Origin: a virus
Direction: 5' to 3' (one strand)
Virus record (IMG/VR): IMGVR_UViG_3300037488_003551
Coordinates: 32,001 to 96,000 of that record
DNA length: 64,000 nt
Notes under the pieces: generated by a model
Told to the model about the DNA's origin: nothing
Databases searched by the model: none
The model's input: only the letters and a program-made list of their open reading frames with translations
Shown here: piece after piece, positions 1 to 64,000 of the stretch
Position numbering within the stretch: the stretch's first letter is position 1
How the letters are laid out: the number at the start of each line of letters is the position of its first letter
Program-made: the position numbers and the translations under genes

Positions 1-1
1 G

Positions 2-289
2 AGTATCATCGCGGATACGGTGTGGTTCTACATTTTGGCGAGCCGTAATATTCTCAGCCGCACCTTTGGCTTTCATCAAATCGTAGAGCCTGTTCTTGGA
101 GCAACTCTTCCAGAAGAAAATGATAAGCAGGTTTTTCACACGCAGGTTTTCTGCGACGTGGAATTGTTTTTGCGATGGAGCACACGTCCGATTGCTCCGC
201 TCATAAACGACATCGTATTGCGCGTTGGAAAAACTGGGTCGGTCGATGACGTACTCGTGGATATCGTGCTTCGGGAAAGCCGAAGCTGA
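2..289 (+). CDS. 3' part of a gene directly upstream of the tail sheath (possible tail-completion/neck protein), truncated by window edge
   Basis: Frame is open from base 2 to TGA at 287-289. Function is inferred from position only. Confidence 0.45.
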   Translation, partial: SIIADTVWFYILASRNILSRTFGFHQIVEPVLGATLPEENDKQVFHTQVFCDVELFLRWSTRPIAPLINDIVLRVGKTGSVDDVLVDIVLRESRS

Positions 290-292
290 ACA

Positions 293-299
293 TATAATT
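293..299 (+). promoter_or_regulatory. TATAATT putative late-promoter -10 element for the sheath operon
   Basis: The same heptamer or a one-base variant precedes many structural/cargo genes (5819, 6135, 7820, 18029, 19587, 60333, 63756). SD GAGGAG follows. Confidence 0.6.
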
Positions 300-327
300 C
301 CGCAGCAACCAGAGGAGAGAAACACCG

Positions 328-3021
328 ATGCCTCTATCTAGACCGAACACTGTCGTTTATCAGGAATATGCGGACCTCTCCGTTGTTCCCGCTACCCCAT
401 TCTTGAACACCCTCATCGTTGGTCCTTGCTATCAGCTGCTGGACTACCTCGATGACAAGGCGGATTGCGCCGCAGGAGAATACGGTACCCTGCAAATGAA
501 TAACCCACGCACGTCCCCGACGGCTGCGGTGGTTATCGCCACTCCTCCTGAGCTAGAAGCAGGTGCCATTCTCGAAGATAACAGCGTGAAGATTTTCTTC
601 GATGAGGTGCAGGTCGCATTGAAAGAGGTCACGGGTACTCCTGGAGATGATGCTGGACTTTATTACATCAGCGATAATCTGTTTGCCACTGTGAATGCTG
701 ATGGCGTACACATCGGTAAACAGTATGCGCAAGCAGGCGATACGCTCATCTGTGAAACATCGGTTACTGCGGATTTCATCAAAACCATAAAAGAATTGGC
801 CTACACGTTTTATGGTCCGGTACTCGATTTCACAACGTGGGGAGTAGATACCGGCGACATTATTACGGTTGAGAATGATGCAGCTTCTCCTTCTCGCAAT
901 GGTACCTACACCGTAAAAAAGAAGTATATCGTCGGAGGTTCTGTCCTCGCTACAGCCATTGAAATCGAAAATGCAGCAGCCCTAGAAGGTGACGTAGCAA
1001 ATGCGGACATCACTATCCGCTCTTCGACGGGAACTCTGCGACACACCACCATAGGTGGAGCTCCTGTTTCTTTGGGTGATTGGTGCAATCTCCGCGTAAC
1101 AGAAGATTTCTCGGCTGGACATCCGGTCAGTTGTCTCTGGCGCATCGAGCGTCAACTCAACGATGTCGAACTTGCTTCTACGGATATCACGGTGAACAAC
1201 ACCACGAAGACCGTAACCGTTAAAGCTGGCGTGACAGCAATTGTGAGTACGACCATTGGAGCCAAGCCTGTTACGTTCGCTGAGATGTACATGGAGTACG
1301 CTGCGCTGCGGCAGGACCTCCAAAACGTGGCCGAGGTTTCGTCTTCTTCCGAGGCGATTGCTCTCCTTGGAAAATACGATGCACGTAATCCGCTCTGCGT
1401 AGGTGTGCATGTAGCTCTATATAACACCACGACGCCCATCAAGGTCTATGGTCTCGCCGCGGATACGTTGGCCGGGTACACGGATTTTGTGGAGCGCACC
1501 AGTCATCTCAGCGACATCTACGCGGTGGTCCCACTGACCTACGATACGAGCGTTATCGGTTATCTCAAGGACGCGTGGGAGCGTTACGCTGATGCAGACA
1601 TCGTTCTTCAAACAGGTATTAAGCAGAAATTTCGGACGACCATCGGCGCTGTGGACCTCGTCACACAGAGCGAAGTCATCTCCGCGACCGCAGGCTCGTC
1701 CACGCTGACGAAAGCGGGAACAACTCCGGCAGGAAATTACACGCTGACTCTTTCTGGTCTTTCAGGTCAAACAGCGGATTTCAGTGCTTCTGGCGTTCTT
1801 CCGGGAGACATTGTCAATGTTAAAATTGGTGGCGTAACTGCTGGACCATTTACGGTAGCGCATGTAAATACGGCACTCATTCTTGAAACAGAAGAAGCCC
1901 TCACAGGTTTAGGTATAGCGCGTGACGCAGCCGATACTTTGGATATTACAGACCCAACAGGTATTATCCATCGTTTTACGGCTTTGGTTTATTCGGTAGG
2001 TGTCAAGGGGTTTACTCTTGGTGCATCCGTTCTCGACGCCCTTTATCTCACCCTGAGCTCTTCGACCTCCACGTTCATCACGGACGGCGTGGTCCCGGGC
2101 GACCTGCTCCAGATTCCGACCGACCCCGAGTCCACTTCTTGGACGACCTACGACACCTGGGTCATCGCAACTGTCGATAGCGAGACGCGCGTCACGGTGG
2201 TGAACGGCGGGAACAACACGGCCGACCTACAAAACGAGCTCCCGCATCTCATCAAGCGCACCGCGGCGACTGACCGTGTGGTCTCTACTAGCACGGTCTA
2301 CTTCCGCATCAAGCGCAACATGACCAAGACCGAGCAGGTCAACTACATGCTTGCGGTGGCTCAGAGCTTGGACAGCAAGCGTGCTCTTCTCTGCTACCCC
2401 AACAGCGTGGACATCACCGACCTTATCGATGGTAGTCTGACACGAACGGGTACGGACCCCGAGGTCGCCGCGGCGCAGCCAGGCTACTATCTCGCCTGCC
2501 TCGTTGGCGGCCAGACGGCGAGCCAGCCTTCGCACCAGGGCTTCACGAACCTGGGCGGCAACGGCATCGACCGCATTTACAACTCGAGTGACTACTTCAG
2601 CGAGGAGCAGCTCACCAACCTGTCGAATGGCGGCGTGTACGTCTTCGTGCAGGATGCGCCGGCCGCGCTGCCCTACACCATCCACGAAGTGACGACCGAT
2701 GTTCTCTCCCTCGAGACCGGTGAATACATGCACGTGAAGAATTTGGACTATCTCTCGATGTCTTTCCTCGAGACGCTGCGTCCCTTCATTGGCAAGTGGA
2801 ACATCACACCGGATGCTATTCAGTTCATCACGCAAGCTTTGTATGCGACCATCAACACGCACAAAACTGCATACCGCGCGAGGATTGGAGCGCCGATGAT
2901 TGACGGGACGGTACGCACCGTCTTCCAAAATACGGATGTCTCAGAAGATCGCATCGAAGCGTACGTCGACGCTGACTTGCCAACGGTCCTTAACACCCTC
3001 GGCCTACACTTGGTGGCGTGA
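328..3021 (+). CDS. Contractile tail sheath protein (897 aa)
   Basis: N-terminal RPNTVVYQE resembles the sheath P-x-V-Y-x-x-E start. C-terminal region (HQGFTNL...LSNGGVYVFVQ...IGKWNIT...LPTVLNTLGLHLV) is sheath-like. Thr/Gly-rich beta insertions; followed by tube- and spike-like genes. Confidence 0.8.
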   Translation: MPLSRPNTVVYQEYADLSVVPATPFLNTLIVGPCYQLLDYLDDKADCAAGEYGTLQMNNPRTSPTAAVVIATPPELEAGAILEDNSVKIFFDEVQVALKEVTGTPGDDAGLYYISDNLFATVNADGVHIGKQYAQAGDTLICETSVTADFIKTIKELAYTFYGPVLDFTTWGVDTGDIITVENDAASPSRNGTYTVKKKYIVGGSVLATAIEIENAAALEGDVANADITIRSSTGTLRHTTIGGAPVSLGDWCNLRVTEDFSAGHPVSCLWRIERQLNDVELASTDITVNNTTKTVTVKAGVTAIVSTTIGAKPVTFAEMYMEYAALRQDLQNVAEVSSSSEAIALLGKYDARNPLCVGVHVALYNTTTPIKVYGLAADTLAGYTDFVERTSHLSDIYAVVPLTYDTSVIGYLKDAWERYADADIVLQTGIKQKFRTTIGAVDLVTQSEVISATAGSSTLTKAGTTPAGNYTLTLSGLSGQTADFSASGVLPGDIVNVKIGGVTAGPFTVAHVNTALILETEEALTGLGIARDAADTLDITDPTGIIHRFTALVYSVGVKGFTLGASVLDALYLTLSSSTSTFITDGVVPGDLLQIPTDPESTSWTTYDTWVIATVDSETRVTVVNGGNNTADLQNELPHLIKRTAATDRVVSTSTVYFRIKRNMTKTEQVNYMLAVAQSLDSKRALLCYPNSVDITDLIDGSLTRTGTDPEVAAAQPGYYLACLVGGQTASQPSHQGFTNLGGNGIDRIYNSSDYFSEEQLTNLSNGGVYVFVQDAPAALPYTIHEVTTDVLSLETGEYMHVKNLDYLSMSFLETLRPFIGKWNITPDAIQFITQALYATINTHKTAYRARIGAPMIDGTVRTVFQNTDVSEDRIEAYVDADLPTVLNTLGLHLVA

Positions 3022-3470
3022 TGCAAAACGAGTTTTACAAAGCGGGCTACAACGACGCGCTGGTGAAAATGGGAGGCTTTGGAAGCGCTATTGCCAAAGG
3101 CCTTCAGACTGCGGGCGGATGGTTAAAAGGTCTCGGAACAAAAGTGCCAGCGGGTCCTGCTCAGATGTCACTTCCTGGTATGGCCCCTGCCGCGGCAAAA
3201 CCGGGGTGGTTTGCGGGAAAAGCTCAAGGCGCAGCACAGGGCCTAGGCAATTCTCTCAACAATCTCGCAGCTGCTCCGGGACAAACCCTCTGGCAGGGCG
3301 CCGGCAACTTCGGAAAGAACATGCTCGGGATGGGTCAGGCGAATACAACAAGCGGCGTTTTGGGCCGCGGTGCCATGGGCGTTGGCCTAGTGGGTGGCGC
3401 TACGGGTGGTTTCGGAAATAGATCGCAACCGAGACCGGGACAGCTCCCCGGCCCGGGACAGATACAATAG
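3021..3470 (+). CDS. Gly/Ala-rich glycine-zipper protein with type-B leader (FYKAGYNDALVKMG); putative virion cargo
   Basis: ATG overlaps the sheath stop (TGATG). Leader matches those at 20960(-) and 21463(-). C-terminal GxxxG helix GAMGVGLVGGATGG. Confidence 0.7.
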   Translation: MQNEFYKAGYNDALVKMGGFGSAIAKGLQTAGGWLKGLGTKVPAGPAQMSLPGMAPAAAKPGWFAGKAQGAAQGLGNSLNNLAAAPGQTLWQGAGNFGKNMLGMGQANTTSGVLGRGAMGVGLVGGATGGFGNRSQPRPGQLPGPGQIQ

Positions 3471-3479
3471 GAGGCTCGG

Positions 3480-4241
3480 ATGCCGCTTGGAATCACTCAT
3501 GGTCTCGGTAGCTGGAGAATCCAGCAAAACAACGTCGAGCGCCATACCGACAACGCTGCCTACACCGCAGCCAACCCGGAAGACACTCTCATTCTTGCGG
3601 GGCCTCCTCGGTTCATGGATGTGATGCAGGCCGAGGACAATGGCGTAGGAAGCCTCCTGGCCATCGGTATGACGCAGACCTTCCAGTTCACGAGCCAAGT
3701 CCCGCTGCAGCCAATGCAGGCCATCGGTTCGTCGCGCCTCTTCTTCACGCGTGGCAAGAGCCAGACCTCGTGGAGACTCGGCCGACTCCTGACGAACGGT
3801 CGTAACCTCCTGCGCGTGCTCTACCACAACGCGGTGGCCGCGGGCCTGAACGTCGGAGCTCTGGATGAACCCCCGGTGCCGGCCGGACAGGGAACCCAGA
3901 ACACCACCTTCTACGCTAACCTCGACTCCGAGCTCTTCTACGTGCCGTTCGGCATCGCAGTGCTTTTCAGAGACCGGGCCAAGGATCTCCTCGGCGCGTT
4001 CTACTTCGAGCTCTGCATGGTGAACATGTACACGCTCGGATTCACCATCGGACAGAACATGGTGATGGAGGACATCAGCGGACTCTGCGACCGCGTTGTG
4101 CCTTTCTCTCCCAGCACGCTGCAGGCTGTCCCCGGACTCGACCGAAAAGCCCTCGACGAAGTCATCGGCTTCACGTCGGCTGGCGACCCCAGTGTTCCGA
4201 CCGACTGGATTACTGGCATGGACGACCTGCCCCCTGGCTGA
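3480..4241 (+). CDS. Probable tail tube protein (253 aa)
   Basis: Beta-rich pattern (IGMTQTFQFTSQ...AIGSSRLFFTRGK...YFELCMVNMYTLG), GC-rich codons like the sheath core, located between sheath and spike. SD AGGAGG. Confidence 0.6.
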   Translation: MPLGITHGLGSWRIQQNNVERHTDNAAYTAANPEDTLILAGPPRFMDVMQAEDNGVGSLLAIGMTQTFQFTSQVPLQPMQAIGSSRLFFTRGKSQTSWRLGRLLTNGRNLLRVLYHNAVAAGLNVGALDEPPVPAGQGTQNTTFYANLDSELFYVPFGIAVLFRDRAKDLLGAFYFELCMVNMYTLGFTIGQNMVMEDISGLCDRVVPFSPSTLQAVPGLDRKALDEVIGFTSAGDPSVPTDWITGMDDLPPG

Positions 4242-4277
4242 TTCCTTTTTCTTTTGCCCCCGTGCTATGCTTTTTGC

Positions 4278-5816
4278 ATGGACGACTCAAAAGAAATCTC
4301 CAAAACAATACGCTTCGGAAAAACTCCAATATCCAGCTCCCCCTTTTCTTCTGGCGGAAAAGTACTTGGGACTATCGAGTCTTATAACGACAGTACTAAA
4401 ACGTACACCGTCGTTACGCAGGGTAATAAAAGAAATCCAAATGCGCTCGGTGGTCGCCTGCAGGGAATTCCCCGAAAGCTCTCTCACTCTGGAGACCAAG
4501 TGGTTCTCAGTCCGGAGACCACGGTCATCGTCGACTTCGAGCTCGGCATTCCTTATATCGATGGCGTCTTACCGCAGGCCGCCACTTCTTCTGCGGCGTA
4601 TTCCGTAGCGCCCAATTTTGGGACGACAGCAGGAAGCGGAGCGTCAGCGGTTGGGGATACCGGAGGAAATTATCGAACGGCTAATTCACCTACAGGAATG
4701 CTCCCGGGTGACCAAGTTCTCGCAGGGGAAGATGGCAACTATGTCGCGGCACTACGTGGAAAAATCTCCACGCTCCATGGCAGCGAGCGCGCTCAAGTTC
4801 TCGTCTCGGGCTTGCATGACCTCGTCCGCGTCGTCTGCGAAAACTACGAAAATTTTTCATCTTTTGGAAATCTCGAGATAAAAAACAAAGATGGAAGGAG
4901 CTCTCTGTCCTACCGAGGTGGAGCTGACCAGGCGTCTCAGTCTGGCGGCGAGCTCGAGGCCTGGACTTTTCGTTTGGATATCGGCGACGTTGGTAATATC
5001 TTTGACATGCGGGTGACCTCTCCGGATAATAGCAAAACTTTTGCGCGCATAAAGATGTCTCCCGACGGTTTTTTGGAAATCTTCGGAGAGCTCGCTCGCG
5101 CAGATAGCACTGCTGGTGACCGTTATACGACGACCGGTGGCACCCACTACATCCGTACGTCCGGTAATACGCGAGAAGAAATTCGTGGAGCCTCTGCAAT
5201 AAACATTCAAGGTGGTTCCACCGAGAGCGTTGCAGCTAACCGTACCGCAAATGTCGGTATGGACGATGTTGTTTCTGTGAATAGAAACGAAGTAAAAAGT
5301 ATCGGGGCTCAGCAAATCACCACAGTCATGGGAGGTCTCCCTCTTGATGCCAAGCCTACGGATAAAGCTAAAGAAGTCCGCGTAGTTAACGGAAGTTATC
5401 TCATCGAAATAGGGAGCCCAAAAGACGGTGGTGTTCCTTCTGCAATGTCGGGCTATAAAGTCTACGTGCACAACGGAGCTATTATCATCGGCGAGAATCC
5501 GATGCTCCCTGCTACACAATGCAGCGTAAATCTGAGCACGTTAAAACCGAGTTCTATTGGACTGGGTTGCATCGTCCCCGGACCCTGGCCCGAGGCCTCA
5601 ATGAATCCTCCCACGGGTTCGGCGATGGTCTATGAAAAGTGGCTCATCCTTTTCAATGCCCTCATCACGGCTTTGGATAATCACCAGCACGTCGCGACCT
5701 ACGGCGGAGGTCCAACGCTCTCTACTCTTCCTGGAACACCTGGAGCTTACTTTCAAGGAATCACGGGTAGCCTCACCGCAGCCGTGAAAAGTTTGAAGGT
5801 TAAGATAGGTGCCTGA
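4278..5816 (+). CDS. Baseplate central spike / gp5-VgrG-like protein
   Basis: N-terminal OB-like region (LGTIESYN...VIVDFELGIPYIDG), roughly 8-residue beta-helix repeats (TSGNTREEIRGASAINIQGGSTESVAANRTANVGMDDVVSVNRNEVKSIG), and C-terminal HxH (NHQH) as in P2 gpV-type spike tips. Start moved to ATG 4278. Confidence 0.7.
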   Translation: MDDSKEISKTIRFGKTPISSSPFSSGGKVLGTIESYNDSTKTYTVVTQGNKRNPNALGGRLQGIPRKLSHSGDQVVLSPETTVIVDFELGIPYIDGVLPQAATSSAAYSVAPNFGTTAGSGASAVGDTGGNYRTANSPTGMLPGDQVLAGEDGNYVAALRGKISTLHGSERAQVLVSGLHDLVRVVCENYENFSSFGNLEIKNKDGRSSLSYRGGADQASQSGGELEAWTFRLDIGDVGNIFDMRVTSPDNSKTFARIKMSPDGFLEIFGELARADSTAGDRYTTTGGTHYIRTSGNTREEIRGASAINIQGGSTESVAANRTANVGMDDVVSVNRNEVKSIGAQQITTVMGGLPLDAKPTDKAKEVRVVNGSYLIEIGSPKDGGVPSAMSGYKVYVHNGAIIIGENPMLPATQCSVNLSTLKPSSIGLGCIVPGPWPEASMNPPTGSAMVYEKWLILFNALITALDNHQHVATYGGGPTLSTLPGTPGAYFQGITGSLTAAVKSLKVKIGA

Positions 5817-5842
5817 GCTATAATTTTTTAGGAGGATTTCTC

Positions 5843-6118
5843 ATGCGAAAAACAGCTGAAGATATTGCGCAGAAGGTGCTAGAAAAGAATGCACTATCTG
5901 TAGCACATGTTCGAAAGGTTCTTTTAAACGCTGACCCTAAAAGAATTCAAAATATGAGGTAGGATAGTCCGGTGATGCGTGTTGCGACAAAAGGTGGGAT
6001 AGGAGAAAGTGAGAGGTTCTTACAGGAATTAGAGCGGCGCCGTTTGGGTTTACCTCCGGTAGATGACTTGGCGGACATTGAAAGGTACGCACGGTCTATT
6101 AAATCTGCTCCGTGGTGA
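5843..6118 (+). pseudogene. Type-A leader gene (MRKTAEDIAQKVLEKNA...) interrupted by in-frame TAG at 5960-5962; not in the ORF track
   Basis: TATAATT 5819-5825, AGGAGG and ATG 5843. 39 codons, then TAG, then 51 more sense codons in the same frame to TGA 6116-6118. Confidence 0.6.
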
Positions 6119-6187
6119 ACTTAAGCAATCAGCCTATAATTCTCAAAAAGTGGGCGCTGACTGCCCCGCATTAAAGGAGTTTTTTCC

Positions 6188-7024
6188 ATGCCACGAGTAA
6201 GAGTCAACGCCCTCATCGGTGCCGTGCATATTCAAGACCCGCAGCCTGCTACTGGCGGTTTGTCCGTGACCGCTGCAGCTGGGTCGTATAAAATCTTCGA
6301 CTGCAATTGGGATGTGTTTCAACGTATCGCTCCGCAGATTGCCGAGCTCGAGACGCTAGGCGCTGCGACCTTCACTGTTTCCGGTGGCACGGATAACTTC
6401 TGGGCGCAAGAGGGCGACCTTCCAGGCATGCCGCGCATCGACCGCGTGTCGAAGCATGACCTTGCGCTGACCGGTGAAGCCAGCATCGTCGTCGAAGGCC
6501 TCTACTTCTTAGGCGGGCAGAGCTTCGCGACCACGCGTCTCGACTACACGACCGCGAATACCGACCTCGTCATCTCCGCGCGCACCCCCGGCTACTGGGG
6601 CAACGCCCTCTCGGCTATCGTTTCTGACGACGGCGGTGGCGGCCTGGCCATCTCCGTGGTCGGCGGCGTGCAGCTGAAGATCGACCTCGGTGGTGCGACG
6701 CCCAATGCCACGACCATCGCTGCAGCTGTGAACGCGAGCGCTACCGCGAAGCTCCTTTTCAAAGCAGTGGTGGACGGTACCGGCGCCGGTCTCCCCACGG
6801 TCAAAGCTTCTCAGACCTTGGCAGGTGGCGAAGGCCCGGGCCTGGCTGTGACCTGCGCGGGCGTGGCTTGCGATGTCCTCACGATCACGGACGCACACCC
6901 GAGCTATTCGATGACCATCGCTATTCCGACCATGGCCGGCGTGTCAGCTTCCGGAGAAGGCGTGAACCTCGAGCTCCGGTCGGGTGGGAAGATTGCCACT
7001 GTTTCTCTGCAAATCGCTCCGTGA
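6188..7024 (+). CDS. Probable virion structural protein with a sheath-like beta-sandwich segment (278 aa)
   Basis: LVISARTPGYWGNALS...TIAAAVNAS...LAGGEG resembles sheath subdomain repeats. TATAATT at 6135 and SD AAGGAG. Confidence 0.55.
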   Translation: MPRVRVNALIGAVHIQDPQPATGGLSVTAAAGSYKIFDCNWDVFQRIAPQIAELETLGAATFTVSGGTDNFWAQEGDLPGMPRIDRVSKHDLALTGEASIVVEGLYFLGGQSFATTRLDYTTANTDLVISARTPGYWGNALSAIVSDDGGGGLAISVVGGVQLKIDLGGATPNATTIAAAVNASATAKLLFKAVVDGTGAGLPTVKASQTLAGGEGPGLAVTCAGVACDVLTITDAHPSYSMTIAIPTMAGVSASGEGVNLELRSGGKIATVSLQIAP

Positions 7025-7042
7025 TAAGAAAGGACTCTCTCC

Positions 7043-7807
7043 ATGAAAAAGACAGCTCACCAAATTGCTAGTCACGTATTAGCAAAAGTTGCCGCTATTA
7101 CACCGGAAGAAATCGCAGCCGGATTGGCTGGCAATAAGATGCGCGATATCCCCCAAGAAGAGATTGACAGCCTAACGCAAGAGTACGGCGATAAGGCTTA
7201 TAAAGAACGCGCAAGCGCTCCTTGGTGGGGTGGTGGACTTGGTGGGGCTCTCGGTGGATTGGGAGGATTAGCGTTAAGCCAGGGTCGTCCTGCAGGTGGA
7301 CTCATTGGCTTAGGGATTGGCGGGGGACTGGGAGCTCTTCTCGGGCATGGAGTACGCACGGGTGCACGGTCTCAAGCGCGTGACCTGGGATCGACAGTCG
7401 GAGGAATTGCACAGTCAGGTCGTATTCCTTACGACTTTCCTGGACGCGTCCGAACAGATGACCTTATACCGTACGCTAAGGGTATTCAAGGAACTCCTGA
7501 GACCATGAATTTTCAGGACGAACAAGCCATCAGGGACCGGCTGACAAACCGGCTCATGCTTATGCGCGGAGCAGAAGGCGCAATTACTGGGGGTCTAACG
7601 AGCGCTCTGGCTAACCGAGATCGTGAAGACGCATCAGGGGATGCCGTACTCAGCGCCGCGCTTCAAGGTGGGATGGGAACATTGCGCGGACGCTCGGAAG
7701 CGCGTGAGATGGCGCGCAAAGTCCTAGACCTAAAATCTCGTGGGTATGGGACGCTGTCTGATCGTTACTACAACGACGCCCTTGACCCAGAAATCCTGGG
7801 CTATTAA
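7043..7807 (+). CDS. Type-A leader (MKKTAHQIASHVLAKVA) plus glycine-zipper module 'AAITPEEIA.GL'
   Basis: Leader motif and GGGLGGALGGLGG / GLGIGGGLGALLG zippers. Paralogous to the C-terminal third of 7832-10402. Confidence 0.8.
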   Translation: MKKTAHQIASHVLAKVAAITPEEIAAGLAGNKMRDIPQEEIDSLTQEYGDKAYKERASAPWWGGGLGGALGGLGGLALSQGRPAGGLIGLGIGGGLGALLGHGVRTGARSQARDLGSTVGGIAQSGRIPYDFPGRVRTDDLIPYAKGIQGTPETMNFQDEQAIRDRLTNRLMLMRGAEGAITGGLTSALANRDREDASGDAVLSAALQGGMGTLRGRSEAREMARKVLDLKSRGYGTLSDRYYNDALDPEILGY

Positions 7808-7831
7808 GCCAAGTTCTCCTAGAATTAGGGC

Positions 7832-10402
7832 ATGAAAAAGTCAGCCCTTCAAATCGCAGATGCAGTAAGAGCCAAACCTGAAGAACCTAGCGCGTTACGG
7901 AGGGCTGCACCTTGGCTTACCGCGGCCGGGACTGGAGCTCTAGGGTATGGCCTTTTGCGCCGAAGGAGCTTCGCTCCTATTGGGACACAACTGCGGTCTC
8001 TCCAAGAAGCGGCAAAGAATAAGCCTTTTAGTATAGCGACTTCGGGTGGAACGCCTTGGGCACAAAAAATTCGCTCCATGATTATGGGTGCTCCTGTCCA
8101 TACGACCGGAGAAAAGGTGAAAGGAACGGTTCTTCATCACACACCAAACCCTAAAGGTGGGGGTGATATTAATATAAATGCGGGAAATATTACAGACGCT
8201 CTTCAAGACAAAGCTGTCTTTGATCGTGTTATGCGTGAAGGTGTTGGTGCGGGACCTGGAATGGCTTCTTCTCTCCCAAATACAATGCGTCTTGATGAAG
8301 CACTAAAACGCGTAGGAGGAGACCCAAAGCGCTTAAAAGAAATCTATCCAGATTTTATGTTAAAAGCCCGAAGCGAATCAATGGGAAGGGGTATTTTTAA
8401 ATCGTTAGATGACCCCGGCGTAAATGAAGCTATTCAAAATCCAAGTCAATTTATCTTCCAAGAGAAGATGCCCATAAAGAATGAGTTCCGCGTACATACT
8501 ATAGATAACGAGCCGTTTACGGCGACGCACCGTTTTATGCCCAATAAAACGTTACGTGGTTTATGGAATCGAGTGGCTGGTGGAGGAGGCGGAGCTTTCG
8601 TTCCTCTGGTGGGAAAGAGACGAAGAGCTCTCCATGATTTTATTAGGCAGAGCACGGCGCATCTAAAACCAGCGGACGGTAAAAGCCTCTCAGACGTAGG
8701 AGAGTCTATGCATGTTGCCTGGGACGTTGCGGAGCTTCCTGATGGCACGTTCAAGCTTATTGAAGCCAACCCTGTACCGGGTACTATGATGAACCCGGGT
8801 ATTGCACAAAAACTTCAAAAACAAATAACTGGAAGATGGTCTAGACCCGTTGCAGCTTTAGGAGGAACTGCTTTAGCAGGCACATCTGGAGTTGCCGCTA
8901 ATAAGATTTTAGGCGGTCCTTCAAACAATGTAGCGGAGACATCTCCTATGAAAAAAACAGCGGACCAAATCAGTTGGAGCGTTCTGTTAAAGGTCGCAGC
9001 CGGAGCGGAAGGTAATCCCGAAATATGGCGCAAAATGGTAGACCGTATCGCTAAAAGCAAAGGTATACCAAAACCTACTGATGCTCAATTCCAAGAGATG
9101 TTTCCTAAGGATTTTGCAACCTCGGGAAAAACATTAGAAGATGCCATACAAGGTTCTGCTTGGTTTAAGCAGGGCACTTCAAGTGGCATGGGAGCTCAAG
9201 GTAGCAATTGGAATCGGGGATCTAGCGGTGGCGCTTGGGGACCAGGAGCAGATGATGCAGTCGCTGCTACGGAAGCTGCGCGCCAAAGAGAGTTGATGGC
9301 TTTAAGTCTTGTGAGCGGCATGCATAATGTAATGGGTTTAGGCGCGGCTGGAAGTGGAATTGGTACGGCTGCTACTGGGATTCATAGCACAACACAGGCT
9401 AAAACTCCAGAGGAACGCGCAGCTGTTTTAGGCCTGAGTGGAGGACTCGCAGGTTATTCTGGAGGGTCTGCTTTCGATAATTTTAGAAAAGCAAAATTAT
9501 ATAAAGACCTTCAAAATGCTATGTCCAATCCTACTGGTCCGAATTATTCGCAACGAGTAACAGATATATCTAATAAAATTATGAGAAAGCCTAAAGCATT
9601 TTCTCCTCAGCGTATTGGCGGATTAGCAGGTGTTGGTCTGGGTCTAGGCGGAGCTGCACTTTGGAATTATTTAGCCAGAGATAAACCTATGAGTAAGGCA
9701 GCGGCTATTACACCAGAAGAAATAGCTACAGGTTTAAGCGGACGAGCTGCACGTCCAGAAATTACGCTAGCGGAAATCATGGAACTTCGTAACAAACTTC
9801 GCCAAGAAGAATATGCTAAGCGGAGAGGGACACCTATAAAGTGGGGTATAGGTGGTGGCTTATTAGGCGCTGCTATTGGCGCTCTTTCGAGTAGAAAAAA
9901 GGGCTTAGGTAAATTACCCAGAACTTTAATTGAGGCAGGATTAGGAGCCGGTTTAGGCGGCTTTTTAGGAGAAACAAGTCGCAGCTTGGACAGTGATGCG
10001 ATGCTAGACCGCGGAAATATTCTAGGAAGAATAGCTAGAACAGGAAACTTGAAGCTAGTAGCGGATTCAGAAAATGCAAAAGATTACGCTCCCTTCGCAA
10101 TTGGAAGTCAACCAGGCGCTAAACCCTTAACGGAAGAGGAGACACACGCTCTTCGTAATCAAGTGTTAAAACAACGAAGTTTAGGCGGCGCAGTTAGGGG
10201 TGCTCCTTTCGCAGCTCTATCCGGAATACTCGGCGCCGCTGCTAAAGCTCCTCCTGGGGCCATAGCAGAATCTATGGCTTTCCCGCTTTTAACTGGAACG
10301 TACCTCGGAGCAAATAGAGCAGTAGACCAATCAAATACGTTAGTAGATTTGCACAACAGGGGGTATGGCGACCTAGCACGCATCATCCAAAAAGATTGGT
10401 AG
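7832..10402 (+). CDS. Three-module cargo protein: leader + ATP-grasp (RimK-like) domain, leader + 'GNPEIWRKM' module, leader + 'AAITPEEIA' zipper module (856 aa)
   Basis: ATP-grasp motifs DKAVF, LPNT, FMLKARSESMGRGI, FIFQEKM, EFRVHTI, VAWDVA, LIEANPVPG. Internal leaders begin at ATG 8948 (MKKTADQISWSVLLKVA) and ATG 9689 (MSKAA). Confidence 0.8.
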   Translation: MKKSALQIADAVRAKPEEPSALRRAAPWLTAAGTGALGYGLLRRRSFAPIGTQLRSLQEAAKNKPFSIATSGGTPWAQKIRSMIMGAPVHTTGEKVKGTVLHHTPNPKGGGDININAGNITDALQDKAVFDRVMREGVGAGPGMASSLPNTMRLDEALKRVGGDPKRLKEIYPDFMLKARSESMGRGIFKSLDDPGVNEAIQNPSQFIFQEKMPIKNEFRVHTIDNEPFTATHRFMPNKTLRGLWNRVAGGGGGAFVPLVGKRRRALHDFIRQSTAHLKPADGKSLSDVGESMHVAWDVAELPDGTFKLIEANPVPGTMMNPGIAQKLQKQITGRWSRPVAALGGTALAGTSGVAANKILGGPSNNVAETSPMKKTADQISWSVLLKVAAGAEGNPEIWRKMVDRIAKSKGIPKPTDAQFQEMFPKDFATSGKTLEDAIQGSAWFKQGTSSGMGAQGSNWNRGSSGGAWGPGADDAVAATEAARQRELMALSLVSGMHNVMGLGAAGSGIGTAATGIHSTTQAKTPEERAAVLGLSGGLAGYSGGSAFDNFRKAKLYKDLQNAMSNPTGPNYSQRVTDISNKIMRKPKAFSPQRIGGLAGVGLGLGGAALWNYLARDKPMSKAAAITPEEIATGLSGRAARPEITLAEIMELRNKLRQEEYAKRRGTPIKWGIGGGLLGAAIGALSSRKKGLGKLPRTLIEAGLGAGLGGFLGETSRSLDSDAMLDRGNILGRIARTGNLKLVADSENAKDYAPFAIGSQPGAKPLTEEETHALRNQVLKQRSLGGAVRGAPFAALSGILGAAAKAPPGAIAESMAFPLLTGTYLGANRAVDQSNTLVDLHNRGYGDLARIIQKDW
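8948..9170 (+). repeat. Diverged duplicate of 10410-10630 (leader + GNPExWRKMVDRIAKSKG...EDAIQGSxWF)
   Basis: Near-identical peptide over about 73 aa; DNA differs mostly at synonymous positions. Confidence 0.85.
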
Positions 10403-10409
10403 AAAAGAT

Positions 10410-11408
10410 ATGTACAAAACTGCCGAACAGATCAGTTGGAATATCCTACTAAAAGCGGCTGCGAGTGAAGGTGGTAACCCTGAACTGTGGCGCAAGATGG
10501 TAGACCGTATAGCCAAAAGTAAGGGAATGCCAGCGCCTACTGACGCCGAGTTTGCAGAGATGTTTCCTCCTGATTTCGCGACTTCCAGTAAAACAATGGA
10601 AGACGCCATCCAGGGGTCCAAGTGGTTTAACAAGGCAAATGCAGGTCCATCTGCGTCCTCTCCGAGTTCTAATCCGTACGCGGATTACAATCCACGTTCG
10701 AGTTCAAGTTCGAGACAATACTCGTCTCCATTTGATGACTTTTTTTCAAGGTATAACCAGCAGGCAAGACAAAATTCGAATTGGTGGGATAAGACGTGGG
10801 ACGCAGAGAGTCAAGCACGAGCCGAAGCACGTAAAGCTGAGCAGCAAGCGAGTGACGCGCAATGGGAAGAAAGAAGACAGCGGCAAACTCGCGAGTCCGC
10901 AGACCGGGAAAAAGCATACCAAGAAAAACAAAAAGGTTATAGCCGCAGTACCTCGGCATCGACCGAGTCAAATAAGTACTATGACCAAGCTCGCGGTATG
11001 AAGAACCGTGCCGCCGCATATACGGCAGGGCTCCCAACTGCATTGGGTATGAGCGGATTAGCCATTGGAGCTGCGACTGAGGACAAAGATAAACGTAATG
11101 TAATTATGGGAGGTACAGGCGCAGGCGCAGGGGCCTCTATGGGATATGGAAGTGTCCTCGAAGAGAACGCTCGGCGGTTTAGGAATGCTATAAAACCTAT
11201 TCCTTTTTCTGTTGATGAAGGCTTTCAAGTTATGAAGCCTTACAATAAAATGAAAGCTACTCCCCATACAGTTATGGGTGGACTTCTTGGATTAGGTTTG
11301 GGTCTGGGTGGGTCTCACTTGATACAAAAAGCCTTCTATGACCAAAAGAAGACCCCTATGCGAAAAGCCGCTTCTGAAATTGCGGCATCGATTCTTAGAA
11401 ATTATTGA
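10410..11408 (+). CDS. Type-A leader protein with 'GNPELWRKM' module, Ser/charged linker, glycine zippers and a terminal orphan leader (MRKAASEIAASILRNY)
   Basis: Paralogous to the middle module of 7832-10402. Confidence 0.8.
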   Translation: MYKTAEQISWNILLKAAASEGGNPELWRKMVDRIAKSKGMPAPTDAEFAEMFPPDFATSSKTMEDAIQGSKWFNKANAGPSASSPSSNPYADYNPRSSSSSRQYSSPFDDFFSRYNQQARQNSNWWDKTWDAESQARAEARKAEQQASDAQWEERRQRQTRESADREKAYQEKQKGYSRSTSASTESNKYYDQARGMKNRAAAYTAGLPTALGMSGLAIGAATEDKDKRNVIMGGTGAGAGASMGYGSVLEENARRFRNAIKPIPFSVDEGFQVMKPYNKMKATPHTVMGGLLGLGLGLGGSHLIQKAFYDQKKTPMRKAASEIAASILRNY

Positions 11409-12823
11409 GTCGTATCTCTCTGTAGAAGTCGCATTAATTGATTATTCAAATCTTTTTTGTTCTTCGACATATCTGCTAATACATCTTCTACTCCAATTGG
11501 GTCCTTTTTTGTTATTCTCTGCCAAAGGTTGGCTTGTGGATGCGTGACGTATTGCTGGACAAGAACGTTACGCTTGTCCTCAGGTAAATCTGTGTGTGAA
11601 CCATGCCGAATCGCACGTCCAATAACCTGGTCGAGTTTTTCTTCATTCCAGTGAGGCTCTAAAACTTGGACCAGCCGCGTCCCTTTTAAGTCCAGACCTT
11701 CGCCACCTGCGGATGAGAGGAGCAAGGCCCGCAATTTCCCAGCGTTGTAATCGTCGATGGCAGCCTGGCGCTCTCCTTTTGGTACTGACCCCGTAAAAAG
11801 TTTGCTAGGAATTCCCTGCGATTCAAGTTGCTGCTGGTATTCGGATAGGTTGTTTAGATAATTGGAATATACGATGGCTTTGGAAGTAGGGTCAGACTTA
11901 ATACGCTTAGCTAGTTCTTGAACCGCGTACATTGTTTTGGGAGAGGCTTCGCCACGAACATACTTATTAGTGGAACCTGATATCTGTCTAGCCTGCGATT
12001 CAAATTTATTAAACGCTGAAAGTTCTTTCCCAGCAGGCAAAGCGCCATGCTCCAACTTTTTACGCAGACTTCGTGGAAGTGTTCCCCATGCGGCAGCGTG
12101 TAATCGCGTTTGCAGATCCGACATAGGAACGCGTACACGCTCGTCCATACGCGTTGGGAAATCCCCACTCGTATTGTCTTGATAATCTACCCACTTTTGG
12201 AGGACGCCCTTGAGCTCATCCGTATTTTTCAATACAGGCTTCATAGGCTTTCCTCGAAGGCGGTACCACCAACTTGGATTTCTTGGGGGTTTACTGATAT
12301 ATTTTTCGTTGAAAGTAGCTCCCACAGGAAGAACAGATTTACCTGCTGCGATGTTGACAAGCGGAGCTATATCGGAAGGCCTGTTATATACAGGCGTTGC
12401 AGTCAAAAGCATCCGTTTAGCCGCGGGATATTGCGCGAGAAGTTTATTAAGACCTGTAGATGTCTCGCGAGCTTTATGCGCTTCGTCTACAACTAAAAGG
12501 TCAGAGGGGATTGTTTCACCTGATAGCGCATCTCTCTGCTGACTTCGTACCTGGATATTATTAGGACCTTTGAGATGCTTGGCAATTTCCTTTTGGTAGT
12601 TGGGAACCAAAGATGCGGGAGCTAAGACGGTCGTATTTCCACTTTGTCCCGCAGCTGCCGCGAGGGAACTTAACGTTTTTCCTGTGCCTAACCCGTGTGC
12701 TACAACCAGCCCCGGCTGTTTTTTAAGACGGTCTACTACGCGCTGTTGATGCGGGAGTAACTGCGTTAAAACTTCCGCTGCAGTTTTATTGAATATTCCA
12801 GAAGGAATGGTCTTCGGTTTCAT
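11402..12823 (-). CDS. SNF2-family (SF2) helicase/translocase (473 aa)
   Basis: Q-motif LLPHQQ, Walker A HGLGTGKT, DEAH, LLTATP, GGEGLDL, EPHWN, QVIGRAIRHG. Confidence 0.9.
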   Translation of the reverse strand: MKPKTIPSGIFNKTAAEVLTQLLPHQQRVVDRLKKQPGLVVAHGLGTGKTLSSLAAAAGQSGNTTVLAPASLVPNYQKEIAKHLKGPNNIQVRSQQRDALSGETIPSDLLVVDEAHKARETSTGLNKLLAQYPAAKRMLLTATPVYNRPSDIAPLVNIAAGKSVLPVGATFNEKYISKPPRNPSWWYRLRGKPMKPVLKNTDELKGVLQKWVDYQDNTSGDFPTRMDERVRVPMSDLQTRLHAAAWGTLPRSLRKKLEHGALPAGKELSAFNKFESQARQISGSTNKYVRGEASPKTMYAVQELAKRIKSDPTSKAIVYSNYLNNLSEYQQQLESQGIPSKLFTGSVPKGERQAAIDDYNAGKLRALLLSSAGGEGLDLKGTRLVQVLEPHWNEEKLDQVIGRAIRHGSHTDLPEDKRNVLVQQYVTHPQANLWQRITKKDPIGVEDVLADMSKNKKDLNNQLMRLLQRDTTQ

Positions 12824-12837
12824 GTCCCAATTTTACT

Positions 12838-13098
12838 TCAACTGGGACCTTGGCTTCCCCCGTATCCGCTTTGAACTTTTGTCGCTTCAAAATTTCCATG
12901 CGTGTGCATGTACCCAGCCCTTTGCGCTTTACATCCGGGGTATGATGGAATGCAAACAGAACTCAACTTTGGGGCCACGAGGAAGACGGTGTGCATATCG
13001 CCTTTGCAGTCCGGACAGACAAAAGAAGCCGTATCGTTGTCGACGAGCTCCTCGAGCTTGTTGTTGCACGTGGAACATTCAAAGTCTTTCATCCGCAT
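12838..13098 (-). CDS. FmdB-like zinc-ribbon protein (86 aa)
   Basis: DFECSTCNNKLEEL...CPDCKG pattern typical of the FmdB family. Confidence 0.7.
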   Translation of the reverse strand: MRMKDFECSTCNNKLEELVDNDTASFVCPDCKGDMHTVFLVAPKLSSVCIPSYPGCKAQRAGYMHTHGNFEATKVQSGYGGSQGPS

Positions 13099-13157
13099 TT
13101 TCAGGCCTTCTTTCTGAATCTGAGTATGCTTATTATGTTACCTGTAGGAGGTCCACT

Positions 13158-13316
13158 ATGTCTATACTGCTCACCATTCTTCTCATCCTACTCATTCTCA
13201 GTATTTTTGGTGGGGCGTTGAGTGGTGGCCACATCAGCTGGTCTCCGATTGGAATTATTCTTTTAATCTTCCTCATTTTAATCCTCACTGGGAACGCGGG
13301 GCATCTCCGACTATGA
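13158..13316 (+). CDS. Small two-TM membrane protein, DUF3309-like (52 aa)
   Basis: AGGAGG then ATG 13158; MSILLTILLILLILSIFGG...WSPIGIILLIFLILILTG. Confidence 0.6.
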   Translation: MSILLTILLILLILSIFGGALSGGHISWSPIGIILLIFLILILTGNAGHLRL

Positions 13317-15161
13317 CGATGGCTGCAAGTCGTCTCCGAATGGTATCTCAGCTGCCACTGGAACGGTGCAAAGTTTTAAAGGCTGGAGATCTGCATCGAA
13401 CGTTGGGACTTCGATTTCGACCGTCGCATTCAAGTCGGCACCAAACGTCGCTTCTTCCAGGCCTTCGATAGCTTCTCCGAGCGAATCGACCAGAGACTCT
13501 ATCTCGGTACTCCCGCTGGCAAAGATAGCTCGGAGAAGAGCGGTAGAGGCCTGCACTCGAGCCTTCGGTCCACCGGCCATGAGAATGACGCCCATGACGT
13601 ACTCGTCGCCACGGTGGAACGGCGGGGCGTTGGGGAAGCCTTCTGCGAGGGAGTTTGCCAGGTCCGAGAGGAGGTACTGGTTCCCACCTCCACCTTCAAA
13701 CGCCCGTATGTAGACTCCGCCGAGCTTGTTCGGGAGCGCTAGGAGATTCGTTAGTGCCTGTATTTGTAGGAGAATATCCGATACGATTGTCTCGTACCTG
13801 AGAATCTCCGCTTTCAAGAACGCCACGTAGTCCTTGAGCATGTTCCCCGGAACTTCGAGCCTAGCGGCCAAGGCCTCGATGTATCCCGCGACCATCCGGA
13901 CGAGGTACGCAAAGGGCGGGAAGAGCTCGGCGACCGAGGGCGTCCGGACCCAATCCGGGGGAGTGCTATCGGGATACGTGGGGAAGGGGTAGACCTGAGC
14001 TTTATTGGAGATGTCCCAGTACTGGAGGGTTGTCCCTGCTCCAGCTACCCATCCTCCGCCTTCTGCCAGAATGTTCGACAGTCCGTCATACGCTTCAAGC
14101 TGCCAGGCGATAGCGAAGTGATAGAGGTCGCCGTCCGCCACAGGCAAGTCTCGCGCCACGTACGAATTCTCCCCAAGCTTGAATGGTGCCTCGCTCACCA
14201 CCCAAATATCCGTGCCGCGTTTGGTAGAAGAGGAGATGTCTCGCGTTCCAATGAGCTCTACAACGTTATTAGCTGTAGACGCTTGGATATTATTTCGAAT
14301 CGCAAAAATGGCTCGACGCCTTGGAATGAGAATCGTATTACCCAGGTCTGGAAGGGTTGCGAATGGGACATCCAAAGTGTCCCACTTCAAAAGCACACTC
14401 AGCTTTTTATCCTTGCCTGGTTTTGTGAGCGCGTAAGCCGTTAAGTTTTCCGGCTTGGGAACTTTTGTCTCGGTGGTCGACTTGAAAAGACTTCCGAACA
14501 TCCCTTTTAAGCGCCACATGTCGTCCAAGAATCCGAGAGGGTCGATATTCGTCCCGAGCATCATGACCAACCCACCAACCCAATCCGCATCACTCATGAA
14601 CTGAGGGCGATTACGGTCTCCCTTGTCTTGGAGTGACGCGGCCACCTGTCTATAAAACCCAGCATTGCCTCCGCTATAACGATTTACGTTGACGAGGAAC
14701 TTTCGATAGCTATCGGTCATAGGCTGGTCGGTCGGCGCCGGGGCGAAGAGCTTACTCGCAGGCGGGGTCAAATCCCCGAAGCCCGCGAAGGTCGTATTAA
14801 ACCTTTTGCCGTTTGGGATGAAGATAGTGTATAGGCCGGCATCCTCTAGGAGACCTTCTAGGAAAGCTTTTACCTGGTCAATAATCTTTTTGATAAGAGC
14901 TGCAGCCGCATCTTTCAATCCAATGATGAGATTGGCAATCACTTCAAGGAGGCTAACGACGGCATTCAGAACCTTACGTAACTCGTCAATAATATTAGCT
15001 ATTTTTTCGATAGGACCAAAGTCTGGAAGAGCAAGCTCGAGCTTTCCCCAAGCAGCCGTAGGAGTCCCGGGTTTGCTCTCCCAAAAAAGACTCTGTGACT
15101 TTTGGAGTTCGGCAGCTTGCTTGGCTTTCCAGGCATCAATTTTTTCTTGTTGCGTTGCCAT
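13311..15161 (-). CDS. Hypothetical 616-aa protein with helical ends and beta-rich middle; possibly baseplate/virion associated
   Basis: Long ORF with a possible internal repeat (GGNAGFYRQVAASLQD...V.GLVMMLG versus GGNQYLLSDLANSLAE...VMGVILMAG). Confidence 0.6.
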   Translation of the reverse strand: MATQQEKIDAWKAKQAAELQKSQSLFWESKPGTPTAAWGKLELALPDFGPIEKIANIIDELRKVLNAVVSLLEVIANLIIGLKDAAAALIKKIIDQVKAFLEGLLEDAGLYTIFIPNGKRFNTTFAGFGDLTPPASKLFAPAPTDQPMTDSYRKFLVNVNRYSGGNAGFYRQVAASLQDKGDRNRPQFMSDADWVGGLVMMLGTNIDPLGFLDDMWRLKGMFGSLFKSTTETKVPKPENLTAYALTKPGKDKKLSVLLKWDTLDVPFATLPDLGNTILIPRRRAIFAIRNNIQASTANNVVELIGTRDISSSTKRGTDIWVVSEAPFKLGENSYVARDLPVADGDLYHFAIAWQLEAYDGLSNILAEGGGWVAGAGTTLQYWDISNKAQVYPFPTYPDSTPPDWVRTPSVAELFPPFAYLVRMVAGYIEALAARLEVPGNMLKDYVAFLKAEILRYETIVSDILLQIQALTNLLALPNKLGGVYIRAFEGGGGNQYLLSDLANSLAEGFPNAPPFHRGDEYVMGVILMAGGPKARVQASTALLRAIFASGSTEIESLVDSLGEAIEGLEEATFGADLNATVEIEVPTFDADLQPLKLCTVPVAAEIPFGDDLQPSS

Positions 15162-15164
15162 GTT

Positions 15165-15794
15165 TTAGGCGTCCCCATAGATGATATCGTAATGGTCGGC
15201 AGGCGGGATAGGTTCCATTCCCGTACCTGTGCTTATTAGAGGACTCTGAGACATCGCAAGTTTTATTACGAAGTCGCAATCGTAAAGAACAAAGCGCCGC
15301 AGCTTTCGTATAGGCCAATCCACAATAGATTGTCGCATTGTATCCACGTAGGCGAGGAGCGCCTCATACACGTCGGACATCGGATGTGCGAGCGTCCAGA
15401 GTGCGTCGAATGCGCGTGGACGCAGGGCCAGTTTCAAATACGCACACTTCCAAAGGTCTGTGTAGGGCGATAAAAAAAGTGAAGAATTGGTGGTATAAAG
15501 ATATTGAGCCTCTCTATTCAAGCTTCGACAGAAGACGTAGATTGACGCTATGTCTTTGACCAGATTCTTTTTCGGTACCTCGAAGTCCTTGGCGTAAGCG
15601 ATATCTACGCGCATGACTCCTTCTGGGAGAATGGCCAGACTCGGATTCGTTCTCAAGATATGTGAGATACACAGTGAGCGCGGAACATCCGATTTGTATT
15701 GGTCAATGTATCCCCCGTAAATCGCCCCTACTTGTTTGTACGGAGCGACGTTGAGCTTGGCCATGTGGGCCGCGTCGTCGCGGAAGGTAGTCAT
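15165..15794 (-). CDS. Hypothetical protein (209 aa)
   Basis: Tightly packed in a minus-strand operon; SD GAGG. Confidence 0.7.
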   Translation of the reverse strand: MTTFRDDAAHMAKLNVAPYKQVGAIYGGYIDQYKSDVPRSLCISHILRTNPSLAILPEGVMRVDIAYAKDFEVPKKNLVKDIASIYVFCRSLNREAQYLYTTNSSLFLSPYTDLWKCAYLKLALRPRAFDALWTLAHPMSDVYEALLAYVDTMRQSIVDWPIRKLRRFVLYDCDFVIKLAMSQSPLISTGTGMEPIPPADHYDIIYGDA

Positions 15795-15796
15795 CT

Positions 15797-16054
15797 TTAG
15801 AAATCCTCACCTTTTGAGATGAAGTGTACTTTTGCTTTTTCGTTCGATAACGCTTCCCTAATCATAGGGGTCGTACGTACTACGTGTTCTTTATAGGCCT
15901 CCGTGAGTTTGTCCGCATCTTCAAATCCCTGTGCCTTCAGCTGCGCAGCGCCACGAGCCACCATTTGGTAGGTGACGAGGCGACCCAACCTCGCAGCTAT
16001 GATCCCTAATTTCTGTAGCCCTAATGGTGGGGCTATTCCGTTGACCCAGCTCAT
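15797..16054 (-). CDS. Hypothetical protein, probable leaderless start at ATG 16054 (85 aa)
   Basis: TGC-TACGCT-N6-ATG upstream, the same geometry as the spike gene start. Confidence 0.55.
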   Translation of the reverse strand: MSWVNGIAPPLGLQKLGIIAARLGRLVTYQMVARGAAQLKAQGFEDADKLTEAYKEHVVRTTPMIREALSNEKAKVHFISKGEDF

Positions 16055-16374
16055 GGAACGAGCGTAGCACAAATAGGAGCGGAAAAACATGTCGGAAAGG
16101 TGGAAAGAGGTTCTAGTGGAAGTTGGTAAGAAAGCACTAGTAGCCACTGCGGTTGTAGTTGTAGAGGAGTTAATCCGACGAAATGTTTCCACAGATTCAA
16201 ATGTAAAAACAAAACAAGAACCATCCACGAACACGAATACGAATGCGAATGAGCCGGCCTAAGCTCTAAATTAGGTTCCCCCAAGTACGAATGCTGAGCA
16301 GTTATCTTCTGCACTATCCGTCCACGTGACGTAAAAAGATGGGGGATTTCTATTCAAAAAATCAACCCATTTTG

Positions 16375-16382
16375 GGTACAAG
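16375..16382 (+). promoter_or_regulatory. GGTACAAG putative phage promoter (A-run-N13-16-GGTANAAG class)
   Basis: The motif recurs in intergenic positions at 19115, 21499, 23692, 26501, 30719(-), 30912, 34452, 34760, 51295. Confidence 0.65.
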
Positions 16383-16451
16383 AATACGAGATGAACAGTG
16401 GTTGTTCACACTCAATCCACCCCGTGCTGCAGCACGGGAAAGGAGTCCATC

Positions 16452-16619
16452 ATGTTTGGAAGAGTACTCGAAGTAGGTCTGGGCGTATTTGCAGGAGTCC
16501 TGGCGGCGAAAGGCGTGGAGAAGGGGATTGAGGCGGGAGTCGATGCGTTTAAGGGGTGGCGTAAGTCCGGGGCGGAAGCCCGAGAGGCCAAGAAGGAGGA
16601 AAAGAAAAAGAAGGAGTAG
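16452..16619 (+). CDS. Small single-TM peptide with Lys/Glu-rich tail (55 aa)
   Basis: AAGGAG-tccatc-ATG; VGLGVFAGVLAA; terminator follows. Confidence 0.7.
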   Translation: MFGRVLEVGLGVFAGVLAAKGVEKGIEAGVDAFKGWRKSGAEAREAKKEEKKKKE

Positions 16620-16645
16620 CAGAGTAAGTGGAACGAGTTCCGAAA

Positions 16646-16710
16646 CCCGCTGAGAGGGGAGACACCGGTCTCCTCTCTGAGCTCCTCCCCTCTGGGCGGG
16701 TTTCTTTTTA
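16646..16710 (+). terminator. Intrinsic terminator
   Basis: cccgc..gagggg / cccctc..gcggg stem followed by tttcttttt. Confidence 0.65.
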
Positions 16711-16741
16711 TTGATCCCACAACAAAGTACAGGAGGATTTG

Positions 16742-16918
16742 ATGAGTTGGCAGACTACGGCAAAAGAAATCGGTAAAGTTGTTTTAGAAGCCGCATTTAC
16801 CGCACTTATAAACGTAATTGTTATTCGTTTTGGTGACCAAAAACCAGTTAAGAAACTCACGCGAACTAAACGTAAACCACGACAACTACGGTCAGCTACC
16901 GTTAAAAAAACTGCATAA
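16742..16918 (+). CDS. Small hydrophobic/basic peptide (58 aa, MSWQTTAKEIG...KKTA); not in ORF track
   Basis: AGGAGG-N5-ATG; open to TAA 16916-16918. Confidence 0.65.
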   Translation: MSWQTTAKEIGKVVLEAAFTALINVIVIRFGDQKPVKKLTRTKRKPRQLRSATVKKTA

Positions 16919-16960
16919 CTCTATCCTCAAACCCCCGGAAGTACCGGGAAGGAGTCTATC

Positions 16961-17206
16961 ATGTGTACATGCGAAAAATGCAACCCAAAGCCAACCGAGT
17001 CAAATATCTGTACCAGTGAGCTTGCGGCAGAAGTGACGGCGGGAGTCATCGGTGGACTGCTAGCAGTTGCGGCTATCGGGGTAACGCTGTTCTTCGTGGG
17101 AAGGACGGTGCTAGCGGAAGTCCAGTACAGCGCCAAACAGAAGGGAAGGCGCGAGGTCCAGGACGAGGTTGAAAAAGAGAGCGCGAAAAACCCCAGCGCT
17201 TCCTGA
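16961..17206 (+). CDS. Small single-TM protein with N-terminal CxCxxC (81 aa)
   Basis: AAGGAG-tctatc-ATG; GVIGGLLAVAAIGVTLFFV. Confidence 0.7.
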   Translation: MCTCEKCNPKPTESNICTSELAAEVTAGVIGGLLAVAAIGVTLFFVGRTVLAEVQYSAKQKGRREVQDEVEKESAKNPSAS

Positions 17207-17214
17207 GGTGATTA

Positions 17215-17258
17215 GAGGAGCTCGTCTCAGCTACTTGCTGGGGCGGGCTTCTTTTTTG
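17215..17258 (+). terminator. Intrinsic terminator
   Basis: gaggagctcgtctcagc / gctggggcgggcttc followed by a T-run. Confidence 0.7.
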
Positions 17259-17318
17259 GCTTGCACAAACTAACCTCATAGCTTATAGATTGTAAAACAC
17301 CTACAGGAGGAACGGAAA

Positions 17319-18026
17319 ATGACAATAGGACCGTATTTTCTGGATCTGGCCCTGGACAAGTACGAGGTCTGTTGTGCCGTTCAGCATGACGGCGAGCTCT
17401 GTGAGCGCGATGCCTCGGAAGAGCTCATCGCGACCCACCCGGACGGACAGACTTTTTTCATCCCCCTCTGCAGCGACAAGCTCCACCGACTCAAAGCGGT
17501 CAGCGCGAAGAAGCATATCGAGAGCGGCCTGGACCCTCGAGAGGTCACCGAGGTCTACTACCATGGTCTCTTCTTGCAGCCGCAAGGCATGCAACGAAAA
17601 TGCAAGACAACGGAGTACGACCGGTTCTCCGTGCCAATAGGCATCACGAATTACTCAGAAAAGAAAAGTAGAAAAGGCGCAGCTCGAAAAGAAACCCTCC
17701 CCTCTCTTCCTCTCGAAGTTCTCCCAAAAACAATAAAAGCTCCGCGTACCTGGCAATGGATCGATGACGTTTTCCAGTGGATGGATACCGATGGGGAAGT
17801 AAAACCCCTTTTAAAAATGTCCAAACAACATCTCATCCTCACTGCCCTGGCCATTCGCGACGAAAACTACCAATCCTGCCCAAAGAAAATCGCTTGGACA
17901 AAAGAACTCATCGCTCCGAGCTTCAAGCTCGAGTATCCGGAAGGAGCTCTGTGTGTCGGTACGCGCGAAGCCAGTGCTAAGCTCGAGGAATTTGAAGAAG
18001 TTCTGGCAGAGCTTGGAGTCCTGTGA
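17319..18026 (+). CDS. Hypothetical protein with Cys/His-rich N-terminus (235 aa)
   Basis: SD AGGAGG; long ORF. Confidence 0.7.
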   Translation: MTIGPYFLDLALDKYEVCCAVQHDGELCERDASEELIATHPDGQTFFIPLCSDKLHRLKAVSAKKHIESGLDPREVTEVYYHGLFLQPQGMQRKCKTTEYDRFSVPIGITNYSEKKSRKGAARKETLPSLPLEVLPKTIKAPRTWQWIDDVFQWMDTDGEVKPLLKMSKQHLILTALAIRDENYQSCPKKIAWTKELIAPSFKLEYPEGALCVGTREASAKLEEFEEVLAELGVL

Positions 18027-18039
18027 CATATAATTGGGC

Positions 18040-18666
18040 ATGAGCGCGACAGGACTATTCAAAAGAGCCGTCTCAATATGGACCAAAGCCCCGGGTCTTC
18101 CTTTTACTGTTAGTGGAAATACAGTACCAGATGACCGACTACTCGGTATGTCCGAGTGGGCTCCCCGTGACATGATAGAGCGCATGGGTAAAGGAGTTCA
18201 TCGAGGTGAAGACGTCGATAAGTTAATCGAAGAAGAACGTGGAAGAGGACTCGGTAAAGCGGTTGGAGGCGGAGCTGCTCTTGGTGGACTAGGTGGAGGA
18301 GTCCTGGGACGCATTATATCAGGAAAAGCCGCGACCGACCCCATTGAGGATATTTTTGAAAAAGGCACAGGTGCTTCTTTACGAGGTCTTCGAAATCTAT
18401 CGCGTGTACCCGGAGCAGCAAAAGCTTTGACACTGGGTGGGGTAGGACTGGGGGCTCTCGCAGGAGGTATCGGTTGGGGTAGAGGCGCTAAAGACCGGGA
18501 GAGCACGGCTCGTGACGTAGCATCTGGTCTGCACACGGAGCAATTAACCGCGGGTAATGCTAGTCTTCAAAATCAACTAATGGCGCGACAACTTTTGAAC
18601 GCTAATCCTATGCCTTCTGCAACCGCATCTACACCTCTCGTAGCGCAGACAGGAAAATCGATATGA
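18040..18666 (+). CDS. Glycine-zipper protein with short leader ending FKRA
   Basis: TATAAT-N5-ATG; zippers GGGAALGGLGGGVLG and GGVGLGALAGGIGWG. Confidence 0.75.
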   Translation: MSATGLFKRAVSIWTKAPGLPFTVSGNTVPDDRLLGMSEWAPRDMIERMGKGVHRGEDVDKLIEEERGRGLGKAVGGGAALGGLGGGVLGRIISGKAATDPIEDIFEKGTGASLRGLRNLSRVPGAAKALTLGGVGLGALAGGIGWGRGAKDRESTARDVASGLHTEQLTAGNASLQNQLMARQLLNANPMPSATASTPLVAQTGKSI

Positions 18667-19010
18667 TGCGTGGCATACAAAAACTAGCGGAGCTTGACGG
18701 CAAAGCTATTCTCGGTGGTGGCGCTGCTGGACTCGGTGCATACGCGTTAGCAAATACGCTTACAAAAAGTACCGCGGAAGCTCAACGCATCGCTATGGAA
18801 AAGGCGATAGAGTCTTATGCTAGAACAAAAGCTACGCCGCTTGTTGCTGGCGCAATCACAGCTCTACTTGTAGGAGCATTCGTAGCTTCTAGGATGAAGA
18901 ACAAAGTACAACAACCAACGATGACTCCGCAGCAGATGATGTACCAGCGCCAAGGCTTTCTCCCAGGTGAAGCTGTTCCATTTCCATCTGTAAGTGCGAA
19001 GTACCGATGA
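18663..19010 (+). CDS. Two-TM glycine-zipper protein with short leader ending QKLA
   Basis: ATGA-coupled to the previous gene; GGGAAGLGAY. Confidence 0.75.
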   Translation: MMRGIQKLAELDGKAILGGGAAGLGAYALANTLTKSTAEAQRIAMEKAIESYARTKATPLVAGAITALLVGAFVASRMKNKVQQPTMTPQQMMYQRQGFLPGEAVPFPSVSAKYR

Positions 19011-19127
19011 CAACTCCACGACCCACCATCTATAGAATACCCTCGAAGAATCTCCCAAGGCGTCCTGCTGAAGAGAAGGATAAACGTCTCTGGGAAAAAA
19101 ATAAACAAAAGCGTGGTATAAAGTAGA

Positions 19128-19575
19128 GTCGCGATTCTCGTGTAGATGTTGAGCTCGCATGAGTTGGAGCTTGACCGCTGCAGCTACTGCAGTATTTTAG
19201 TCTAATAAGAAAGAAGAGCCATGCCTTTCGGTCGGAGCCGAAAGAGATGAGCTCATGAGCGTCACCGCTACGATTGGCGGTAGCGTCGACGTCCTAGTAC
19301 ACGAGGACCGCGACATTTTAATTAGGCCGCACTGCAGCGTTTTTTAAAAAGAACGCCAGCTGAAGATACTTCAGTACTAAAGGCAACAACAGTGGTTAGA
19401 GTCGTACACGAATCTTTTAGCTTCTTGCTCCTCGAAGTTTTCTATTTTGCGACAAAATAGAAAACGTTCTCCTCGCGGCGAAGTAAAAAGATTCTTGCCG
19501 AACTCTCAGGAGTGCGGTAGGGGAAGGCGTGCCGAGAGTCTCTTCGGAGGCTCTCAGTACGCCGACCTCTTTTTT
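19128..19575 (+). ncRNA. Candidate two-domain structured ncRNA (about 450 nt including terminator)
   Basis: No ORF. Domain 1 is closed by gtcgcg..ctcgtgta (19128-19144) / tacacgag..cgcgac (19298-19314). Domain 2 is closed by ccgcact (19327) / agtgcgg (19517) and has a 13-bp perfect hairpin at 19437-19465. GGTATAAAG lies upstream; UUCG terminator hairpin and T-run at 19519-19575. Confidence 0.7.
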
Positions 19576-19598
19576 TGCTCCTGAGTTATAATTGGAGG

Positions 19599-19952
19599 AT
19601 GGAAACTACCTACGACAAAGTTCTCAGCTGGTACAACAAGCAGCCGTGGTGGGGAAAGATTCTCTTCTTTGGAGTTCTCATCCTGCCCTTGCTCATAGGT
19701 ATTGCGCGCTATGCTACGCTTTTAATCCCAGAGAAAAAACTCGTCCCTTTCACCAAGCCTTCGAACTCACCTCCTTTTGGGAAAGTGAACGAAGCATTGG
19801 ATACTCGCCTCGAGGATTTAAAGAAAGAGTTGATATCTAAGCTGGAGACAGTACGGCAAACAGGTATTAGAGCTGGAGAACGACGTGAAACTATAAAGGC
19901 TGCAACGACAATGGCGGAGCTCGACGAAATCAAAAAGAGGTATGGTCTATGA
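19599..19952 (+). CDS. N-terminal TM + coiled-coil protein (i-spanin-like architecture)
   Basis: WWGKILFFGVLILPLLIGIA followed by a heptad-rich region; TATAAT-N6-ATG. Confidence 0.55.
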   Translation: METTYDKVLSWYNKQPWWGKILFFGVLILPLLIGIARYATLLIPEKKLVPFTKPSNSPPFGKVNEALDTRLEDLKKELISKLETVRQTGIRAGERRETIKAATTMAELDEIKKRYGL

Positions 19953-20398
19953 AAAAACTCTTTGGAATTTTTTGCCTAACTCTAGTTTTTTGGAGTGCCT
20001 CCCTCGCGGCTGAAGACTTTCCCGAACGCCGAGTCCCGGACGTACCGGCTACGACGATAAAAGGAACAGAGTACAAGTGTTTTGATACGGCACAGTACGC
20101 AACGCTCTTGCTCTTATCCTCAGACTATCAAGCTCTGCGCCAAGTTTACTACTTAAATATCCCTAAAACGTACAACGACCTCGAGGATGTATATGTTCTC
20201 AAACTCTCTTTGAAAGACGATGAGATTTCTTTTCTCCATGGAAAATTATCAGAGGCTCAAAAAGAAATTGCTGCTCGGTACGCCGCTGACGAGAAGATAG
20301 TGAAAAGACTACAACTCTCAGCTACGGGTTGGAAGATTATTTCAGGGGTTGAAGCCGCGTTACTTGTGGTGATGACGGGTTACGCCGTTTTTAAGTAA
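19949..20398 (+). CDS. Signal peptide + coiled-coil + C-terminal hydrophobic anchor protein
   Basis: MKKLFGIFCLTLVFWSASLA-AED; C-terminal IISGVEAALLVVMTGYAVF; ATGA-coupled. Confidence 0.65.
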   Translation: MKKLFGIFCLTLVFWSASLAAEDFPERRVPDVPATTIKGTEYKCFDTAQYATLLLLSSDYQALRQVYYLNIPKTYNDLEDVYVLKLSLKDDEISFLHGKLSEAQKEIAARYAADEKIVKRLQLSATGWKIISGVEAALLVVMTGYAVFK

Positions 20399-20402
20399 GA
20401 AC

Positions 20403-20960
20403 TCAGCCGAACAATCCGAGGGCTTCTTGGAGTTGGGGCTGTACCGACCGATTTTGGAAGAGGCTGTTTAGGATAGGGGTCTGCTGCTGAGCTTGGAGGA
20501 GTTGGTCCATTTGACGAAGTTGGGTCGCTCGCTCAGGGAAAGCTCCCGCGAATTGATTCTGCTGAACGATATTGACCGGAGTCTTAGGAGCAGCTTGAAG
20601 GCGTATGGCTGCAGGGTCATAACCTGGGAGATTCTTAGCTCGGGCTGCAGCCGGTACGCTTGCAGCTGGGACTTGTTCTGCTCTCGTTCTGAATGGAGCT
20701 TGCGGAACAACTGTTCTAGACTTTAATTCTTCCATGAATTGAAGTTGCGTAGGGGTAGGAGCACCGGGTTTTACCGTAGCACGTGCAAGCGGATTCAGTC
20801 CCGTATTTTGAACGGATGTCGCCGCGGAGCCTGGAGGAAGTGGCGTCTTCCGGGAGAAGAGTGTTTTAGCTGCGCGTGTAACTGAATCTAGGATGCCAGC
20901 TTCCTTCTGGAATCCTAGGTCTACTAGTGCTTGTGCGTACCCTACTTGCTGGAAGTTCAT
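20403..20960 (-). CDS. Type-B leader (MNFQQVGYAQALVDLGFQKEA) plus Pro/Gln/Ala-rich payload
   Basis: Leader nearly matches the adjacent gene; ATGA coupling. Confidence 0.75.
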   Translation of the reverse strand: MNFQQVGYAQALVDLGFQKEAGILDSVTRAAKTLFSRKTPLPPGSAATSVQNTGLNPLARATVKPGAPTPTQLQFMEELKSRTVVPQAPFRTRAEQVPAASVPAAARAKNLPGYDPAAIRLQAAPKTPVNIVQQNQFAGAFPERATQLRQMDQLLQAQQQTPILNSLFQNRSVQPQLQEALGLFG

Positions 20961-21463
20961 TGGTAACCCATTGGCATCTGTTGCTGGCCGTATTGCTGCA
21001 TGGGTTGGCTAGGAGGTGGAGCTCCCATACCCGTTACATACCCTAAGCCACCTGCTCCGGCACCAGCTAGACCCACACTCATGAGGGGATTTCGTCGGAT
21101 ACGGTTCAGCATCCCCCCGCCCGCTGCAGCTTGAGGTGGAGGCGCCGAGGCGGCAGGAGACGCGGGAGGAGGAGCTCCCGGGGGCGCAGCCGGAGCCGCT
21201 GTTTGTCCTGCAGGTGCTTTGGGCTTAACACCTGCGAAGGCGTCCTCTGCCCGTCCTGTTGCGTTGGCTCCAGGAGGTTTACGAGGAGTCCGACCAGCTG
21301 CGAACCTCTCGACATCGTCCATGGCCGTAACTCCTGGACCTGCTTTTGGAACCGCTTTCGGCGCTCGACTAAAAAGCTGCTTTAACCAACCAAAGCCTGC
21401 CGCTGTTTTCTCAAGCCCCAAATCTGACAGGGCTGAATGGTATCCAATTTCAATCAAATTCAT
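20957..21463 (-). CDS. Type-B leader (MNLIEIGYHSALSDLGLEKTA) plus Pro/Ala linker and glycine zipper (168 aa)
   Basis: TAGAATT at 21488-21482 and GGAGG SD place the start at 21463 rather than 21706. Confidence 0.75.
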   Translation of the reverse strand: MNLIEIGYHSALSDLGLEKTAAGFGWLKQLFSRAPKAVPKAGPGVTAMDDVERFAAGRTPRKPPGANATGRAEDAFAGVKPKAPAGQTAAPAAPPGAPPPASPAASAPPPQAAAGGGMLNRIRRNPLMSVGLAGAGAGGLGYVTGMGAPPPSQPMQQYGQQQMPMGYQ

Positions 21464-21535
21464 GCTAGTCCTCCGTGCCAAAATTCTACTCGATTTCTGG
21501 TACAAGCTCTGAGACAATTTTACACCCAGGAGGGC

Positions 21536-22423
21536 ATGATGACATTCCAAAGAGAGCTGCGCCAGCTCACACAGAAACGGCGTAAGGTTACCACTTGGAC
21601 CTTTATGATAGTCTTTATTCTTCTTTTGGGTACCGGTGGGGGCTTTTTCATTGCGTTGATTGGTGCTACTTTCTTTTCGACGATAGCACGGATGGGTGTG
21701 ACTCACGAACTGGAAAAATTCAACCGGCGGTTGTATCTAGGAGGAAAGAAGCCATGGGCGTAACCAGTTTAGAAGTCGGGCTGAAGACTCGAACCGAGGA
21801 CCTGAAGAAGCTGTGGGAGACGCTGAAATCCGGCGTAACAATTGAAGATAATCGTTTTGTGAAAATCAACAATTATCTCGCGGAAATTCCCATTCGAATG
21901 CAGCGTAGAGAAGGATATGAAGCTCTCTTCGCTCTTACACGCGCCGCTACCCTGTTAGGAGAGATTAGAATTGAATACAGAGATACAGAAAGAAGAACCG
22001 AAGATGGAACTGACCAAGGAGACACTGTGGAGTGTACCGCTGAGGAGGCTCCGTCAAACGTACATCCTCTTAGGTGAGGAGCTTCCAAAGATGATCAACG
22101 AAGCGTACCTCGATATCCTCGAGCAGTTGTACGGGGTGTTAGGGGATGAGGCTACCGTTACAGCCACGCGATTGGATGACTCGTCATTCACAGTCATCGA
22201 GGTTCTAGCGTCTCCAGAGTGTATCCGACCCCTCGCTGATATTCTAAAAGAGACGTCAGAAGTACGGGGATTTGGGATGGCGTTCAAAGCTGAGACCTGC
22301 TTGCCCTTCATCCGCTACCAAATCACGCTGTATTACCTGCCACTCGAGCTCGACTGGGTATGGAATACGGTTTCCCCTACGCCGATTACGCTCAAGACCA
22401 TCGTCAAGAAACTGAAGAAGTAA
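21536..22423 (+). CDS. Three small coupled hypothetical genes (21536-21763 membrane protein; about 21754-22077; about 22004-22423)
   Basis: First genes after GGTACAAG at 21499-21506; SD AGGAGG before 21536. The other starts are approximate. Confidence 0.55.
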
Positions 22424-22453
22424 TTCTCTAAAAACAAGAGGAGGAGGGTCGAG

Positions 22454-23686
22454 ATGAAACTTCATCATCCGGAGAGCCTTATGCTGAAATACGGCGAGGC
22501 TCTACAGCGTGTCGAGAAACTTTATAAAGGTCCTACTTATATGAGTACGGGTCTAATGGCTGAGGTGATAAATCTTACGCCGCTATCCGTGTATTTTATC
22601 CCACCTGTCCGAGACGTTTTAAAAGACTCGGATAACCCAGCTTCTTTTCTACTGCTCAAAGAAGATGGCCGACTCAGCGAACTGCTTGAGGGAGTAAGGG
22701 ACACGTTTAAAAACTTTGGGAGTATGCCTGAGTCTATTCTAGCGGAAGAAATCATGACGGCATTGAAATACACGCACTCGTATCTCGTGTGGTCTATGAA
22801 TGGGTCACGCCTTTATGAAGTGCACCCGGACTTAGCGTGGGCGTTACAGCGCACGGAGCTTCAAGATTTCCCTACGGAAGATTTGCAACTACCCTGCAAC
22901 GCTCTGTATCTGGAGCTCCCACCGACGCTCTATATCCCGAACCGTATTACGGGTGACCATCCCACCGCGGGTGCTTTTATCATGGAGGAACTCCTCGATG
23001 ATATACGCACTTGGAGAATTGTTTTAACGGGTGGACCCAATGAATCTTCGGAAAGTAAGGACTACGTAAAGAAATATGGAAGTGACGACGCCCTTTTTCA
23101 TTACTGGATAGACTTCAGTCAAAAGACCGTGCAGGAGTGTATCGCGGCGCAATTGGAAACAACGCGCACTGGCAGCGAGCGTACGTGTCACTGGAAAGGT
23201 AAATCATACCATGCTATCTCCCCCAAATACATAGACGACGGTCCCGCTTTTGAGGACCTCCGTAAAACGCTGACAAGCACATTCCAGTACATCATGAACT
23301 GCGTCATTTACTCTACGACTGCAGAATCTGATGTCTGGTTTTATGAGGCCTCAAAAGAATACCGCGACCTCAAAGACCGGGCGATGAAAGCGAAGGGTGA
23401 CAAGCGCAAGCGTTTGTTCGCAGAGCTCAAGAACGTGTCGTCGCACACTCGGTATGTCATGGGCAGCCGCACGGTCATCGACCGCAAGCGCACCAAGGAA
23501 GCGAGCGTCGAGGGCGAGGGCCGCAAGCTCACCAAGGGCGGGCTCGTCGCCGGCCACTGGCAGAGGTACTGGGTAGGTGAAGGGCGTAAAACATGCGTAC
23601 GAAAACTGAGACTCCCCTTCTGGCGTGGGCCAGGGGAAGAATTCGTGCCGGCTGAAGAGGGTCGGCATGTGACAAAACTTAAGTAA
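22454..23686 (+). CDS. Phage hypothetical protein with C-terminal V-x-G-H-W..W-x-G..P-F-W-R-G motif (410 aa)
   Basis: Strong SD GAGGAGG; motif VAGHWQRYWVGEGRK...LPFWRG. Confidence 0.75.
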   Translation: MKLHHPESLMLKYGEALQRVEKLYKGPTYMSTGLMAEVINLTPLSVYFIPPVRDVLKDSDNPASFLLLKEDGRLSELLEGVRDTFKNFGSMPESILAEEIMTALKYTHSYLVWSMNGSRLYEVHPDLAWALQRTELQDFPTEDLQLPCNALYLELPPTLYIPNRITGDHPTAGAFIMEELLDDIRTWRIVLTGGPNESSESKDYVKKYGSDDALFHYWIDFSQKTVQECIAAQLETTRTGSERTCHWKGKSYHAISPKYIDDGPAFEDLRKTLTSTFQYIMNCVIYSTTAESDVWFYEASKEYRDLKDRAMKAKGDKRKRLFAELKNVSSHTRYVMGSRTVIDRKRTKEASVEGEGRKLTKGGLVAGHWQRYWVGEGRKTCVRKLRLPFWRGPGEEFVPAEEGRHVTKLK

Positions 23687-24035
23687 TTAGCGGTATAAGA
23701 AAAAGTCTTTCTGGGGGATTTTTAAATCAAGCGAATAAACCAAGTCAGACCCAACCAAGAAAAAGGAGAGTGATGATGGTCCACGAAGCAGTGAAGTGGG
23801 AGACGGAGAGCTTTGGGCGGAAAATCTTAACTGAAACAGTTATGGAAGGTGGACAGGTATTACGAACGCAATCACTGCGCGTGCGTAAACATCCGACGTC
23901 AAATGGGATTAGATTTGTTGCCCTTTTGACGACTGACTTTGATGCATATGACGGATTTACAGGTTTTGTCTGTCCTTTTTGTGGGAGCACGGAGAGGACA
24001 AATTGTTGTCAGTGTGCCAACTGTGGAGTGACGCG

Positions 24036-24350
24036 ATGGTAACGTTGAAAAGGATTGAAGATAACGCGGCACGGCTCGAGAAGATTTGGCCGGGGCGAAA
24101 AACCTTCGCGGCGATAACAGTTGCGGAGGTCCTTGAAATCAAGTATGCGGACGTCATCGCCATGGTCCGCGCTGGCGCCTTCCCTGCCTGGAAGGAGAGC
24201 GGCACCTGGTCTATCCCCATGTGGGAGCAAGGGTGCCCTCTTGAGTGGGCACAGAACAGGCGCTATGATACGTCCCGTCGGTACCAGGGTGGAAAGGTGC
24301 CATTTGACAAGCTCTTCGCGGAGCTAGTGGATGTGACCGATGGGATATAG
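24036..24350 (+). CDS. Excisionase/MerR-like winged-HTH DNA-binding protein
   Basis: TVAEVLEIKYADVIAMVRAGAFPAWKESGTWSIP; GGAG SD before ATG 24036. Confidence 0.6.
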   Translation: MVTLKRIEDNAARLEKIWPGRKTFAAITVAEVLEIKYADVIAMVRAGAFPAWKESGTWSIPMWEQGCPLEWAQNRRYDTSRRYQGGKVPFDKLFAELVDVTDGI

Positions 24351-24729
24351 AAGCCAAGTAGCCATCGTCATCAAAGACGACGCATTCCAAGAAGCGCTTT
24401 TGAAAGAGGGCGTGGATCTTCAGGAAGAAGTACGTAAGTGTCTGGAACAATATACGGACGAGACCATACACTACGAGTGTAAACTCACGTACAGCCACTA
24501 GGATTCGTAGGCTAGGGGGACTCGACATCCCTTAGCTTACACTTTCAAAATGGAAACACCTTTACAAGAAACTCTTGGGATACTTCAGCGCACTGCACAG
24601 GCGCTTAACACTATTTATTGGACGGAGTTACAAGAAAATCGTCCGCCCTCTCTTAAATACCGAGAGGCGTTAAAGAGGCTCCGAATGCGCATCTATAATC
24701 TACAAAAATCCTTGGGAGTGATCGCATGA
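24340..24729 (+). CDS. Two short ORFs missed by the track: 24340-24501 (MGYRSQVAIV..., 53 aa) and 24550-24729 (METPLQ..., 59 aa)
   Basis: They fill the gap on the coding strand. The second has TACACT-N6-ATG and an ATGA overlap with 24726. Confidence 0.55.
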
Positions 24730-27437
24730 AGTTGGAAAATCAAATCGAAAACTACCTTAAAGCCGAGCCGACCAAGCGGTATTCGACAGAGGATATTACT
24801 GTTCGGTTTGGACGGAATAGAAAGGTTACAGCCGTCCTGCAGAAAATACGCGCAGGGTACATGCCGTACCTTTACTTTTCAAAAGAGCGGACACCTAAAG
24901 GAACCGGCCTTCGTTTTGAGTATTACTATATACCCGAAGGATTTGAGCCCCTGCCTAAAATCCTTACGTTCCGGGAGCTTATTGAAAAAGGATATTTGCA
25001 AGAGGCCAATCGTCTCTTTTTTAACACACTGGGTTTGAGCTTAGCTATCGCAAGCGAGGATGCGCCTAGCCTTATCGTTTATGACTTCAGAGATTCTTTA
25101 CACGGGGTTATGTTCAGCCCTGAAGTTACTTGCAATCCGAAGTTTAAAGAGCGAGTTGAGTATGTTGCGTTTGAGCGCGAAACAAAAAGGCTTGTACGTC
25201 AGACGTTGAGCAAGTTTAGTATAGGAGATGGTTCTAAGAGGTCACATAAACAAAAACAATCCAGGTGAAAGAGGTTCAATATGAGTTGGGAAAAACTGGG
25301 TAAAGTAGAAACAGCTGGAATCCTAGGGGCTGCCACTGGATATGGAGTTGTTTCTTATTCGGGTCTGACAGCGGCAGGAATGATGGGTAAAAATTTTGGG
25401 ATAGGGTGCTCAGCTGGCCTCGTTGGAGCGGGCGCTGGAGCAGTTCTTGGAGTATCACTCTACGCATTAGGGGACGTAATTATGGACCTATTCGAAACAC
25501 CAAAGGAAACTCCCTTCGAACGGTGTCTGCGTGAAATGCGGAGAACCTATTAGATGAAATTTGTAGTACGCATTCAAAAGTCTTCGGTTACTTTTGCGGA
25601 AGTAATAGTAGATGCAGAAAGCAAAGAGGACGCTCGGGGTAAAGCTGAAGCGGACGTAAATTTAAGCCTTCTTCGTTGGATGAGTCCCGAGACTCTAATC
25701 GAAATAATAGGGATCGATGAAGTCGAGACTCCTAAAGAACCTCTGTGTCCTCATTGCGGCGCTCAAAACTTCCGAGAATTACAAACCGTCTATGAAGCCC
25801 AAAAGGTTTCATGGAATGCGGATGGAAATTTCTTAGAGTATGGTAATGTGGAATTCCAGGAGATGGAATCCGTAACAGGTATTGAGTGCGCGTCTTGCGG
25901 CAAGGACCTTGGTGAGGATTTCTTCCAGCCGTGGCATCAAGGTAAGACGCGCAGTGAGATATACGGCGAACACGAAACAACGAACAACACGAAAGGAGAA
26001 GACCAGCATGACTGAGATCCAGAAACTGGTTAAGGGTGAGAAGACGGCCTTACCAGTCGCGTTGATTGGCGGCAGCGGAGCCGGATGGGTGACCGCGGAC
26101 CCCGCTGTAGACGGCCTTTTGGTGATCCCCAAGTGTGGGGTAGGAGCTGTAATCCTGTCCGAATCGGACTTAGCAGACTTTGGATACGTCAAACGGAGGA
26201 ATCAGAAACGTGCCAGTGTACCAAGTCCAGAGGACAGTTCGCCGAAATCAAAAGGCGCGCGTAAACGCAAGCAACGCGACGGAAGCTCAGCTAGTAGCGG
26301 AGGACCTTCCGGACAATAAGTGGATAGCATTTGATCTCGCCAGGACCTTGCCAAGGACCCCACCACTTCCGTTCGGAACTGACCCCACGCTCCCGTTTTA
26401 AGGTCACCAAGCTCTGTTCTCAGTTGATAAACTGAAAAACGAACACGTTTTACTTTGAAGGTGGGGCTTCGGCCCTGCCTCAAATTTTGCTCATAAAGTC
26501 GGTATAAGAGCATGATGTATTTTGAAGGATGTTTTTAACAGACGAGAAAGGAGCTTCAATGCTTGAAGTAAAACACGGCTCAAAAATACGAACCTGGGGC
26601 GGATGGTATCGGCACGACGAAGTCTTTTTGGATGGGAGGTGCATCGGGCGGTTTCAGATAAGACTCCGAAATAAGCGAATAGATTCGACGACCTGCCACG
26701 ATGCAACCTCTTCCGGTGTGCTTGGAAGTAATTTACAATGGCTTATCCGCACGGAGGAGTCATGGCAAATTACCAAGCAAGTACCGTCTGCCCACTTTGC
26801 CAATATACGAAGCATTTAACGTACGATGAAGCTTGTAAGCTCGTGTCCCAATCAATTCGGTATCGAGATGTCTCGGTTGCTTGTACAGCCTGCACCTGGT
26901 CATTCTCAGCAAAAAACAACATCGTTTTTAGAGAGGAGAACAATCCATGCCACGCTCTAAGCGCGAAAACCAAATACGACACGCGCGAAAGCGTGCCCAT
27001 CAGCGGTTCGGTTTAAACGCCACACATATCCAACAAATCGAAGAGGACATCCGAAATCAGAAGTGCCAGCTCCTCGAACGCCAGTCGAACATCCGTACGG
27101 CTTGGTACGTTGAAATCGAGGAGCTCGAAATCGTCGCTGTATACGACAGCCGGCGAAACGTTGTCGTAACCCTAATACCGTACGAATGGTGGAAAGCAGG
27201 ACATGCAGGTACGAGTACGTCTGTGCGCGAAAGGACACCGATAGTCCAGTTCTTATCAACCCCCTAGCGGTGTGGGCTGAGAACCCCCGGGAGGCCGCTA
27301 AGCTCTATGGGAGAATGACCAAAGTGGGAGAGAGTGGGATGACCGTGTGCGTGGAGCGGGAAGGGCGGTCTGTTAAGTTCCACGTGTACCTAGAGTGCGT
27401 CCCCGAAATCTGCGTGAGATTTTTGTCTGCTTCGTAA
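24726..27437 (+). CDS. Run of small hypothetical genes (24726-25268, 25281-25553 glycine zipper, 25554-26015 Zn-ribbon, 26008-26319, 26762-27016 Zn-ribbon, 26947-27267, 27186-27437)
   Basis: Co-oriented and abutting, with SD motifs and CxxC pairs. Confidence 0.6.
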
Positions 27438-27462
27438 TAGACACTGGACATGGAGAAAAAAT

Positions 27463-28188
27463 ATGACGTCTAAATTAAAAAAAGTAGAACCCCCGCTGGA
27501 ACCAGATGGGATTAGTGCTGATTATTTAGCTAAGTTTTGCCACATTTCACCTGCTTGGTTAGGTGCATTCTTTGTGCGTATCGGCTTACCTATTAGTGAG
27601 AGTGGAATATTTGATCCTCAAGACCTATGGCGACGCATAGACCGTAGGATACCTAAAGAACCAGTGTCTAATGCCTACGAGAAACTCTTAGGAGAACGAG
27701 ATTTAAAAATAATTGAAAAGCCTAAAAGCAAACCAGAAAATAATATAGAAAAAAAGAAAAAAATAAAGAGTACCCAACAGAGCAATATAGACATTAAGTT
27801 TAGTCCTATTGCGCTATTACGTATTTCTGCTTTAGAACTTTTCAATAAGCATAGTATCAAAGCTAAGTGGAGAGGTACTTCGCAATCCCAAAAATATTCC
27901 GTATTAAATACATCATTACAAGATGGACATATTATAAGTGTTGCAGTACGCGCATCACGAACAAGTTTGGATAAAAATTCGTTCATTTTAACAGCGCCAT
28001 TTTTTCCGTGGTATTGTTTTATAATTAATACGCCTAATTGTGTCATATTAAAAAGTTTAGATGAACTTATCCCAAGGGTAGATACTCTACATAAAAGGAC
28101 AAAAAGTATTACTATCCATGCAGCAGAGAGTAAATCGTTCGAAGACCAACTTGAATTCCTCAAACAAGACTTACAAAGAAAAGGATGA
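27463..28188 (+). CDS. AT-rich basic hypothetical protein, paralog 1
   Basis: Shares N-terminal HTH-like segment and LRxxALxLF / TAPFxxWYCxI / FxxQxExxxxxL motifs with the next gene. Confidence 0.75.
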   Translation: MTSKLKKVEPPLEPDGISADYLAKFCHISPAWLGAFFVRIGLPISESGIFDPQDLWRRIDRRIPKEPVSNAYEKLLGERDLKIIEKPKSKPENNIEKKKKIKSTQQSNIDIKFSPIALLRISALELFNKHSIKAKWRGTSQSQKYSVLNTSLQDGHIISVAVRASRTSLDKNSFILTAPFFPWYCFIINTPNCVILKSLDELIPRVDTLHKRTKSITIHAAESKSFEDQLEFLKQDLQRKG

Positions 28189-28209
28189 CCCAATAACAAG
28201 GAGGTTAGA

Positions 28210-28830
28210 ATGGGAAAAATAGACCTAAAAACGTTTGCAGATTCTTGTGGAGTTTCCGTATTGGAACTGGGGCACGTGTTCGGGTCTATGGGACTAAGCC
28301 TCAATTTCAAAGACGAAAGCTTTGAGGGGGAAGCTCTGTGGGAAAGATTAAAAAAATTAGATACGAAATCTAAAATAAAGGTTCCTACACCTAACGCAAG
28401 CGAAACGCCTACTAGAAAAGCTTATAAATACAATAGTCATCGTCCAGTTTTAGACTTACGTAAACAAGCATTAAACCTTTTTATCGATAATAACTTTAAT
28501 GTTGAATGGAATCGCCTAAGTGGGAATCGCCTCTTCACGTCATTACGTGTTACATCAACAACTGGAAAATATATTGATGTTGGTGTTGGTACGACAACAC
28601 ATAGTAAGCCCTCTTACAACTTTTCAGTAACTGCACCTTTCTATTCCTGGTATTGTTTAATATTAACCTCAATGGAGAAAGTGCATCTGCGCAAGAAAGA
28701 CAGCTTTGCAACTATTAAATACCAGAACAAAAAAAAGTCAACTGCTAGCTTAAATACTAATATAAATCAAACAGAGTTTCTCTTCTTAAATCAGATAGAA
28801 GTATTCCGAGAAGAATTAGAAAGTCTGTGA
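28210..28830 (+). CDS. AT-rich basic hypothetical protein, paralog 2
   Basis: Shares LRKQALNLF and TAPFYSWYCLI motifs with 27463-28188. Confidence 0.75.
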   Translation: MGKIDLKTFADSCGVSVLELGHVFGSMGLSLNFKDESFEGEALWERLKKLDTKSKIKVPTPNASETPTRKAYKYNSHRPVLDLRKQALNLFIDNNFNVEWNRLSGNRLFTSLRVTSTTGKYIDVGVGTTTHSKPSYNFSVTAPFYSWYCLILTSMEKVHLRKKDSFATIKYQNKKKSTASLNTNINQTEFLFLNQIEVFREELESL

Positions 28831-29863
28831 CTCTCCTGGAGGATTAAGATATGAACCCCTGGGGTAACTCTAAAACCGACAAACTTCTCAAGTGGGTAAA
28901 CACGGTATATCAACCCCGCGTACAAGCTTTTCCACTAGAAGAGTTTATAAAGCAAATCACACCTTTTGGGGGACGAACGCATTCGCGCTCTAGAAACTAT
29001 TGGGCGTTCGAGACACTGGAAGCTCGTGCTTTCTGGGAAGAAGAAGTCGAAAAGCGTTTTGGGTTATTAACCATAAGTGCTTCGAACGTGTACGAAGTTG
29101 GTAGTCCGATAGCTGGATATTTCCGTATCGCATATCAACCCGACCTCATCTACGCCTTGACACTTGGGAAAAATAATGCGCTTAAGAAACAACTTATTGA
29201 CCTACGAAGAAAGGACAAGAAGTATGGGCAAAGAAGAAAAGCTTGAGCTCGAAGTACTCCAGCATATGCTCGGGAACAATCAGCGAAATGGCTTAACACC
29301 TGGCTGGCGTAATTGTTTCTGCGCTGGCCTGGAAGGAAAAGACTATGATACCCTTTTGCGGCTGGAAAAGAAGGGTCTCGTGCGCGGAGATCCCACTATC
29401 AACGACGGCGCGAACCAATATTGGTTTGCGACTCCAGAAGGGATTAAGCTTGGATGCCAACCCCTGTAGAGATTCTTCGAGAAGCAGTGAGGAAATCAAA
29501 CATGTTCTCATACGGAATATACCCGAGGCCCACGCGCCAGGCACGCTTAAATGACGGCAAGCTCTCCCTCTGCGATGAGAGGGGAGCGCTTCTTAAAGCC
29601 GTACGGTGTGGCAATATCGATCAGCGATGTCACGAAGATTGCGCCTGGTTTTCCGCCCCTAAAACCTCGGAATACTTTTTCTGCTTCGGGATGCCTATCG
29701 CGCTCATCTGGAGTGAAGATTCGACTGTGCGAATCGCAAAGGAACAGATAGAGTACGACCTGCGTTTGGAGCAGCTCGCGGAGGCTCAGCGCAAGGCCCG
29801 AAAAGAGAACTTCAAATCGTCAACCAATCCGCGTAAAAAGACCAAGCCGAAAAAGGAGCCAGC

Positions 29864-30424
29864 ATGACCGAGACCGTTCTTTGGGGATGGGAGCAACACA
29901 ACGATAATACCTGTCATGGCACTTTCGAGTCGCGGGAAGAGGCTATCGAAGACGCTTTGGAGCATCTCCACCCGAGAGAAAAACGCACCATCACAATCGG
30001 GCACATCAAGGAGCTCGAAGCCGCGGACTATGTCTGCGTCGATTCCGCTGTGATGCTGGAACAGGCCGCCCAAGAATGCTGGGATGAGTTCAACTATGAA
30101 GGGGACCGCCCCTTCGATTTTGTGAGCACCGAAATCATCCCCGAGGCCGTGCAAGAGCTCCACAAGTTCATACGAGAGTGGGCTGGTAAGTACCTCTATA
30201 ACGTTGATGGGTTCTATATCCTGGAGGACACAGAGACCGTGGAGCTCGTTGCAAAAGAGAGGTTCGGGAATGAAGACGGAGATGCCGATGGAGACGACGA
30301 CGGAGACGACGACGACGACGATTATGACGACTCCGAAGACGACGAAGACTCCGATGAAGAAGATGAAGGGGAAGACGAGGACGAGGAAGAAGACGAGGGG
30401 AAGAAAGAGGGGGTAGTTAATTGA
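29864..30424 (+). CDS. Highly acidic protein with a roughly 40-residue D/E tail
   Basis: EDGDADGDDDGDDDDDDYDDSEDDEDSDEEDEGEDEDEEEDE; SD AAGGAG. Confidence 0.8.
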   Translation: MTETVLWGWEQHNDNTCHGTFESREEAIEDALEHLHPREKRTITIGHIKELEAADYVCVDSAVMLEQAAQECWDEFNYEGDRPFDFVSTEIIPEAVQELHKFIREWAGKYLYNVDGFYILEDTETVELVAKERFGNEDGDADGDDDGDDDDDDYDDSEDDEDSDEEDEGEDEDEEEDEGKKEGVVN

Positions 30425-30481
30425 GTAATACACTTATCGTAGGAGCAAAAAAAGGGCTTACGCCCTAGGAAGGTGGGAGCT

Positions 30482-30664
30482 CTACTTGGGGTGCTTACGC
30501 AGAACGGAGAGTTGGTCATCTTTCGCAGTGACCTCTAGGACTTGTAATACCTTTACGGTATCATAGTGTCCCGCTTTCTTGGCGTCCTTGAACGCCTTCA
30601 TGGTGTCATACATCCATGAACCAATCTTTGTTCCATCCCAATCCACAACTAGAATTTTTCTCAT
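30482..30664 (-). CDS. Small hypothetical protein, a lone minus-strand gene in the accessory region
   Basis: AAGGAG SD; own GGTATAAG motif at 30719-30712 on the minus strand. Confidence 0.65.
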   Translation of the reverse strand: MRKILVVDWDGTKIGSWMYDTMKAFKDAKKAGHYDTVKVLQVLEVTAKDDQLSVLRKHPK

Positions 30665-31950
30665 AACGTTCTCCTTAGTTTGACTCGAAGCAATTTACCT
30701 CGAATCCTATTCTTATACCAATAAATTGAATTGATTTTTTTAAAGGAGCTGTATATTATCGAAGAGAACGCCCCATTCTTTTTGGCCGACTGGTAAGGCA
30801 AAATCCGCGCGGTTATCAATCTCAGTTCAAATCTGGGCGAAGAGTGGGTCGTTCTCTTTTTTAGTGTCAGATTCTCCATGTCCTTCTCGTTATAAACTCG
30901 AGTGTTTTTTGGGTACAAGTATATAAGCAGAACTCAAATGGGTTGGGTCTCTGCCTAATAACCAAGTCGCGCCCATATGAGGGTGCGCAAGGAGGTTCAC
31001 ATAAAAAAAGTATCCCGAGAAGAGCTTTGTCATGATGGTCTTTGGGGGCGAGCTCAAGGTCAGGGTAAGGAATGGGTCGGGCAAAGCTGGTATAGAATAC
31101 CGGCTCTAGATGACGAACCTGTAGAGGTGCGTCGGCTGGGGCTGCCAGATCCCCCCCGGCCCAAGAATTTCGGATATGCCTTGCTCCACCTGGAGTGGGC
31201 GGACGTTCGTGGCGGGGCGAAAGTCTCGCTGCACTTCTACCTTCCGAGAATCCCAGGGAGGTTTGAGGCGCGGCGCGAAAGCGCGCTGCGCATCTACATT
31301 CGCGGAATCATGTTCGGGTGGACACGCGCGTAATGTTTTCAACAGCGTCCTACGGGGCGCAGAAGAGGAATGTTATGGAAGAGAAAATGGGATTTGCTGT
31401 CGTTTACGACTGCGGGGTATGGGTACCCTACCTCTGCACTCGGCGGGAGGAACTTCTGTACTCAAACCAGAGTGGATGGTTCGAGAGCCAAACTGAGGCT
31501 CAAGAACACGCTAACCAATTAAACCGTTAAGCCCTATGGGGCAGAAAGGCTCTACTATGACTATCTGGAAAGAGGCGGTTGAGGCCCCTGAGCTCCCCCG
31601 ACTCGGGGCTTACCCTGAGTCACCCCTCGAGGCGGAGGACAACGCGGCGAGGGCGAAAGCCCAAGCTGCCGTTTGGGCTATAGAGAAAAAACTCCGTGAG
31701 GCCCAGGTCGAACTGGCCCGAGCTCAGGCAGCGATGCCTGAGTATTGGGTAGAGCGGAGAGGGAACTGTGGAGGCGCCCACACCCACGGGGCTTGGTGCT
31801 ACACCAGCCACGTGCGGTTCTCTGTTCCACCGGCAGGGGTAAAGACCTACCCCGACCGGTTATGCGCCGAGCGCGCCGCTGTGCGCGCCGACGCCCAGTC
31901 CTCCAAGGACTGGCAGGACTTCCTGGCCTGCTAAGTTCCTGCGCCTTTCC

Positions 31951-32083
31951 TAGAAAGCCCCACCTCCACTCCTAACGGAGGGTCGGGGCTTTCTTTTCAT
32001 CTCTAAGAATTCCCATCCACCCTCTCGACGAAAGCTTGGGCAGCAACCTCGTCTTGTAGAGGGTGGATGGGAGTTCTTTTTTT
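31951..32083 (+). terminator. Two tandem intrinsic terminators
   Basis: agaaagcccc..ggggctttct + T-run, then agaattcccatccaccctct / agagggtggatgggagttct + T-run. Confidence 0.75.
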
Positions 32084-32599
32084 GTGTTTGCTAATAGACA
32101 CCAAAGGAGGCAAAACATGACCCTATTCGAAGCTCTGAAATACGTAGTGCGGGGTACACTGATGTTCTTTCTCGCGGATGAGTGCTCGTCCAAAACGCAC
32201 TCGAGGAAAGAACGGAGGAGGGAAAACTGGGCAGAGCATAAACAAAAAGGATACCAAACACACATCTACACCAACCGGATAAGAATCAACCGAATAAAGA
32301 TCAACAAGGTGTAAAACGAATGAAAACCCTGACATTTTTTGTAACCAAACCCAGCACCCTCACGCGCGAGGGATACGTCATACCGGCATCCACCGTTCGG
32401 TATGGCTGCTGGTGTAAACGCACTGAGACTAACCTCATCCAGCTGGCGCACCTAACACCCGGCGACATCATTTTGGATGAGGAAGGGCAGACAGTGAAAA
32501 TCACACCGAACGGCATTCTCATAACTGAAGGCGCTGTGACGAAGTATGAGATTGATGTGGAACCTTTTCACCTAAAAGAGAAAGAGAAAGAATAGACAA

Positions 32600-33079
32600 A
32601 TGGCTAACAACTACACGCAGTTTAGTGAGGGTATGTTTGAAAACCTCACGGCGGAAGAAGAGGCTTGGATAACGGAGGTTCTCAAGGAAAAGGACACGGA
32701 GAAAGTTCAAGACCTCTTGGGAGACGTTCAGTTCGACGCTGAGATGTGGCCGGGGTTCCAATTCGAAATCGAGGAGGAAAAGAGATTTAGTGGGAGCGAA
32801 AAAGAAGAAGTGGTACGGTATCTCTGGCTCTACTCGGACGAATATGTCTGCAGCGATAACGTCATCGCTTTCCTCCAGTCATTCATCCGTAAGTTTCGAC
32901 CAAATGCGATAGTTTCTTTCACCTGGGCGGAGTACTGCTCCAAGCTTCGCATAGGTGAATTTGGCGGCGGTTGGGGCGTAATCACCGCAGAGAAATACGA
33001 GACAGGCTCTGCCCATGGGGAGGCGGCGCGCATCACGGAGGAGCTTAGTGCCGGCGGCAAGAAAAGCGCGCACTACTAA
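32600..33079 (+). CDS. Acidic hypothetical protein (MANNYTQFS...CSKLRIGEFGGGW)
   Basis: Co-oriented ORF; the motif recalls a recurrent phage hypothetical family. Confidence 0.7.
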   Translation: MANNYTQFSEGMFENLTAEEEAWITEVLKEKDTEKVQDLLGDVQFDAEMWPGFQFEIEEEKRFSGSEKEEVVRYLWLYSDEYVCSDNVIAFLQSFIRKFRPNAIVSFTWAEYCSKLRIGEFGGGWGVITAEKYETGSAHGEAARITEELSAGGKKSAHY

Positions 33080-33647
33080 GAGAAAGGAGGGGAACATGAC
33101 CCTATTTGAGGCGCTGAAATTGATAGTCCTCGGTGCTCTTCTGCTTTTCTTGGCGACGAAATGCGTGGGGAAAGACCACTTCAAAGCCGAGAGGTTGAGG
33201 GCTACTTCGACCGATGTGACCCCTAAGTCGCCGTGATAAAAAGAGAAGTTTTTTAGGGTTTTCGCAAGAATTCTCTTTACAAAGGCGCGAACCTGCTACA
33301 TTCATGTATTAGAAGCTTTTGCAAAAAAGCAAGGAGGCCCGCTATGTCGCAAACGATACTCGCTTCTCCCAACCGCCGTGTATGGGGCGTCTTCAATTCG
33401 CCGAAAGATGCACGCGAATTCCAAGAGGCCAAGCCAGGTTGGACTGAAGAAGCGTTGCGTTGTAAAAAGTGTGGACTTTTACTTGAGGTCGTTGACGGTT
33501 TACCCCATAAATGTCCACATTTCTAGCTTTTCTAGCCTTTTGCTCCACGCACACCATTTAGTAGTTGCGCCTTTCACCTAAAGGTGGGCGTGGAGCCTCT
33601 TCCCTTTTCTAAGCCTATCTTCTAGTCTCGCATACTAAGGACTATCT

Positions 33648-34349
33648 ATGGAAAAACACAATGAACCAATTGAAGAGCAGTTGAAACGTCTTTCGAAGCT
33701 CAACCCGGATACGGGTTGTTTCGTCTGGATTGGGAGTAGAAGTGGGAGGTATGGAGCGGTACGAATACCGCCAAACAGACAGGAAAAAGCGCATATAGTC
33801 GCATGGGAATGTATCTACGGTCCGCGCCCAGAAGGATTTATAATACAGCATACGTGCCGGAACCCACTTTGCGTCAACATCCGCCATCTGGTTCTATTTA
33901 AGAGTTCAGGGGTAGATTCTAGAGACGATATTAAACGGCAATTAGACCGCCTAAAAAGAAGAATAATTATTAATCCTAAAACAGGTTGTTGGGAATGGCA
34001 AGGTTCTACAGCTAAAGGATACGGACGATTACGCGTCGGGAAGCGTTACGTTCTTGCGCATCGCCTAATGTGGGAGTGCGTATACGGAGAGACTAATAAC
34101 CTTCACATTCTTCATAAGTGTGACAATCGAAGTTGCATATGCCCGAGTCATCTATTCTTAGGTACAAATGCCGATAATATGCGAGATAAAGTACTCAAAG
34201 ATCGAGCAGGTATTAAATTAAATATAAAAGAAGTTAAAGATATCCGTACGAGCAAGCTCGCGCCCAAAGACTTAGCAAAAAAATACGGAGTAAGACTTGA
34301 TACTATCTATCGAATCTTGAACCGCGAAACCTGGAAACACATCGAATAA
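33648..34349 (+). CDS. Free-standing HNH homing endonuclease with tandem HNH domains and C-terminal HTH
   Basis: Two repeats: GCFVWIG..YG..AHIVAW..HTCRNPLCVNIRHL and GCWEWQG..YG..AHRLMW..HKCDNRSCICPSHLFLGTNADN. C-terminal LAKKYGVRLDTIYRI. Confidence 0.9.
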   Translation: MEKHNEPIEEQLKRLSKLNPDTGCFVWIGSRSGRYGAVRIPPNRQEKAHIVAWECIYGPRPEGFIIQHTCRNPLCVNIRHLVLFKSSGVDSRDDIKRQLDRLKRRIIINPKTGCWEWQGSTAKGYGRLRVGKRYVLAHRLMWECVYGETNNLHILHKCDNRSCICPSHLFLGTNADNMRDKVLKDRAGIKLNIKEVKDIRTSKLAPKDLAKKYGVRLDTIYRILNRETWKHIE

Positions 34350-34464
34350 CTTTTTAGAGTACAGTCCCCACTTGCGGAGAATACCGCCGCGAGTACGGGG
34401 ACACGAAGGGCTTCAAGCCCTTTTTTGATCTCAAAAACCAGGGCTATTTTTGGTAAAAGAATAT

Positions 34465-34733
34465 GGAGAAGAACTTCGGTTCTTCACCCACCGGGTAGCA
34501 CGTGAAAACGTGACTATCCGCTCCCCCTCTTCAGAGGGGGTAAAAACCACTAGGCTCTGTTAGACCCTCCCACTGGGGTCAAAGGTTCAGTGGGCGGCAA
34601 TTGAGGCATGCCGTTAGCCTCCACCGTTCGGGGAGTTAGTCTTCATCTCCCAATAAAAAAAGGACATCCTCTATCCCTGCGTTGGCTCGATGGGATACGA
34701 GAGGAACTAGAAGGGCTGCAAAGCCTTTCTTTT
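34465..34733 (+). ncRNA. Candidate multi-hairpin ncRNA (about 270 nt)
   Basis: Follows GGTAAAAG at 34452. Consecutive hairpins (gaagaac-UUCG-gttcttc; cacgt-GAAA-acgtg; ccccctc-ttca-gaggggg and others) end in the terminator gaagggct-GCAA-agcctttc-TTTT. Confidence 0.55.
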
Positions 34734-34814
34734 GATCCCACAAAATCAGGGCCGTTTTTGGTAGAAGTCATTGTCGTCTATTTCGAACACAAACCAACCA
34801 AGGAGACTAAGCAC

Positions 34815-35051
34815 ATGGACCAATCAGACAAAGACCAGCCCTTAAATATTAAAATACCAATATCCCTAATACATAAGTTGGAACAGAAAAAAGTCGATCT
34901 GCGTGTGCATACAAACAAAAATATTTCTCGAAAGGAACTCGTTATAGTTCTTTTAGAACATGGACTTGAGCATTACGAACTCACGGATATTGCCCACGAT
35001 GTTAGCCTTCTCCGCTTACTAGAGAAGATGGAGGATGAATCCAATGTCTAA
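34815..35051 (+). CDS. Ribbon-helix-helix-like DNA-binding protein (78 aa)
   Basis: AAGGAG SD before ATG 34815; LNIKIPISLIHKLE...ISRKELVIVLLEHGL; GGTAGAAG motif at 34760. Confidence 0.6.
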   Translation: MDQSDKDQPLNIKIPISLIHKLEQKKVDLRVHTNKNISRKELVIVLLEHGLEHYELTDIAHDVSLLRLLEKMEDESNV

Positions 35052-35554
35052 AACCCTAGGTTATCACAGAAACATGTGCGCAGTAGTTTTTGGAGAAGAC
35101 AGCCCTGCCACGAAATATTTGGACGAGAAAATAGCCAAGCTCGGAGAGGATGAAGAGGTAGTTATTAACGAGGGGCAGCTCATCTTCATGTTGCAAGAGC
35201 TGCATTTTGGTGGGGAGAAAACTGACTTTTTAAAGAAGAAAGAAGGAGAACCCAATGACAATCTGGCTGACTAAAACAGGCGAGTCCATCGAATTCAAAG
35301 ACCTCACCGACCAACATCTTCTCAACATCAAAAAGCATCTGGAGAAAAAAGAAGCAACCGAGTCCAGCATGTACTTCGCCGTGAAGCTCGAAGTCTTCGT
35401 GCGGCAGCATTCCAGTGCCTATCCGTTCATTAACGAGTTGGTAGACCTGCTGCGGGATTACGTGCATGCCGCTACGTCGGAGGCATCATATGAGTGGGAC
35501 CCCCACCAATATATTCTCGAGGACCTTAATGGTCTTGGACAGGAATGGTAGTAA

Positions 35555-36100
35555 ATGAACATCTATGAGACTTGGACTAAAGACGACCAACGCGTCGTCA
35601 TCCTTTACGACGAAGACGCAGAGAATCCACGAGAATGGTATTCTGATAGAAGTACGCTCGTCACAAAACATCGTCGTTATAAGCTGGGCGACCGGGAACC
35701 GCTCAGCGATACCGAGTACGGCGAACGATGCAACGATGAGAAGTTGGTGGTGCTCCCCGTGTACATGTACGAACATTCGAGTATTGCACTATCGACGGGT
35801 CCCTTTTCATGTCCTTGGGACAGCGGGCAATTAGGGTTCATCTACGCGAAAATTGAGGAGGGGCAAAAGCACGAAGATGTAGCGAAGCAGCTGGAGCAAG
35901 AGGTTAAAATCTATGGCGCCTTCCTAGGGGGCGAGGTCTTCTGTTTCAATCGAGAACGCAAGAAGACCTGTCCCACTTGTGAGCACACCACCTGGGAACA
36001 TATCGATAGCTGTGGCGGCTATATAGACTACCCTGAGAAGAGTAACATATACGAAGACGCTTTCCCCGAAGGAAAGGAAGGATGGGAACTAAGCACCTGA
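35555..36100 (+). CDS. Hypothetical protein (LPVYMYEHS...CPWDSGQLGFIY motif)
   Basis: Recognisable motif of a recurrent phage/MGE family; function unknown. Confidence 0.7.
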   Translation: MNIYETWTKDDQRVVILYDEDAENPREWYSDRSTLVTKHRRYKLGDREPLSDTEYGERCNDEKLVVLPVYMYEHSSIALSTGPFSCPWDSGQLGFIYAKIEEGQKHEDVAKQLEQEVKIYGAFLGGEVFCFNRERKKTCPTCEHTTWEHIDSCGGYIDYPEKSNIYEDAFPEGKEGWELST

Positions 36101-39100
36101 TTGACTGGGACTCCGTTCCTTTAGGCTTGGAACCCGACCATATCGTCGCAAAACGGTTAGGATGCCGCCCTTCTTGGGTCAGTGATAACCGGCGAAAGCG
36201 CGGCATTCCTTCTCCCGAAAAAGAAGCACAAAAATTTAAAGTGGGCGCCGTTGCCACCTACGAGCAGCAGTGGCGATACAAAGAGCAATGGGAGCAATTC
36301 CCTTTAACAACAGAGACACTGTGTCGACAGTGCGAGGAGGATTTCTATTTAGATAAGCAGCGGGGGATAGGCAGACTCCGGGTAATTGAGCGCCGCGATA
36401 CGGACCAAGGAGTCTATTGCCTAAGTCATTACGCAGCCCTACCTCTCTGCGCGTGCTGTGAGCGCGACTTCGCACCCCGAGAAAATAGCCTGTGCGAGAG
36501 CTGCTGTAACAAATTCGGACAACAGATGGCAAAGTCTTATATGGAGCTGGAGGAGTGATGCGCATAAACAGGGAGGATATTCTCAGGTATATAACGGACT
36601 ATTATCAGCTGGAAAAATACATAGCACCCTACTTGGTAGATAAAGGATTCTACTATCATGGCTTCTGGGTTTTCATCTGGGTCTCGACGGAGATACACGA
36701 ATTCTTTCAAGAGTGGCTAAACGAGCATTTTTACTATATGGTACAATCCAATCTAAAGGGTTCAGTTTGGACGGGCACCACCATCCATTTTGGGGAGAGT
36801 GCCTGGGTAGAGAAAAACAAAAGCATAAGGGATTGGGGAGAAAAGCATGGGTATCAATTCTTCAACGAAAACTAAACTCATCGAGAATCTTCGACACGTG
36901 ATAGCGTTACGTAGAAAGCAGATAGTACTTCTGGAACAGCGGCTAAAATGGGCTGAGGCTTTTGTTAATAAAATTTCAGGCGGAACGGATACTTTATCCG
37001 AGGCAGAAAAAATCAGCCTCAGAAAAGTGGGATTCATTCTATTTGAATCACCTTTCGATTTAGACAAAATGGAAAAGGTAGAAAAGGAACTGAAGGAGCA
37101 AAATGGCGACCTACGGCGAGGTACGTGAAGTCCTTAAAACGCTAGACCACTGCATAACAAAAAGTGAGAAGTTCGGCGCCCGAATGGCGCTCTGGCGACA
37201 CGTCGACGAGACGGATATCCAAACGCTAGATAGACTCCTTGATGAATTGCGGGTATTAAGAGCAGGGAAAGAAGTGTGCAAATGAAACCTATCAAGAGTC
37301 TCGTCGCAACTATTCGTGACCTTATAACGCTTCGAAAGGAACAGCTCTCATCCCTGCATGTCATGCTGCACTGGGTCGAGGTCGAGCTCAATAAGGTCGT
37401 ATCAAAGTTGGATAACGCCGCCTTGATGTTGGACTCCAGGCTGGACGACGAGACCAAGGGGCGCTTGAAGATGCTCGTCTCCGCGTTGGAGATGTCCCCC
37501 ATCGACATGAAGCGGGTTGACGAGTTCGAGGCCCTGCTCAATAAGAAGACGGTAGAGATTCCGTCTATCCCGCCTTCCCTGGCGACACCCTCGACAGCGC
37601 CTCCACCCCCTGCTCGCATCATGCAGGCCGGCGAAGCCGTCAAGCGCTTTGGTAACACGCTTATCGGCCAGGTCATCCAGACAGAGGCCATGGGTCATTA
37701 TCCAGGCGGCCCTGCCATCGTATCGCAAATCAATCCCGACATCGGCGCCCCGGACATCGTCCTGAACGTGAAGAGCCCCGCCTATGACAACGGGCGCGAG
37801 ATTGGGATTTTTGAGGATGAGAATATCGGAGTAGAGGAGAAGAAAAATGATTGAGTACAAGAGTAAATTAGTGAGATTGGTTGTAGCTATTAGCGACGAA
37901 GATACACAGGTCATGGCGTATCAATTACAGAAAAATCATGATCCTCGTGAATTCAAAAGATTACAACTAGACCTTTCGGATAAGCATGAAGGTTCAGCTT
38001 ATGACTTTTTAGATGTAAAAAATTGGTATGGTAGCAGGGACGTGTCTGATAACGATGAACTCTGGTATATCGAAGGATATCATTCTGGTGTTGAGCCGGA
38101 AAACGAAGACGAAGAAGAGGCGTTGTACGAGAGTAAAGCCGCTGACAGTAAATTCGAAATAACGCTTCGAGAGCCTCTTAACTTGAAAACCTATATAAAG
38201 CATTGGGTTATTCCTTTTGCCTTAAAAGACCATCAGATGATGCTGTTGATGGCAACAGATTGTTTACAGGCCTTTGCGTCACTTACCCATGCTTTGAGTC
38301 AATTATGGGAAAGTGAAAATCCCGCAGCAAAAACATTTGCATACGTCTTATCTACGTTGATTAAGAGAGCCATTAAAACCAAGAGTGGAATGACTTCTTT
38401 GGATTTTTGTTCGGTCTATATAGATAAAACACCTGAGGATTAGATGGTCACATTCTTCACCTGCGCCTGGTTCGCCGTCCTCACCATCTTCGGGCTGCGT
38501 CATCTTATAGGACCAGACGACGATAACGAAGGGGCTAATTTTCATGTGAGAGCGCTCCCCAATAAACACGAGCTCGAGCTCCGAGTCACAGTCTCCAAAA
38601 CAGATGGGCGGTCGTGGCGCGTCGTCCATCGTTTCAACGAAGAAGAAATTAAACAGATTATAAGAGTTTGCTACGAGAGCATCGACGTCATGCCTAAGAG
38701 GGTGAAATGAAAGGCATCTGGTATTCATCCAACGGTCGGGGGTGCGAGCACTGGTTCTTATATACCGAGCGAGCTAATAGAGCAGGCTGGGAAGCCATCA
38801 GCCGCTGTGGTATGACCTATGCTCTTCCCTCTCTTTTAAAAGATAAGTTCGAATGGCGCGAAGCACATCTACATGCGCCCCGTATTGAGGGGCGGCTTTG
38901 TGGGACGTGTTTGAAGCTGAAGAAGAAAGATAAGGAGGAGAAATGAAAGCGAAAGAATTAGCTGAGCTTCTTTTGGAACGCCCAGAAAAAGAAATCACGG
39001 TATCAGTTGATATCTCAAAAGGAGAAGACGATGCTGAACTGCGTGCCTTCGGAGATGATATTATCGAGGTAATGCATACCACGAGTGAGACTGTTTTAAT

Positions 39101-41047
39101 CTGTACAGGTAAAACAAATCAGGAGTTAGTCGAAGGATATGACAAGCGGATGTTGGCTGACTTGAAAAAAATGTGGTCAGAAGCGTGCGAAATTGCGCGT
39201 ACGCATTGCCCTGTCGACGTAGGAAGAAGCCACCTGAAAGATGGTATCCCTAAGCTCGCAAAACGCGCAGCCGATGCCGAAGCTGAACGGGATAAGTTAT
39301 TAGAACAGATTGATGCGTATAGAGCTGACCGACGTGGACTAGAGCCTCTTCATTGGGCATTCGCTGAGTACGATAATATGAGACCATTACGGCCAAACTT
39401 GAACGAAAAATCTTATGAAGAATTGATGAAAAAGATAGATACGAAAATCGTCGAAGAACTAACGATAGCGTCTATCGTTGCAAAGAATGAGGAGCTCAAA
39501 GAACGCGTGGAGGTTTTGGAGATGGCGGTCGAATACCTGAACGGAGAAAAGAAATGAAAATCGGAGAACTAGCAGACCTGCTGCGCGAGCTCGATATATT
39601 CACGGAACGTTATATAGACCAAAGAGATTGGATTGGGCGTTTTGAAGCCCGGGGAGAAACGACAAAAGTTGAGGAGCAAAAGCTACGCATCGAGGAAATC
39701 AAGCAGAAAATTATGACGCTGCGGGATAAAGAGCTGACGCCTATGACGGAGATGCGAGAGGCATCGGCACGTAATCCGGCCGAAGAGCAGATACCCCTGG
39801 AGATTTGGAATTTGGCGCTAACTACAAAGGAGAACTAAAGAAATGAACGAGATACTCGATAGAATCGCATCCCTAGAAGCTGACCTCACACACGCGTACC
39901 TTCTTAGGAAGGAATTAGAACGACGGCTAGAAGAGAAAGGAATCGAGCTACTGAGATACAAACAAACACTGGCCAAGATTTTGAATATGTCCCTGACCTA
40001 CACAGGAATTGAGGAGATGGATAAAATCAGCGAATTCATTAAAGAGTTCGTGGAGAAAGAGGTACGTGGATGAACGAGATACTCGATAGAATCGCAGCGG
40101 CCCTCGAGAAGCAAACTGAGCTACTCGCTAAAAGTGTCGCGCTGCAAGAAGAGGGGTGCGTAAGAAGTCGGGAGATGCAAGCGCTCAATTACGAACATAC
40201 CCTGCTTTCTATAGAGCGGCATCACCTTCTGCGAATGCGTGAATTCTTGGCGCTCTTTGCCTATGCGGGAGCAGAGCGCTCGACCATATTCCCCGTTGTC
40301 TCGGCGGCCTACGAAAAATGGAAACTAGCCGTTGAAGATATCAGTCCTGAGGCAAATATTGGTTTTAATGTTATCGAGCGTATTTATCAAAACGACCTGA
40401 GACAAGTTCAACAAGAAATCTTAAAACGTATCGAGGCTGGAACTACGGAGGGCCTTTCTAGAGACTTAGTTGCAGCCCTTGAAGTCGTCAACAACTTTTT
40501 GCACAAGAAGGAAGAGGTTCCCGCGGAAGAGGACGAGGATGAAGATGAGGACGAGGACGAAGGCCCGGACGACCCCAAAAAAGCGTCGTTCTGATTTACT
40601 CCTGCCCTTTTAACAAACAACCCAAAATCTAGATTCGAGGAGGACACAAAAATGTATTGTGACGGATACCCTGCATTCAAAATGGGACGACTGGTAGACA
40701 ACAAGCTCTATTACTGCGATGATTATGGCATGGAATTGAAGGAGGCGAAATGTTGGCGGACCGATATCCAATGTCACAAGTACTGCGTCTTGTTTAACGA
40801 CGGTACTAAGTATTTCTACTGTGATAATAAGCCCTCGGCCAAGAGCTGGCTGGCGGATTTCAAAGATAAGCAGAAGCAGATAGAGGATGAAAAGAAATTG
40901 TGCGAACAGAAAGAAGCAAAAATCGAGAGCCTTCACTCTGAACTCATAAAGTTGAGGGAAGAAAATTCTAAAATGAAATACGCTCTATCCGCAACTCTGA
41001 CTGAAAAGAAGTTGCGCAAAACGCGTGAAAAGAAGGTCAAAGAATAG
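36082..41047 (+). CDS. Run of about 13 small hypothetical genes (HTH-like 36082, coiled-coil proteins, acidic-tailed 40070-40594)
   Basis: Abutting or overlapping co-oriented ORFs with SD motifs. Confidence 0.6.
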
Positions 41048-41482
41048 ATGAATTGGTACCTCCTCATAGGCCTCGGCCTCCTCGCTTGGCTCACCCAGAA
41101 CGTCACGCACGAGCTCTCCCACCTCTGGTCCGGCTGGTTGTGGGAGGGCCGGCGCCCCAAGAAGCTCATCCCCTGGCCCCACATGTACGAGAAGCGCCTC
41201 TACTGGGCGCGCTACGATAGCGGTCCACCTACCAAGAATGGCACCCCGCGGCACCGCTACAGCGCCCCAATCCGCTGGGCCTGCGTCCAGTTCTGTGTGA
41301 GCGTCTCGCTGTTCTGCGTCTTGATAATTCGTCAAGACGAGGGCTGGGCCTACTTCCTACCTTTTCTTCTCGCTCCTCTAATAGATTCAAGTGTTTGGAT
41401 GTGGGGGTACTTGAGAAATAGGCCGGGCACGGACGGGGCATGTTGGCGAGAACAGCGTCGAATTGATAGGAGAATTTATTGA
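41048..41482 (+). CDS. Membrane-embedded HExxH metallopeptidase-like protein (M50/DUF3267-like)
   Basis: TM followed by HELSH, then AP + TM, and a C-terminal GTDG. Confidence 0.55.
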   Translation: MNWYLLIGLGLLAWLTQNVTHELSHLWSGWLWEGRRPKKLIPWPHMYEKRLYWARYDSGPPTKNGTPRHRYSAPIRWACVQFCVSVSLFCVLIIRQDEGWAYFLPFLLAPLIDSSVWMWGYLRNRPGTDGACWREQRRIDRRIY

Positions 41483-44116
41483 TAATTTAGTAAATAGTTG
41501 ACGGATTATTAAGAGTAATTTGGAGTAAATTCTGAGAAAATGCAATGTACCGGCAATCGAAGCGTAGGTCAAGAGAGGACGAATTCGATGAGAATCTGCA
41601 AGTTCTGCCGAACGGAATTCGGAGAAGCCCACCACGACCTCAACATCTGTTCAGGGTGCTGGGAGAAGAATATCACAAACCTGACTCTGACCGAGTATCC
41701 CTGCTCAAACAATGCTTGCGTCTTCACCCATGAGGGCGGGGAGGGCACGGCCAGGGGGTGCAACTGTTTGACCGATTTCCCCATGGCCGATGAAGTTCGG
41801 CGAGCTCTGCGCCAGGAGATTCGACTGAGCGGTATGCGCGCCACAAAAAACGGGCGCCGGCAAGCTATTAAATGGTTCGAGAAAGCTATCGAGGACCACC
41901 TCTGGAAGTCCGATGGAGTAGATGATAATATCCAAAAACAAATGGAGTACATTCTCGTACGAATGAAGATGGAGATATAACTGTGCTAAAAGAGATTTTG
42001 TTCGTGGTATGTGGATTGCTTTTTATTGGATTTATCGCAATCTGGAAAGAGCGCAATGAAGAAGTAACAGAGCTCGAGGATGCTCTTTCGAAAGAAAGAG
42101 TGGGGGATATTGGGTATAAAGAAAAGCTAGACAAAGCTCAGGCTGAGATCGGCGCGCTCAAAGCCGAGATTGAAAAGTCCACGGCTGTACTGCAGCAGTG
42201 TGTAAAAGAAGTAGAGACATGCAGCTCTATTGAATATGCTAGCCGAGCGTTGAGAATAAAGAGGTAATGTCGATGTACACCCGCGTCAAACCTGGCTCTC
42301 CTTGGTGGTGGTGGTTTTCCATCAATGGTAGACACGAGGTCTATCGCATCGTTCGAGATGGGAGCGGGGGCCTATGGGTCAACGATAATGGAGAAGGCTG
42401 TGCCCTCAAGGAATTCCGGGGTAAACCCATCGAGCCCGTGCGGCCGGCACAAGAGGTCGACACCCACGAGACCCTCTGCATGACCGCGGAAGAGCTTGCG
42501 AGCATGACGGGGGAATCCATCTTCTACATGGTCCAGCAGCAACGCACAGTTAAAGTAGAAGACCATGTCTTTTTCGATGTCTGGGCGGCAGTCCAACCCT
42601 TCTTCACTTTCAATGCCGCGGAAAAGTACATCCGTGACCATAACGCAGACCTACAAAATCCACGTGTCGTCGAGATGAGCGCCGAGGATAATCCAGAGTG
42701 GCGCGTGATTCAAAAGCTGTTCTTTAAAACCCAGGGCTAATAACAGAGAAAGAGGAAGAGTAATGAGAGTCCTATTAATCTGGGAAATGATTCCCGAAAG
42801 CGCCGAAGCCTATGTCATCCAAGACCCCACGCAAGAGCAGCTGGATACGTTGCTCGCAGCGAATGAAACGTATATCGGTACCGACGATGATGACGCCGCT
42901 GCACTGATTATCAGTACTGCTATTGGGGACAAAGCGGATGCCGACCCCTATATCGACGAGAAATGGCATGCCATCTGGGAAAAATGCCGCGTCGAGTTCC
43001 CTGTGAAAGGTCCCATTGATTGGGTCGTGATTACAGGGTGTGCACTATGACTAACGTAGAAAAAGGAGATGGCACCCAGATACAAGAGTACACAACACCT
43101 TGTATCGGGTGCGGTTGACTTCTGTTGTAGAAAAAGTCTGTGTTGGATGGGAAAGAAAGACCCGGAAGATAAACACTGCTGTTATCTTTTATGGGATGGA
43201 GGGAAGTGGCGCTGTGAGCTCATTCTAAGAAGTAAAACAATTGGGAAAGCGCTCTACGCAGGAGAAGGCTGCTGTGCGGACCTGAATACCTATTTCCGTT
43301 ATAAAATAGTTCCCACCCCAAAAGACCTTGCGAACGAAAATGCTTTTCTGTGTGATTTGAAAAAGAGAAGGAAGAAGTAAAATGCGACTCCCAAAAGTAA
43401 CTGGCTACAATGGCCAGTACGATAAGCTTATTGAGAACGACCCGTTCGGGGGCACCGTCTTCTGGTCTCCCGGAGATATGACACAGTACTGCCTGGTCGC
43501 GCGCCGGCTGGAGTACGACGAGGCTCGAAGTTTGAGCGCTAGCCCGGGTTCCATGATAGTCTCCATGAGCACTGACCAAGAGAAGTGGACGACGGTTATC
43601 ATGGTCGAAGGGAATCTCTACCATTTGGATTACTTCATGGGCAAGGTCCATCACGGAGGGCCAAGCGTCTACACGATGACCGCGTACACGGCGCTTTTGA
43701 ATATGGTGCTGGGAAATGAATCCTACGGAGAAAACCTAGCCAAAAAGCTCCTAAAGAGGTAACGTAATGGGTACACCGATACCTACGGATACCGTTTTGG
43801 CAGTCTCACAGGCGCGACAGAAACCGCTCTCTACCCCACCCAAAGGACCAGCGGGTCCCATCCTCTTTCAAGTCGAAACCATAGGTATCGGCCTATCTAT
43901 CGCCACCTCTGTCATCTGCTCCATGCTCGCCGGGGTAGTCCTGGGCTTCATCTTCGGAATGAACGTCCAGGGCTGCCCCGAGCTCTACTCTCGAAAAATC
44001 TTGGCGGACAAGTGCGTTTGCACCGATGGTCTGTGTGGCCTGTTCGCCCTTATTTCACAAGACGATGGCACACGCTTTTGGGCAGATACAAAAGCTGCCT
44101 GTAAGAAGGAACCAGA

Positions 44117-44515
44117 ATGAAATTTGTTTGGACGCTTGCTCTTTCTCTCGCTTGCGCCTTCGGGCTTAACAGCTGCGGAGCGCCCCAGGACTCGAAGAAG
44201 AAAGAGGAGAAGGTCATCATCGACCAGATCGGACCTATCTTCGTGTTCTGTATTTACGGGGTGAGGTACGGCTCGTATGGCCAATTCGCTGATAAGTACC
44301 TCGCTCCGCTCATGGGAACCGACGGCTGGCCGCTGCCCTGCAAGAACCCGACCCCCGAGAACTGCGAGAAAAAACTGCTCGCATGTCAAGTAGACTGCCT
44401 GGCCGACCAGTCCACCCTCCGCGAGCTCGAGGAGTGCGAAGGCCTGGATGCGTTCATCGACAAGTGCATCGGCGGGGACGGGACGAATGTGAAGCCTGAC
44501 CCCCATGGTAAGTAA
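44117..44515 (+). CDS. Putative lipoprotein
   Basis: MKFVWTLALSLACAFGLNS-C signal/lipobox-like sequence; Cys-rich. Confidence 0.55.
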   Translation: MKFVWTLALSLACAFGLNSCGAPQDSKKKEEKVIIDQIGPIFVFCIYGVRYGSYGQFADKYLAPLMGTDGWPLPCKNPTPENCEKKLLACQVDCLADQSTLRELEECEGLDAFIDKCIGGDGTNVKPDPHGK

Positions 44516-46831
44516 AAAAAAGACGGAAGAGGTGGAGGTGGATGACGACCCCGAGGGAGAAATCATCCTCCTCCGCGACGACCGAAAAAAGACGCTATTC
44601 CGGCTACGAAGAATTTTTGAGACAAAGATGCAGCAGCTCGAAATCGTGTGCGCGCTTTTAAGAAGCGTGGGTCAGCAGCTTACGGTTTGGGAAAAGAATG
44701 AAAAGGTTCCTTTAAGAAAAAAGGACTGTTGGTTTTTAATGCAAACCCTAATGCATTTTTCAACGCAAAGAGAACATTCAGACCTATTGCAAAAAGAATG
44801 GGCTAAGAGGTTCTCTGGCAGTACACTGGAGGTAAAGGCAAAACAGTAGGGAGGTGGTCGATGGAAGGACACATTTGGGGATTGAATGAGCTCCGAGGAT
44901 GTCGCGAAGAATATACGCCCGCCCATGAAAAGATTCTGGCTGTCCCTAAAAACTTCATAAAGCAACCCGTTATGGTCAGCGAGGGGGATATGGTATCATG
45001 GCATGGACTATGGCATCGTGTCTGTCGAGTGGACTACGACGAGGCGCGCGAGGAGCTCGTCATGATCCTTGCGCACTAAAAAGGAAAACAAATGAGCGTC
45101 CTTTTAGTGTGGGTGAAATTTTCTGAACCGCATTGGCTCTTCGAGCTCGAGGATTTAACTGAAAAGCAGGTGCGGGTACTCAAAGAAGCCACGGAAGCTT
45201 TTGTGACTAACGAAGACCGCACGGAGCATTCGGCCACCCACAAAATAGCGGAGGCTGTTGGGGATAAGAAAAGAGATGTAGCTGACCCTGAATGGGATTC
45301 CATTTGGGTTAATAGTAAGATAATAACAAGAATGAAAAATCCAAGCACAGGTATATTCTGCTGTGGTTGGGGAGAAGAAACCGATCCAAAAGAACAGGAA
45401 AAAGTGTGTCATGTCTGACGAAATTATTACCACGAACACGGGCGTCAAAATCAATATCACCGCGGCTATCAAGGACCAGGCAGACGCGGAGCAGACCCTC
45501 TGTATTCTCTGCAACCACATCGATGAAATCGATGCTGCGCACAAAAAAGAAGTGGCGGAATTCAAGAAGGTGGCGGCTGAGAATGGAAGAAGGCTCGAGA
45601 GCTGTGAGCTCGAGGTTACACGGCACCTGAAAAGAGCGCTTGAGGAAATCTCTCTTAAGCTGCGGGCTGAGAGAAAAATAGAGCAGATGCAGAAGAAGCT
45701 CGAAGAAAACGAAGTCCGCAATCTTAAACAGAAGAAGCGTATTCAAGAGCTCGAGAATATCAATAGGACGATGAAGAGGTCTTCTGAAGAGACATTGGAG
45801 CAGATGAAGAAGAAGGTAGAGGAGGCGCTAATGCGCGTCGTAGCTAAAGAAAAGGCAGAGGACAACGCTGAGCCGGTAGTTCCAAAATGAAGGCACTCTC
45901 TTGGAGTTTAGCTTTAGCTGCGTTGGTTATTATTCCTCTCCTAATTGGAACGTGGGGGAAATCCAGTAACGCGAAAAAAGAAGAGACCATAATGGATTTT
46001 ACGCCCAAGAATAGAGCGCAGGTGGTTATCGATGATCAGGGAATCCTGGTCATCGGTTTCTGCTGGCAAGACCGCCCTTTCCTCGTCGCGACCCATAACA
46101 CTTTTGCCGGAGGCGGAGGCCTGCAGCTTTTGAAAGTAGAAGGGTGGTGTCAGTAATGGAAGCTAAGGGAACAGAGGGGCGCAAGGTCCATCTCTATTTT
46201 ACCGACGAGAACGGTGAGTGGATGTGGGCCATTTGCATGCACGAGAATAGAGAATGGTGGCTCGATACGTATGACACGCACGATAATGCTGTGAGCCACT
46301 GCGAATCGATGCAATGGGAAATCGTAAGCAAGTCGTCAGCGGAGGGGTGGCACGGGAATGACCCCGAGGCTGCTTTTTCAGAACCCCGCTGCCCCTATTG
46401 TGGAACGGATAATCCAGCAAGAGCAGGCACCCTTTCTTGTCGGGGATGCTCTCGAACTTTTATAAGCTATGAGATACCTGCTGGGGTGGTTTACTGCACA
46501 CGTAAATAAGAAGGAGTTTTAATGAAGGACTATGAAGCTCCAGGGACGTTTCGGTTGAAGCTGACCATGGAGGACATGCAGCTGACAGTGATGCGTTGTA
46601 TCCACGAGCATCTGACTGGGTTGGATGTAGAGATTAGCAAAGCTGTTAAAGAGATATGTACGCCTTCAAATATCATCGCTGAAATCAGACCCATAGCAGA
46701 GGAATGCTTACATCGAGCTCTAAAAGAAGAGATGGAAGCCTACTTTAAATACGGGCCTGGCAGGAAATCAATCAAGGCCGAGGTGTTCTCGTCTTTGGAT
46801 AGATTCTTTGCGAATCAAGTGGAGGATAAAG

Positions 46832-49426
46832 ATGACCATTGAAAGATGTATCGAGTGCGAGAATCCCGTGGAAAGAACGGGTGAAGAGGCACTTTATATG
46901 GATGGCGAGGGTCCGCTTTGTGAGAAGTGCTTTGATTATAGCGCGCTGGAAGCGGAGCACCAAGAGGTCGTAGAAAAGCTCGAGGCCGAGGTGGAGCGGC
47001 TCAAGGAAGAAACGAAGCTCTTGCCGGAGCTCACTCGAAAGGCTGAGCGTTTTACAGAAATTTGGGACATCGCAACACAATCAAGAAGCGCAGATGCTGT
47101 ACAGTCGATGGAAGCTACATGGAGAAAATGGGAGCAGTTAAGGGCGGGAACCCATATACCCATGGAGCAGGCGTTGATTATGAAGATGGAGCTCGCGGCT
47201 GAGGTGGAGCGGCTCGAGGCGCACACCTGGGAGCAAGAGCGAGCGGCAGTGGTGGCGTTAGCAGCCGGGTGGATAGATGCTATGAGTCCAAGCCCTAATG
47301 AGCACAATCCGAGCATGTCCGCAAAATGTGAGGTTTTGTCAGAGCTTATTTGCATTATCGAACGCAGCGAGCACTGGCCGGAAGGAAGGAATAATCATGT
47401 CTGACACGCAGAATAATTACGGCGTTCAGATCGAGAAGTTGGAATGGAGGATTAGGGAATTAAGTAAAGAAGCAGAACACCTATCACAGATCGCCGCTCA
47501 TTATCTTGGTGAATCAACTGTATTGAGGGTTAAAGTGGCCGCGCTCGAGGCCGAGGTGGAGCGGCTCAAGAACCAAGTCAGTTTGGCAGCGTACGGTCTA
47601 GTTACAGAACCCGTCCAGTTGCCACATGACCACACCTGGAAGCAGAACGGGCGGCGGTGGTGGCGCGGATAAATCATATGGCGAGCACTGGCAGGAAGGA
47701 TGGGAGGGATGAAGATTGAGAAGTGTATTGAATGTGATGAACCCACGGGTAGGGCAGGCAAGTGCGAGGAATCACTGTACGTGGAGGAGAGCGGGCCATT
47801 TTGCGAGGCATGTTTTAAGTGGAAGGCAGCACAGGTTGTCATGCCCACCGATTACGATAGGAGTATTCATTCGAATCCTGACGCGCAGGCGTGGGCTAAG
47901 TTTTTCTGCGAGACGTTTCCGGGGGCCGATGAGGCATTGATGATCGGATGGTTTGCCAATTCCATGATGGCTATGCACGATCATGTCAAAACAGAAGCCA
48001 AAGCCGAGGTGGAGCAGCTCAATGCCCACACCTGGGAGCAGGAGCGGGCGGCGGTGGTGAAGTGGCTAGGTAGTGCGAAAGACTCACATCCAGTTATCAT
48101 TAAGCTTCTGAGTTATGTGTTGGATTGCATTGAAAAGGGCGAGCACTGGCCGGAAGGCGAGAAGACATGACGTGTGAAATCGAAAAGGACAGGGAGTGGG
48201 TCGGACAATATGAATGTGCAACTCATGGGGTGTGGTACAGGGACAGCGACAAGAAGCCAAAGGAACTATGTCCAGTGGGGGAGGCCGAGGCGGAGGTCGC
48301 TCGGCTCAATGCCCACACCTGGCAACAGGAGCGGGCGGCGGTGGTGAAGTGGCTGCGCGGAGCGGGATGGATGGCAAACCCTAGGGACATCGAAACCGGG
48401 GAGCACTGGCAGGAAGGAGGAACAAATGCTAGCAAGTAAATTTGTTGAAATTTATGGAAATGAATTGATTGGAAAATGGGTAAATACCGAGAAAATGGGT
48501 TTGTTCCCTGGTGGACGAGCAATAGTTATTGATCTCGGTACAGACCCTAATGCCCCTGAGATTGTTATGAATGTTAAGGCCGATAATTGGCACGAAGAAA
48601 TAGGGGTATTTGACCATGAGGAAATAAACTTCTGGCCGGAAGGAGGGGCACCATTACTGACGATGAGTCAAATCTTAATACAATAGAAGACTGTCTGCGG
48701 TTGTTTATTACAGGTGTGTATGAAGCATACGCACAGAATGGGATAGTTTTCAAATCATTAGATGATATGGAGACATCTCTTCGATGTCACGGATGGATTC
48801 CCAACAACGCACCTCTAGTGTTTTCTAAAAGCAAGTTGCTTGGGAGGGAGGGATGACCTATAACACTAATACAAATAAAACACCGTGCACGTCTTGCGGT
48901 CGAGGTGACATCGAGGGCCAATGGTGGTCCTTATCGGGATATTCTACAGGCGATAGGTTGGTGTCGGGTTATTACTGTCCGAAATGCGCTCACAAAGTTT
49001 TTGATGAACGAAAAAAATATGATGACGAAAGGCGCTGCCTGGAAGGAGAAAAGCACTGACATGGATGAGTTAAAACCGTGCCCATTTTGTGGCTGTACTC
49101 AAGTTCTCGTATCACAACGAGATGGTGTGCCTTTAATTGCGTGCAATGAGTGCTGGGGAGAAAACCGGACGATTAAAGCTTGGAACCGGCGTGAAGAGGT
49201 CACAGCGCTAGAGGCCGAGGTGGAGCGGCTCAAGGCCAACTGGTTGGGAGCTTTTCTAGGCGTGGTAACAGCCGCCATGTTTGCGATGCTCAGCTGGGTC
49301 GCACTCCATAATCCAAATGGGTCACAATCTCTAATCGGCATGGTGTACGGTGTGGTGATGGCTATAGTGGTATCGCTGCTTCCGTGTGCAGTGTCCCTGT
49401 TGCAAGGGGAAAGGGTATGTAGTTGA
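46832..49426 (+). repeat. Cluster of mosaic genes (46832, 47397, 47700, 48167, 49061) built around shared DNA boxes
   Basis: Exact 24-mer gaggccgaggtggagcggctcaag at 46982, 47547, 49211, with variants near 47196, 48003, 48287. Box 2 is cacacctgg..gcggcggtggtg; box 3 is gagcactggc(c/a)ggaagg. Confidence 0.85.
49061..49426 (+). CDS. Lar-like (restriction alleviation) Zn-finger fused to EAEVERL box and two TM helices
   Basis: MDELKPCPFCG...IACNEC...IKAWNRR. Confidence 0.65.
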   Translation: MDELKPCPFCGCTQVLVSQRDGVPLIACNECWGENRTIKAWNRREEVTALEAEVERLKANWLGAFLGVVTAAMFAMLSWVALHNPNGSQSLIGMVYGVVMAIVVSLLPCAVSLLQGERVCS

Positions 49427-49731
49427 CGATGGAAAGAAGAAAACTGGAAATAGAACTGGACAGAGAAATAGCTGAAGAGAACGACAAAGTCTGGGAGATG
49501 CAGCATAGCCGCACGTTGGATAAGCTCCAGCGCATGGCTTTTATGTACATCCAGAGGGTCACGACGCTGCTCGAAATACTGCACAAAGTCGACCAGCTCC
49601 TCATGGTGAACAGGTCAAAGAAAGAAATCACACGCGCAGAGGCAGCGCTCTATATGCGGGCGTTTTCACTGTTCACACTCGCTGAAGAGAACATGGAGAA
49701 GGTCGAGGAAGAATTGAAAAGGAGATGAGAT

Positions 49732-50384
49732 GTGGCATTCAAAACCCTAGAAGAATATCAGCAGCGCGTTGTCGCACTCCACAAGCAAATCCGGCCCTTT
49801 GTAGACAGTAGCCACCTCGATGCCAGTGAATTCATCGTCCGCTTTACTCCGGGTGCCAGCCATAAGATGTTTCTCGACCTTTTAGAGGACGAGATTTGCT
49901 TGGTGAGTGTCTACGGGGAAGATAGGGGTATTGGCACGTACTATAAAGATGAACACGTCTTTTTTGCGGGTGGGGGAAGTCCGAGAGTTTGGCCTATGGG
50001 GAAGGCGCAGAAGATAAGAGAGTGGTTTAAAAAGAACGCTCCCGAAGTGAAGTTGTGGTGAGAGGGATGAGAATTTATGGGTCGATAGAAGAGTACCGGG
50101 CGTGTGTTGAGACCTATTACAAACAAATAGGGCCGTATGTCCGCCACGCCCACTTATCTGAAAGCCCTCTCTTCGTCGTATTTCTCCCGGGGGACATGGG
50201 AAAAACCTGGCTAAAGCTTTTAGCGAAAGATATTTGTTTGGTTGTTGATTATGGGGGGATAGAGAATGAACGTCTTTCCTATTCGTTCTTCGCTGGCGGA
50301 GGCGCTAAAGAAGTTTGGACTCGGCAGGAGCGTCACAAAATACGTCGATGGTTTGTGGAGCGGGCGCCGGATGTGAGGCTTTGA
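49732..50384 (+). CDS. Two tandem paralogs (49732-50061 and about 50067-50384)
   Basis: Shared EEY..V....KQI.P.V...HL, LL...ICLV..YG, FFAGGG...VW, KIR.WF...AP.V.L. Confidence 0.75.
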
Positions 50385-50435
50385 GGAGAAAAAGGATGAT
50401 TATGGTGATCATCTCTTAAATAGGAGAAAAGTGGA

Positions 50436-51224
50436 ATGAGTACAGAAATCGTAGTTCAAGAGTACATGTTCGAAAATTTGGCAGTACGCATTGGAATGTT
50501 CAACGGCGAGCCTTGGTGGGTGGCAAAGGATGTGATGGCGGCCCTAGGGTATGCGGAGAACAGCGACGTAAGCAGCATAACATCGAAGGTCCCCGAGGAG
50601 TGGAAGGGTCACAAACGGTTTGGGACCCTTGGCGGAGTACAGGAAATGATTGCACTTTCCGAGCAAGGCCTTTACCACTTCGTCGCCCGAAGCGACAAAC
50701 CGGCAGCTCTCCCCTTCCAAAAGTGGGTGGCCGGCGAGGTCCTCCCCTCCATCCGCAAAACGGGCTCCTACGGCATCCAAAAGAAGACGCCCGCCGAGAT
50801 GTTGCTCGACTCCGTGCAGATGCTCGTAGACCAAGAGAAAAAGCAGCGAGAGCACGATACGCGCCTCGTCCGCCTTGAAAAACTCGAGGAACAACGCATC
50901 CATGCGACTGTCAAAATGATGGATGAATTCCCCGTCCCAGCTGAACGCGTAGAAGAAGTCTCTGACCGGGCCATGGTCAATCGCGTGGTGCGCAACGCCG
51001 TCTATCGAAGCACAGGCCTTCGCCACAGCGATGCGTTTGCGCGGCTATATCGAGAATTCAGAGACAGGACCGGCATCGACCTCTCGGCTCGAGCTCGCAA
51101 TCGCAAACTGAAAAATGCCCTGGATGCGGCAGAAGCCGATGGTCTCATGGCCAGGCTTTACGCGGTGGCCTACGAAATCTTCGAAGTCCTGCCTATTCCC
51201 ACTGAATGGTCTGAAGAAAATTAA
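50436..51224 (+). CDS. BRO-N domain (antirepressor-like) protein
   Basis: FENLAVRI...GEPWWVAKDV...LSEQGLYHFVARSDKPAALPFQKWVAGEVLPSIRKTGSY. Confidence 0.9.
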   Translation: MSTEIVVQEYMFENLAVRIGMFNGEPWWVAKDVMAALGYAENSDVSSITSKVPEEWKGHKRFGTLGGVQEMIALSEQGLYHFVARSDKPAALPFQKWVAGEVLPSIRKTGSYGIQKKTPAEMLLDSVQMLVDQEKKQREHDTRLVRLEKLEEQRIHATVKMMDEFPVPAERVEEVSDRAMVNRVVRNAVYRSTGLRHSDAFARLYREFRDRTGIDLSARARNRKLKNALDAAEADGLMARLYAVAYEIFEVLPIPTEWSEEN

Positions 51225-51238
51225 TCCCGTTTAAAAGA

Positions 51239-51282
51239 AGAAGAGCGCCTACGTGAGATAATCACGTGGGCGTTCTTTTTTT
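51239..51282 (+). terminator. Intrinsic terminator
   Basis: aagagcgcctacgtga / tcacgtgggcgttctt followed by a T-run. Confidence 0.8.
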
Positions 51283-51958
51283 GACGCCATCCTTGGTATA
51301 AGAGGGGGACAGAAAAGAAGGTTTGGTGTGACTTATTCCGAACAGGTGAAGGTCTTCGAAAAAAGGATAGCGCCTTTTATCAGCGGGGCCTCGGATGGAA
51401 TCGAATACGCCGGCTTTATCTGCTCGGTCTACCACTTTTTAAGCGAGGCCACACGACGGGAATGGGACTGGATTGGGCGGAAAAAGGTCGTGGTGCTCGG
51501 CTCCGGGGGGCCTAAGAGCCTCGTGATTGGGCGAGGGTGGGATAGGGGTAAGTGGCATAGCCCTGACCCTATAAGCCGCGTAAAAGAGTGGTCCAGGCAC
51601 TACTGCCCGGGGATGATGGAGGAGAAGGAATGGACACTGGACGGACTGAGAATGAAGAGTCGGGGAGGCTGAGAAAAGCTCTGGGGGTGCTGAGGGAGCT
51701 GGCCTACCTGTACGAAAGTCGAGCAGACGATATGGGGAACTACAAAGGGTATCAAGGGCCTATCTGGCGCACCAACATCATCTGCGTGTCAGAAGAGGCG
51801 GGAGAGGCGCTGAGGGGGTTGTTAGAAGAGTGTGGGGTAGAGGCTGAGGTAAAAAATGAGTCCGCTTTTGGGGGCCGGCTCGTCGTCATGAGCGTGGAGC
51901 TTATAAATGCGGAAGTAGAGCAGATTCGGAGTGAAAGTTTGGAGGCAGGAGGTGTGGC

Positions 51959-53081
51959 GTGACACCCTTCGAAGAAATCATGGTGGTCTACAAGCAGGTG
52001 ATGATGCTTCTCAACCATGCGAGACACAGCTGCACGGTCTGGGAAGCAGACCTGGGTGGAAACAACTACGTGGGTACGTGGGTCGCAGTAACTCTTGAGG
52101 CAGAACGGGTAATAATTGAGTTGATACGAACAAAAACAAAGGCTGCAGTGTACGCCATAGAGTGTGACCTGCGTGTGAGTTGCCCTGTCACCAATGAAGA
52201 AAGTAGGAAGGTACGACGAATGAAGGAATTTTGAAAGATGACGCCCTTTGAAAAGGTTCTGGAAGTTGCGAAACAGGCGTCGATGCTGATTGAAGAAGCG
52301 CACCATGACTGGACTTATCCCACGGCAAGCTCTATCCACCATTACGCGATATACAAAACTGTTTATGTGTACGAAGGGTCGTACGTGGGCGTTACAGAAA
52401 AAGCAGCGCGGATGCTGCTCAATCTTTTTAAGGAAGTGGCGGATGTCAGATATTCACGCTTGGACCGCGTGGTAACTGTGTCGTGCTGTCTAAGTAGAGA
52501 AGGAAGAGACCGAGTCGAGGAGTTATGGAGGAAGGATGAATGACACCTTTTGAAAAGGTTCTGGGGACTCTCAAACAAGCGTCAGTACTCGTCGAAAAAG
52601 TAAAGCATGGATGGGCGGTTCCACCTGGACGGCCAAAATACGTATACGTGGGCTCCGTATTAGGCGTGACACGCGAAGCCGCCCTGGAACTAAAAGAGCT
52701 GTTAGCAGACGAGCGTATTAGGGTCTGCCTATCTAGCCGCACTATGAGTATCGAGTGCGTTTTAACTGGAATGGAGATGTTGGTACTAGAGAGGATGAGA
52801 ATAGAGTGACGCCTTTTGAAAAGGTTATGGGAGTTTATAAGAAGGCTGAGATGCTCATCGAGAGCGTTCATCATAACTGGCATTACTCGCGGGACGGGGG
52901 AGGCGCCATCTATTCGGGTAGCTACACAGGACTGACATGTGATGTGGCGCACGAATTATGGGCGCTATTCAAAGAAGCAGGAGCCTGGACTTGGATTTCA
53001 GCCCGTATCGTGTCCGTGGAGTGCCCCATCACCGACGACGAAAAGGTATGGGTGAATAAGAAGCGAGGTTATAGGGGATGA
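51959..53081 (+). CDS. Four tandem 'MTPFE(K/E)' paralogs (51959, 52238, 52540, 52806)
   Basis: Shared start, H.W, Y.G...G(V/L)T...A, and final V/I-S/E-C strand. Confidence 0.85.
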
Positions 53082-53532
53082 GACGAAGAAGAAGGCACAA
53101 AATAAATCGATGCATCTTGAAACCCACCGAAGACCAGCTGGAAGCGGCTTACTACGCGGTCAAGGGCTGGGCGAAACAGCATGGGGCCTTAATTGAAAAT
53201 GCTTCGGAGAAAGACTTTTGGATGGACGTTACGGATGGACATGGAATTTTAAGTATCTACTGGCCTAGGCTCAGCACGCTAGAAACAGCGCAATTTGCTT
53301 TTGAAAATAGGAAAGGCCGTGTGTTTGCGTTCCAAGACGCCACACAGCGAACACGAGCTCAAGAGATTATGAATATGGGAATCGTGCTCGATGTCTGGGG
53401 CGTGTCCCGTAAGAACGCTAAGAGGTATGTGGAGTACCGGAGGTGGCTGAAGGTCGAGCGAAAGTACTTGAGATGGGTGCGGAGACATTTTTAGGGATAG
53501 ATTAAACAATCACGGAAGAAGAGGTAGGTTTC

Positions 53533-54366
53533 ATGCAACATGCAATTGAACAACGTTGGCACGCGGTGATTCGGTTTTCTGAAGAGTTCACTCGAGTGAT
53601 GAAAGATGGAGGGTTTACAGGTAATTATAAAGATATAAAAGAACGAGGAGTATACTATCGCGAGTTTGAAATGACAGACGATAAAGTACTGAAGAAGAAG
53701 CTGCAGTTAATACATCAAAAAATACGTATCCCAAATTTTAGTGTTGATAGTAGAGTAGGATTTCAACTTACATATACTGAGAGATACCATAAAATAGCCT
53801 ATGCAAGAGATGATGGTCATAGGGTAGGAAACATGATTCCTGAAGTGTTCCTTGTAAGCTTAAACCCTTCCATATCAGCAGAAGAGTCAATGGCACTCAT
53901 AGCACAAAGGTCATTGGGTTACTATACGCATTTCAACTATAAATGCCAGACAACACTAGAACACTGCATGGAAGTACTACAAGAAGATAAACACAGAACA
54001 GCACAAGATGAGAAGATGGATAGAACAATGTGTGAAAGAGAAATAGACCGACACACACTTGAAAAGAGAGTGTTGAGAATCACCTGCACTGACCCGCAGC
54101 ACTTTCCGCAGCTCCAAAAGGTTCAGGATGTCCCCGGGGTCGAGGAGGTGACGCCGGAGTCCGCTACTACTATGAAGGTCAAGCTCTCCGTCTTCGGGGC
54201 GGAAAAAGAGCTACGGGAAACGACTGAGTGGTACTACGACGGGCACCAATGTATTCAAAAGGCAGAAGTTTCGTCTATAGATATAATAGACGATAGTCGA
54301 GAGGAGAGTCCCAAAATGGTGGAGATGACCGAGGCAGAAATCTGGGGGTGGGAGCCCGACGCGTAA
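53533..54366 (+). CDS. Hypothetical protein (277 aa)
   Basis: Long ORF with SD GAGGT; last gene before the large intergenic region. Confidence 0.7.
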   Translation: MQHAIEQRWHAVIRFSEEFTRVMKDGGFTGNYKDIKERGVYYREFEMTDDKVLKKKLQLIHQKIRIPNFSVDSRVGFQLTYTERYHKIAYARDDGHRVGNMIPEVFLVSLNPSISAEESMALIAQRSLGYYTHFNYKCQTTLEHCMEVLQEDKHRTAQDEKMDRTMCEREIDRHTLEKRVLRITCTDPQHFPQLQKVQDVPGVEEVTPESATTMKVKLSVFGAEKELRETTEWYYDGHQCIQKAEVSSIDIIDDSREESPKMVEMTEAEIWGWEPDA

Positions 54367-54609
54367 ACCATACAAAAGGAGGGTATGGGAGGGTTCGCAG
54401 CGCTTACGGGAAAGGGGAGATGCTGCTTGAGAATATTCGGCCTAAAAGACAAATGAAAATCAATACTTAAGTATAATTTCCAGATATAAGACTTTTTCCA
54501 AGATACATAAACAACGTCAATTAGGATTTACCATATGAAAATTATCTGTTGTTAATTCTGGATTGTCTAACCCAACTTAAAAGGGCTATGCGACCCCCAT
54601 CCCCGACTC

Positions 54610-55339
54610 AAAAGGGTGGTGCTTGTACTTACTCCTGAGAAACAGGGAGGAGCACGCAGCATCTTTTGTGTTTAGAAAGTAGTGGATATCTTTAAATTTT
54701 TTAGTTGAAAAATGAGTATCAAATTCTCATCCGTTAAAAAATAAAAAAATATAAAGTCGGCGTAAAAATAGCTTAAATGGGTGTCTCTTCTCTTCTCTTC
54801 TTTTCTTTCTAACTCTTTCTAATGATTAAAGAATAAGAGAAGAGAAGAGAAGGGGACGGGTGGTGGACACAACATATCCACGAACTCCGGATGCTTTTGG
54901 ATGTGTCATTTACGCGGACGTGAGATTCAGGGGTACTTCGTAAAGCGACGTAGGCTTAATACGTGGGGGAAGAGTGTATCAGGTGTTTATACTCATTTAT
55001 AGAGAATCTGGAAGAGATGGGTGAGTTCGGCGAAAACTGCGTTCGCTCGTGTGTAAATGAGCAGTCCGAAGGCAGAAAGTTCCTGCGGAGACTATTCTTT
55101 AGCGATATATTTTGCGCGGAATCCTTGATATTTAAGGCTTTTATCCTCCGGCATACGCTTTATTATTTCTTTGTAGCACTTTTTTCCGTAAACATTCCTG
55201 TTTTTATTTCTCTAGCTTTTTAAATCTAGGACTATACTTATTTTATTTCCTTTCATTTGTATTCGCATACTTAGGTCTCTTGACCTCCCTCCCTCGAGTG
55301 TGGTACTCTCTCAGGAGAAAGTACAAGCATGACCCTTTT
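54610..55339. repeat. 31-bp imperfect inverted repeat (54610-54640 / 55309-55339) bracketing AT-rich non-coding DNA
   Basis: aaaagggtggtgcttgtacttactcctgaga versus reverse complement aaaagggtcatgcttgtactttctcctgaga, 28/31 identical. Internal 16-bp IR at 54784-54799 / 54835-54850. Confidence 0.8.
55280..55309 (+). promoter_or_regulatory. Sigma70-like promoter TTGACC-N18-(TGg)TACTCT
   Basis: Consensus-like -35 and extended -10 upstream of the 1012-aa ORF. Confidence 0.5.
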
Positions 55340-55519
55340 CTACCAACTATATCGGGCGAAAGGCTCAATTTTCTCAGCCTCACTAATTCCATATTTTTAT
55401 GGAAAATATTTTGGTGTGTGCTTTGTGTGTCTTTATCTTACTTTTACTTACTTTAACTTACCTGTTTTTAGGTTTAAATATCCAAAACTGTCCCCTAACC
55501 CCGTTTAAGAGGTGTTTAT

Positions 55520-58500
55520 ATGTCGTACGAAAACGCACAGAATCCTACAGATGTCCCCGATTCCTCCTCGGCTGCCGCCCTATCGGACGCAGTAGACCTT
55601 GTTCTTGATCAAGACTTGATTCTTTCGCGGCAAGGTCAGAACCTTTCTGTAAGCCCGCCTAGCGCTCTTCCCTGCCCCGAGGGTCCCGAGATGCCACCCC
55701 TCGACCTTGAGGGCGTTCACGTGGCGCCTGGAGTGCTCTTGCGGAAGCCGCGCTTGCCGGCGGTGCGCCTCGATGCCGCTCAGTATCTGACCTTTCCCGA
55801 AGAATGCGCAACCCCTTTCACTCTTCTAGCTCGAGAGGTAACGCATCAGTGCCCGACTATCTCGCGAGATACCTATCACCAATTAAGCCTATACCGGTCT
55901 TTTAAGCCGGTAGAACTGGGTAGCCTTCTTTCGTACGACGCAGGTTGTTTTGTATCTTTGGCGCATGCTATTATTAAAGAAGATGGCAATGTGCATAAGT
56001 TTGCCCTAGATACGCAAGCTACGCACTATGATTGGTTACGCATTTCTGCTACAAAGTTCGTAAGACTTCTTCTTCACCCTGAGACATCCCTACCCACTTT
56101 TGTAGATAATAGCCTATCATATTTTGATGGTTCTTTAAATGGTATATCTTCTTCTGAATTTCCTTCTGAATTTCCTTCTGGTCTCCTATCCTTAGATGCT
56201 CTTTACCGCGTCTTTTTCTTAGATAGGGCATTACCTTACTATGTCTATTTATATGCAATGGATATTCGAGGCGAAAGGGCGATGCTTAAGGCTGATGAAC
56301 TTGCCTTTATTTCTACGTTTGATTATTATACTTTTGTAGCGGCTATTACGTATCTAGGAAGTCTTTTATTAATGGCAGCAGAAGGTTTTAGCCGTATTCT
56401 TTATGAGGGTGTTCGTTGGATGCTTTTGCGCGCTTATTGTAATTTAGGTATTTTAGAATGGACAATCGTAAAAGCCCACTTATCTAAGGACAATCCAGAC
56501 TATAGCCGAATTGTTTTTTCTGGTATGTTGTCTCCTTCTGAACGATTTAACTCCAAGGATACTACATGTGATTCTTATGCGCAATATGGGTGGGAATCTT
56601 TTCGCCGTACATCCAATGCGCCATTTTACTTAGCATCGATAACTCAGATTGCATTCTTTAATTCACATAGATATGAGTCAAGTGATAGATTATTTGATTT
56701 ACAAGACCGTTGTTTAAGTGGAGGATATGTTCCCTACAAATCAACAACTCTAAAACGAAAGATTAGTGAGGAGCATTACAGAAAGAAAGATTTAAAGCGC
56801 TTCTGTACTTATGCTTTAGAAGAAGAAGAATGCATCTTTTGTCGTATTCCTATCACCGAAGATAACACACTAGATATAGCACACGAATTATATTTTCTGT
56901 TTGAATTATTAGGTATTAATAAGCAGGATTTTGGTGGTACTAAGTATTTACCGTACTTTTTACAGAAAACTAAATTAGAAGAAGTACGCTCTTCTAATCC
57001 AACTTCCAATTTAATTCCTTCTTCTTTGTGTTTTCCTTTACCACCTAATTTGGGTATAAATCGTTTCAAATCGGAACCTATTTATCGCTTTGACTTTGCT
57101 CGATATTTACAAGTACGCTATTCTATAACGTTTAATCCCTTTATCTTGGACACTATTCCGCGTCTTATTTACCGTAGTATCTTTGATGAGCAAGCAAATA
57201 CTTTAACACCAATAGCTCAACTTCGCGATGAATATTCAAAGTTAAATGTCTTATATGAAGATAGTCTTGCTAATAAAAAGTATGATATTAGCAAAGGTGC
57301 CTCGGATGAAGCTGCCCGAAAATTAATGCAAGGGGAGGCTAAAATAGAATTATCTGATCTCGAAAACAAAATTAAAGAATCATTACTTGAATTATTTTCA
57401 ACTATTTTAGCTAATCAATTAGATTTAGAATCTTATCGCACTAGTAAATTAAATAAAGAGGACCTTATCTCTTTGATAACTTCGTCCAATTCTTTGAAAT
57501 CATGGGAGATTTATTTATCGCTTGAAGACTTAACACAGATGTCAACTGTTATTCATAGTTCTTATTCTAATCCTTCTCCTAAAGCAATTATAGCTAAGAC
57601 TAAAGCGTTATCTATAGTCGTACCTGACTCTATTTCTGATACAGTTTATTTACCTCGACCAAATGTTAATCATCCTGATGCCATGTTCTTTGCGCTTAAG
57701 GTTCCACCCGTGAGTGCTGAAACAATGATTGTTACTTCTTTCAAAAATATTCTTTACGCTGGTTTTTCGGGTGTATTACAAGGCATTATATCTAGAACTA
57801 TTGAAAATGATGAGCTTACAAAACCTAAGACACGTACTTATAAAGTTTATCCTTACACTTTTGTACCGTTAGCTACGCTTTGTGGGAATAGAGGTTTAAT
57901 GCAAAGCTTGGGAGAGTACATCGATATGCCAACCATTATTGATATTTATCAGAATTTACAGTTAGAATATCCTCAAACAGATATTTTTGCTTTAGCGTGT
58001 CGCATGGGAATAACTCCATATTGGATGGAGCAGCATTTAGGGTCGACAAACGCTAAGCATTATTTTGAGCTAAGCAGTAGGATTCGAATGAATCCTATTG
58101 TCATGGAACAGTTGGCTTCTATTTACTCTATTCCAATCCCGGATCATATTCCTACTTTAACCGTTGCGGATTATGACCGCATACGTAATTCAGGTCGAGT
58201 TTTAAATTATGTCCCACGCTTTACGGATATCAATGACCAATATATTCGCAAATTGTTTTCGCCCGATATGACTAAGGCAGACAAGAAGTGCCTTCTCGAC
58301 AATTGTAAAGGCCACACCTGGAAATCCATCGAAGCCCGTGCTAGAGTCATATCCAAGAAGATGCTCGAAGAAGAACGAGTCTTCAACATCAACATCCTCC
58401 CTGTCCGCAACTATACAGCCAAGACGAGAGAGCTCTTGGAGCGCAACTTCAACACTGCTTTGAACGTTGACCACCGCCTCAAAGTGGACGATACTAAGAA

Positions 58501-58558
58501 GACTGAAGCCGCGTTAAGAAAGAAATACTTGACGCCCCGTCCTCGGAGGCCGCTATGA
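55520..58558 (+). CDS. Large AT-rich hypothetical protein (1012 aa)
   Basis: Uninterrupted ORF; no catalytic motif recognised; possible Myb/SANT-like helices near the C-terminus. Confidence 0.8.
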   Translation: MSYENAQNPTDVPDSSSAAALSDAVDLVLDQDLILSRQGQNLSVSPPSALPCPEGPEMPPLDLEGVHVAPGVLLRKPRLPAVRLDAAQYLTFPEECATPFTLLAREVTHQCPTISRDTYHQLSLYRSFKPVELGSLLSYDAGCFVSLAHAIIKEDGNVHKFALDTQATHYDWLRISATKFVRLLLHPETSLPTFVDNSLSYFDGSLNGISSSEFPSEFPSGLLSLDALYRVFFLDRALPYYVYLYAMDIRGERAMLKADELAFISTFDYYTFVAAITYLGSLLLMAAEGFSRILYEGVRWMLLRAYCNLGILEWTIVKAHLSKDNPDYSRIVFSGMLSPSERFNSKDTTCDSYAQYGWESFRRTSNAPFYLASITQIAFFNSHRYESSDRLFDLQDRCLSGGYVPYKSTTLKRKISEEHYRKKDLKRFCTYALEEEECIFCRIPITEDNTLDIAHELYFLFELLGINKQDFGGTKYLPYFLQKTKLEEVRSSNPTSNLIPSSLCFPLPPNLGINRFKSEPIYRFDFARYLQVRYSITFNPFILDTIPRLIYRSIFDEQANTLTPIAQLRDEYSKLNVLYEDSLANKKYDISKGASDEAARKLMQGEAKIELSDLENKIKESLLELFSTILANQLDLESYRTSKLNKEDLISLITSSNSLKSWEIYLSLEDLTQMSTVIHSSYSNPSPKAIIAKTKALSIVVPDSISDTVYLPRPNVNHPDAMFFALKVPPVSAETMIVTSFKNILYAGFSGVLQGIISRTIENDELTKPKTRTYKVYPYTFVPLATLCGNRGLMQSLGEYIDMPTIIDIYQNLQLEYPQTDIFALACRMGITPYWMEQHLGSTNAKHYFELSSRIRMNPIVMEQLASIYSIPIPDHIPTLTVADYDRIRNSGRVLNYVPRFTDINDQYIRKLFSPDMTKADKKCLLDNCKGHTWKSIEARARVISKKMLEEERVFNINILPVRNYTAKTRELLERNFNTALNVDHRLKVDDTKKTEAALRKKYLTPRPRRPL

Positions 58559-58902
58559 GTAAGAAGCCTGTAACAGAGAAACCTTCTACGGAAAAGCCCC
58601 TTGTTAGAGTCAACACTAAAACGTTTGTGGATACGGGTTTGGTGTGGCTAATTAATCGTTTCCTCCACTTGTACGGCTTTGCCATTGCATACGACATGAA
58701 CGAGGAGACGGGTGAATGTTCAGACTTCTACGTCTGCCGCACTATCTTCCGAGGATTCGAGGAGCCTTTTGACAGCGAGGGTTACGAGAGGGTGGCTCGG
58801 TACATGAAGGAAAACGCTGCCGAGCTCTATACCGAGGCTGAGTACCCCGTCGCCGCAGACTTCGTTCACCGCGGCTCCAGAGACGCTCTCCTTCCTCGTT
58901 GA
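58555..58902 (+). CDS. Phage hypothetical protein (FVDTGLVWLINRFLHLYGFAI)
   Basis: ATGA-coupled; resembles the GYLQEANRLFFNTLGLSL segment of 24726-25268. Confidence 0.7.
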   Translation: MSKKPVTEKPSTEKPLVRVNTKTFVDTGLVWLINRFLHLYGFAIAYDMNEETGECSDFYVCRTIFRGFEEPFDSEGYERVARYMKENAAELYTEAEYPVAADFVHRGSRDALLPR

Positions 58903-58937
58903 CGTCTCGGGGGTACCTCTGGTAGGCTCTCTCTAAC

Positions 58938-59225
58938 ATGGTCCAAGTTCGGCGGCTGCTGCCGGCTCTAGTAATGGTTCTAGGGCTTGCAGCAGCTGCA
59001 TTTTTCTCGTATGCTTTAGGTAGCTCGAGTTACCTCGGGTCAGCGCTCTTCAGACTCCCCCCCGGTCTGCTGAGCGCTTTTTTTCTTGCGTCATCACTCG
59101 TCTACGCTTATAGTGAGTTTCTCGGAAGCTCTCCTGTGTTGGTTGTCATTGTCCGTCCATTCTCTCCGCCAGTCCCAATGGATTCACCCGCTGCTCCTAA
59201 CCAGTGGGTGAGTTCTATTTTTTGA
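58938..59225 (+). CDS. Small membrane protein
   Basis: Two hydrophobic stretches. Confidence 0.4.
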   Translation: MVQVRRLLPALVMVLGLAAAAFFSYALGSSSYLGSALFRLPPGLLSAFFLASSLVYAYSEFLGSSPVLVVIVRPFSPPVPMDSPAAPNQWVSSIF

Positions 59226-59275
59226 TTCTAGAATCTCGTATTCCCCTATACTTCTCGTAGAAATGGAGACTCGCC

Positions 59276-60325
59276 GTGTCCAAACCCTATCGTGAACGCG
59301 CAGAGCTTTTTGCCCAAAACCCTCAAGGGCGTATTTACGGCGGCTTTTATCCGGGGCAAGGCTTTGGGACGTTTGGTGGAGGGGTAGACTCTGGAGAAGA
59401 CCCACAGGAAGCCGCAGCACGTGAGTTTCAAGAGGAGTCGGGTTATCCCGTATCCAACGTGCGCCCAGCCCCTGTCGACCCCTACGTCGAGGATTGGAAG
59501 CCTCTATCGAAGAAGCCTGAGTACGCTAACGACCCCAAGTTCCAAGAACGTTTTAAGAAGTTCAAGGGTTCACGTACTCATTATTATTTAGGGGATATTG
59601 CTGGAAAGCGTAAATCTAAAGGTTCAAACGACTCGGCCTATCCTTTTGAGTCTGTCCGATTTCGCGCAGCACCAACTGTTATCTCCAAGCATGAGAAAGA
59701 TTTGCAGTCGGTTACTGACCCTATAGATGTCGCACGATTACAGCAGCGTTTGGCTGTGTTGCGAAGTCTTCAAGGGACTACAAAAGAAGCGGAGGTTTTA
59801 CCCGTGAGCGTTTTTTCAGCGGCAGGATATCAGGCTGCTTTTGAGAAGTTGGCGCTTCCTCGCTGGGAGCAGATGGCTAGGAAGTTCCCGGAGATATTGG
59901 AGGGCAAGGATCTCCTAAAGTATCGACTGCGCAGTTACTTACAGGCAAAGGATAAATGGAATACGTTATATCCTCGTACTCCGACTAGAGACGCACGTGC
60001 TATGTATGACAGGGATTTCTTTCCTAAAGACATACGTGACTTTAATAGGGGACTTAACTCTGACGACCTATTTAATCTGCGTGGGCGAAGCCAAATAGCT
60101 CCATTAAAGTATCCCTATCCTGAATTAAAAAATACACCTTTTCAGGAACGGGCATTAGAGGCGTATAAGAAGCTCCCACTCGAGGCGGGTGGTCTTACGC
60201 GGAAAGAGCGTGTACGGGAACTCTGGAAGCGGGATAAGCCTATTAGTTCTATAAGGGATAAAGCATTATACCAACCAGAAAGTGATTTTGTTCGCGCTAC
60301 TCGACCTATAATGTCCACGTTATAG
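59276..60325 (+). CDS. Nudix hydrolase fused through an internal type-B leader (AAGYQAAFEKLA) to a second module
   Basis: Nudix box GGVDSGEDPQEAAAREFQEESG. Confidence 0.85.
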   Translation: MSKPYRERAELFAQNPQGRIYGGFYPGQGFGTFGGGVDSGEDPQEAAAREFQEESGYPVSNVRPAPVDPYVEDWKPLSKKPEYANDPKFQERFKKFKGSRTHYYLGDIAGKRKSKGSNDSAYPFESVRFRAAPTVISKHEKDLQSVTDPIDVARLQQRLAVLRSLQGTTKEAEVLPVSVFSAAGYQAAFEKLALPRWEQMARKFPEILEGKDLLKYRLRSYLQAKDKWNTLYPRTPTRDARAMYDRDFFPKDIRDFNRGLNSDDLFNLRGRSQIAPLKYPYPELKNTPFQERALEAYKKLPLEAGGLTRKERVRELWKRDKPISSIRDKALYQPESDFVRATRPIMSTL

Positions 60326-60358
60326 GGCAATGTAAAATTAGTGCGGAGGTACGTAGAT

Positions 60359-61279
60359 ATGCCCTTCAAATCCAAATCTCAGCAGAGATTCATGTTCGCC
60401 TCCGAGGCTGAGGGCGAGCTTCCCAAAGGTACGGCTAAGCGCTGGGCGAATGAAACAGAGAAAAAGAAGGGCGGCATCGAAGCGCTGCCGGAGAAGGTGA
60501 AGCCTTCTAAGAAGACGGCAAGCGCTATTGCTGGGGTTATTTTGGAAAAGCGTGGGGATGCTGCTGGCCGTGATTACGCGGAAGAACCAGAAGAGCTTCT
60601 ACTTCAACGGCGTGCTGCAGCAAAGAATTTAATGTTATACTATTTAAATAATTCGAATTCTTTTCAGCAAAAAAAGGATGGAGTAACAGACATATATTCG
60701 CAGCAGCTACCAGAAGAGCTACATACACAGGTTCGAGAGGCTTTTAAGGGGTATAGACCCTTTCCACGTAAGGAGGCTAGTGTTCAAATGGCTAATCGTA
60801 TCGGAGCTTTGTCCAGTTTTGTGAAGAATGCAGCGAATCCTTTTTATGATGACGGCAGGCAATCGGAGCGTCTCGACCCCAAAACAGTAGGTCTTTTGAG
60901 CGCGTTACCGATTGATGTCCTAGGTCCCATAGCGTCAGGATTGGGCGCACCTAAGGGCAGAGGTGCAGCGGCCGTTGGTGGAAATATTGTCGGTCAACTA
61001 GGAGGCGCTGCATTAGGAGCAGGAGCAGGCGTAGGGTTGGGTTCTCTAGGTGCTCTCCTAGGAATTAAAGACCCAGAACTTCTCCAGGGTATATTAGGTG
61101 GCGCTGGTCTTCTTGCAGGAAAAGGTATCGGAGGTGGCTATGGTTATCATTTAGCCACTAAAGATGCGGTTAGAAAAGAGGCCGCTTGCGCTTCGAGCCC
61201 ATCCTCTTCTAAGCCCAAAAAAATGAAGAAATCTCCAAAAGAGATTGCGAATAAAGTTTGGACATCCAAAAAAAAATGA
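60359..61279 (+). CDS. Multi-module cargo protein: MPFKSKSQQR domain, internal type-A leader, glycine zippers, terminal leader-like tail
   Basis: TAAAATT at 60333 and GGAGG SD; KKTASAIAGVILEKRG, RKEA, VKNA, RKEA, MKKSPKEIANKV. Confidence 0.75.
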   Translation: MPFKSKSQQRFMFASEAEGELPKGTAKRWANETEKKKGGIEALPEKVKPSKKTASAIAGVILEKRGDAAGRDYAEEPEELLLQRRAAAKNLMLYYLNNSNSFQQKKDGVTDIYSQQLPEELHTQVREAFKGYRPFPRKEASVQMANRIGALSSFVKNAANPFYDDGRQSERLDPKTVGLLSALPIDVLGPIASGLGAPKGRGAAAVGGNIVGQLGGAALGAGAGVGLGSLGALLGIKDPELLQGILGGAGLLAGKGIGGGYGYHLATKDAVRKEAACASSPSSSKPKKMKKSPKEIANKVWTSKKK

Positions 61280-62223
61280 AAAATTCAATTGAAAAAATTG
61301 CTGCGCGTGTATTGGAAAAACAAGAGATAACTAAAGCTCTCCCAAGCGCGACTAAATACGATGAGTCTCGTACGAAATTACCCCTTGGCACGATGGCGGG
61401 TACAGTAGGTGCTGGTTTCTTAGGTAATTTGGCGGTTGCACGCCATATAATGCCCGACTGGCTTCCTCCTGGGGAGGATATGCTACCAGATATGGAATTT
61501 GATATGCCGGATGGTTCTAAATGGTCACCCCCAAAAAAGACATATCCGACAGAGATAGACCAAAAACATTTATATGATTCTTTAGATGAGTCTATGTGGT
61601 CTAAGCATGTAGGTGGCAAGCCCGTGCTACATCATAGAGATCCTCTATTCCAAGGAACGAGGGGTCCTTATTCCATGAATCTTAATGATTTACCTGAAGT
61701 GGTGCGTGACTCGATGCGTGATACTGCGAAATTTGATGTGGATAAACCTTATGTGTATGTTCCACGTACATCATCACCGGAGATATTAGCGCATGAACTC
61801 GGTCACAGTTTGGAGTCTAGGCCGTTGCACTATGCGCGTATGCTAGGCGGAATTACGATGTCAAAGCCCTGGGCTATTCCTGCAAATATTGCTTCTGTTC
61901 TTGCATATAGAGCGGACAAAAAACATCCAGGATTAAGTGATGCTACCGTATATGGGTTAGGCGGAGCAGGGGCTTTAGGATTGGGTGCAACCTTAGGCAA
62001 TGAATTTGGTGCTAGTCTTAAAGGGTATAAATTGATGAAGCAGGTAGGTTTGAAACCGCGAGTTGGAAAAGCTTTTATTCCTAATTTGTCATATCTCACA
62101 ATGGGAGCTTTAATGAACGGCATCCCGATGACATTAGCAGCTAAGAGATTCATAGACAATAGAAAGCGTGATTCTTTAGAGCGTGCAGCACAGGCTCCTA
62201 CTCCGGGACTATTGCGTAAGTAA
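61276..62223 (+). CDS. Type-A leader (MKNSIEKIAARVLEKQ) plus membrane-associated HExxH zinc metallopeptidase
   Basis: ILAHELGHS, then two TM/Gly helices, then EFGAS..G, resembling neutral zinc peptidase (Zn_peptidase_2-like) architecture. Confidence 0.75.
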   Translation: MKNSIEKIAARVLEKQEITKALPSATKYDESRTKLPLGTMAGTVGAGFLGNLAVARHIMPDWLPPGEDMLPDMEFDMPDGSKWSPPKKTYPTEIDQKHLYDSLDESMWSKHVGGKPVLHHRDPLFQGTRGPYSMNLNDLPEVVRDSMRDTAKFDVDKPYVYVPRTSSPEILAHELGHSLESRPLHYARMLGGITMSKPWAIPANIASVLAYRADKKHPGLSDATVYGLGGAGALGLGATLGNEFGASLKGYKLMKQVGLKPRVGKAFIPNLSYLTMGALMNGIPMTLAAKRFIDNRKRDSLERAAQAPTPGLLRK

Positions 62224-62243
62224 AAAAGAAAGGAGGCTTTATA

Positions 62244-63734
62244 GTGGACAATTCTATGCTCGACAAAGCCCTCGGCTTCATTTCGTCTGTGCAAGATGCG
62301 CGTAAAGAGGGCCGAGATGAGCTCATGCGAACTATTCTCCCTGAGGTGTTGCAGCCTGAGGAATTAAAACAGGCTGCTGCCCCTATGAAGGAGGAAGCCT
62401 CCAAGACGCTCCATGCGCCTAAGTACGACAGGCGTATGAAGTTCAACACTGCCCTCGAGCGAAGTCAGAACAAGGCGACAAGCGAGGAGCCAGTACGGGC
62501 TGAAGAAGACCCGGCGTGGTTGAAGGAGGCAGCGGAGAAGGTTGCTATTTCGGAAGGACTTGCTATCAGAGCTCTTACACGTGCGACGGAGGGTGCTACT
62601 GATGCGGCATCTGCTTTTAAAGCAATAAATAAATACCCGCGTATTAATTTACGAGCCCAAGGTGTAACGGACCCTACGATAAGGCGAGAAGCCTTACCAT
62701 ATTTTAAGGAGTATACTGAAGCCGCTTCGCAGGTTGCTAATCCAGCAGCACTTACACCAGAAATGTCTGAAAGTCTTTTTTCTCGTCTATTTTCGTCTCA
62801 AAATAGATTGGGAGAAATTCTTGGCAAGCAAGCTGGTGATCCAGATTTTGATGGCATCACGGGAAGAGAAGGCGTGGTCACAGTTGAGGATGAGCTCGAG
62901 CGCACGCCTCCGCTGCCTATCGAAGAGCCAATGGAATATGACGTGGCGAATAAGCCTGTAATGCAGAAGTTGGCTCTTGCTGACCCCCCCCCAGTAAATA
63001 AAGGAATTTTCGAAGTAGCTGAACCTACAGCATCAGAAAAAGCTCTACCTATCGTAGGTGGCCTAAGCGCGGGTATCCTCCCCCTGACTGGAGCTTTTTT
63101 TAATCCAAATCCTTCGCTGAAATCTTTAGGAGTCGCAGGATTGGCTAGCGCTGGATTCGGGTTGGGAACTTACGGCCTCTTGCGGCATAGACAGAATAAG
63201 CATCGAGAACAAGCTCAGAAATTCGTTGATCGCCTTAATGCTGTGGCACGTTCTCCCATGGAAGATTTTGCGAGAGCTGAAATTGAGAATGTAAATAAGA
63301 CCGCCGCTTATCCCGAGGATGAGTCTTTCACTCAGCGTCATCCCTGGGTTCTTCCTGCGGGCGTAGGCCTTCTTGGGGCGGCAGCGGGGGCAATTCCAGG
63401 AGGACTTTTAGGCGGAAGGCACGCAGTAAAATCTGTTACGAAGCGTTATAATAAACGCTTGGCGGACCTAGGTACTGAATTCTCAGATGCTACTAACATC
63501 TACGGAGGAGCGGCTGCAGGTAAAGCAACATCTAAAGCTAAACTAGATGAATTAGAGCGTGCTGCACGCGACGCGGAAAAGGCTTTCGCCAAAGCTACCG
63601 AAAACAAACCCGACCTCGGGTATCACAAAGCTTTAGGCCATGTCGGCGGCGGCACCCTCGGGGGCCTCACGGGCGGTTCCCTTGGCGTGCTCGGGGGCTT
63701 AGCTGCCAACAAGCCCCAGCCCTGGGAACAGTAG
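62244..63734 (+). CDS. Multi-module glycine-zipper cargo protein punctuated by KxA motifs (496 aa)
   Basis: LKQAA, LKEAAEKVA, GKQA, MQKLA and NKTAA precede distinct modules; two zipper pairs. Confidence 0.75.
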   Translation: MDNSMLDKALGFISSVQDARKEGRDELMRTILPEVLQPEELKQAAAPMKEEASKTLHAPKYDRRMKFNTALERSQNKATSEEPVRAEEDPAWLKEAAEKVAISEGLAIRALTRATEGATDAASAFKAINKYPRINLRAQGVTDPTIRREALPYFKEYTEAASQVANPAALTPEMSESLFSRLFSSQNRLGEILGKQAGDPDFDGITGREGVVTVEDELERTPPLPIEEPMEYDVANKPVMQKLALADPPPVNKGIFEVAEPTASEKALPIVGGLSAGILPLTGAFFNPNPSLKSLGVAGLASAGFGLGTYGLLRHRQNKHREQAQKFVDRLNAVARSPMEDFARAEIENVNKTAAYPEDESFTQRHPWVLPAGVGLLGAAAGAIPGGLLGGRHAVKSVTKRYNKRLADLGTEFSDATNIYGGAAAGKATSKAKLDELERAARDAEKAFAKATENKPDLGYHKALGHVGGGTLGGLTGGSLGVLGGLAANKPQPWEQ

Positions 63735-63801
63735 ACGCTCACCACTCCCTTCTCCTATAATTCTCCAGCACTATTCGTTTTCTAAGAGGAGGCGTCCGCC
63801 G

Positions 63802-64000
63802 ATGTCGAATAAGATTGACCTTTCAGGCGGGTTCAATCGCTTGAAGCCCCATAACATTGCGGAAACCAAGAACGCAATGTTTGCTCATGCGAAGACCTAC
63901 GCGAACCGCACAGCCCGGGAGGCGGATGCCACGCTCACCGCGGACGATATAAATACCGTCGCTATCCAAACTAACGAAAAGTCGATGTGGCTTTTGACAG
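63802..64000 (+). CDS. 5' end of a late gene (possible fibre/structural protein), truncated by window edge
   Basis: TATAATT at 63756, GAGGAGG, ATG 63802; frame is open to the end of the window. Confidence 0.6.
   Translation, partial: MSNKIDLSGGFNRLKPHNIAETKNAMFAHAKTYANRTAREADATLTADDINTVAIQTNEKSMWLLT

Follow-up and report, generated by a model that had tools for sequence, protein, structure and literature searches.

Why should a phage place the same short peptides at the start of proteins that otherwise share little with one another? The question is raised by a 64,000-nucleotide stretch (hereafter the window, to whose positions our coordinates refer unless the genome is named) of an uncultured phage with a 173-kb genome and many relatives (IMGVR_UViG_3300037488_003551). 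The original prediction held that at least 13 genes carry one of two leaders, A and B, that end in K-x-A, and that these act as an address tag with a K-x-A cut site. We found two short helical tags on a changing set of enzyme and glycine-rich cargo, and their role is most likely loading into the capsid followed by cutting free. A reasonably probable reading is that the system targets proteins to the capsid and processes them much as T4 does, but with a new tag and with Lys-x-Ala as its cutting rule. The tags, their portability, gene fusion and fission at them, and the way in which K-x-A is enriched, conserved and avoided were all computed directly. The genes lie in two clusters (3021–21463 and 59276–63734) and are given below with the K-x-A motifs counted in protein bodies against expectation.

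3021–3470, plus strand: 149-residue glycine-rich protein; leader B at about 3021–3095; no K-x-A in the source phage.
5843–5962, plus strand: leader-A ORF with an in-frame TAG after 39 codons.
7043–7807, plus strand: glycine-zipper protein; leader A at 7043–7093, ending in K-V-A (23 bits leave-one-out); body K-x-A 0 versus 0.7 expected.
7832–10402, plus strand: 856-residue predicted polyprotein of three modules; a degenerate leader A (7832–7882) opens module 1, where a probable ATP-grasp domain follows it, an internal leader A (8948–8998) precedes module 2 and a bare K-A-A joint (9689–9703) precedes module 3.
10410–11408, plus strand: low-complexity and glycine-zipper protein; leader A at 10410–10460, ending in K-A-A, and a C-terminal leader-A stub at 11358–11405; body 0 versus 2.7.
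11402–12823, minus strand: SNF2-family helicase (Pfam SNF2-rel_dom and Helicase_C; phrog_62); K-T-A at residues 13–15; body 0 versus 3.1.
18040–18666, plus strand: glycine-zipper protein; short N-terminus ending in K-R-A.
18663–19010, plus strand: 115-residue protein; K-L-A at residues 7–9 and two hydrophobic segments.
20403–20960, minus strand: proline/glutamine-rich protein; leader B at about 20895–20960, ending in K-E-A (13.7 bits leave-one-out); body 0 versus 0.9.
20957–21463, minus strand: alanine/proline-rich protein with a glycine zipper; leader B at about 21398–21463, ending in K-T-A (14.4 bits leave-one-out); body 0 versus 1.2.
59276–60325, plus strand: NUDIX hydrolase (Pfam NUDIX at 1e-9) with a C-terminal domain; between the two a weak B-like segment (59783–59854) bracketed by K-E-A and K-L-A; body 0 versus 1.9.
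60359–61279, plus strand: glycine-zipper protein; internal degenerate leader A at 60506–60556, weak C-terminal stub at 61223–61276 and four additional K-x-A motifs.
61276–62223, plus strand: H-E-L-G-H and glycine-zipper protein; degenerate leader A at 61276–61326, ending in K-Q-E and with K-I-A at residues 7–9; body 0 versus 1.9.
62244–63734, plus strand: 496-residue protein; six K-x-A motifs, glycine zippers and G-Y-x-x-A-L near the C-terminus.

The original prediction was borne out in part, and both leaders proved genuine. Leader A (consensus M-K-K-T-A-x-Q-I-A-x-x-V-L-x-K-x-A) occurs in the window seven times, four copies being strong and three degenerate, and twice more as a C-terminal stub; it opens all five ORFs for which it had been claimed (5843, 7043, 7832, 10410 and 61276), and was recovered at the predicted internal sites (8948 and 60506) and C-terminal sites (11358 and 61223). 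In leave-one-out scoring the copies at 5843, 7043, 8948 and 10410 reached 19–23 bits, where the six-frame background did not exceed about 10 bits; the degenerate copies at 7832, 61276 and 60506 stayed within it. The profile search that had been proposed, run with 20 copies against 1.84 billion proteins, returned 31 proteins at E ≤ 0.001, with the match beginning at residue 1 in 24 of them and two or three copies present in several. K-x-A stands at the start of 19 of 21 leader-A copies and at the end of 14. Within the window the claimed terminal K-x-A is present in four of the seven copies, but the others end in K-P-E (7832), K-Q-E (61276) and K-R-G (60506).

The window has three strong copies of leader B (G-Y-x-x-A-L..L-G) and a weak one; the strong copies open 3021, 20960(−) and 21463(−) as predicted, at 14–15 bits in leave-one-out scoring (background no higher than 7). 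The internal copy claimed for the NUDIX gene at 59276 exists as a B-like segment but scores no higher than background, and of the three leader-B genes 20960(−) and 21463(−) have the terminal K-x-A but 3021 does not. Leader B is also found on four head-operon proteins outside the window and on a LigD-like enzyme encoded between RNA polymerase genes. The TANAATT motif said to precede most tagged genes was located before 5843, 7832 (with different spacing), 21463(−) (as TAGAATT) and an 897-residue gene, but not before the other members of the set.

Comparison with relatives indicates that the leaders are portable, as had been claimed. The ORF at 5843 retains its leader but is cut by the TAG (a suppressor tRNA for it was looked for and none was found), and it marks a variable cargo slot between a spike-like gene and a 278-residue gene. 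This slot holds an intact 106-residue gene in relative L022, nothing in G001 and, in a 96% identical strain (L002), the same leader with another cargo, of 94 residues; between the two strains the swapped stretch runs from within the leader codons to a repeated promoter-like motif. Relative L019 has an additional tagged gene and encodes the 7832 protein as two overlapping genes (module 1; modules 2 and 3) split exactly at the internal leader, which backs the reading of 7832 as a polyprotein. At exactly the place where the source phage has its B-like segment, a NUDIX homologue (P0134, 51% identical) carries leader A in canonical form, and the two leaders are interchangeable. In the LigD-like enzyme a K-T-A joins the rest of the protein to a leader-B tail, which relative L029 encodes as an ORF of its own. 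Among individual genes, 3021 has orthologues in all close relatives, more distant ones finishing the leader with K-L-A; the only two known orthologues of 61276 both keep its variant leader; the stub of 10410 is kept in G001 and P0121/P0122, and G001 also has an orthologue of 20960(−) and the K-R-A of 18040; and the 7043 and SNF2 genes are missing from G001.

The tagged cargo comprises enzymes (NUDIX, LigD-like and probable ATP-grasp) and many glycine-zipper proteins. The proposal that it is unrelated from gene to gene does not hold throughout: 7043 is a paralogue of module 3 of 7832, and 10410 of module 2. The SNF2 helicase domain was confirmed by Pfam; the ATP-grasp assignment in 7832 is a lead from the protein atlas, and the peptidase proposed for 61276 has the H-E-x-x-H motif but no family match. 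This paralogy, together with the limits of the cargo swap, would also fit shared N-termini that are remains of duplicated genes or short recombination homology arms and have no role at the protein level. We consider this extremely improbable, as it is the peptide rather than the DNA that is conserved across a clade with protease identity down to 46%, in-frame fusions, C-terminal stubs and proteins with two or three copies all retain the leader, and at one site B stands in place of A.

What, then, might act on the tags? Among 16 head-operon proteins, K-x-A is the most over-represented gapped dipeptide (69 seen versus 30.1 expected, z 7.1; runner-up z 3.0), and it ranks 246th in the remaining proteome. 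The same test in the distant relative L029, whose protease is 53% identical, again placed K-x-A first (66 versus 21.8, z 9.4). The residue after Ala is Ser or Ala at 36 of the 69 head-operon sites, and 94 of 103 K-x-A pairs (91%) are kept in orthologues versus 69% of control K-x-other pairs. The motif also stands at the N-terminus of the probable capsid protein, identified by weak matches (E 0.012–0.018) and a poor structure model, where K29 and A31 are invariant in 40 homologues of 59–90% identity. The protease gene lies just upstream of the window:

Genome 22608–24689: head-maturation protease (PHROG head maturation protease, E 1e-6).

The modelled protease domain resembles the fold of T4 gp21 (5jbl; Z 10.2, rmsd 3.2 Å over 132 residues). 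This match is clearly ahead of those that follow; herpesvirus proteases (VZV, PRV and HSV-1) score Z 6–7. Its K-x-A motifs at 37–39, 234–236, 260–267 and 678–680 are near-invariant down to 46% identity, and sites at 37–39, 234–236 and 663–665 accompany three of the low-confidence stretches of the model (1–38, 223–247 and 663–668). K-x-A flanks the protease domain. A C-terminal extension of ~450 residues follows; glycine-zipper segments are common to this extension, two head-operon proteins and the tagged proteins. In these respects K-x-A behaves like the recognition motif of the head protease.

In the tagged proteins K-x-A is located at tags and module joints and avoided elsewhere. With body boundaries set when the tags were already known, the bodies of the 13 claimed proteins hold 12 motifs versus 28.9 expected (P 3e-4), those of 11 of the 13 hold 2 versus 21.4, and those of 26 leader-A proteins from the global search hold 13 versus 34.8 (P 2e-5), against a seen/expected ratio of 0.90 in the remaining proteome. 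In the 7832 protein four of five motifs are at joints, and the bodies have 1 versus 5.9 expected. Avoidance is absent from 60359 and 62244, and K-x-A is not enriched in the tagged set taken as whole proteins (rank 178). The library proteins hold 59 K-x-A motifs in 34 leader copies, and K-x-A flanks in tagged proteins are similar to those of head sites (P 7e-6 versus the rest of the proteome). Because the motif is avoided in their bodies, the cargo proteins look built to survive the protease.

Four proteins had been included for bare K-x-A motifs alone. The motifs are present, but one of them is weak evidence for any single protein, since 22 of 176 non-head proteins have K-x-A in their first 25 residues (4 of 68 in the early region). 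The SNF2 helicase is a possible member, as is 18040, whose N-terminus is similar to that of the head-operon protein at genome 16657. Membership of 18663 is doubtful; it is next to genes that encode a membrane protein and a protein with a signal peptide, and may be holin-like. The 62244 protein is possibly a multiply cut member, and it is not K-x-A-enriched, with 6 motifs seen versus 4.6 expected.

The highest K-x-A content is found in small, helical, scaffold-like proteins, and this, with the shared glycine zippers and the low complexity of many cargo regions, could mean that the tagged set helps to build the prohead core or an inner body, its helices being assembly elements of the scaffold type. 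K-x-A would then still be cut, the helices would not address any domain that follows, and the proteins would be largely degraded or remain in the head. Against this, gene content behind the tags varies among strains and relatives, unlike core structural parts, some of the cargo is enzymatic, and K-x-A is avoided in the bodies; we judge this account unlikely.

Gene position counts against the capsid reading, as most tagged genes are located among tail genes, including those for the probable sheath and the spike-like protein, and outside the head operon. The 897-residue gene is a probable sheath gene, offered as a lead only; 3021 is translationally coupled to it as predicted, its ATG overlapping the TGA; and the spike-like protein weakly matches the C-terminal spike domain of gp5. 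The leader-A cluster directly follows the probable sheath gene, a 253-residue gene and the spike-like gene. Such an arrangement could suggest leaders that load the tail (tube lumen or spike), like signals of extracellular contractile injection systems, with K-x-A unrelated to the head protease. This is a decidedly unlikely reading, however, given leader B on head-operon proteins and the LigD-like enzyme, the interchange of A and B, the bracketing of both tags by a head-operon motif that cargo bodies avoid, and the second tagged cluster (59–64 kb), which is distant from the sheath gene. It is also very unlikely that the leaders are helices that target a membrane, on never-packaged proteins whose place of action is the host envelope, in infection or lysis. 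Their amphipathic character would fit this, as would the glycine-zipper hydrophobic segments of most carriers and the position of 18040 and 18663 beside the membrane-protein and signal-peptide-protein genes, yet the same tags occur on soluble nucleic-acid enzymes, have neither a hydrophobic core nor a twin-arginine motif, and their K-x-A bracket and its avoidance in bodies would be left unexplained.

The capsid-loading reading would place the cargo side of the system within the window and its processing side, a gp21-fold head-maturation protease amid scaffold-like proteins, directly upstream. The protease would recognise Lys-x-Ala, probably cutting after Ala and usually before Ser, Ala or Glu. 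Leaders A and B are two interchangeable amphipathic helices of about 10–17 residues, each bracketed by K-x-A and present in one or more copies per protein at the N-terminus, an internal joint or the C-terminus. Each helix may dock its protein into the assembling prohead core, after which the activated protease would remove the helix and separate fused modules; copies ending in K-x-E or K-x-G may dock uncut. The probable ATP-grasp, NUDIX, LigD-like primase-polymerase/phosphoesterase and H-E-x-x-H proteins and many glycine-zipper proteins would be freed in the head and presumably ejected with the DNA. Cleavage, capsid location, ejection and the docking partner are what we infer; the motif pattern, the polyprotein and the portability lend support to the address-tag interpretation, parts of which were overstated.

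The closest known system is that of the T4 internal proteins IPI–III (and Alt), which lose their capsid-targeting sequence to the prohead protease gp21 (PMC9026906; Mullaney and Black 1996, cited therein). Both systems have a short N-terminal tag common to otherwise unrelated, fast-evolving proteins, a tag ending in a head-protease cleavage motif (a putative one here) and a protease of gp21 fold (Z 10.2). In T4 a change in the last tag residue can block cutting but leave targeting intact; the K-x-E and K-x-G variants here would agree with that. The tag of the source phage, however, is unrelated in sequence and longer (about 17 versus 10 residues), with a predicted Lys-x-Ala in place of Leu/Ile-x-Glu; it comes in two interchangeable types, also occurs internally, C-terminally and in two or three copies with the motif on both sides, and its cargo includes multi-module polyproteins. 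The protease differs in its roughly 450-residue C-terminal extension, and targeting is proven in T4 and predicted here.

The phiKZ-like phages (phiKZ gp175, 201phi2-1 and SPN3US gp245) have a T4-type protease that recognises a three-residue motif in many proteins of the head and the ejection apparatus, as is predicted for the source phage (PMC10052503, PMC5694885); SPN3US gp245 removes propeptides from both classes of protein (PMC10052503). Further parallels, on the capsid-loading reading, are propeptides with several motif copies that are diced, a protease that trims its own C-terminus and genes for virion-packaged RNA polymerase. Their proteases, by contrast, cut after Glu (Ala-x-Glu in SPN3US), and most of their propeptides are long (111–254 residues) and protein-specific rather than a shared portable tag.

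Herpesvirus assemblins cut after Ala, before Ser. This matches the preference here for K-x-A followed by Ser or Ala, and both systems would place a docking element beside the cleavage site that releases it. The protease fold of the assemblin/scaffold system (e.g. PMC4498786) is related, at Z 6–7, and an HCMV protease substrate containing Asn-Ala-Ser is in use (PMC13486704). That system differs in being eukaryotic, in cutting one scaffold protein rather than a cargo family, in having no common tag on unrelated proteins, and in that assemblins show no general preference for Lys two residues before Ala.

Encapsulin cargo-loading peptides are also short and portable, occur at either end of unrelated enzymes and direct these into a shell of HK97-fold protein, but they are unrelated in sequence and stay on, with no protease removing them. 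The extracellular contractile injection systems of the PVC type have payload genes with common N-terminal leaders beside sheath, tube and spike genes, as in the first cluster. Those leaders, however, are disordered, about 50 residues long and load the tube lumen without a head-protease link, whereas the tags of the source phage are also found on head-operon proteins.

The window makes up bases 32001-96000 of a phage record of 172,892 bp that matched no similar DNA or protein in public phage records, and Pfam, PHROGs and NCBIfam gave no family match for most of its tagged and head proteins. Homology searches recovered 458 homologues of its head protease and 844 of its probable capsid protein, many of them on contigs of 165-185 kb; we found no description of this large clade. 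The genes that frame the analysis are as follows, with the tagged genes mostly located among the tail genes.

Head and tail genes of the phage (genome coordinates count along the whole record)
Directly upstream of the window: head operon, with split RNA polymerase genes and a LigD-like gene between them (Pfam matches in relatives), and also a row of small helical proteins
Genome 22608-24689: 693-residue protease, head operon
Genome 26019-26534: conserved 171-residue ORF with zero K-x-A, immediately 5' of the probable capsid gene in the same frame, one stop codon between them
Genome 26547-27467: probable HK97-fold capsid protein, head operon (weak matches)
Start of the window: 897-residue protein, near tail sheath families in a protein atlas
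After the 897-residue gene: 253-residue protein, then one of 520 residues that weakly matches the gp5 C-terminal spike domain

Profile searches returned no more than a marginal capsid match, and the AlphaFold model of the probable capsid protein was too poor for a structure search (pLDDT 48.5). Read-through of the stop codon, which would fuse the products of the 171-residue ORF and the capsid gene, is unlikely because the two lie in different frames in the relative L029. TANAATT-type motifs stand at about -35 to -43 before several head genes and the 897-residue gene. The original prediction had placed this motif before most tagged genes as well; we found it before 5843, 7832 (at -12) and 21463(-), and the other tagged genes lack it.

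Two short helical tags, leader A (consensus M-K-K-T-A-x-Q-I-A-x-x-V-L-x-K-x-A) and leader B (G-Y-x-x-A-L, then L-G), occur at the following places, with genes named by their start in the window.

Positions of the two leaders
5843, 7043, 7832, 10410, 61276: leader A at the ORF start
8948, 60506: leader A, internal
11358, 61223: leader A, C-terminal stub
3021, 20960(-), 21463(-): leader B at the ORF start
Outside the window: leader B at the start of a 165-residue head-operon protein, in variant form on its neighbour, and in the tail of the LigD-like enzyme

With leave-one-out profiles, the leader A copies at 5843, 7043, 8948 and 10410 scored 19-23 bits, where the six-frame background did not exceed ~10 bits, and those at 7832, 60506 and 61276 reached just 5-8 bits on this genome alone. 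Orthologues back the weak copies: that of 7832 in the relative L019 has a near-canonical leader A, and the variant form at 61276 is retained in two orthologues of that protein, which had no match among viral contigs and only these two in the homology search. For leader B, five of six copies scored 11-17 bits over a background of at most 7, the copy inside the NUDIX protein (ORF 59276) falling below. Both proposed leaders thus exist: the window has four strong copies of A and three degenerate ones, and the genome five strong copies of B. The 10-residue tag of T4 may resemble leader A in beginning with M-K and having I-A some residues later.

A leader A profile made from 20 copies was searched against 1.84 billion representative proteins, which gave 31 matches at E <= 0.001, 24 of them beginning at residue 1 (among the matches are P0140, a repeat protein and false positive, and a few proteins of the phage itself). 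The matching proteins are 39 to 775 residues long, carry varied cargo, and several hold two or three copies, some C-terminal, so that one tag is found on otherwise unrelated proteins.

A K-x-A motif brackets the leaders. Across 21 leader A copies of the phage and its relatives, K-[T/S/L]-A stands at the start (residues 3-5) in 19 and K-x-A at the end (residues 15-17) in 14, and the 34 copies in the library matches contain 59 K-x-A. Most leader B copies also finish in K-x-A, and the internal and C-terminal ones have another just upstream. That leaders end in K-x-A is thus a rule across the clade, from which four window copies depart: 7832 (K-P-E), 61276 (K-Q-E), 60506 (K-R-G) and 3021 (no motif), the last having K-L-A at the leader end in its more distant orthologues.

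Other origins for the leaders were considered. On inspection, the aligned leaders do not fit Sec or Tat signal peptides: they have no hydrophobic core of at least 10 residues and no R-R, charged or polar residues break every turn, and in place of the Ala-x-Ala of such cut sites a Lys occupies the position where signal peptidase needs a small residue. Nor do the leaders appear to be copies of a segment of the scaffold-like protein at genome 24743 (HMM scores of 0.3-1.4 bits, insignificant).

All residue pairs with one residue between them were scored against within-protein expectation. K-x-A was the top pair in the 16 head-operon proteins (69 versus 30.1 expected, z 7.1; runner-up z 3.0) and ranked 246 in the remaining proteome. 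The enrichment was limited to head-operon proteins and one other protein, at genome 156126. The same test in L029, whose protease is 53% identical, again ranked K-x-A first (66 versus 21.8, z 9.4). Lys and Ala were both kept in 94 of 103 orthologous comparisons (control pairs 69%). The putative cleavage motif differs from the Leu/Ile-x-Glu of gp21: the enriched motif is Lys-x-Ala, and no x-Glu pair was prominent in the head-operon tests. K29 and A31 of the probable capsid protein are invariant in 40 homologues of 59-90% identity, and K-x-A at residues 37-39 of the protease is near-invariant, as are those at 234-236, 260-267 and 678-680, down to 46% identity. The sites at 37-39, 234-236 and 663-665 fall in low-confidence stretches of the protease model (1-38, 223-247 and 663-668), and one protease site has Ser in place of Ala in relatives.

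A prohead protease of the gp21/assemblin fold is encoded in the head gene cluster. Its protease domain matches the PHROG head maturation protease family phrog_18299 (E 1e-6), and the closest solved structure is T4 gp21 (5jbl_A; Z 10.2, rmsd 3.2 A over 132 residues), followed by herpesvirus proteases at Z 6-7. Foldseek gave the model a probability of 0.90 yet an E of 0.15, and phmmer found zero matches among PDB sequences. A complex prediction of protease residues 36-300 with a 30-residue leader-A alignment scored 0.00 and is usable neither for nor against binding.

The protease gene has further features of its own. The domain holds invariant Cys174, Cys179, Cys190 and His192 in a spacing reminiscent of a small zinc site, and is followed by a C-terminal extension of ~450 residues with glycine-zipper segments and conserved K-x-A flanks (genome 22608-24689, i.e., window -9392 to -7311; L005:7608-9689). 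About one eighth of the protease homologues among the matches listed are ~1,060-1,095 residues long (P0010, P0016, P0049, P0054, P0068, P0078 and others) and hold intein/homing-endonuclease domains (PF14528, PF14890, PF13403) within the gene.

Outside tags and joints, the 13 proteins assigned to the family contain 12 K-x-A versus 28.9 expected (P 3e-4), and with 60359 and 62244 set aside, whose bodies show no avoidance, 2 versus 21.4; the ratio of seen to expected in the remaining proteome is 0.90. Bodies of the 26 leader-A proteins from the global search likewise hold 13 versus 34.8 (P 2e-5). A scoring matrix built from the flanks of head-operon K-x-A gave the sites of tagged proteins much higher scores than other K-x-A sites (P 7e-6). 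Very low scores were obtained for the two strays within bodies, K-P-A of 7832 and K96 of 18040. K-x-A is concentrated at joints and avoided in bodies, the pattern that selection by a K-x-A-specific protease would give. From these enrichment, conservation and avoidance statistics, the simplest reading is that K-x-A is the recognition motif of the head protease. Herpesvirus assemblin cuts after Ala and before Ser; at 36 of the 69 head-operon sites the residue next to the Ala is Ser or Ala.

The cargo behind the tags varies. Ten metagenome relatives conserve a backbone order of the 897-residue, leader-B, 253-residue, spike-like and 279-residue genes, and the tagged genes around it differ. L019 has an additional 172-residue leader-A gene, G001 lacks both the 7043 gene and the 5843 ORF, and in L022 the counterpart of 5843 is intact at 106 residues, the window copy being interrupted by an in-frame TAG at codon 40. 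Read-through of this TAG by a phage suppressor tRNA is unlikely, as ARAGORN found zero tRNA genes in the whole 173-kb genome. In L002, a strain 96% identical, a different 94-residue cargo occupies the 5843 slot, and the DNA divergence begins about five codons into the leader and stops before the next promoter-like motif. This variable slot lies between the spike-like and 278/279-residue genes (window 5843-6190, L002:15450-15900, L022:15500-15990); the L002 cargo is unrelated and stands behind the same first five leader codons as the window copy. The CTATAATT-like motifs flanking both cassettes could be recombination points.

The 856-residue 7832 protein consists of three modules, the second paralogous to 10410 and the third to 7043. 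As expected of a polyprotein, L019 carries module 1 and modules 2+3 as two overlapping genes divided precisely at the leader, and at the joint of modules 2 and 3 the K-x-A alone is kept across relatives. A tape-measure role for this protein is unlikely, since it is absent or split in relatives. A 51% identical homologue of the NUDIX protein (Pfam 1e-9) has a canonical leader A in place of the B-like segment, both segments finishing E-K-x-A followed by L-P-[K/R]-W, so the two tag types appear interchangeable. The LigD-like enzyme is linked via K-T-A to its leader-B tail; L029 lacks the enzyme and has the tail as a free-standing 106-residue ORF.

Three further loci were noted. Window 18663-20398 encodes three proteins in succession: one of 115 residues with a pair of hydrophobic segments, a membrane protein of 125 residues and a signal-peptide protein of 149 residues. 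The 18663 product may be holin-like and the three genes could form a lysis cassette, in which case 18663 would be less convincing as a family member. The N-terminus of the 60359 protein (window 60359-60450) has a short K-S-K-x-Q-Q-R-F-M-F-A type motif that may be akin to functionally uncharacterised small phage proteins. Genome-wide, K-x-A enrichment is highest (13 versus 3.0 expected) in a 339-residue protein with TAGAATT at -35, encoded beyond the window and at a distance from the head operon (genome 156126-157145; window coordinates 124126-125145). It is probably another scaffold or core protein diced by the protease.

By analogy with T4 (PMC9026906) and SPN3US (PMC10052503), we propose that the helices would bring proteins to the prohead core and dock them there. 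The protease would then cut at K-x-A, as the K-x-A statistics suggest, taking the helices off, separating fused modules and dicing scaffold-like proteins. By the same analogy, mature domains without internal K-x-A would remain in the head and probably be ejected. Leader copies with K-x-E or K-x-G ends may target yet stay uncut, as does the T4 tag with Asp as its last residue (PMC9026906).

It is a tentative possibility, somewhat short of an even chance, that this large, undescribed clade of ~165-185-kb environmental phages uses a general, flexible capsid-loading code of swappable, removable helices, a Lys-x-Ala protease and a changeable payload. The two helices would act at either protein end or between modules, and the specificity of the gp21-fold protease would have moved to Lys-x-Ala, with an Ala-type last residue as in herpesvirus proteases. 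Multisubunit RNA polymerase, LigD-like primase-polymerase, NUDIX, ATP-grasp, SNF2 and membrane-active glycine-zipper proteins would be packed and delivered, and genes fused to the tag would bring new cargo into the kit.

Confirmation would make this a second, sequence-independent case of the T4 logic of targeting and processing, in a widespread uncultured clade and with a more versatile tag (N-terminal, internal, C-terminal, multi-copy and of two swappable types) and a Lys-x-Ala cut rule. The packaged, probably injected proteome could be predicted from sequence alone, as tagged proteins with K-x-A-avoiding bodies. The system would bear on the evolution of protease specificity within the gp21/assemblin fold and illustrate how phages gain further injected proteins, by swapping cassettes and by fusing genes to the tag; the tags are also candidate tools to load phage capsids with foreign proteins.

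In its working, the proposed system resembles both the T4 capsid-targeting sequence with gp21 and propeptide processing in the phiKZ group. It differs from both in tag sequence, in having two tag types, in tag position and copy number, and in its putative Lys-x-Ala cut rule. The last residue of that rule recalls herpesvirus assemblin, although the closest fold is that of gp21.
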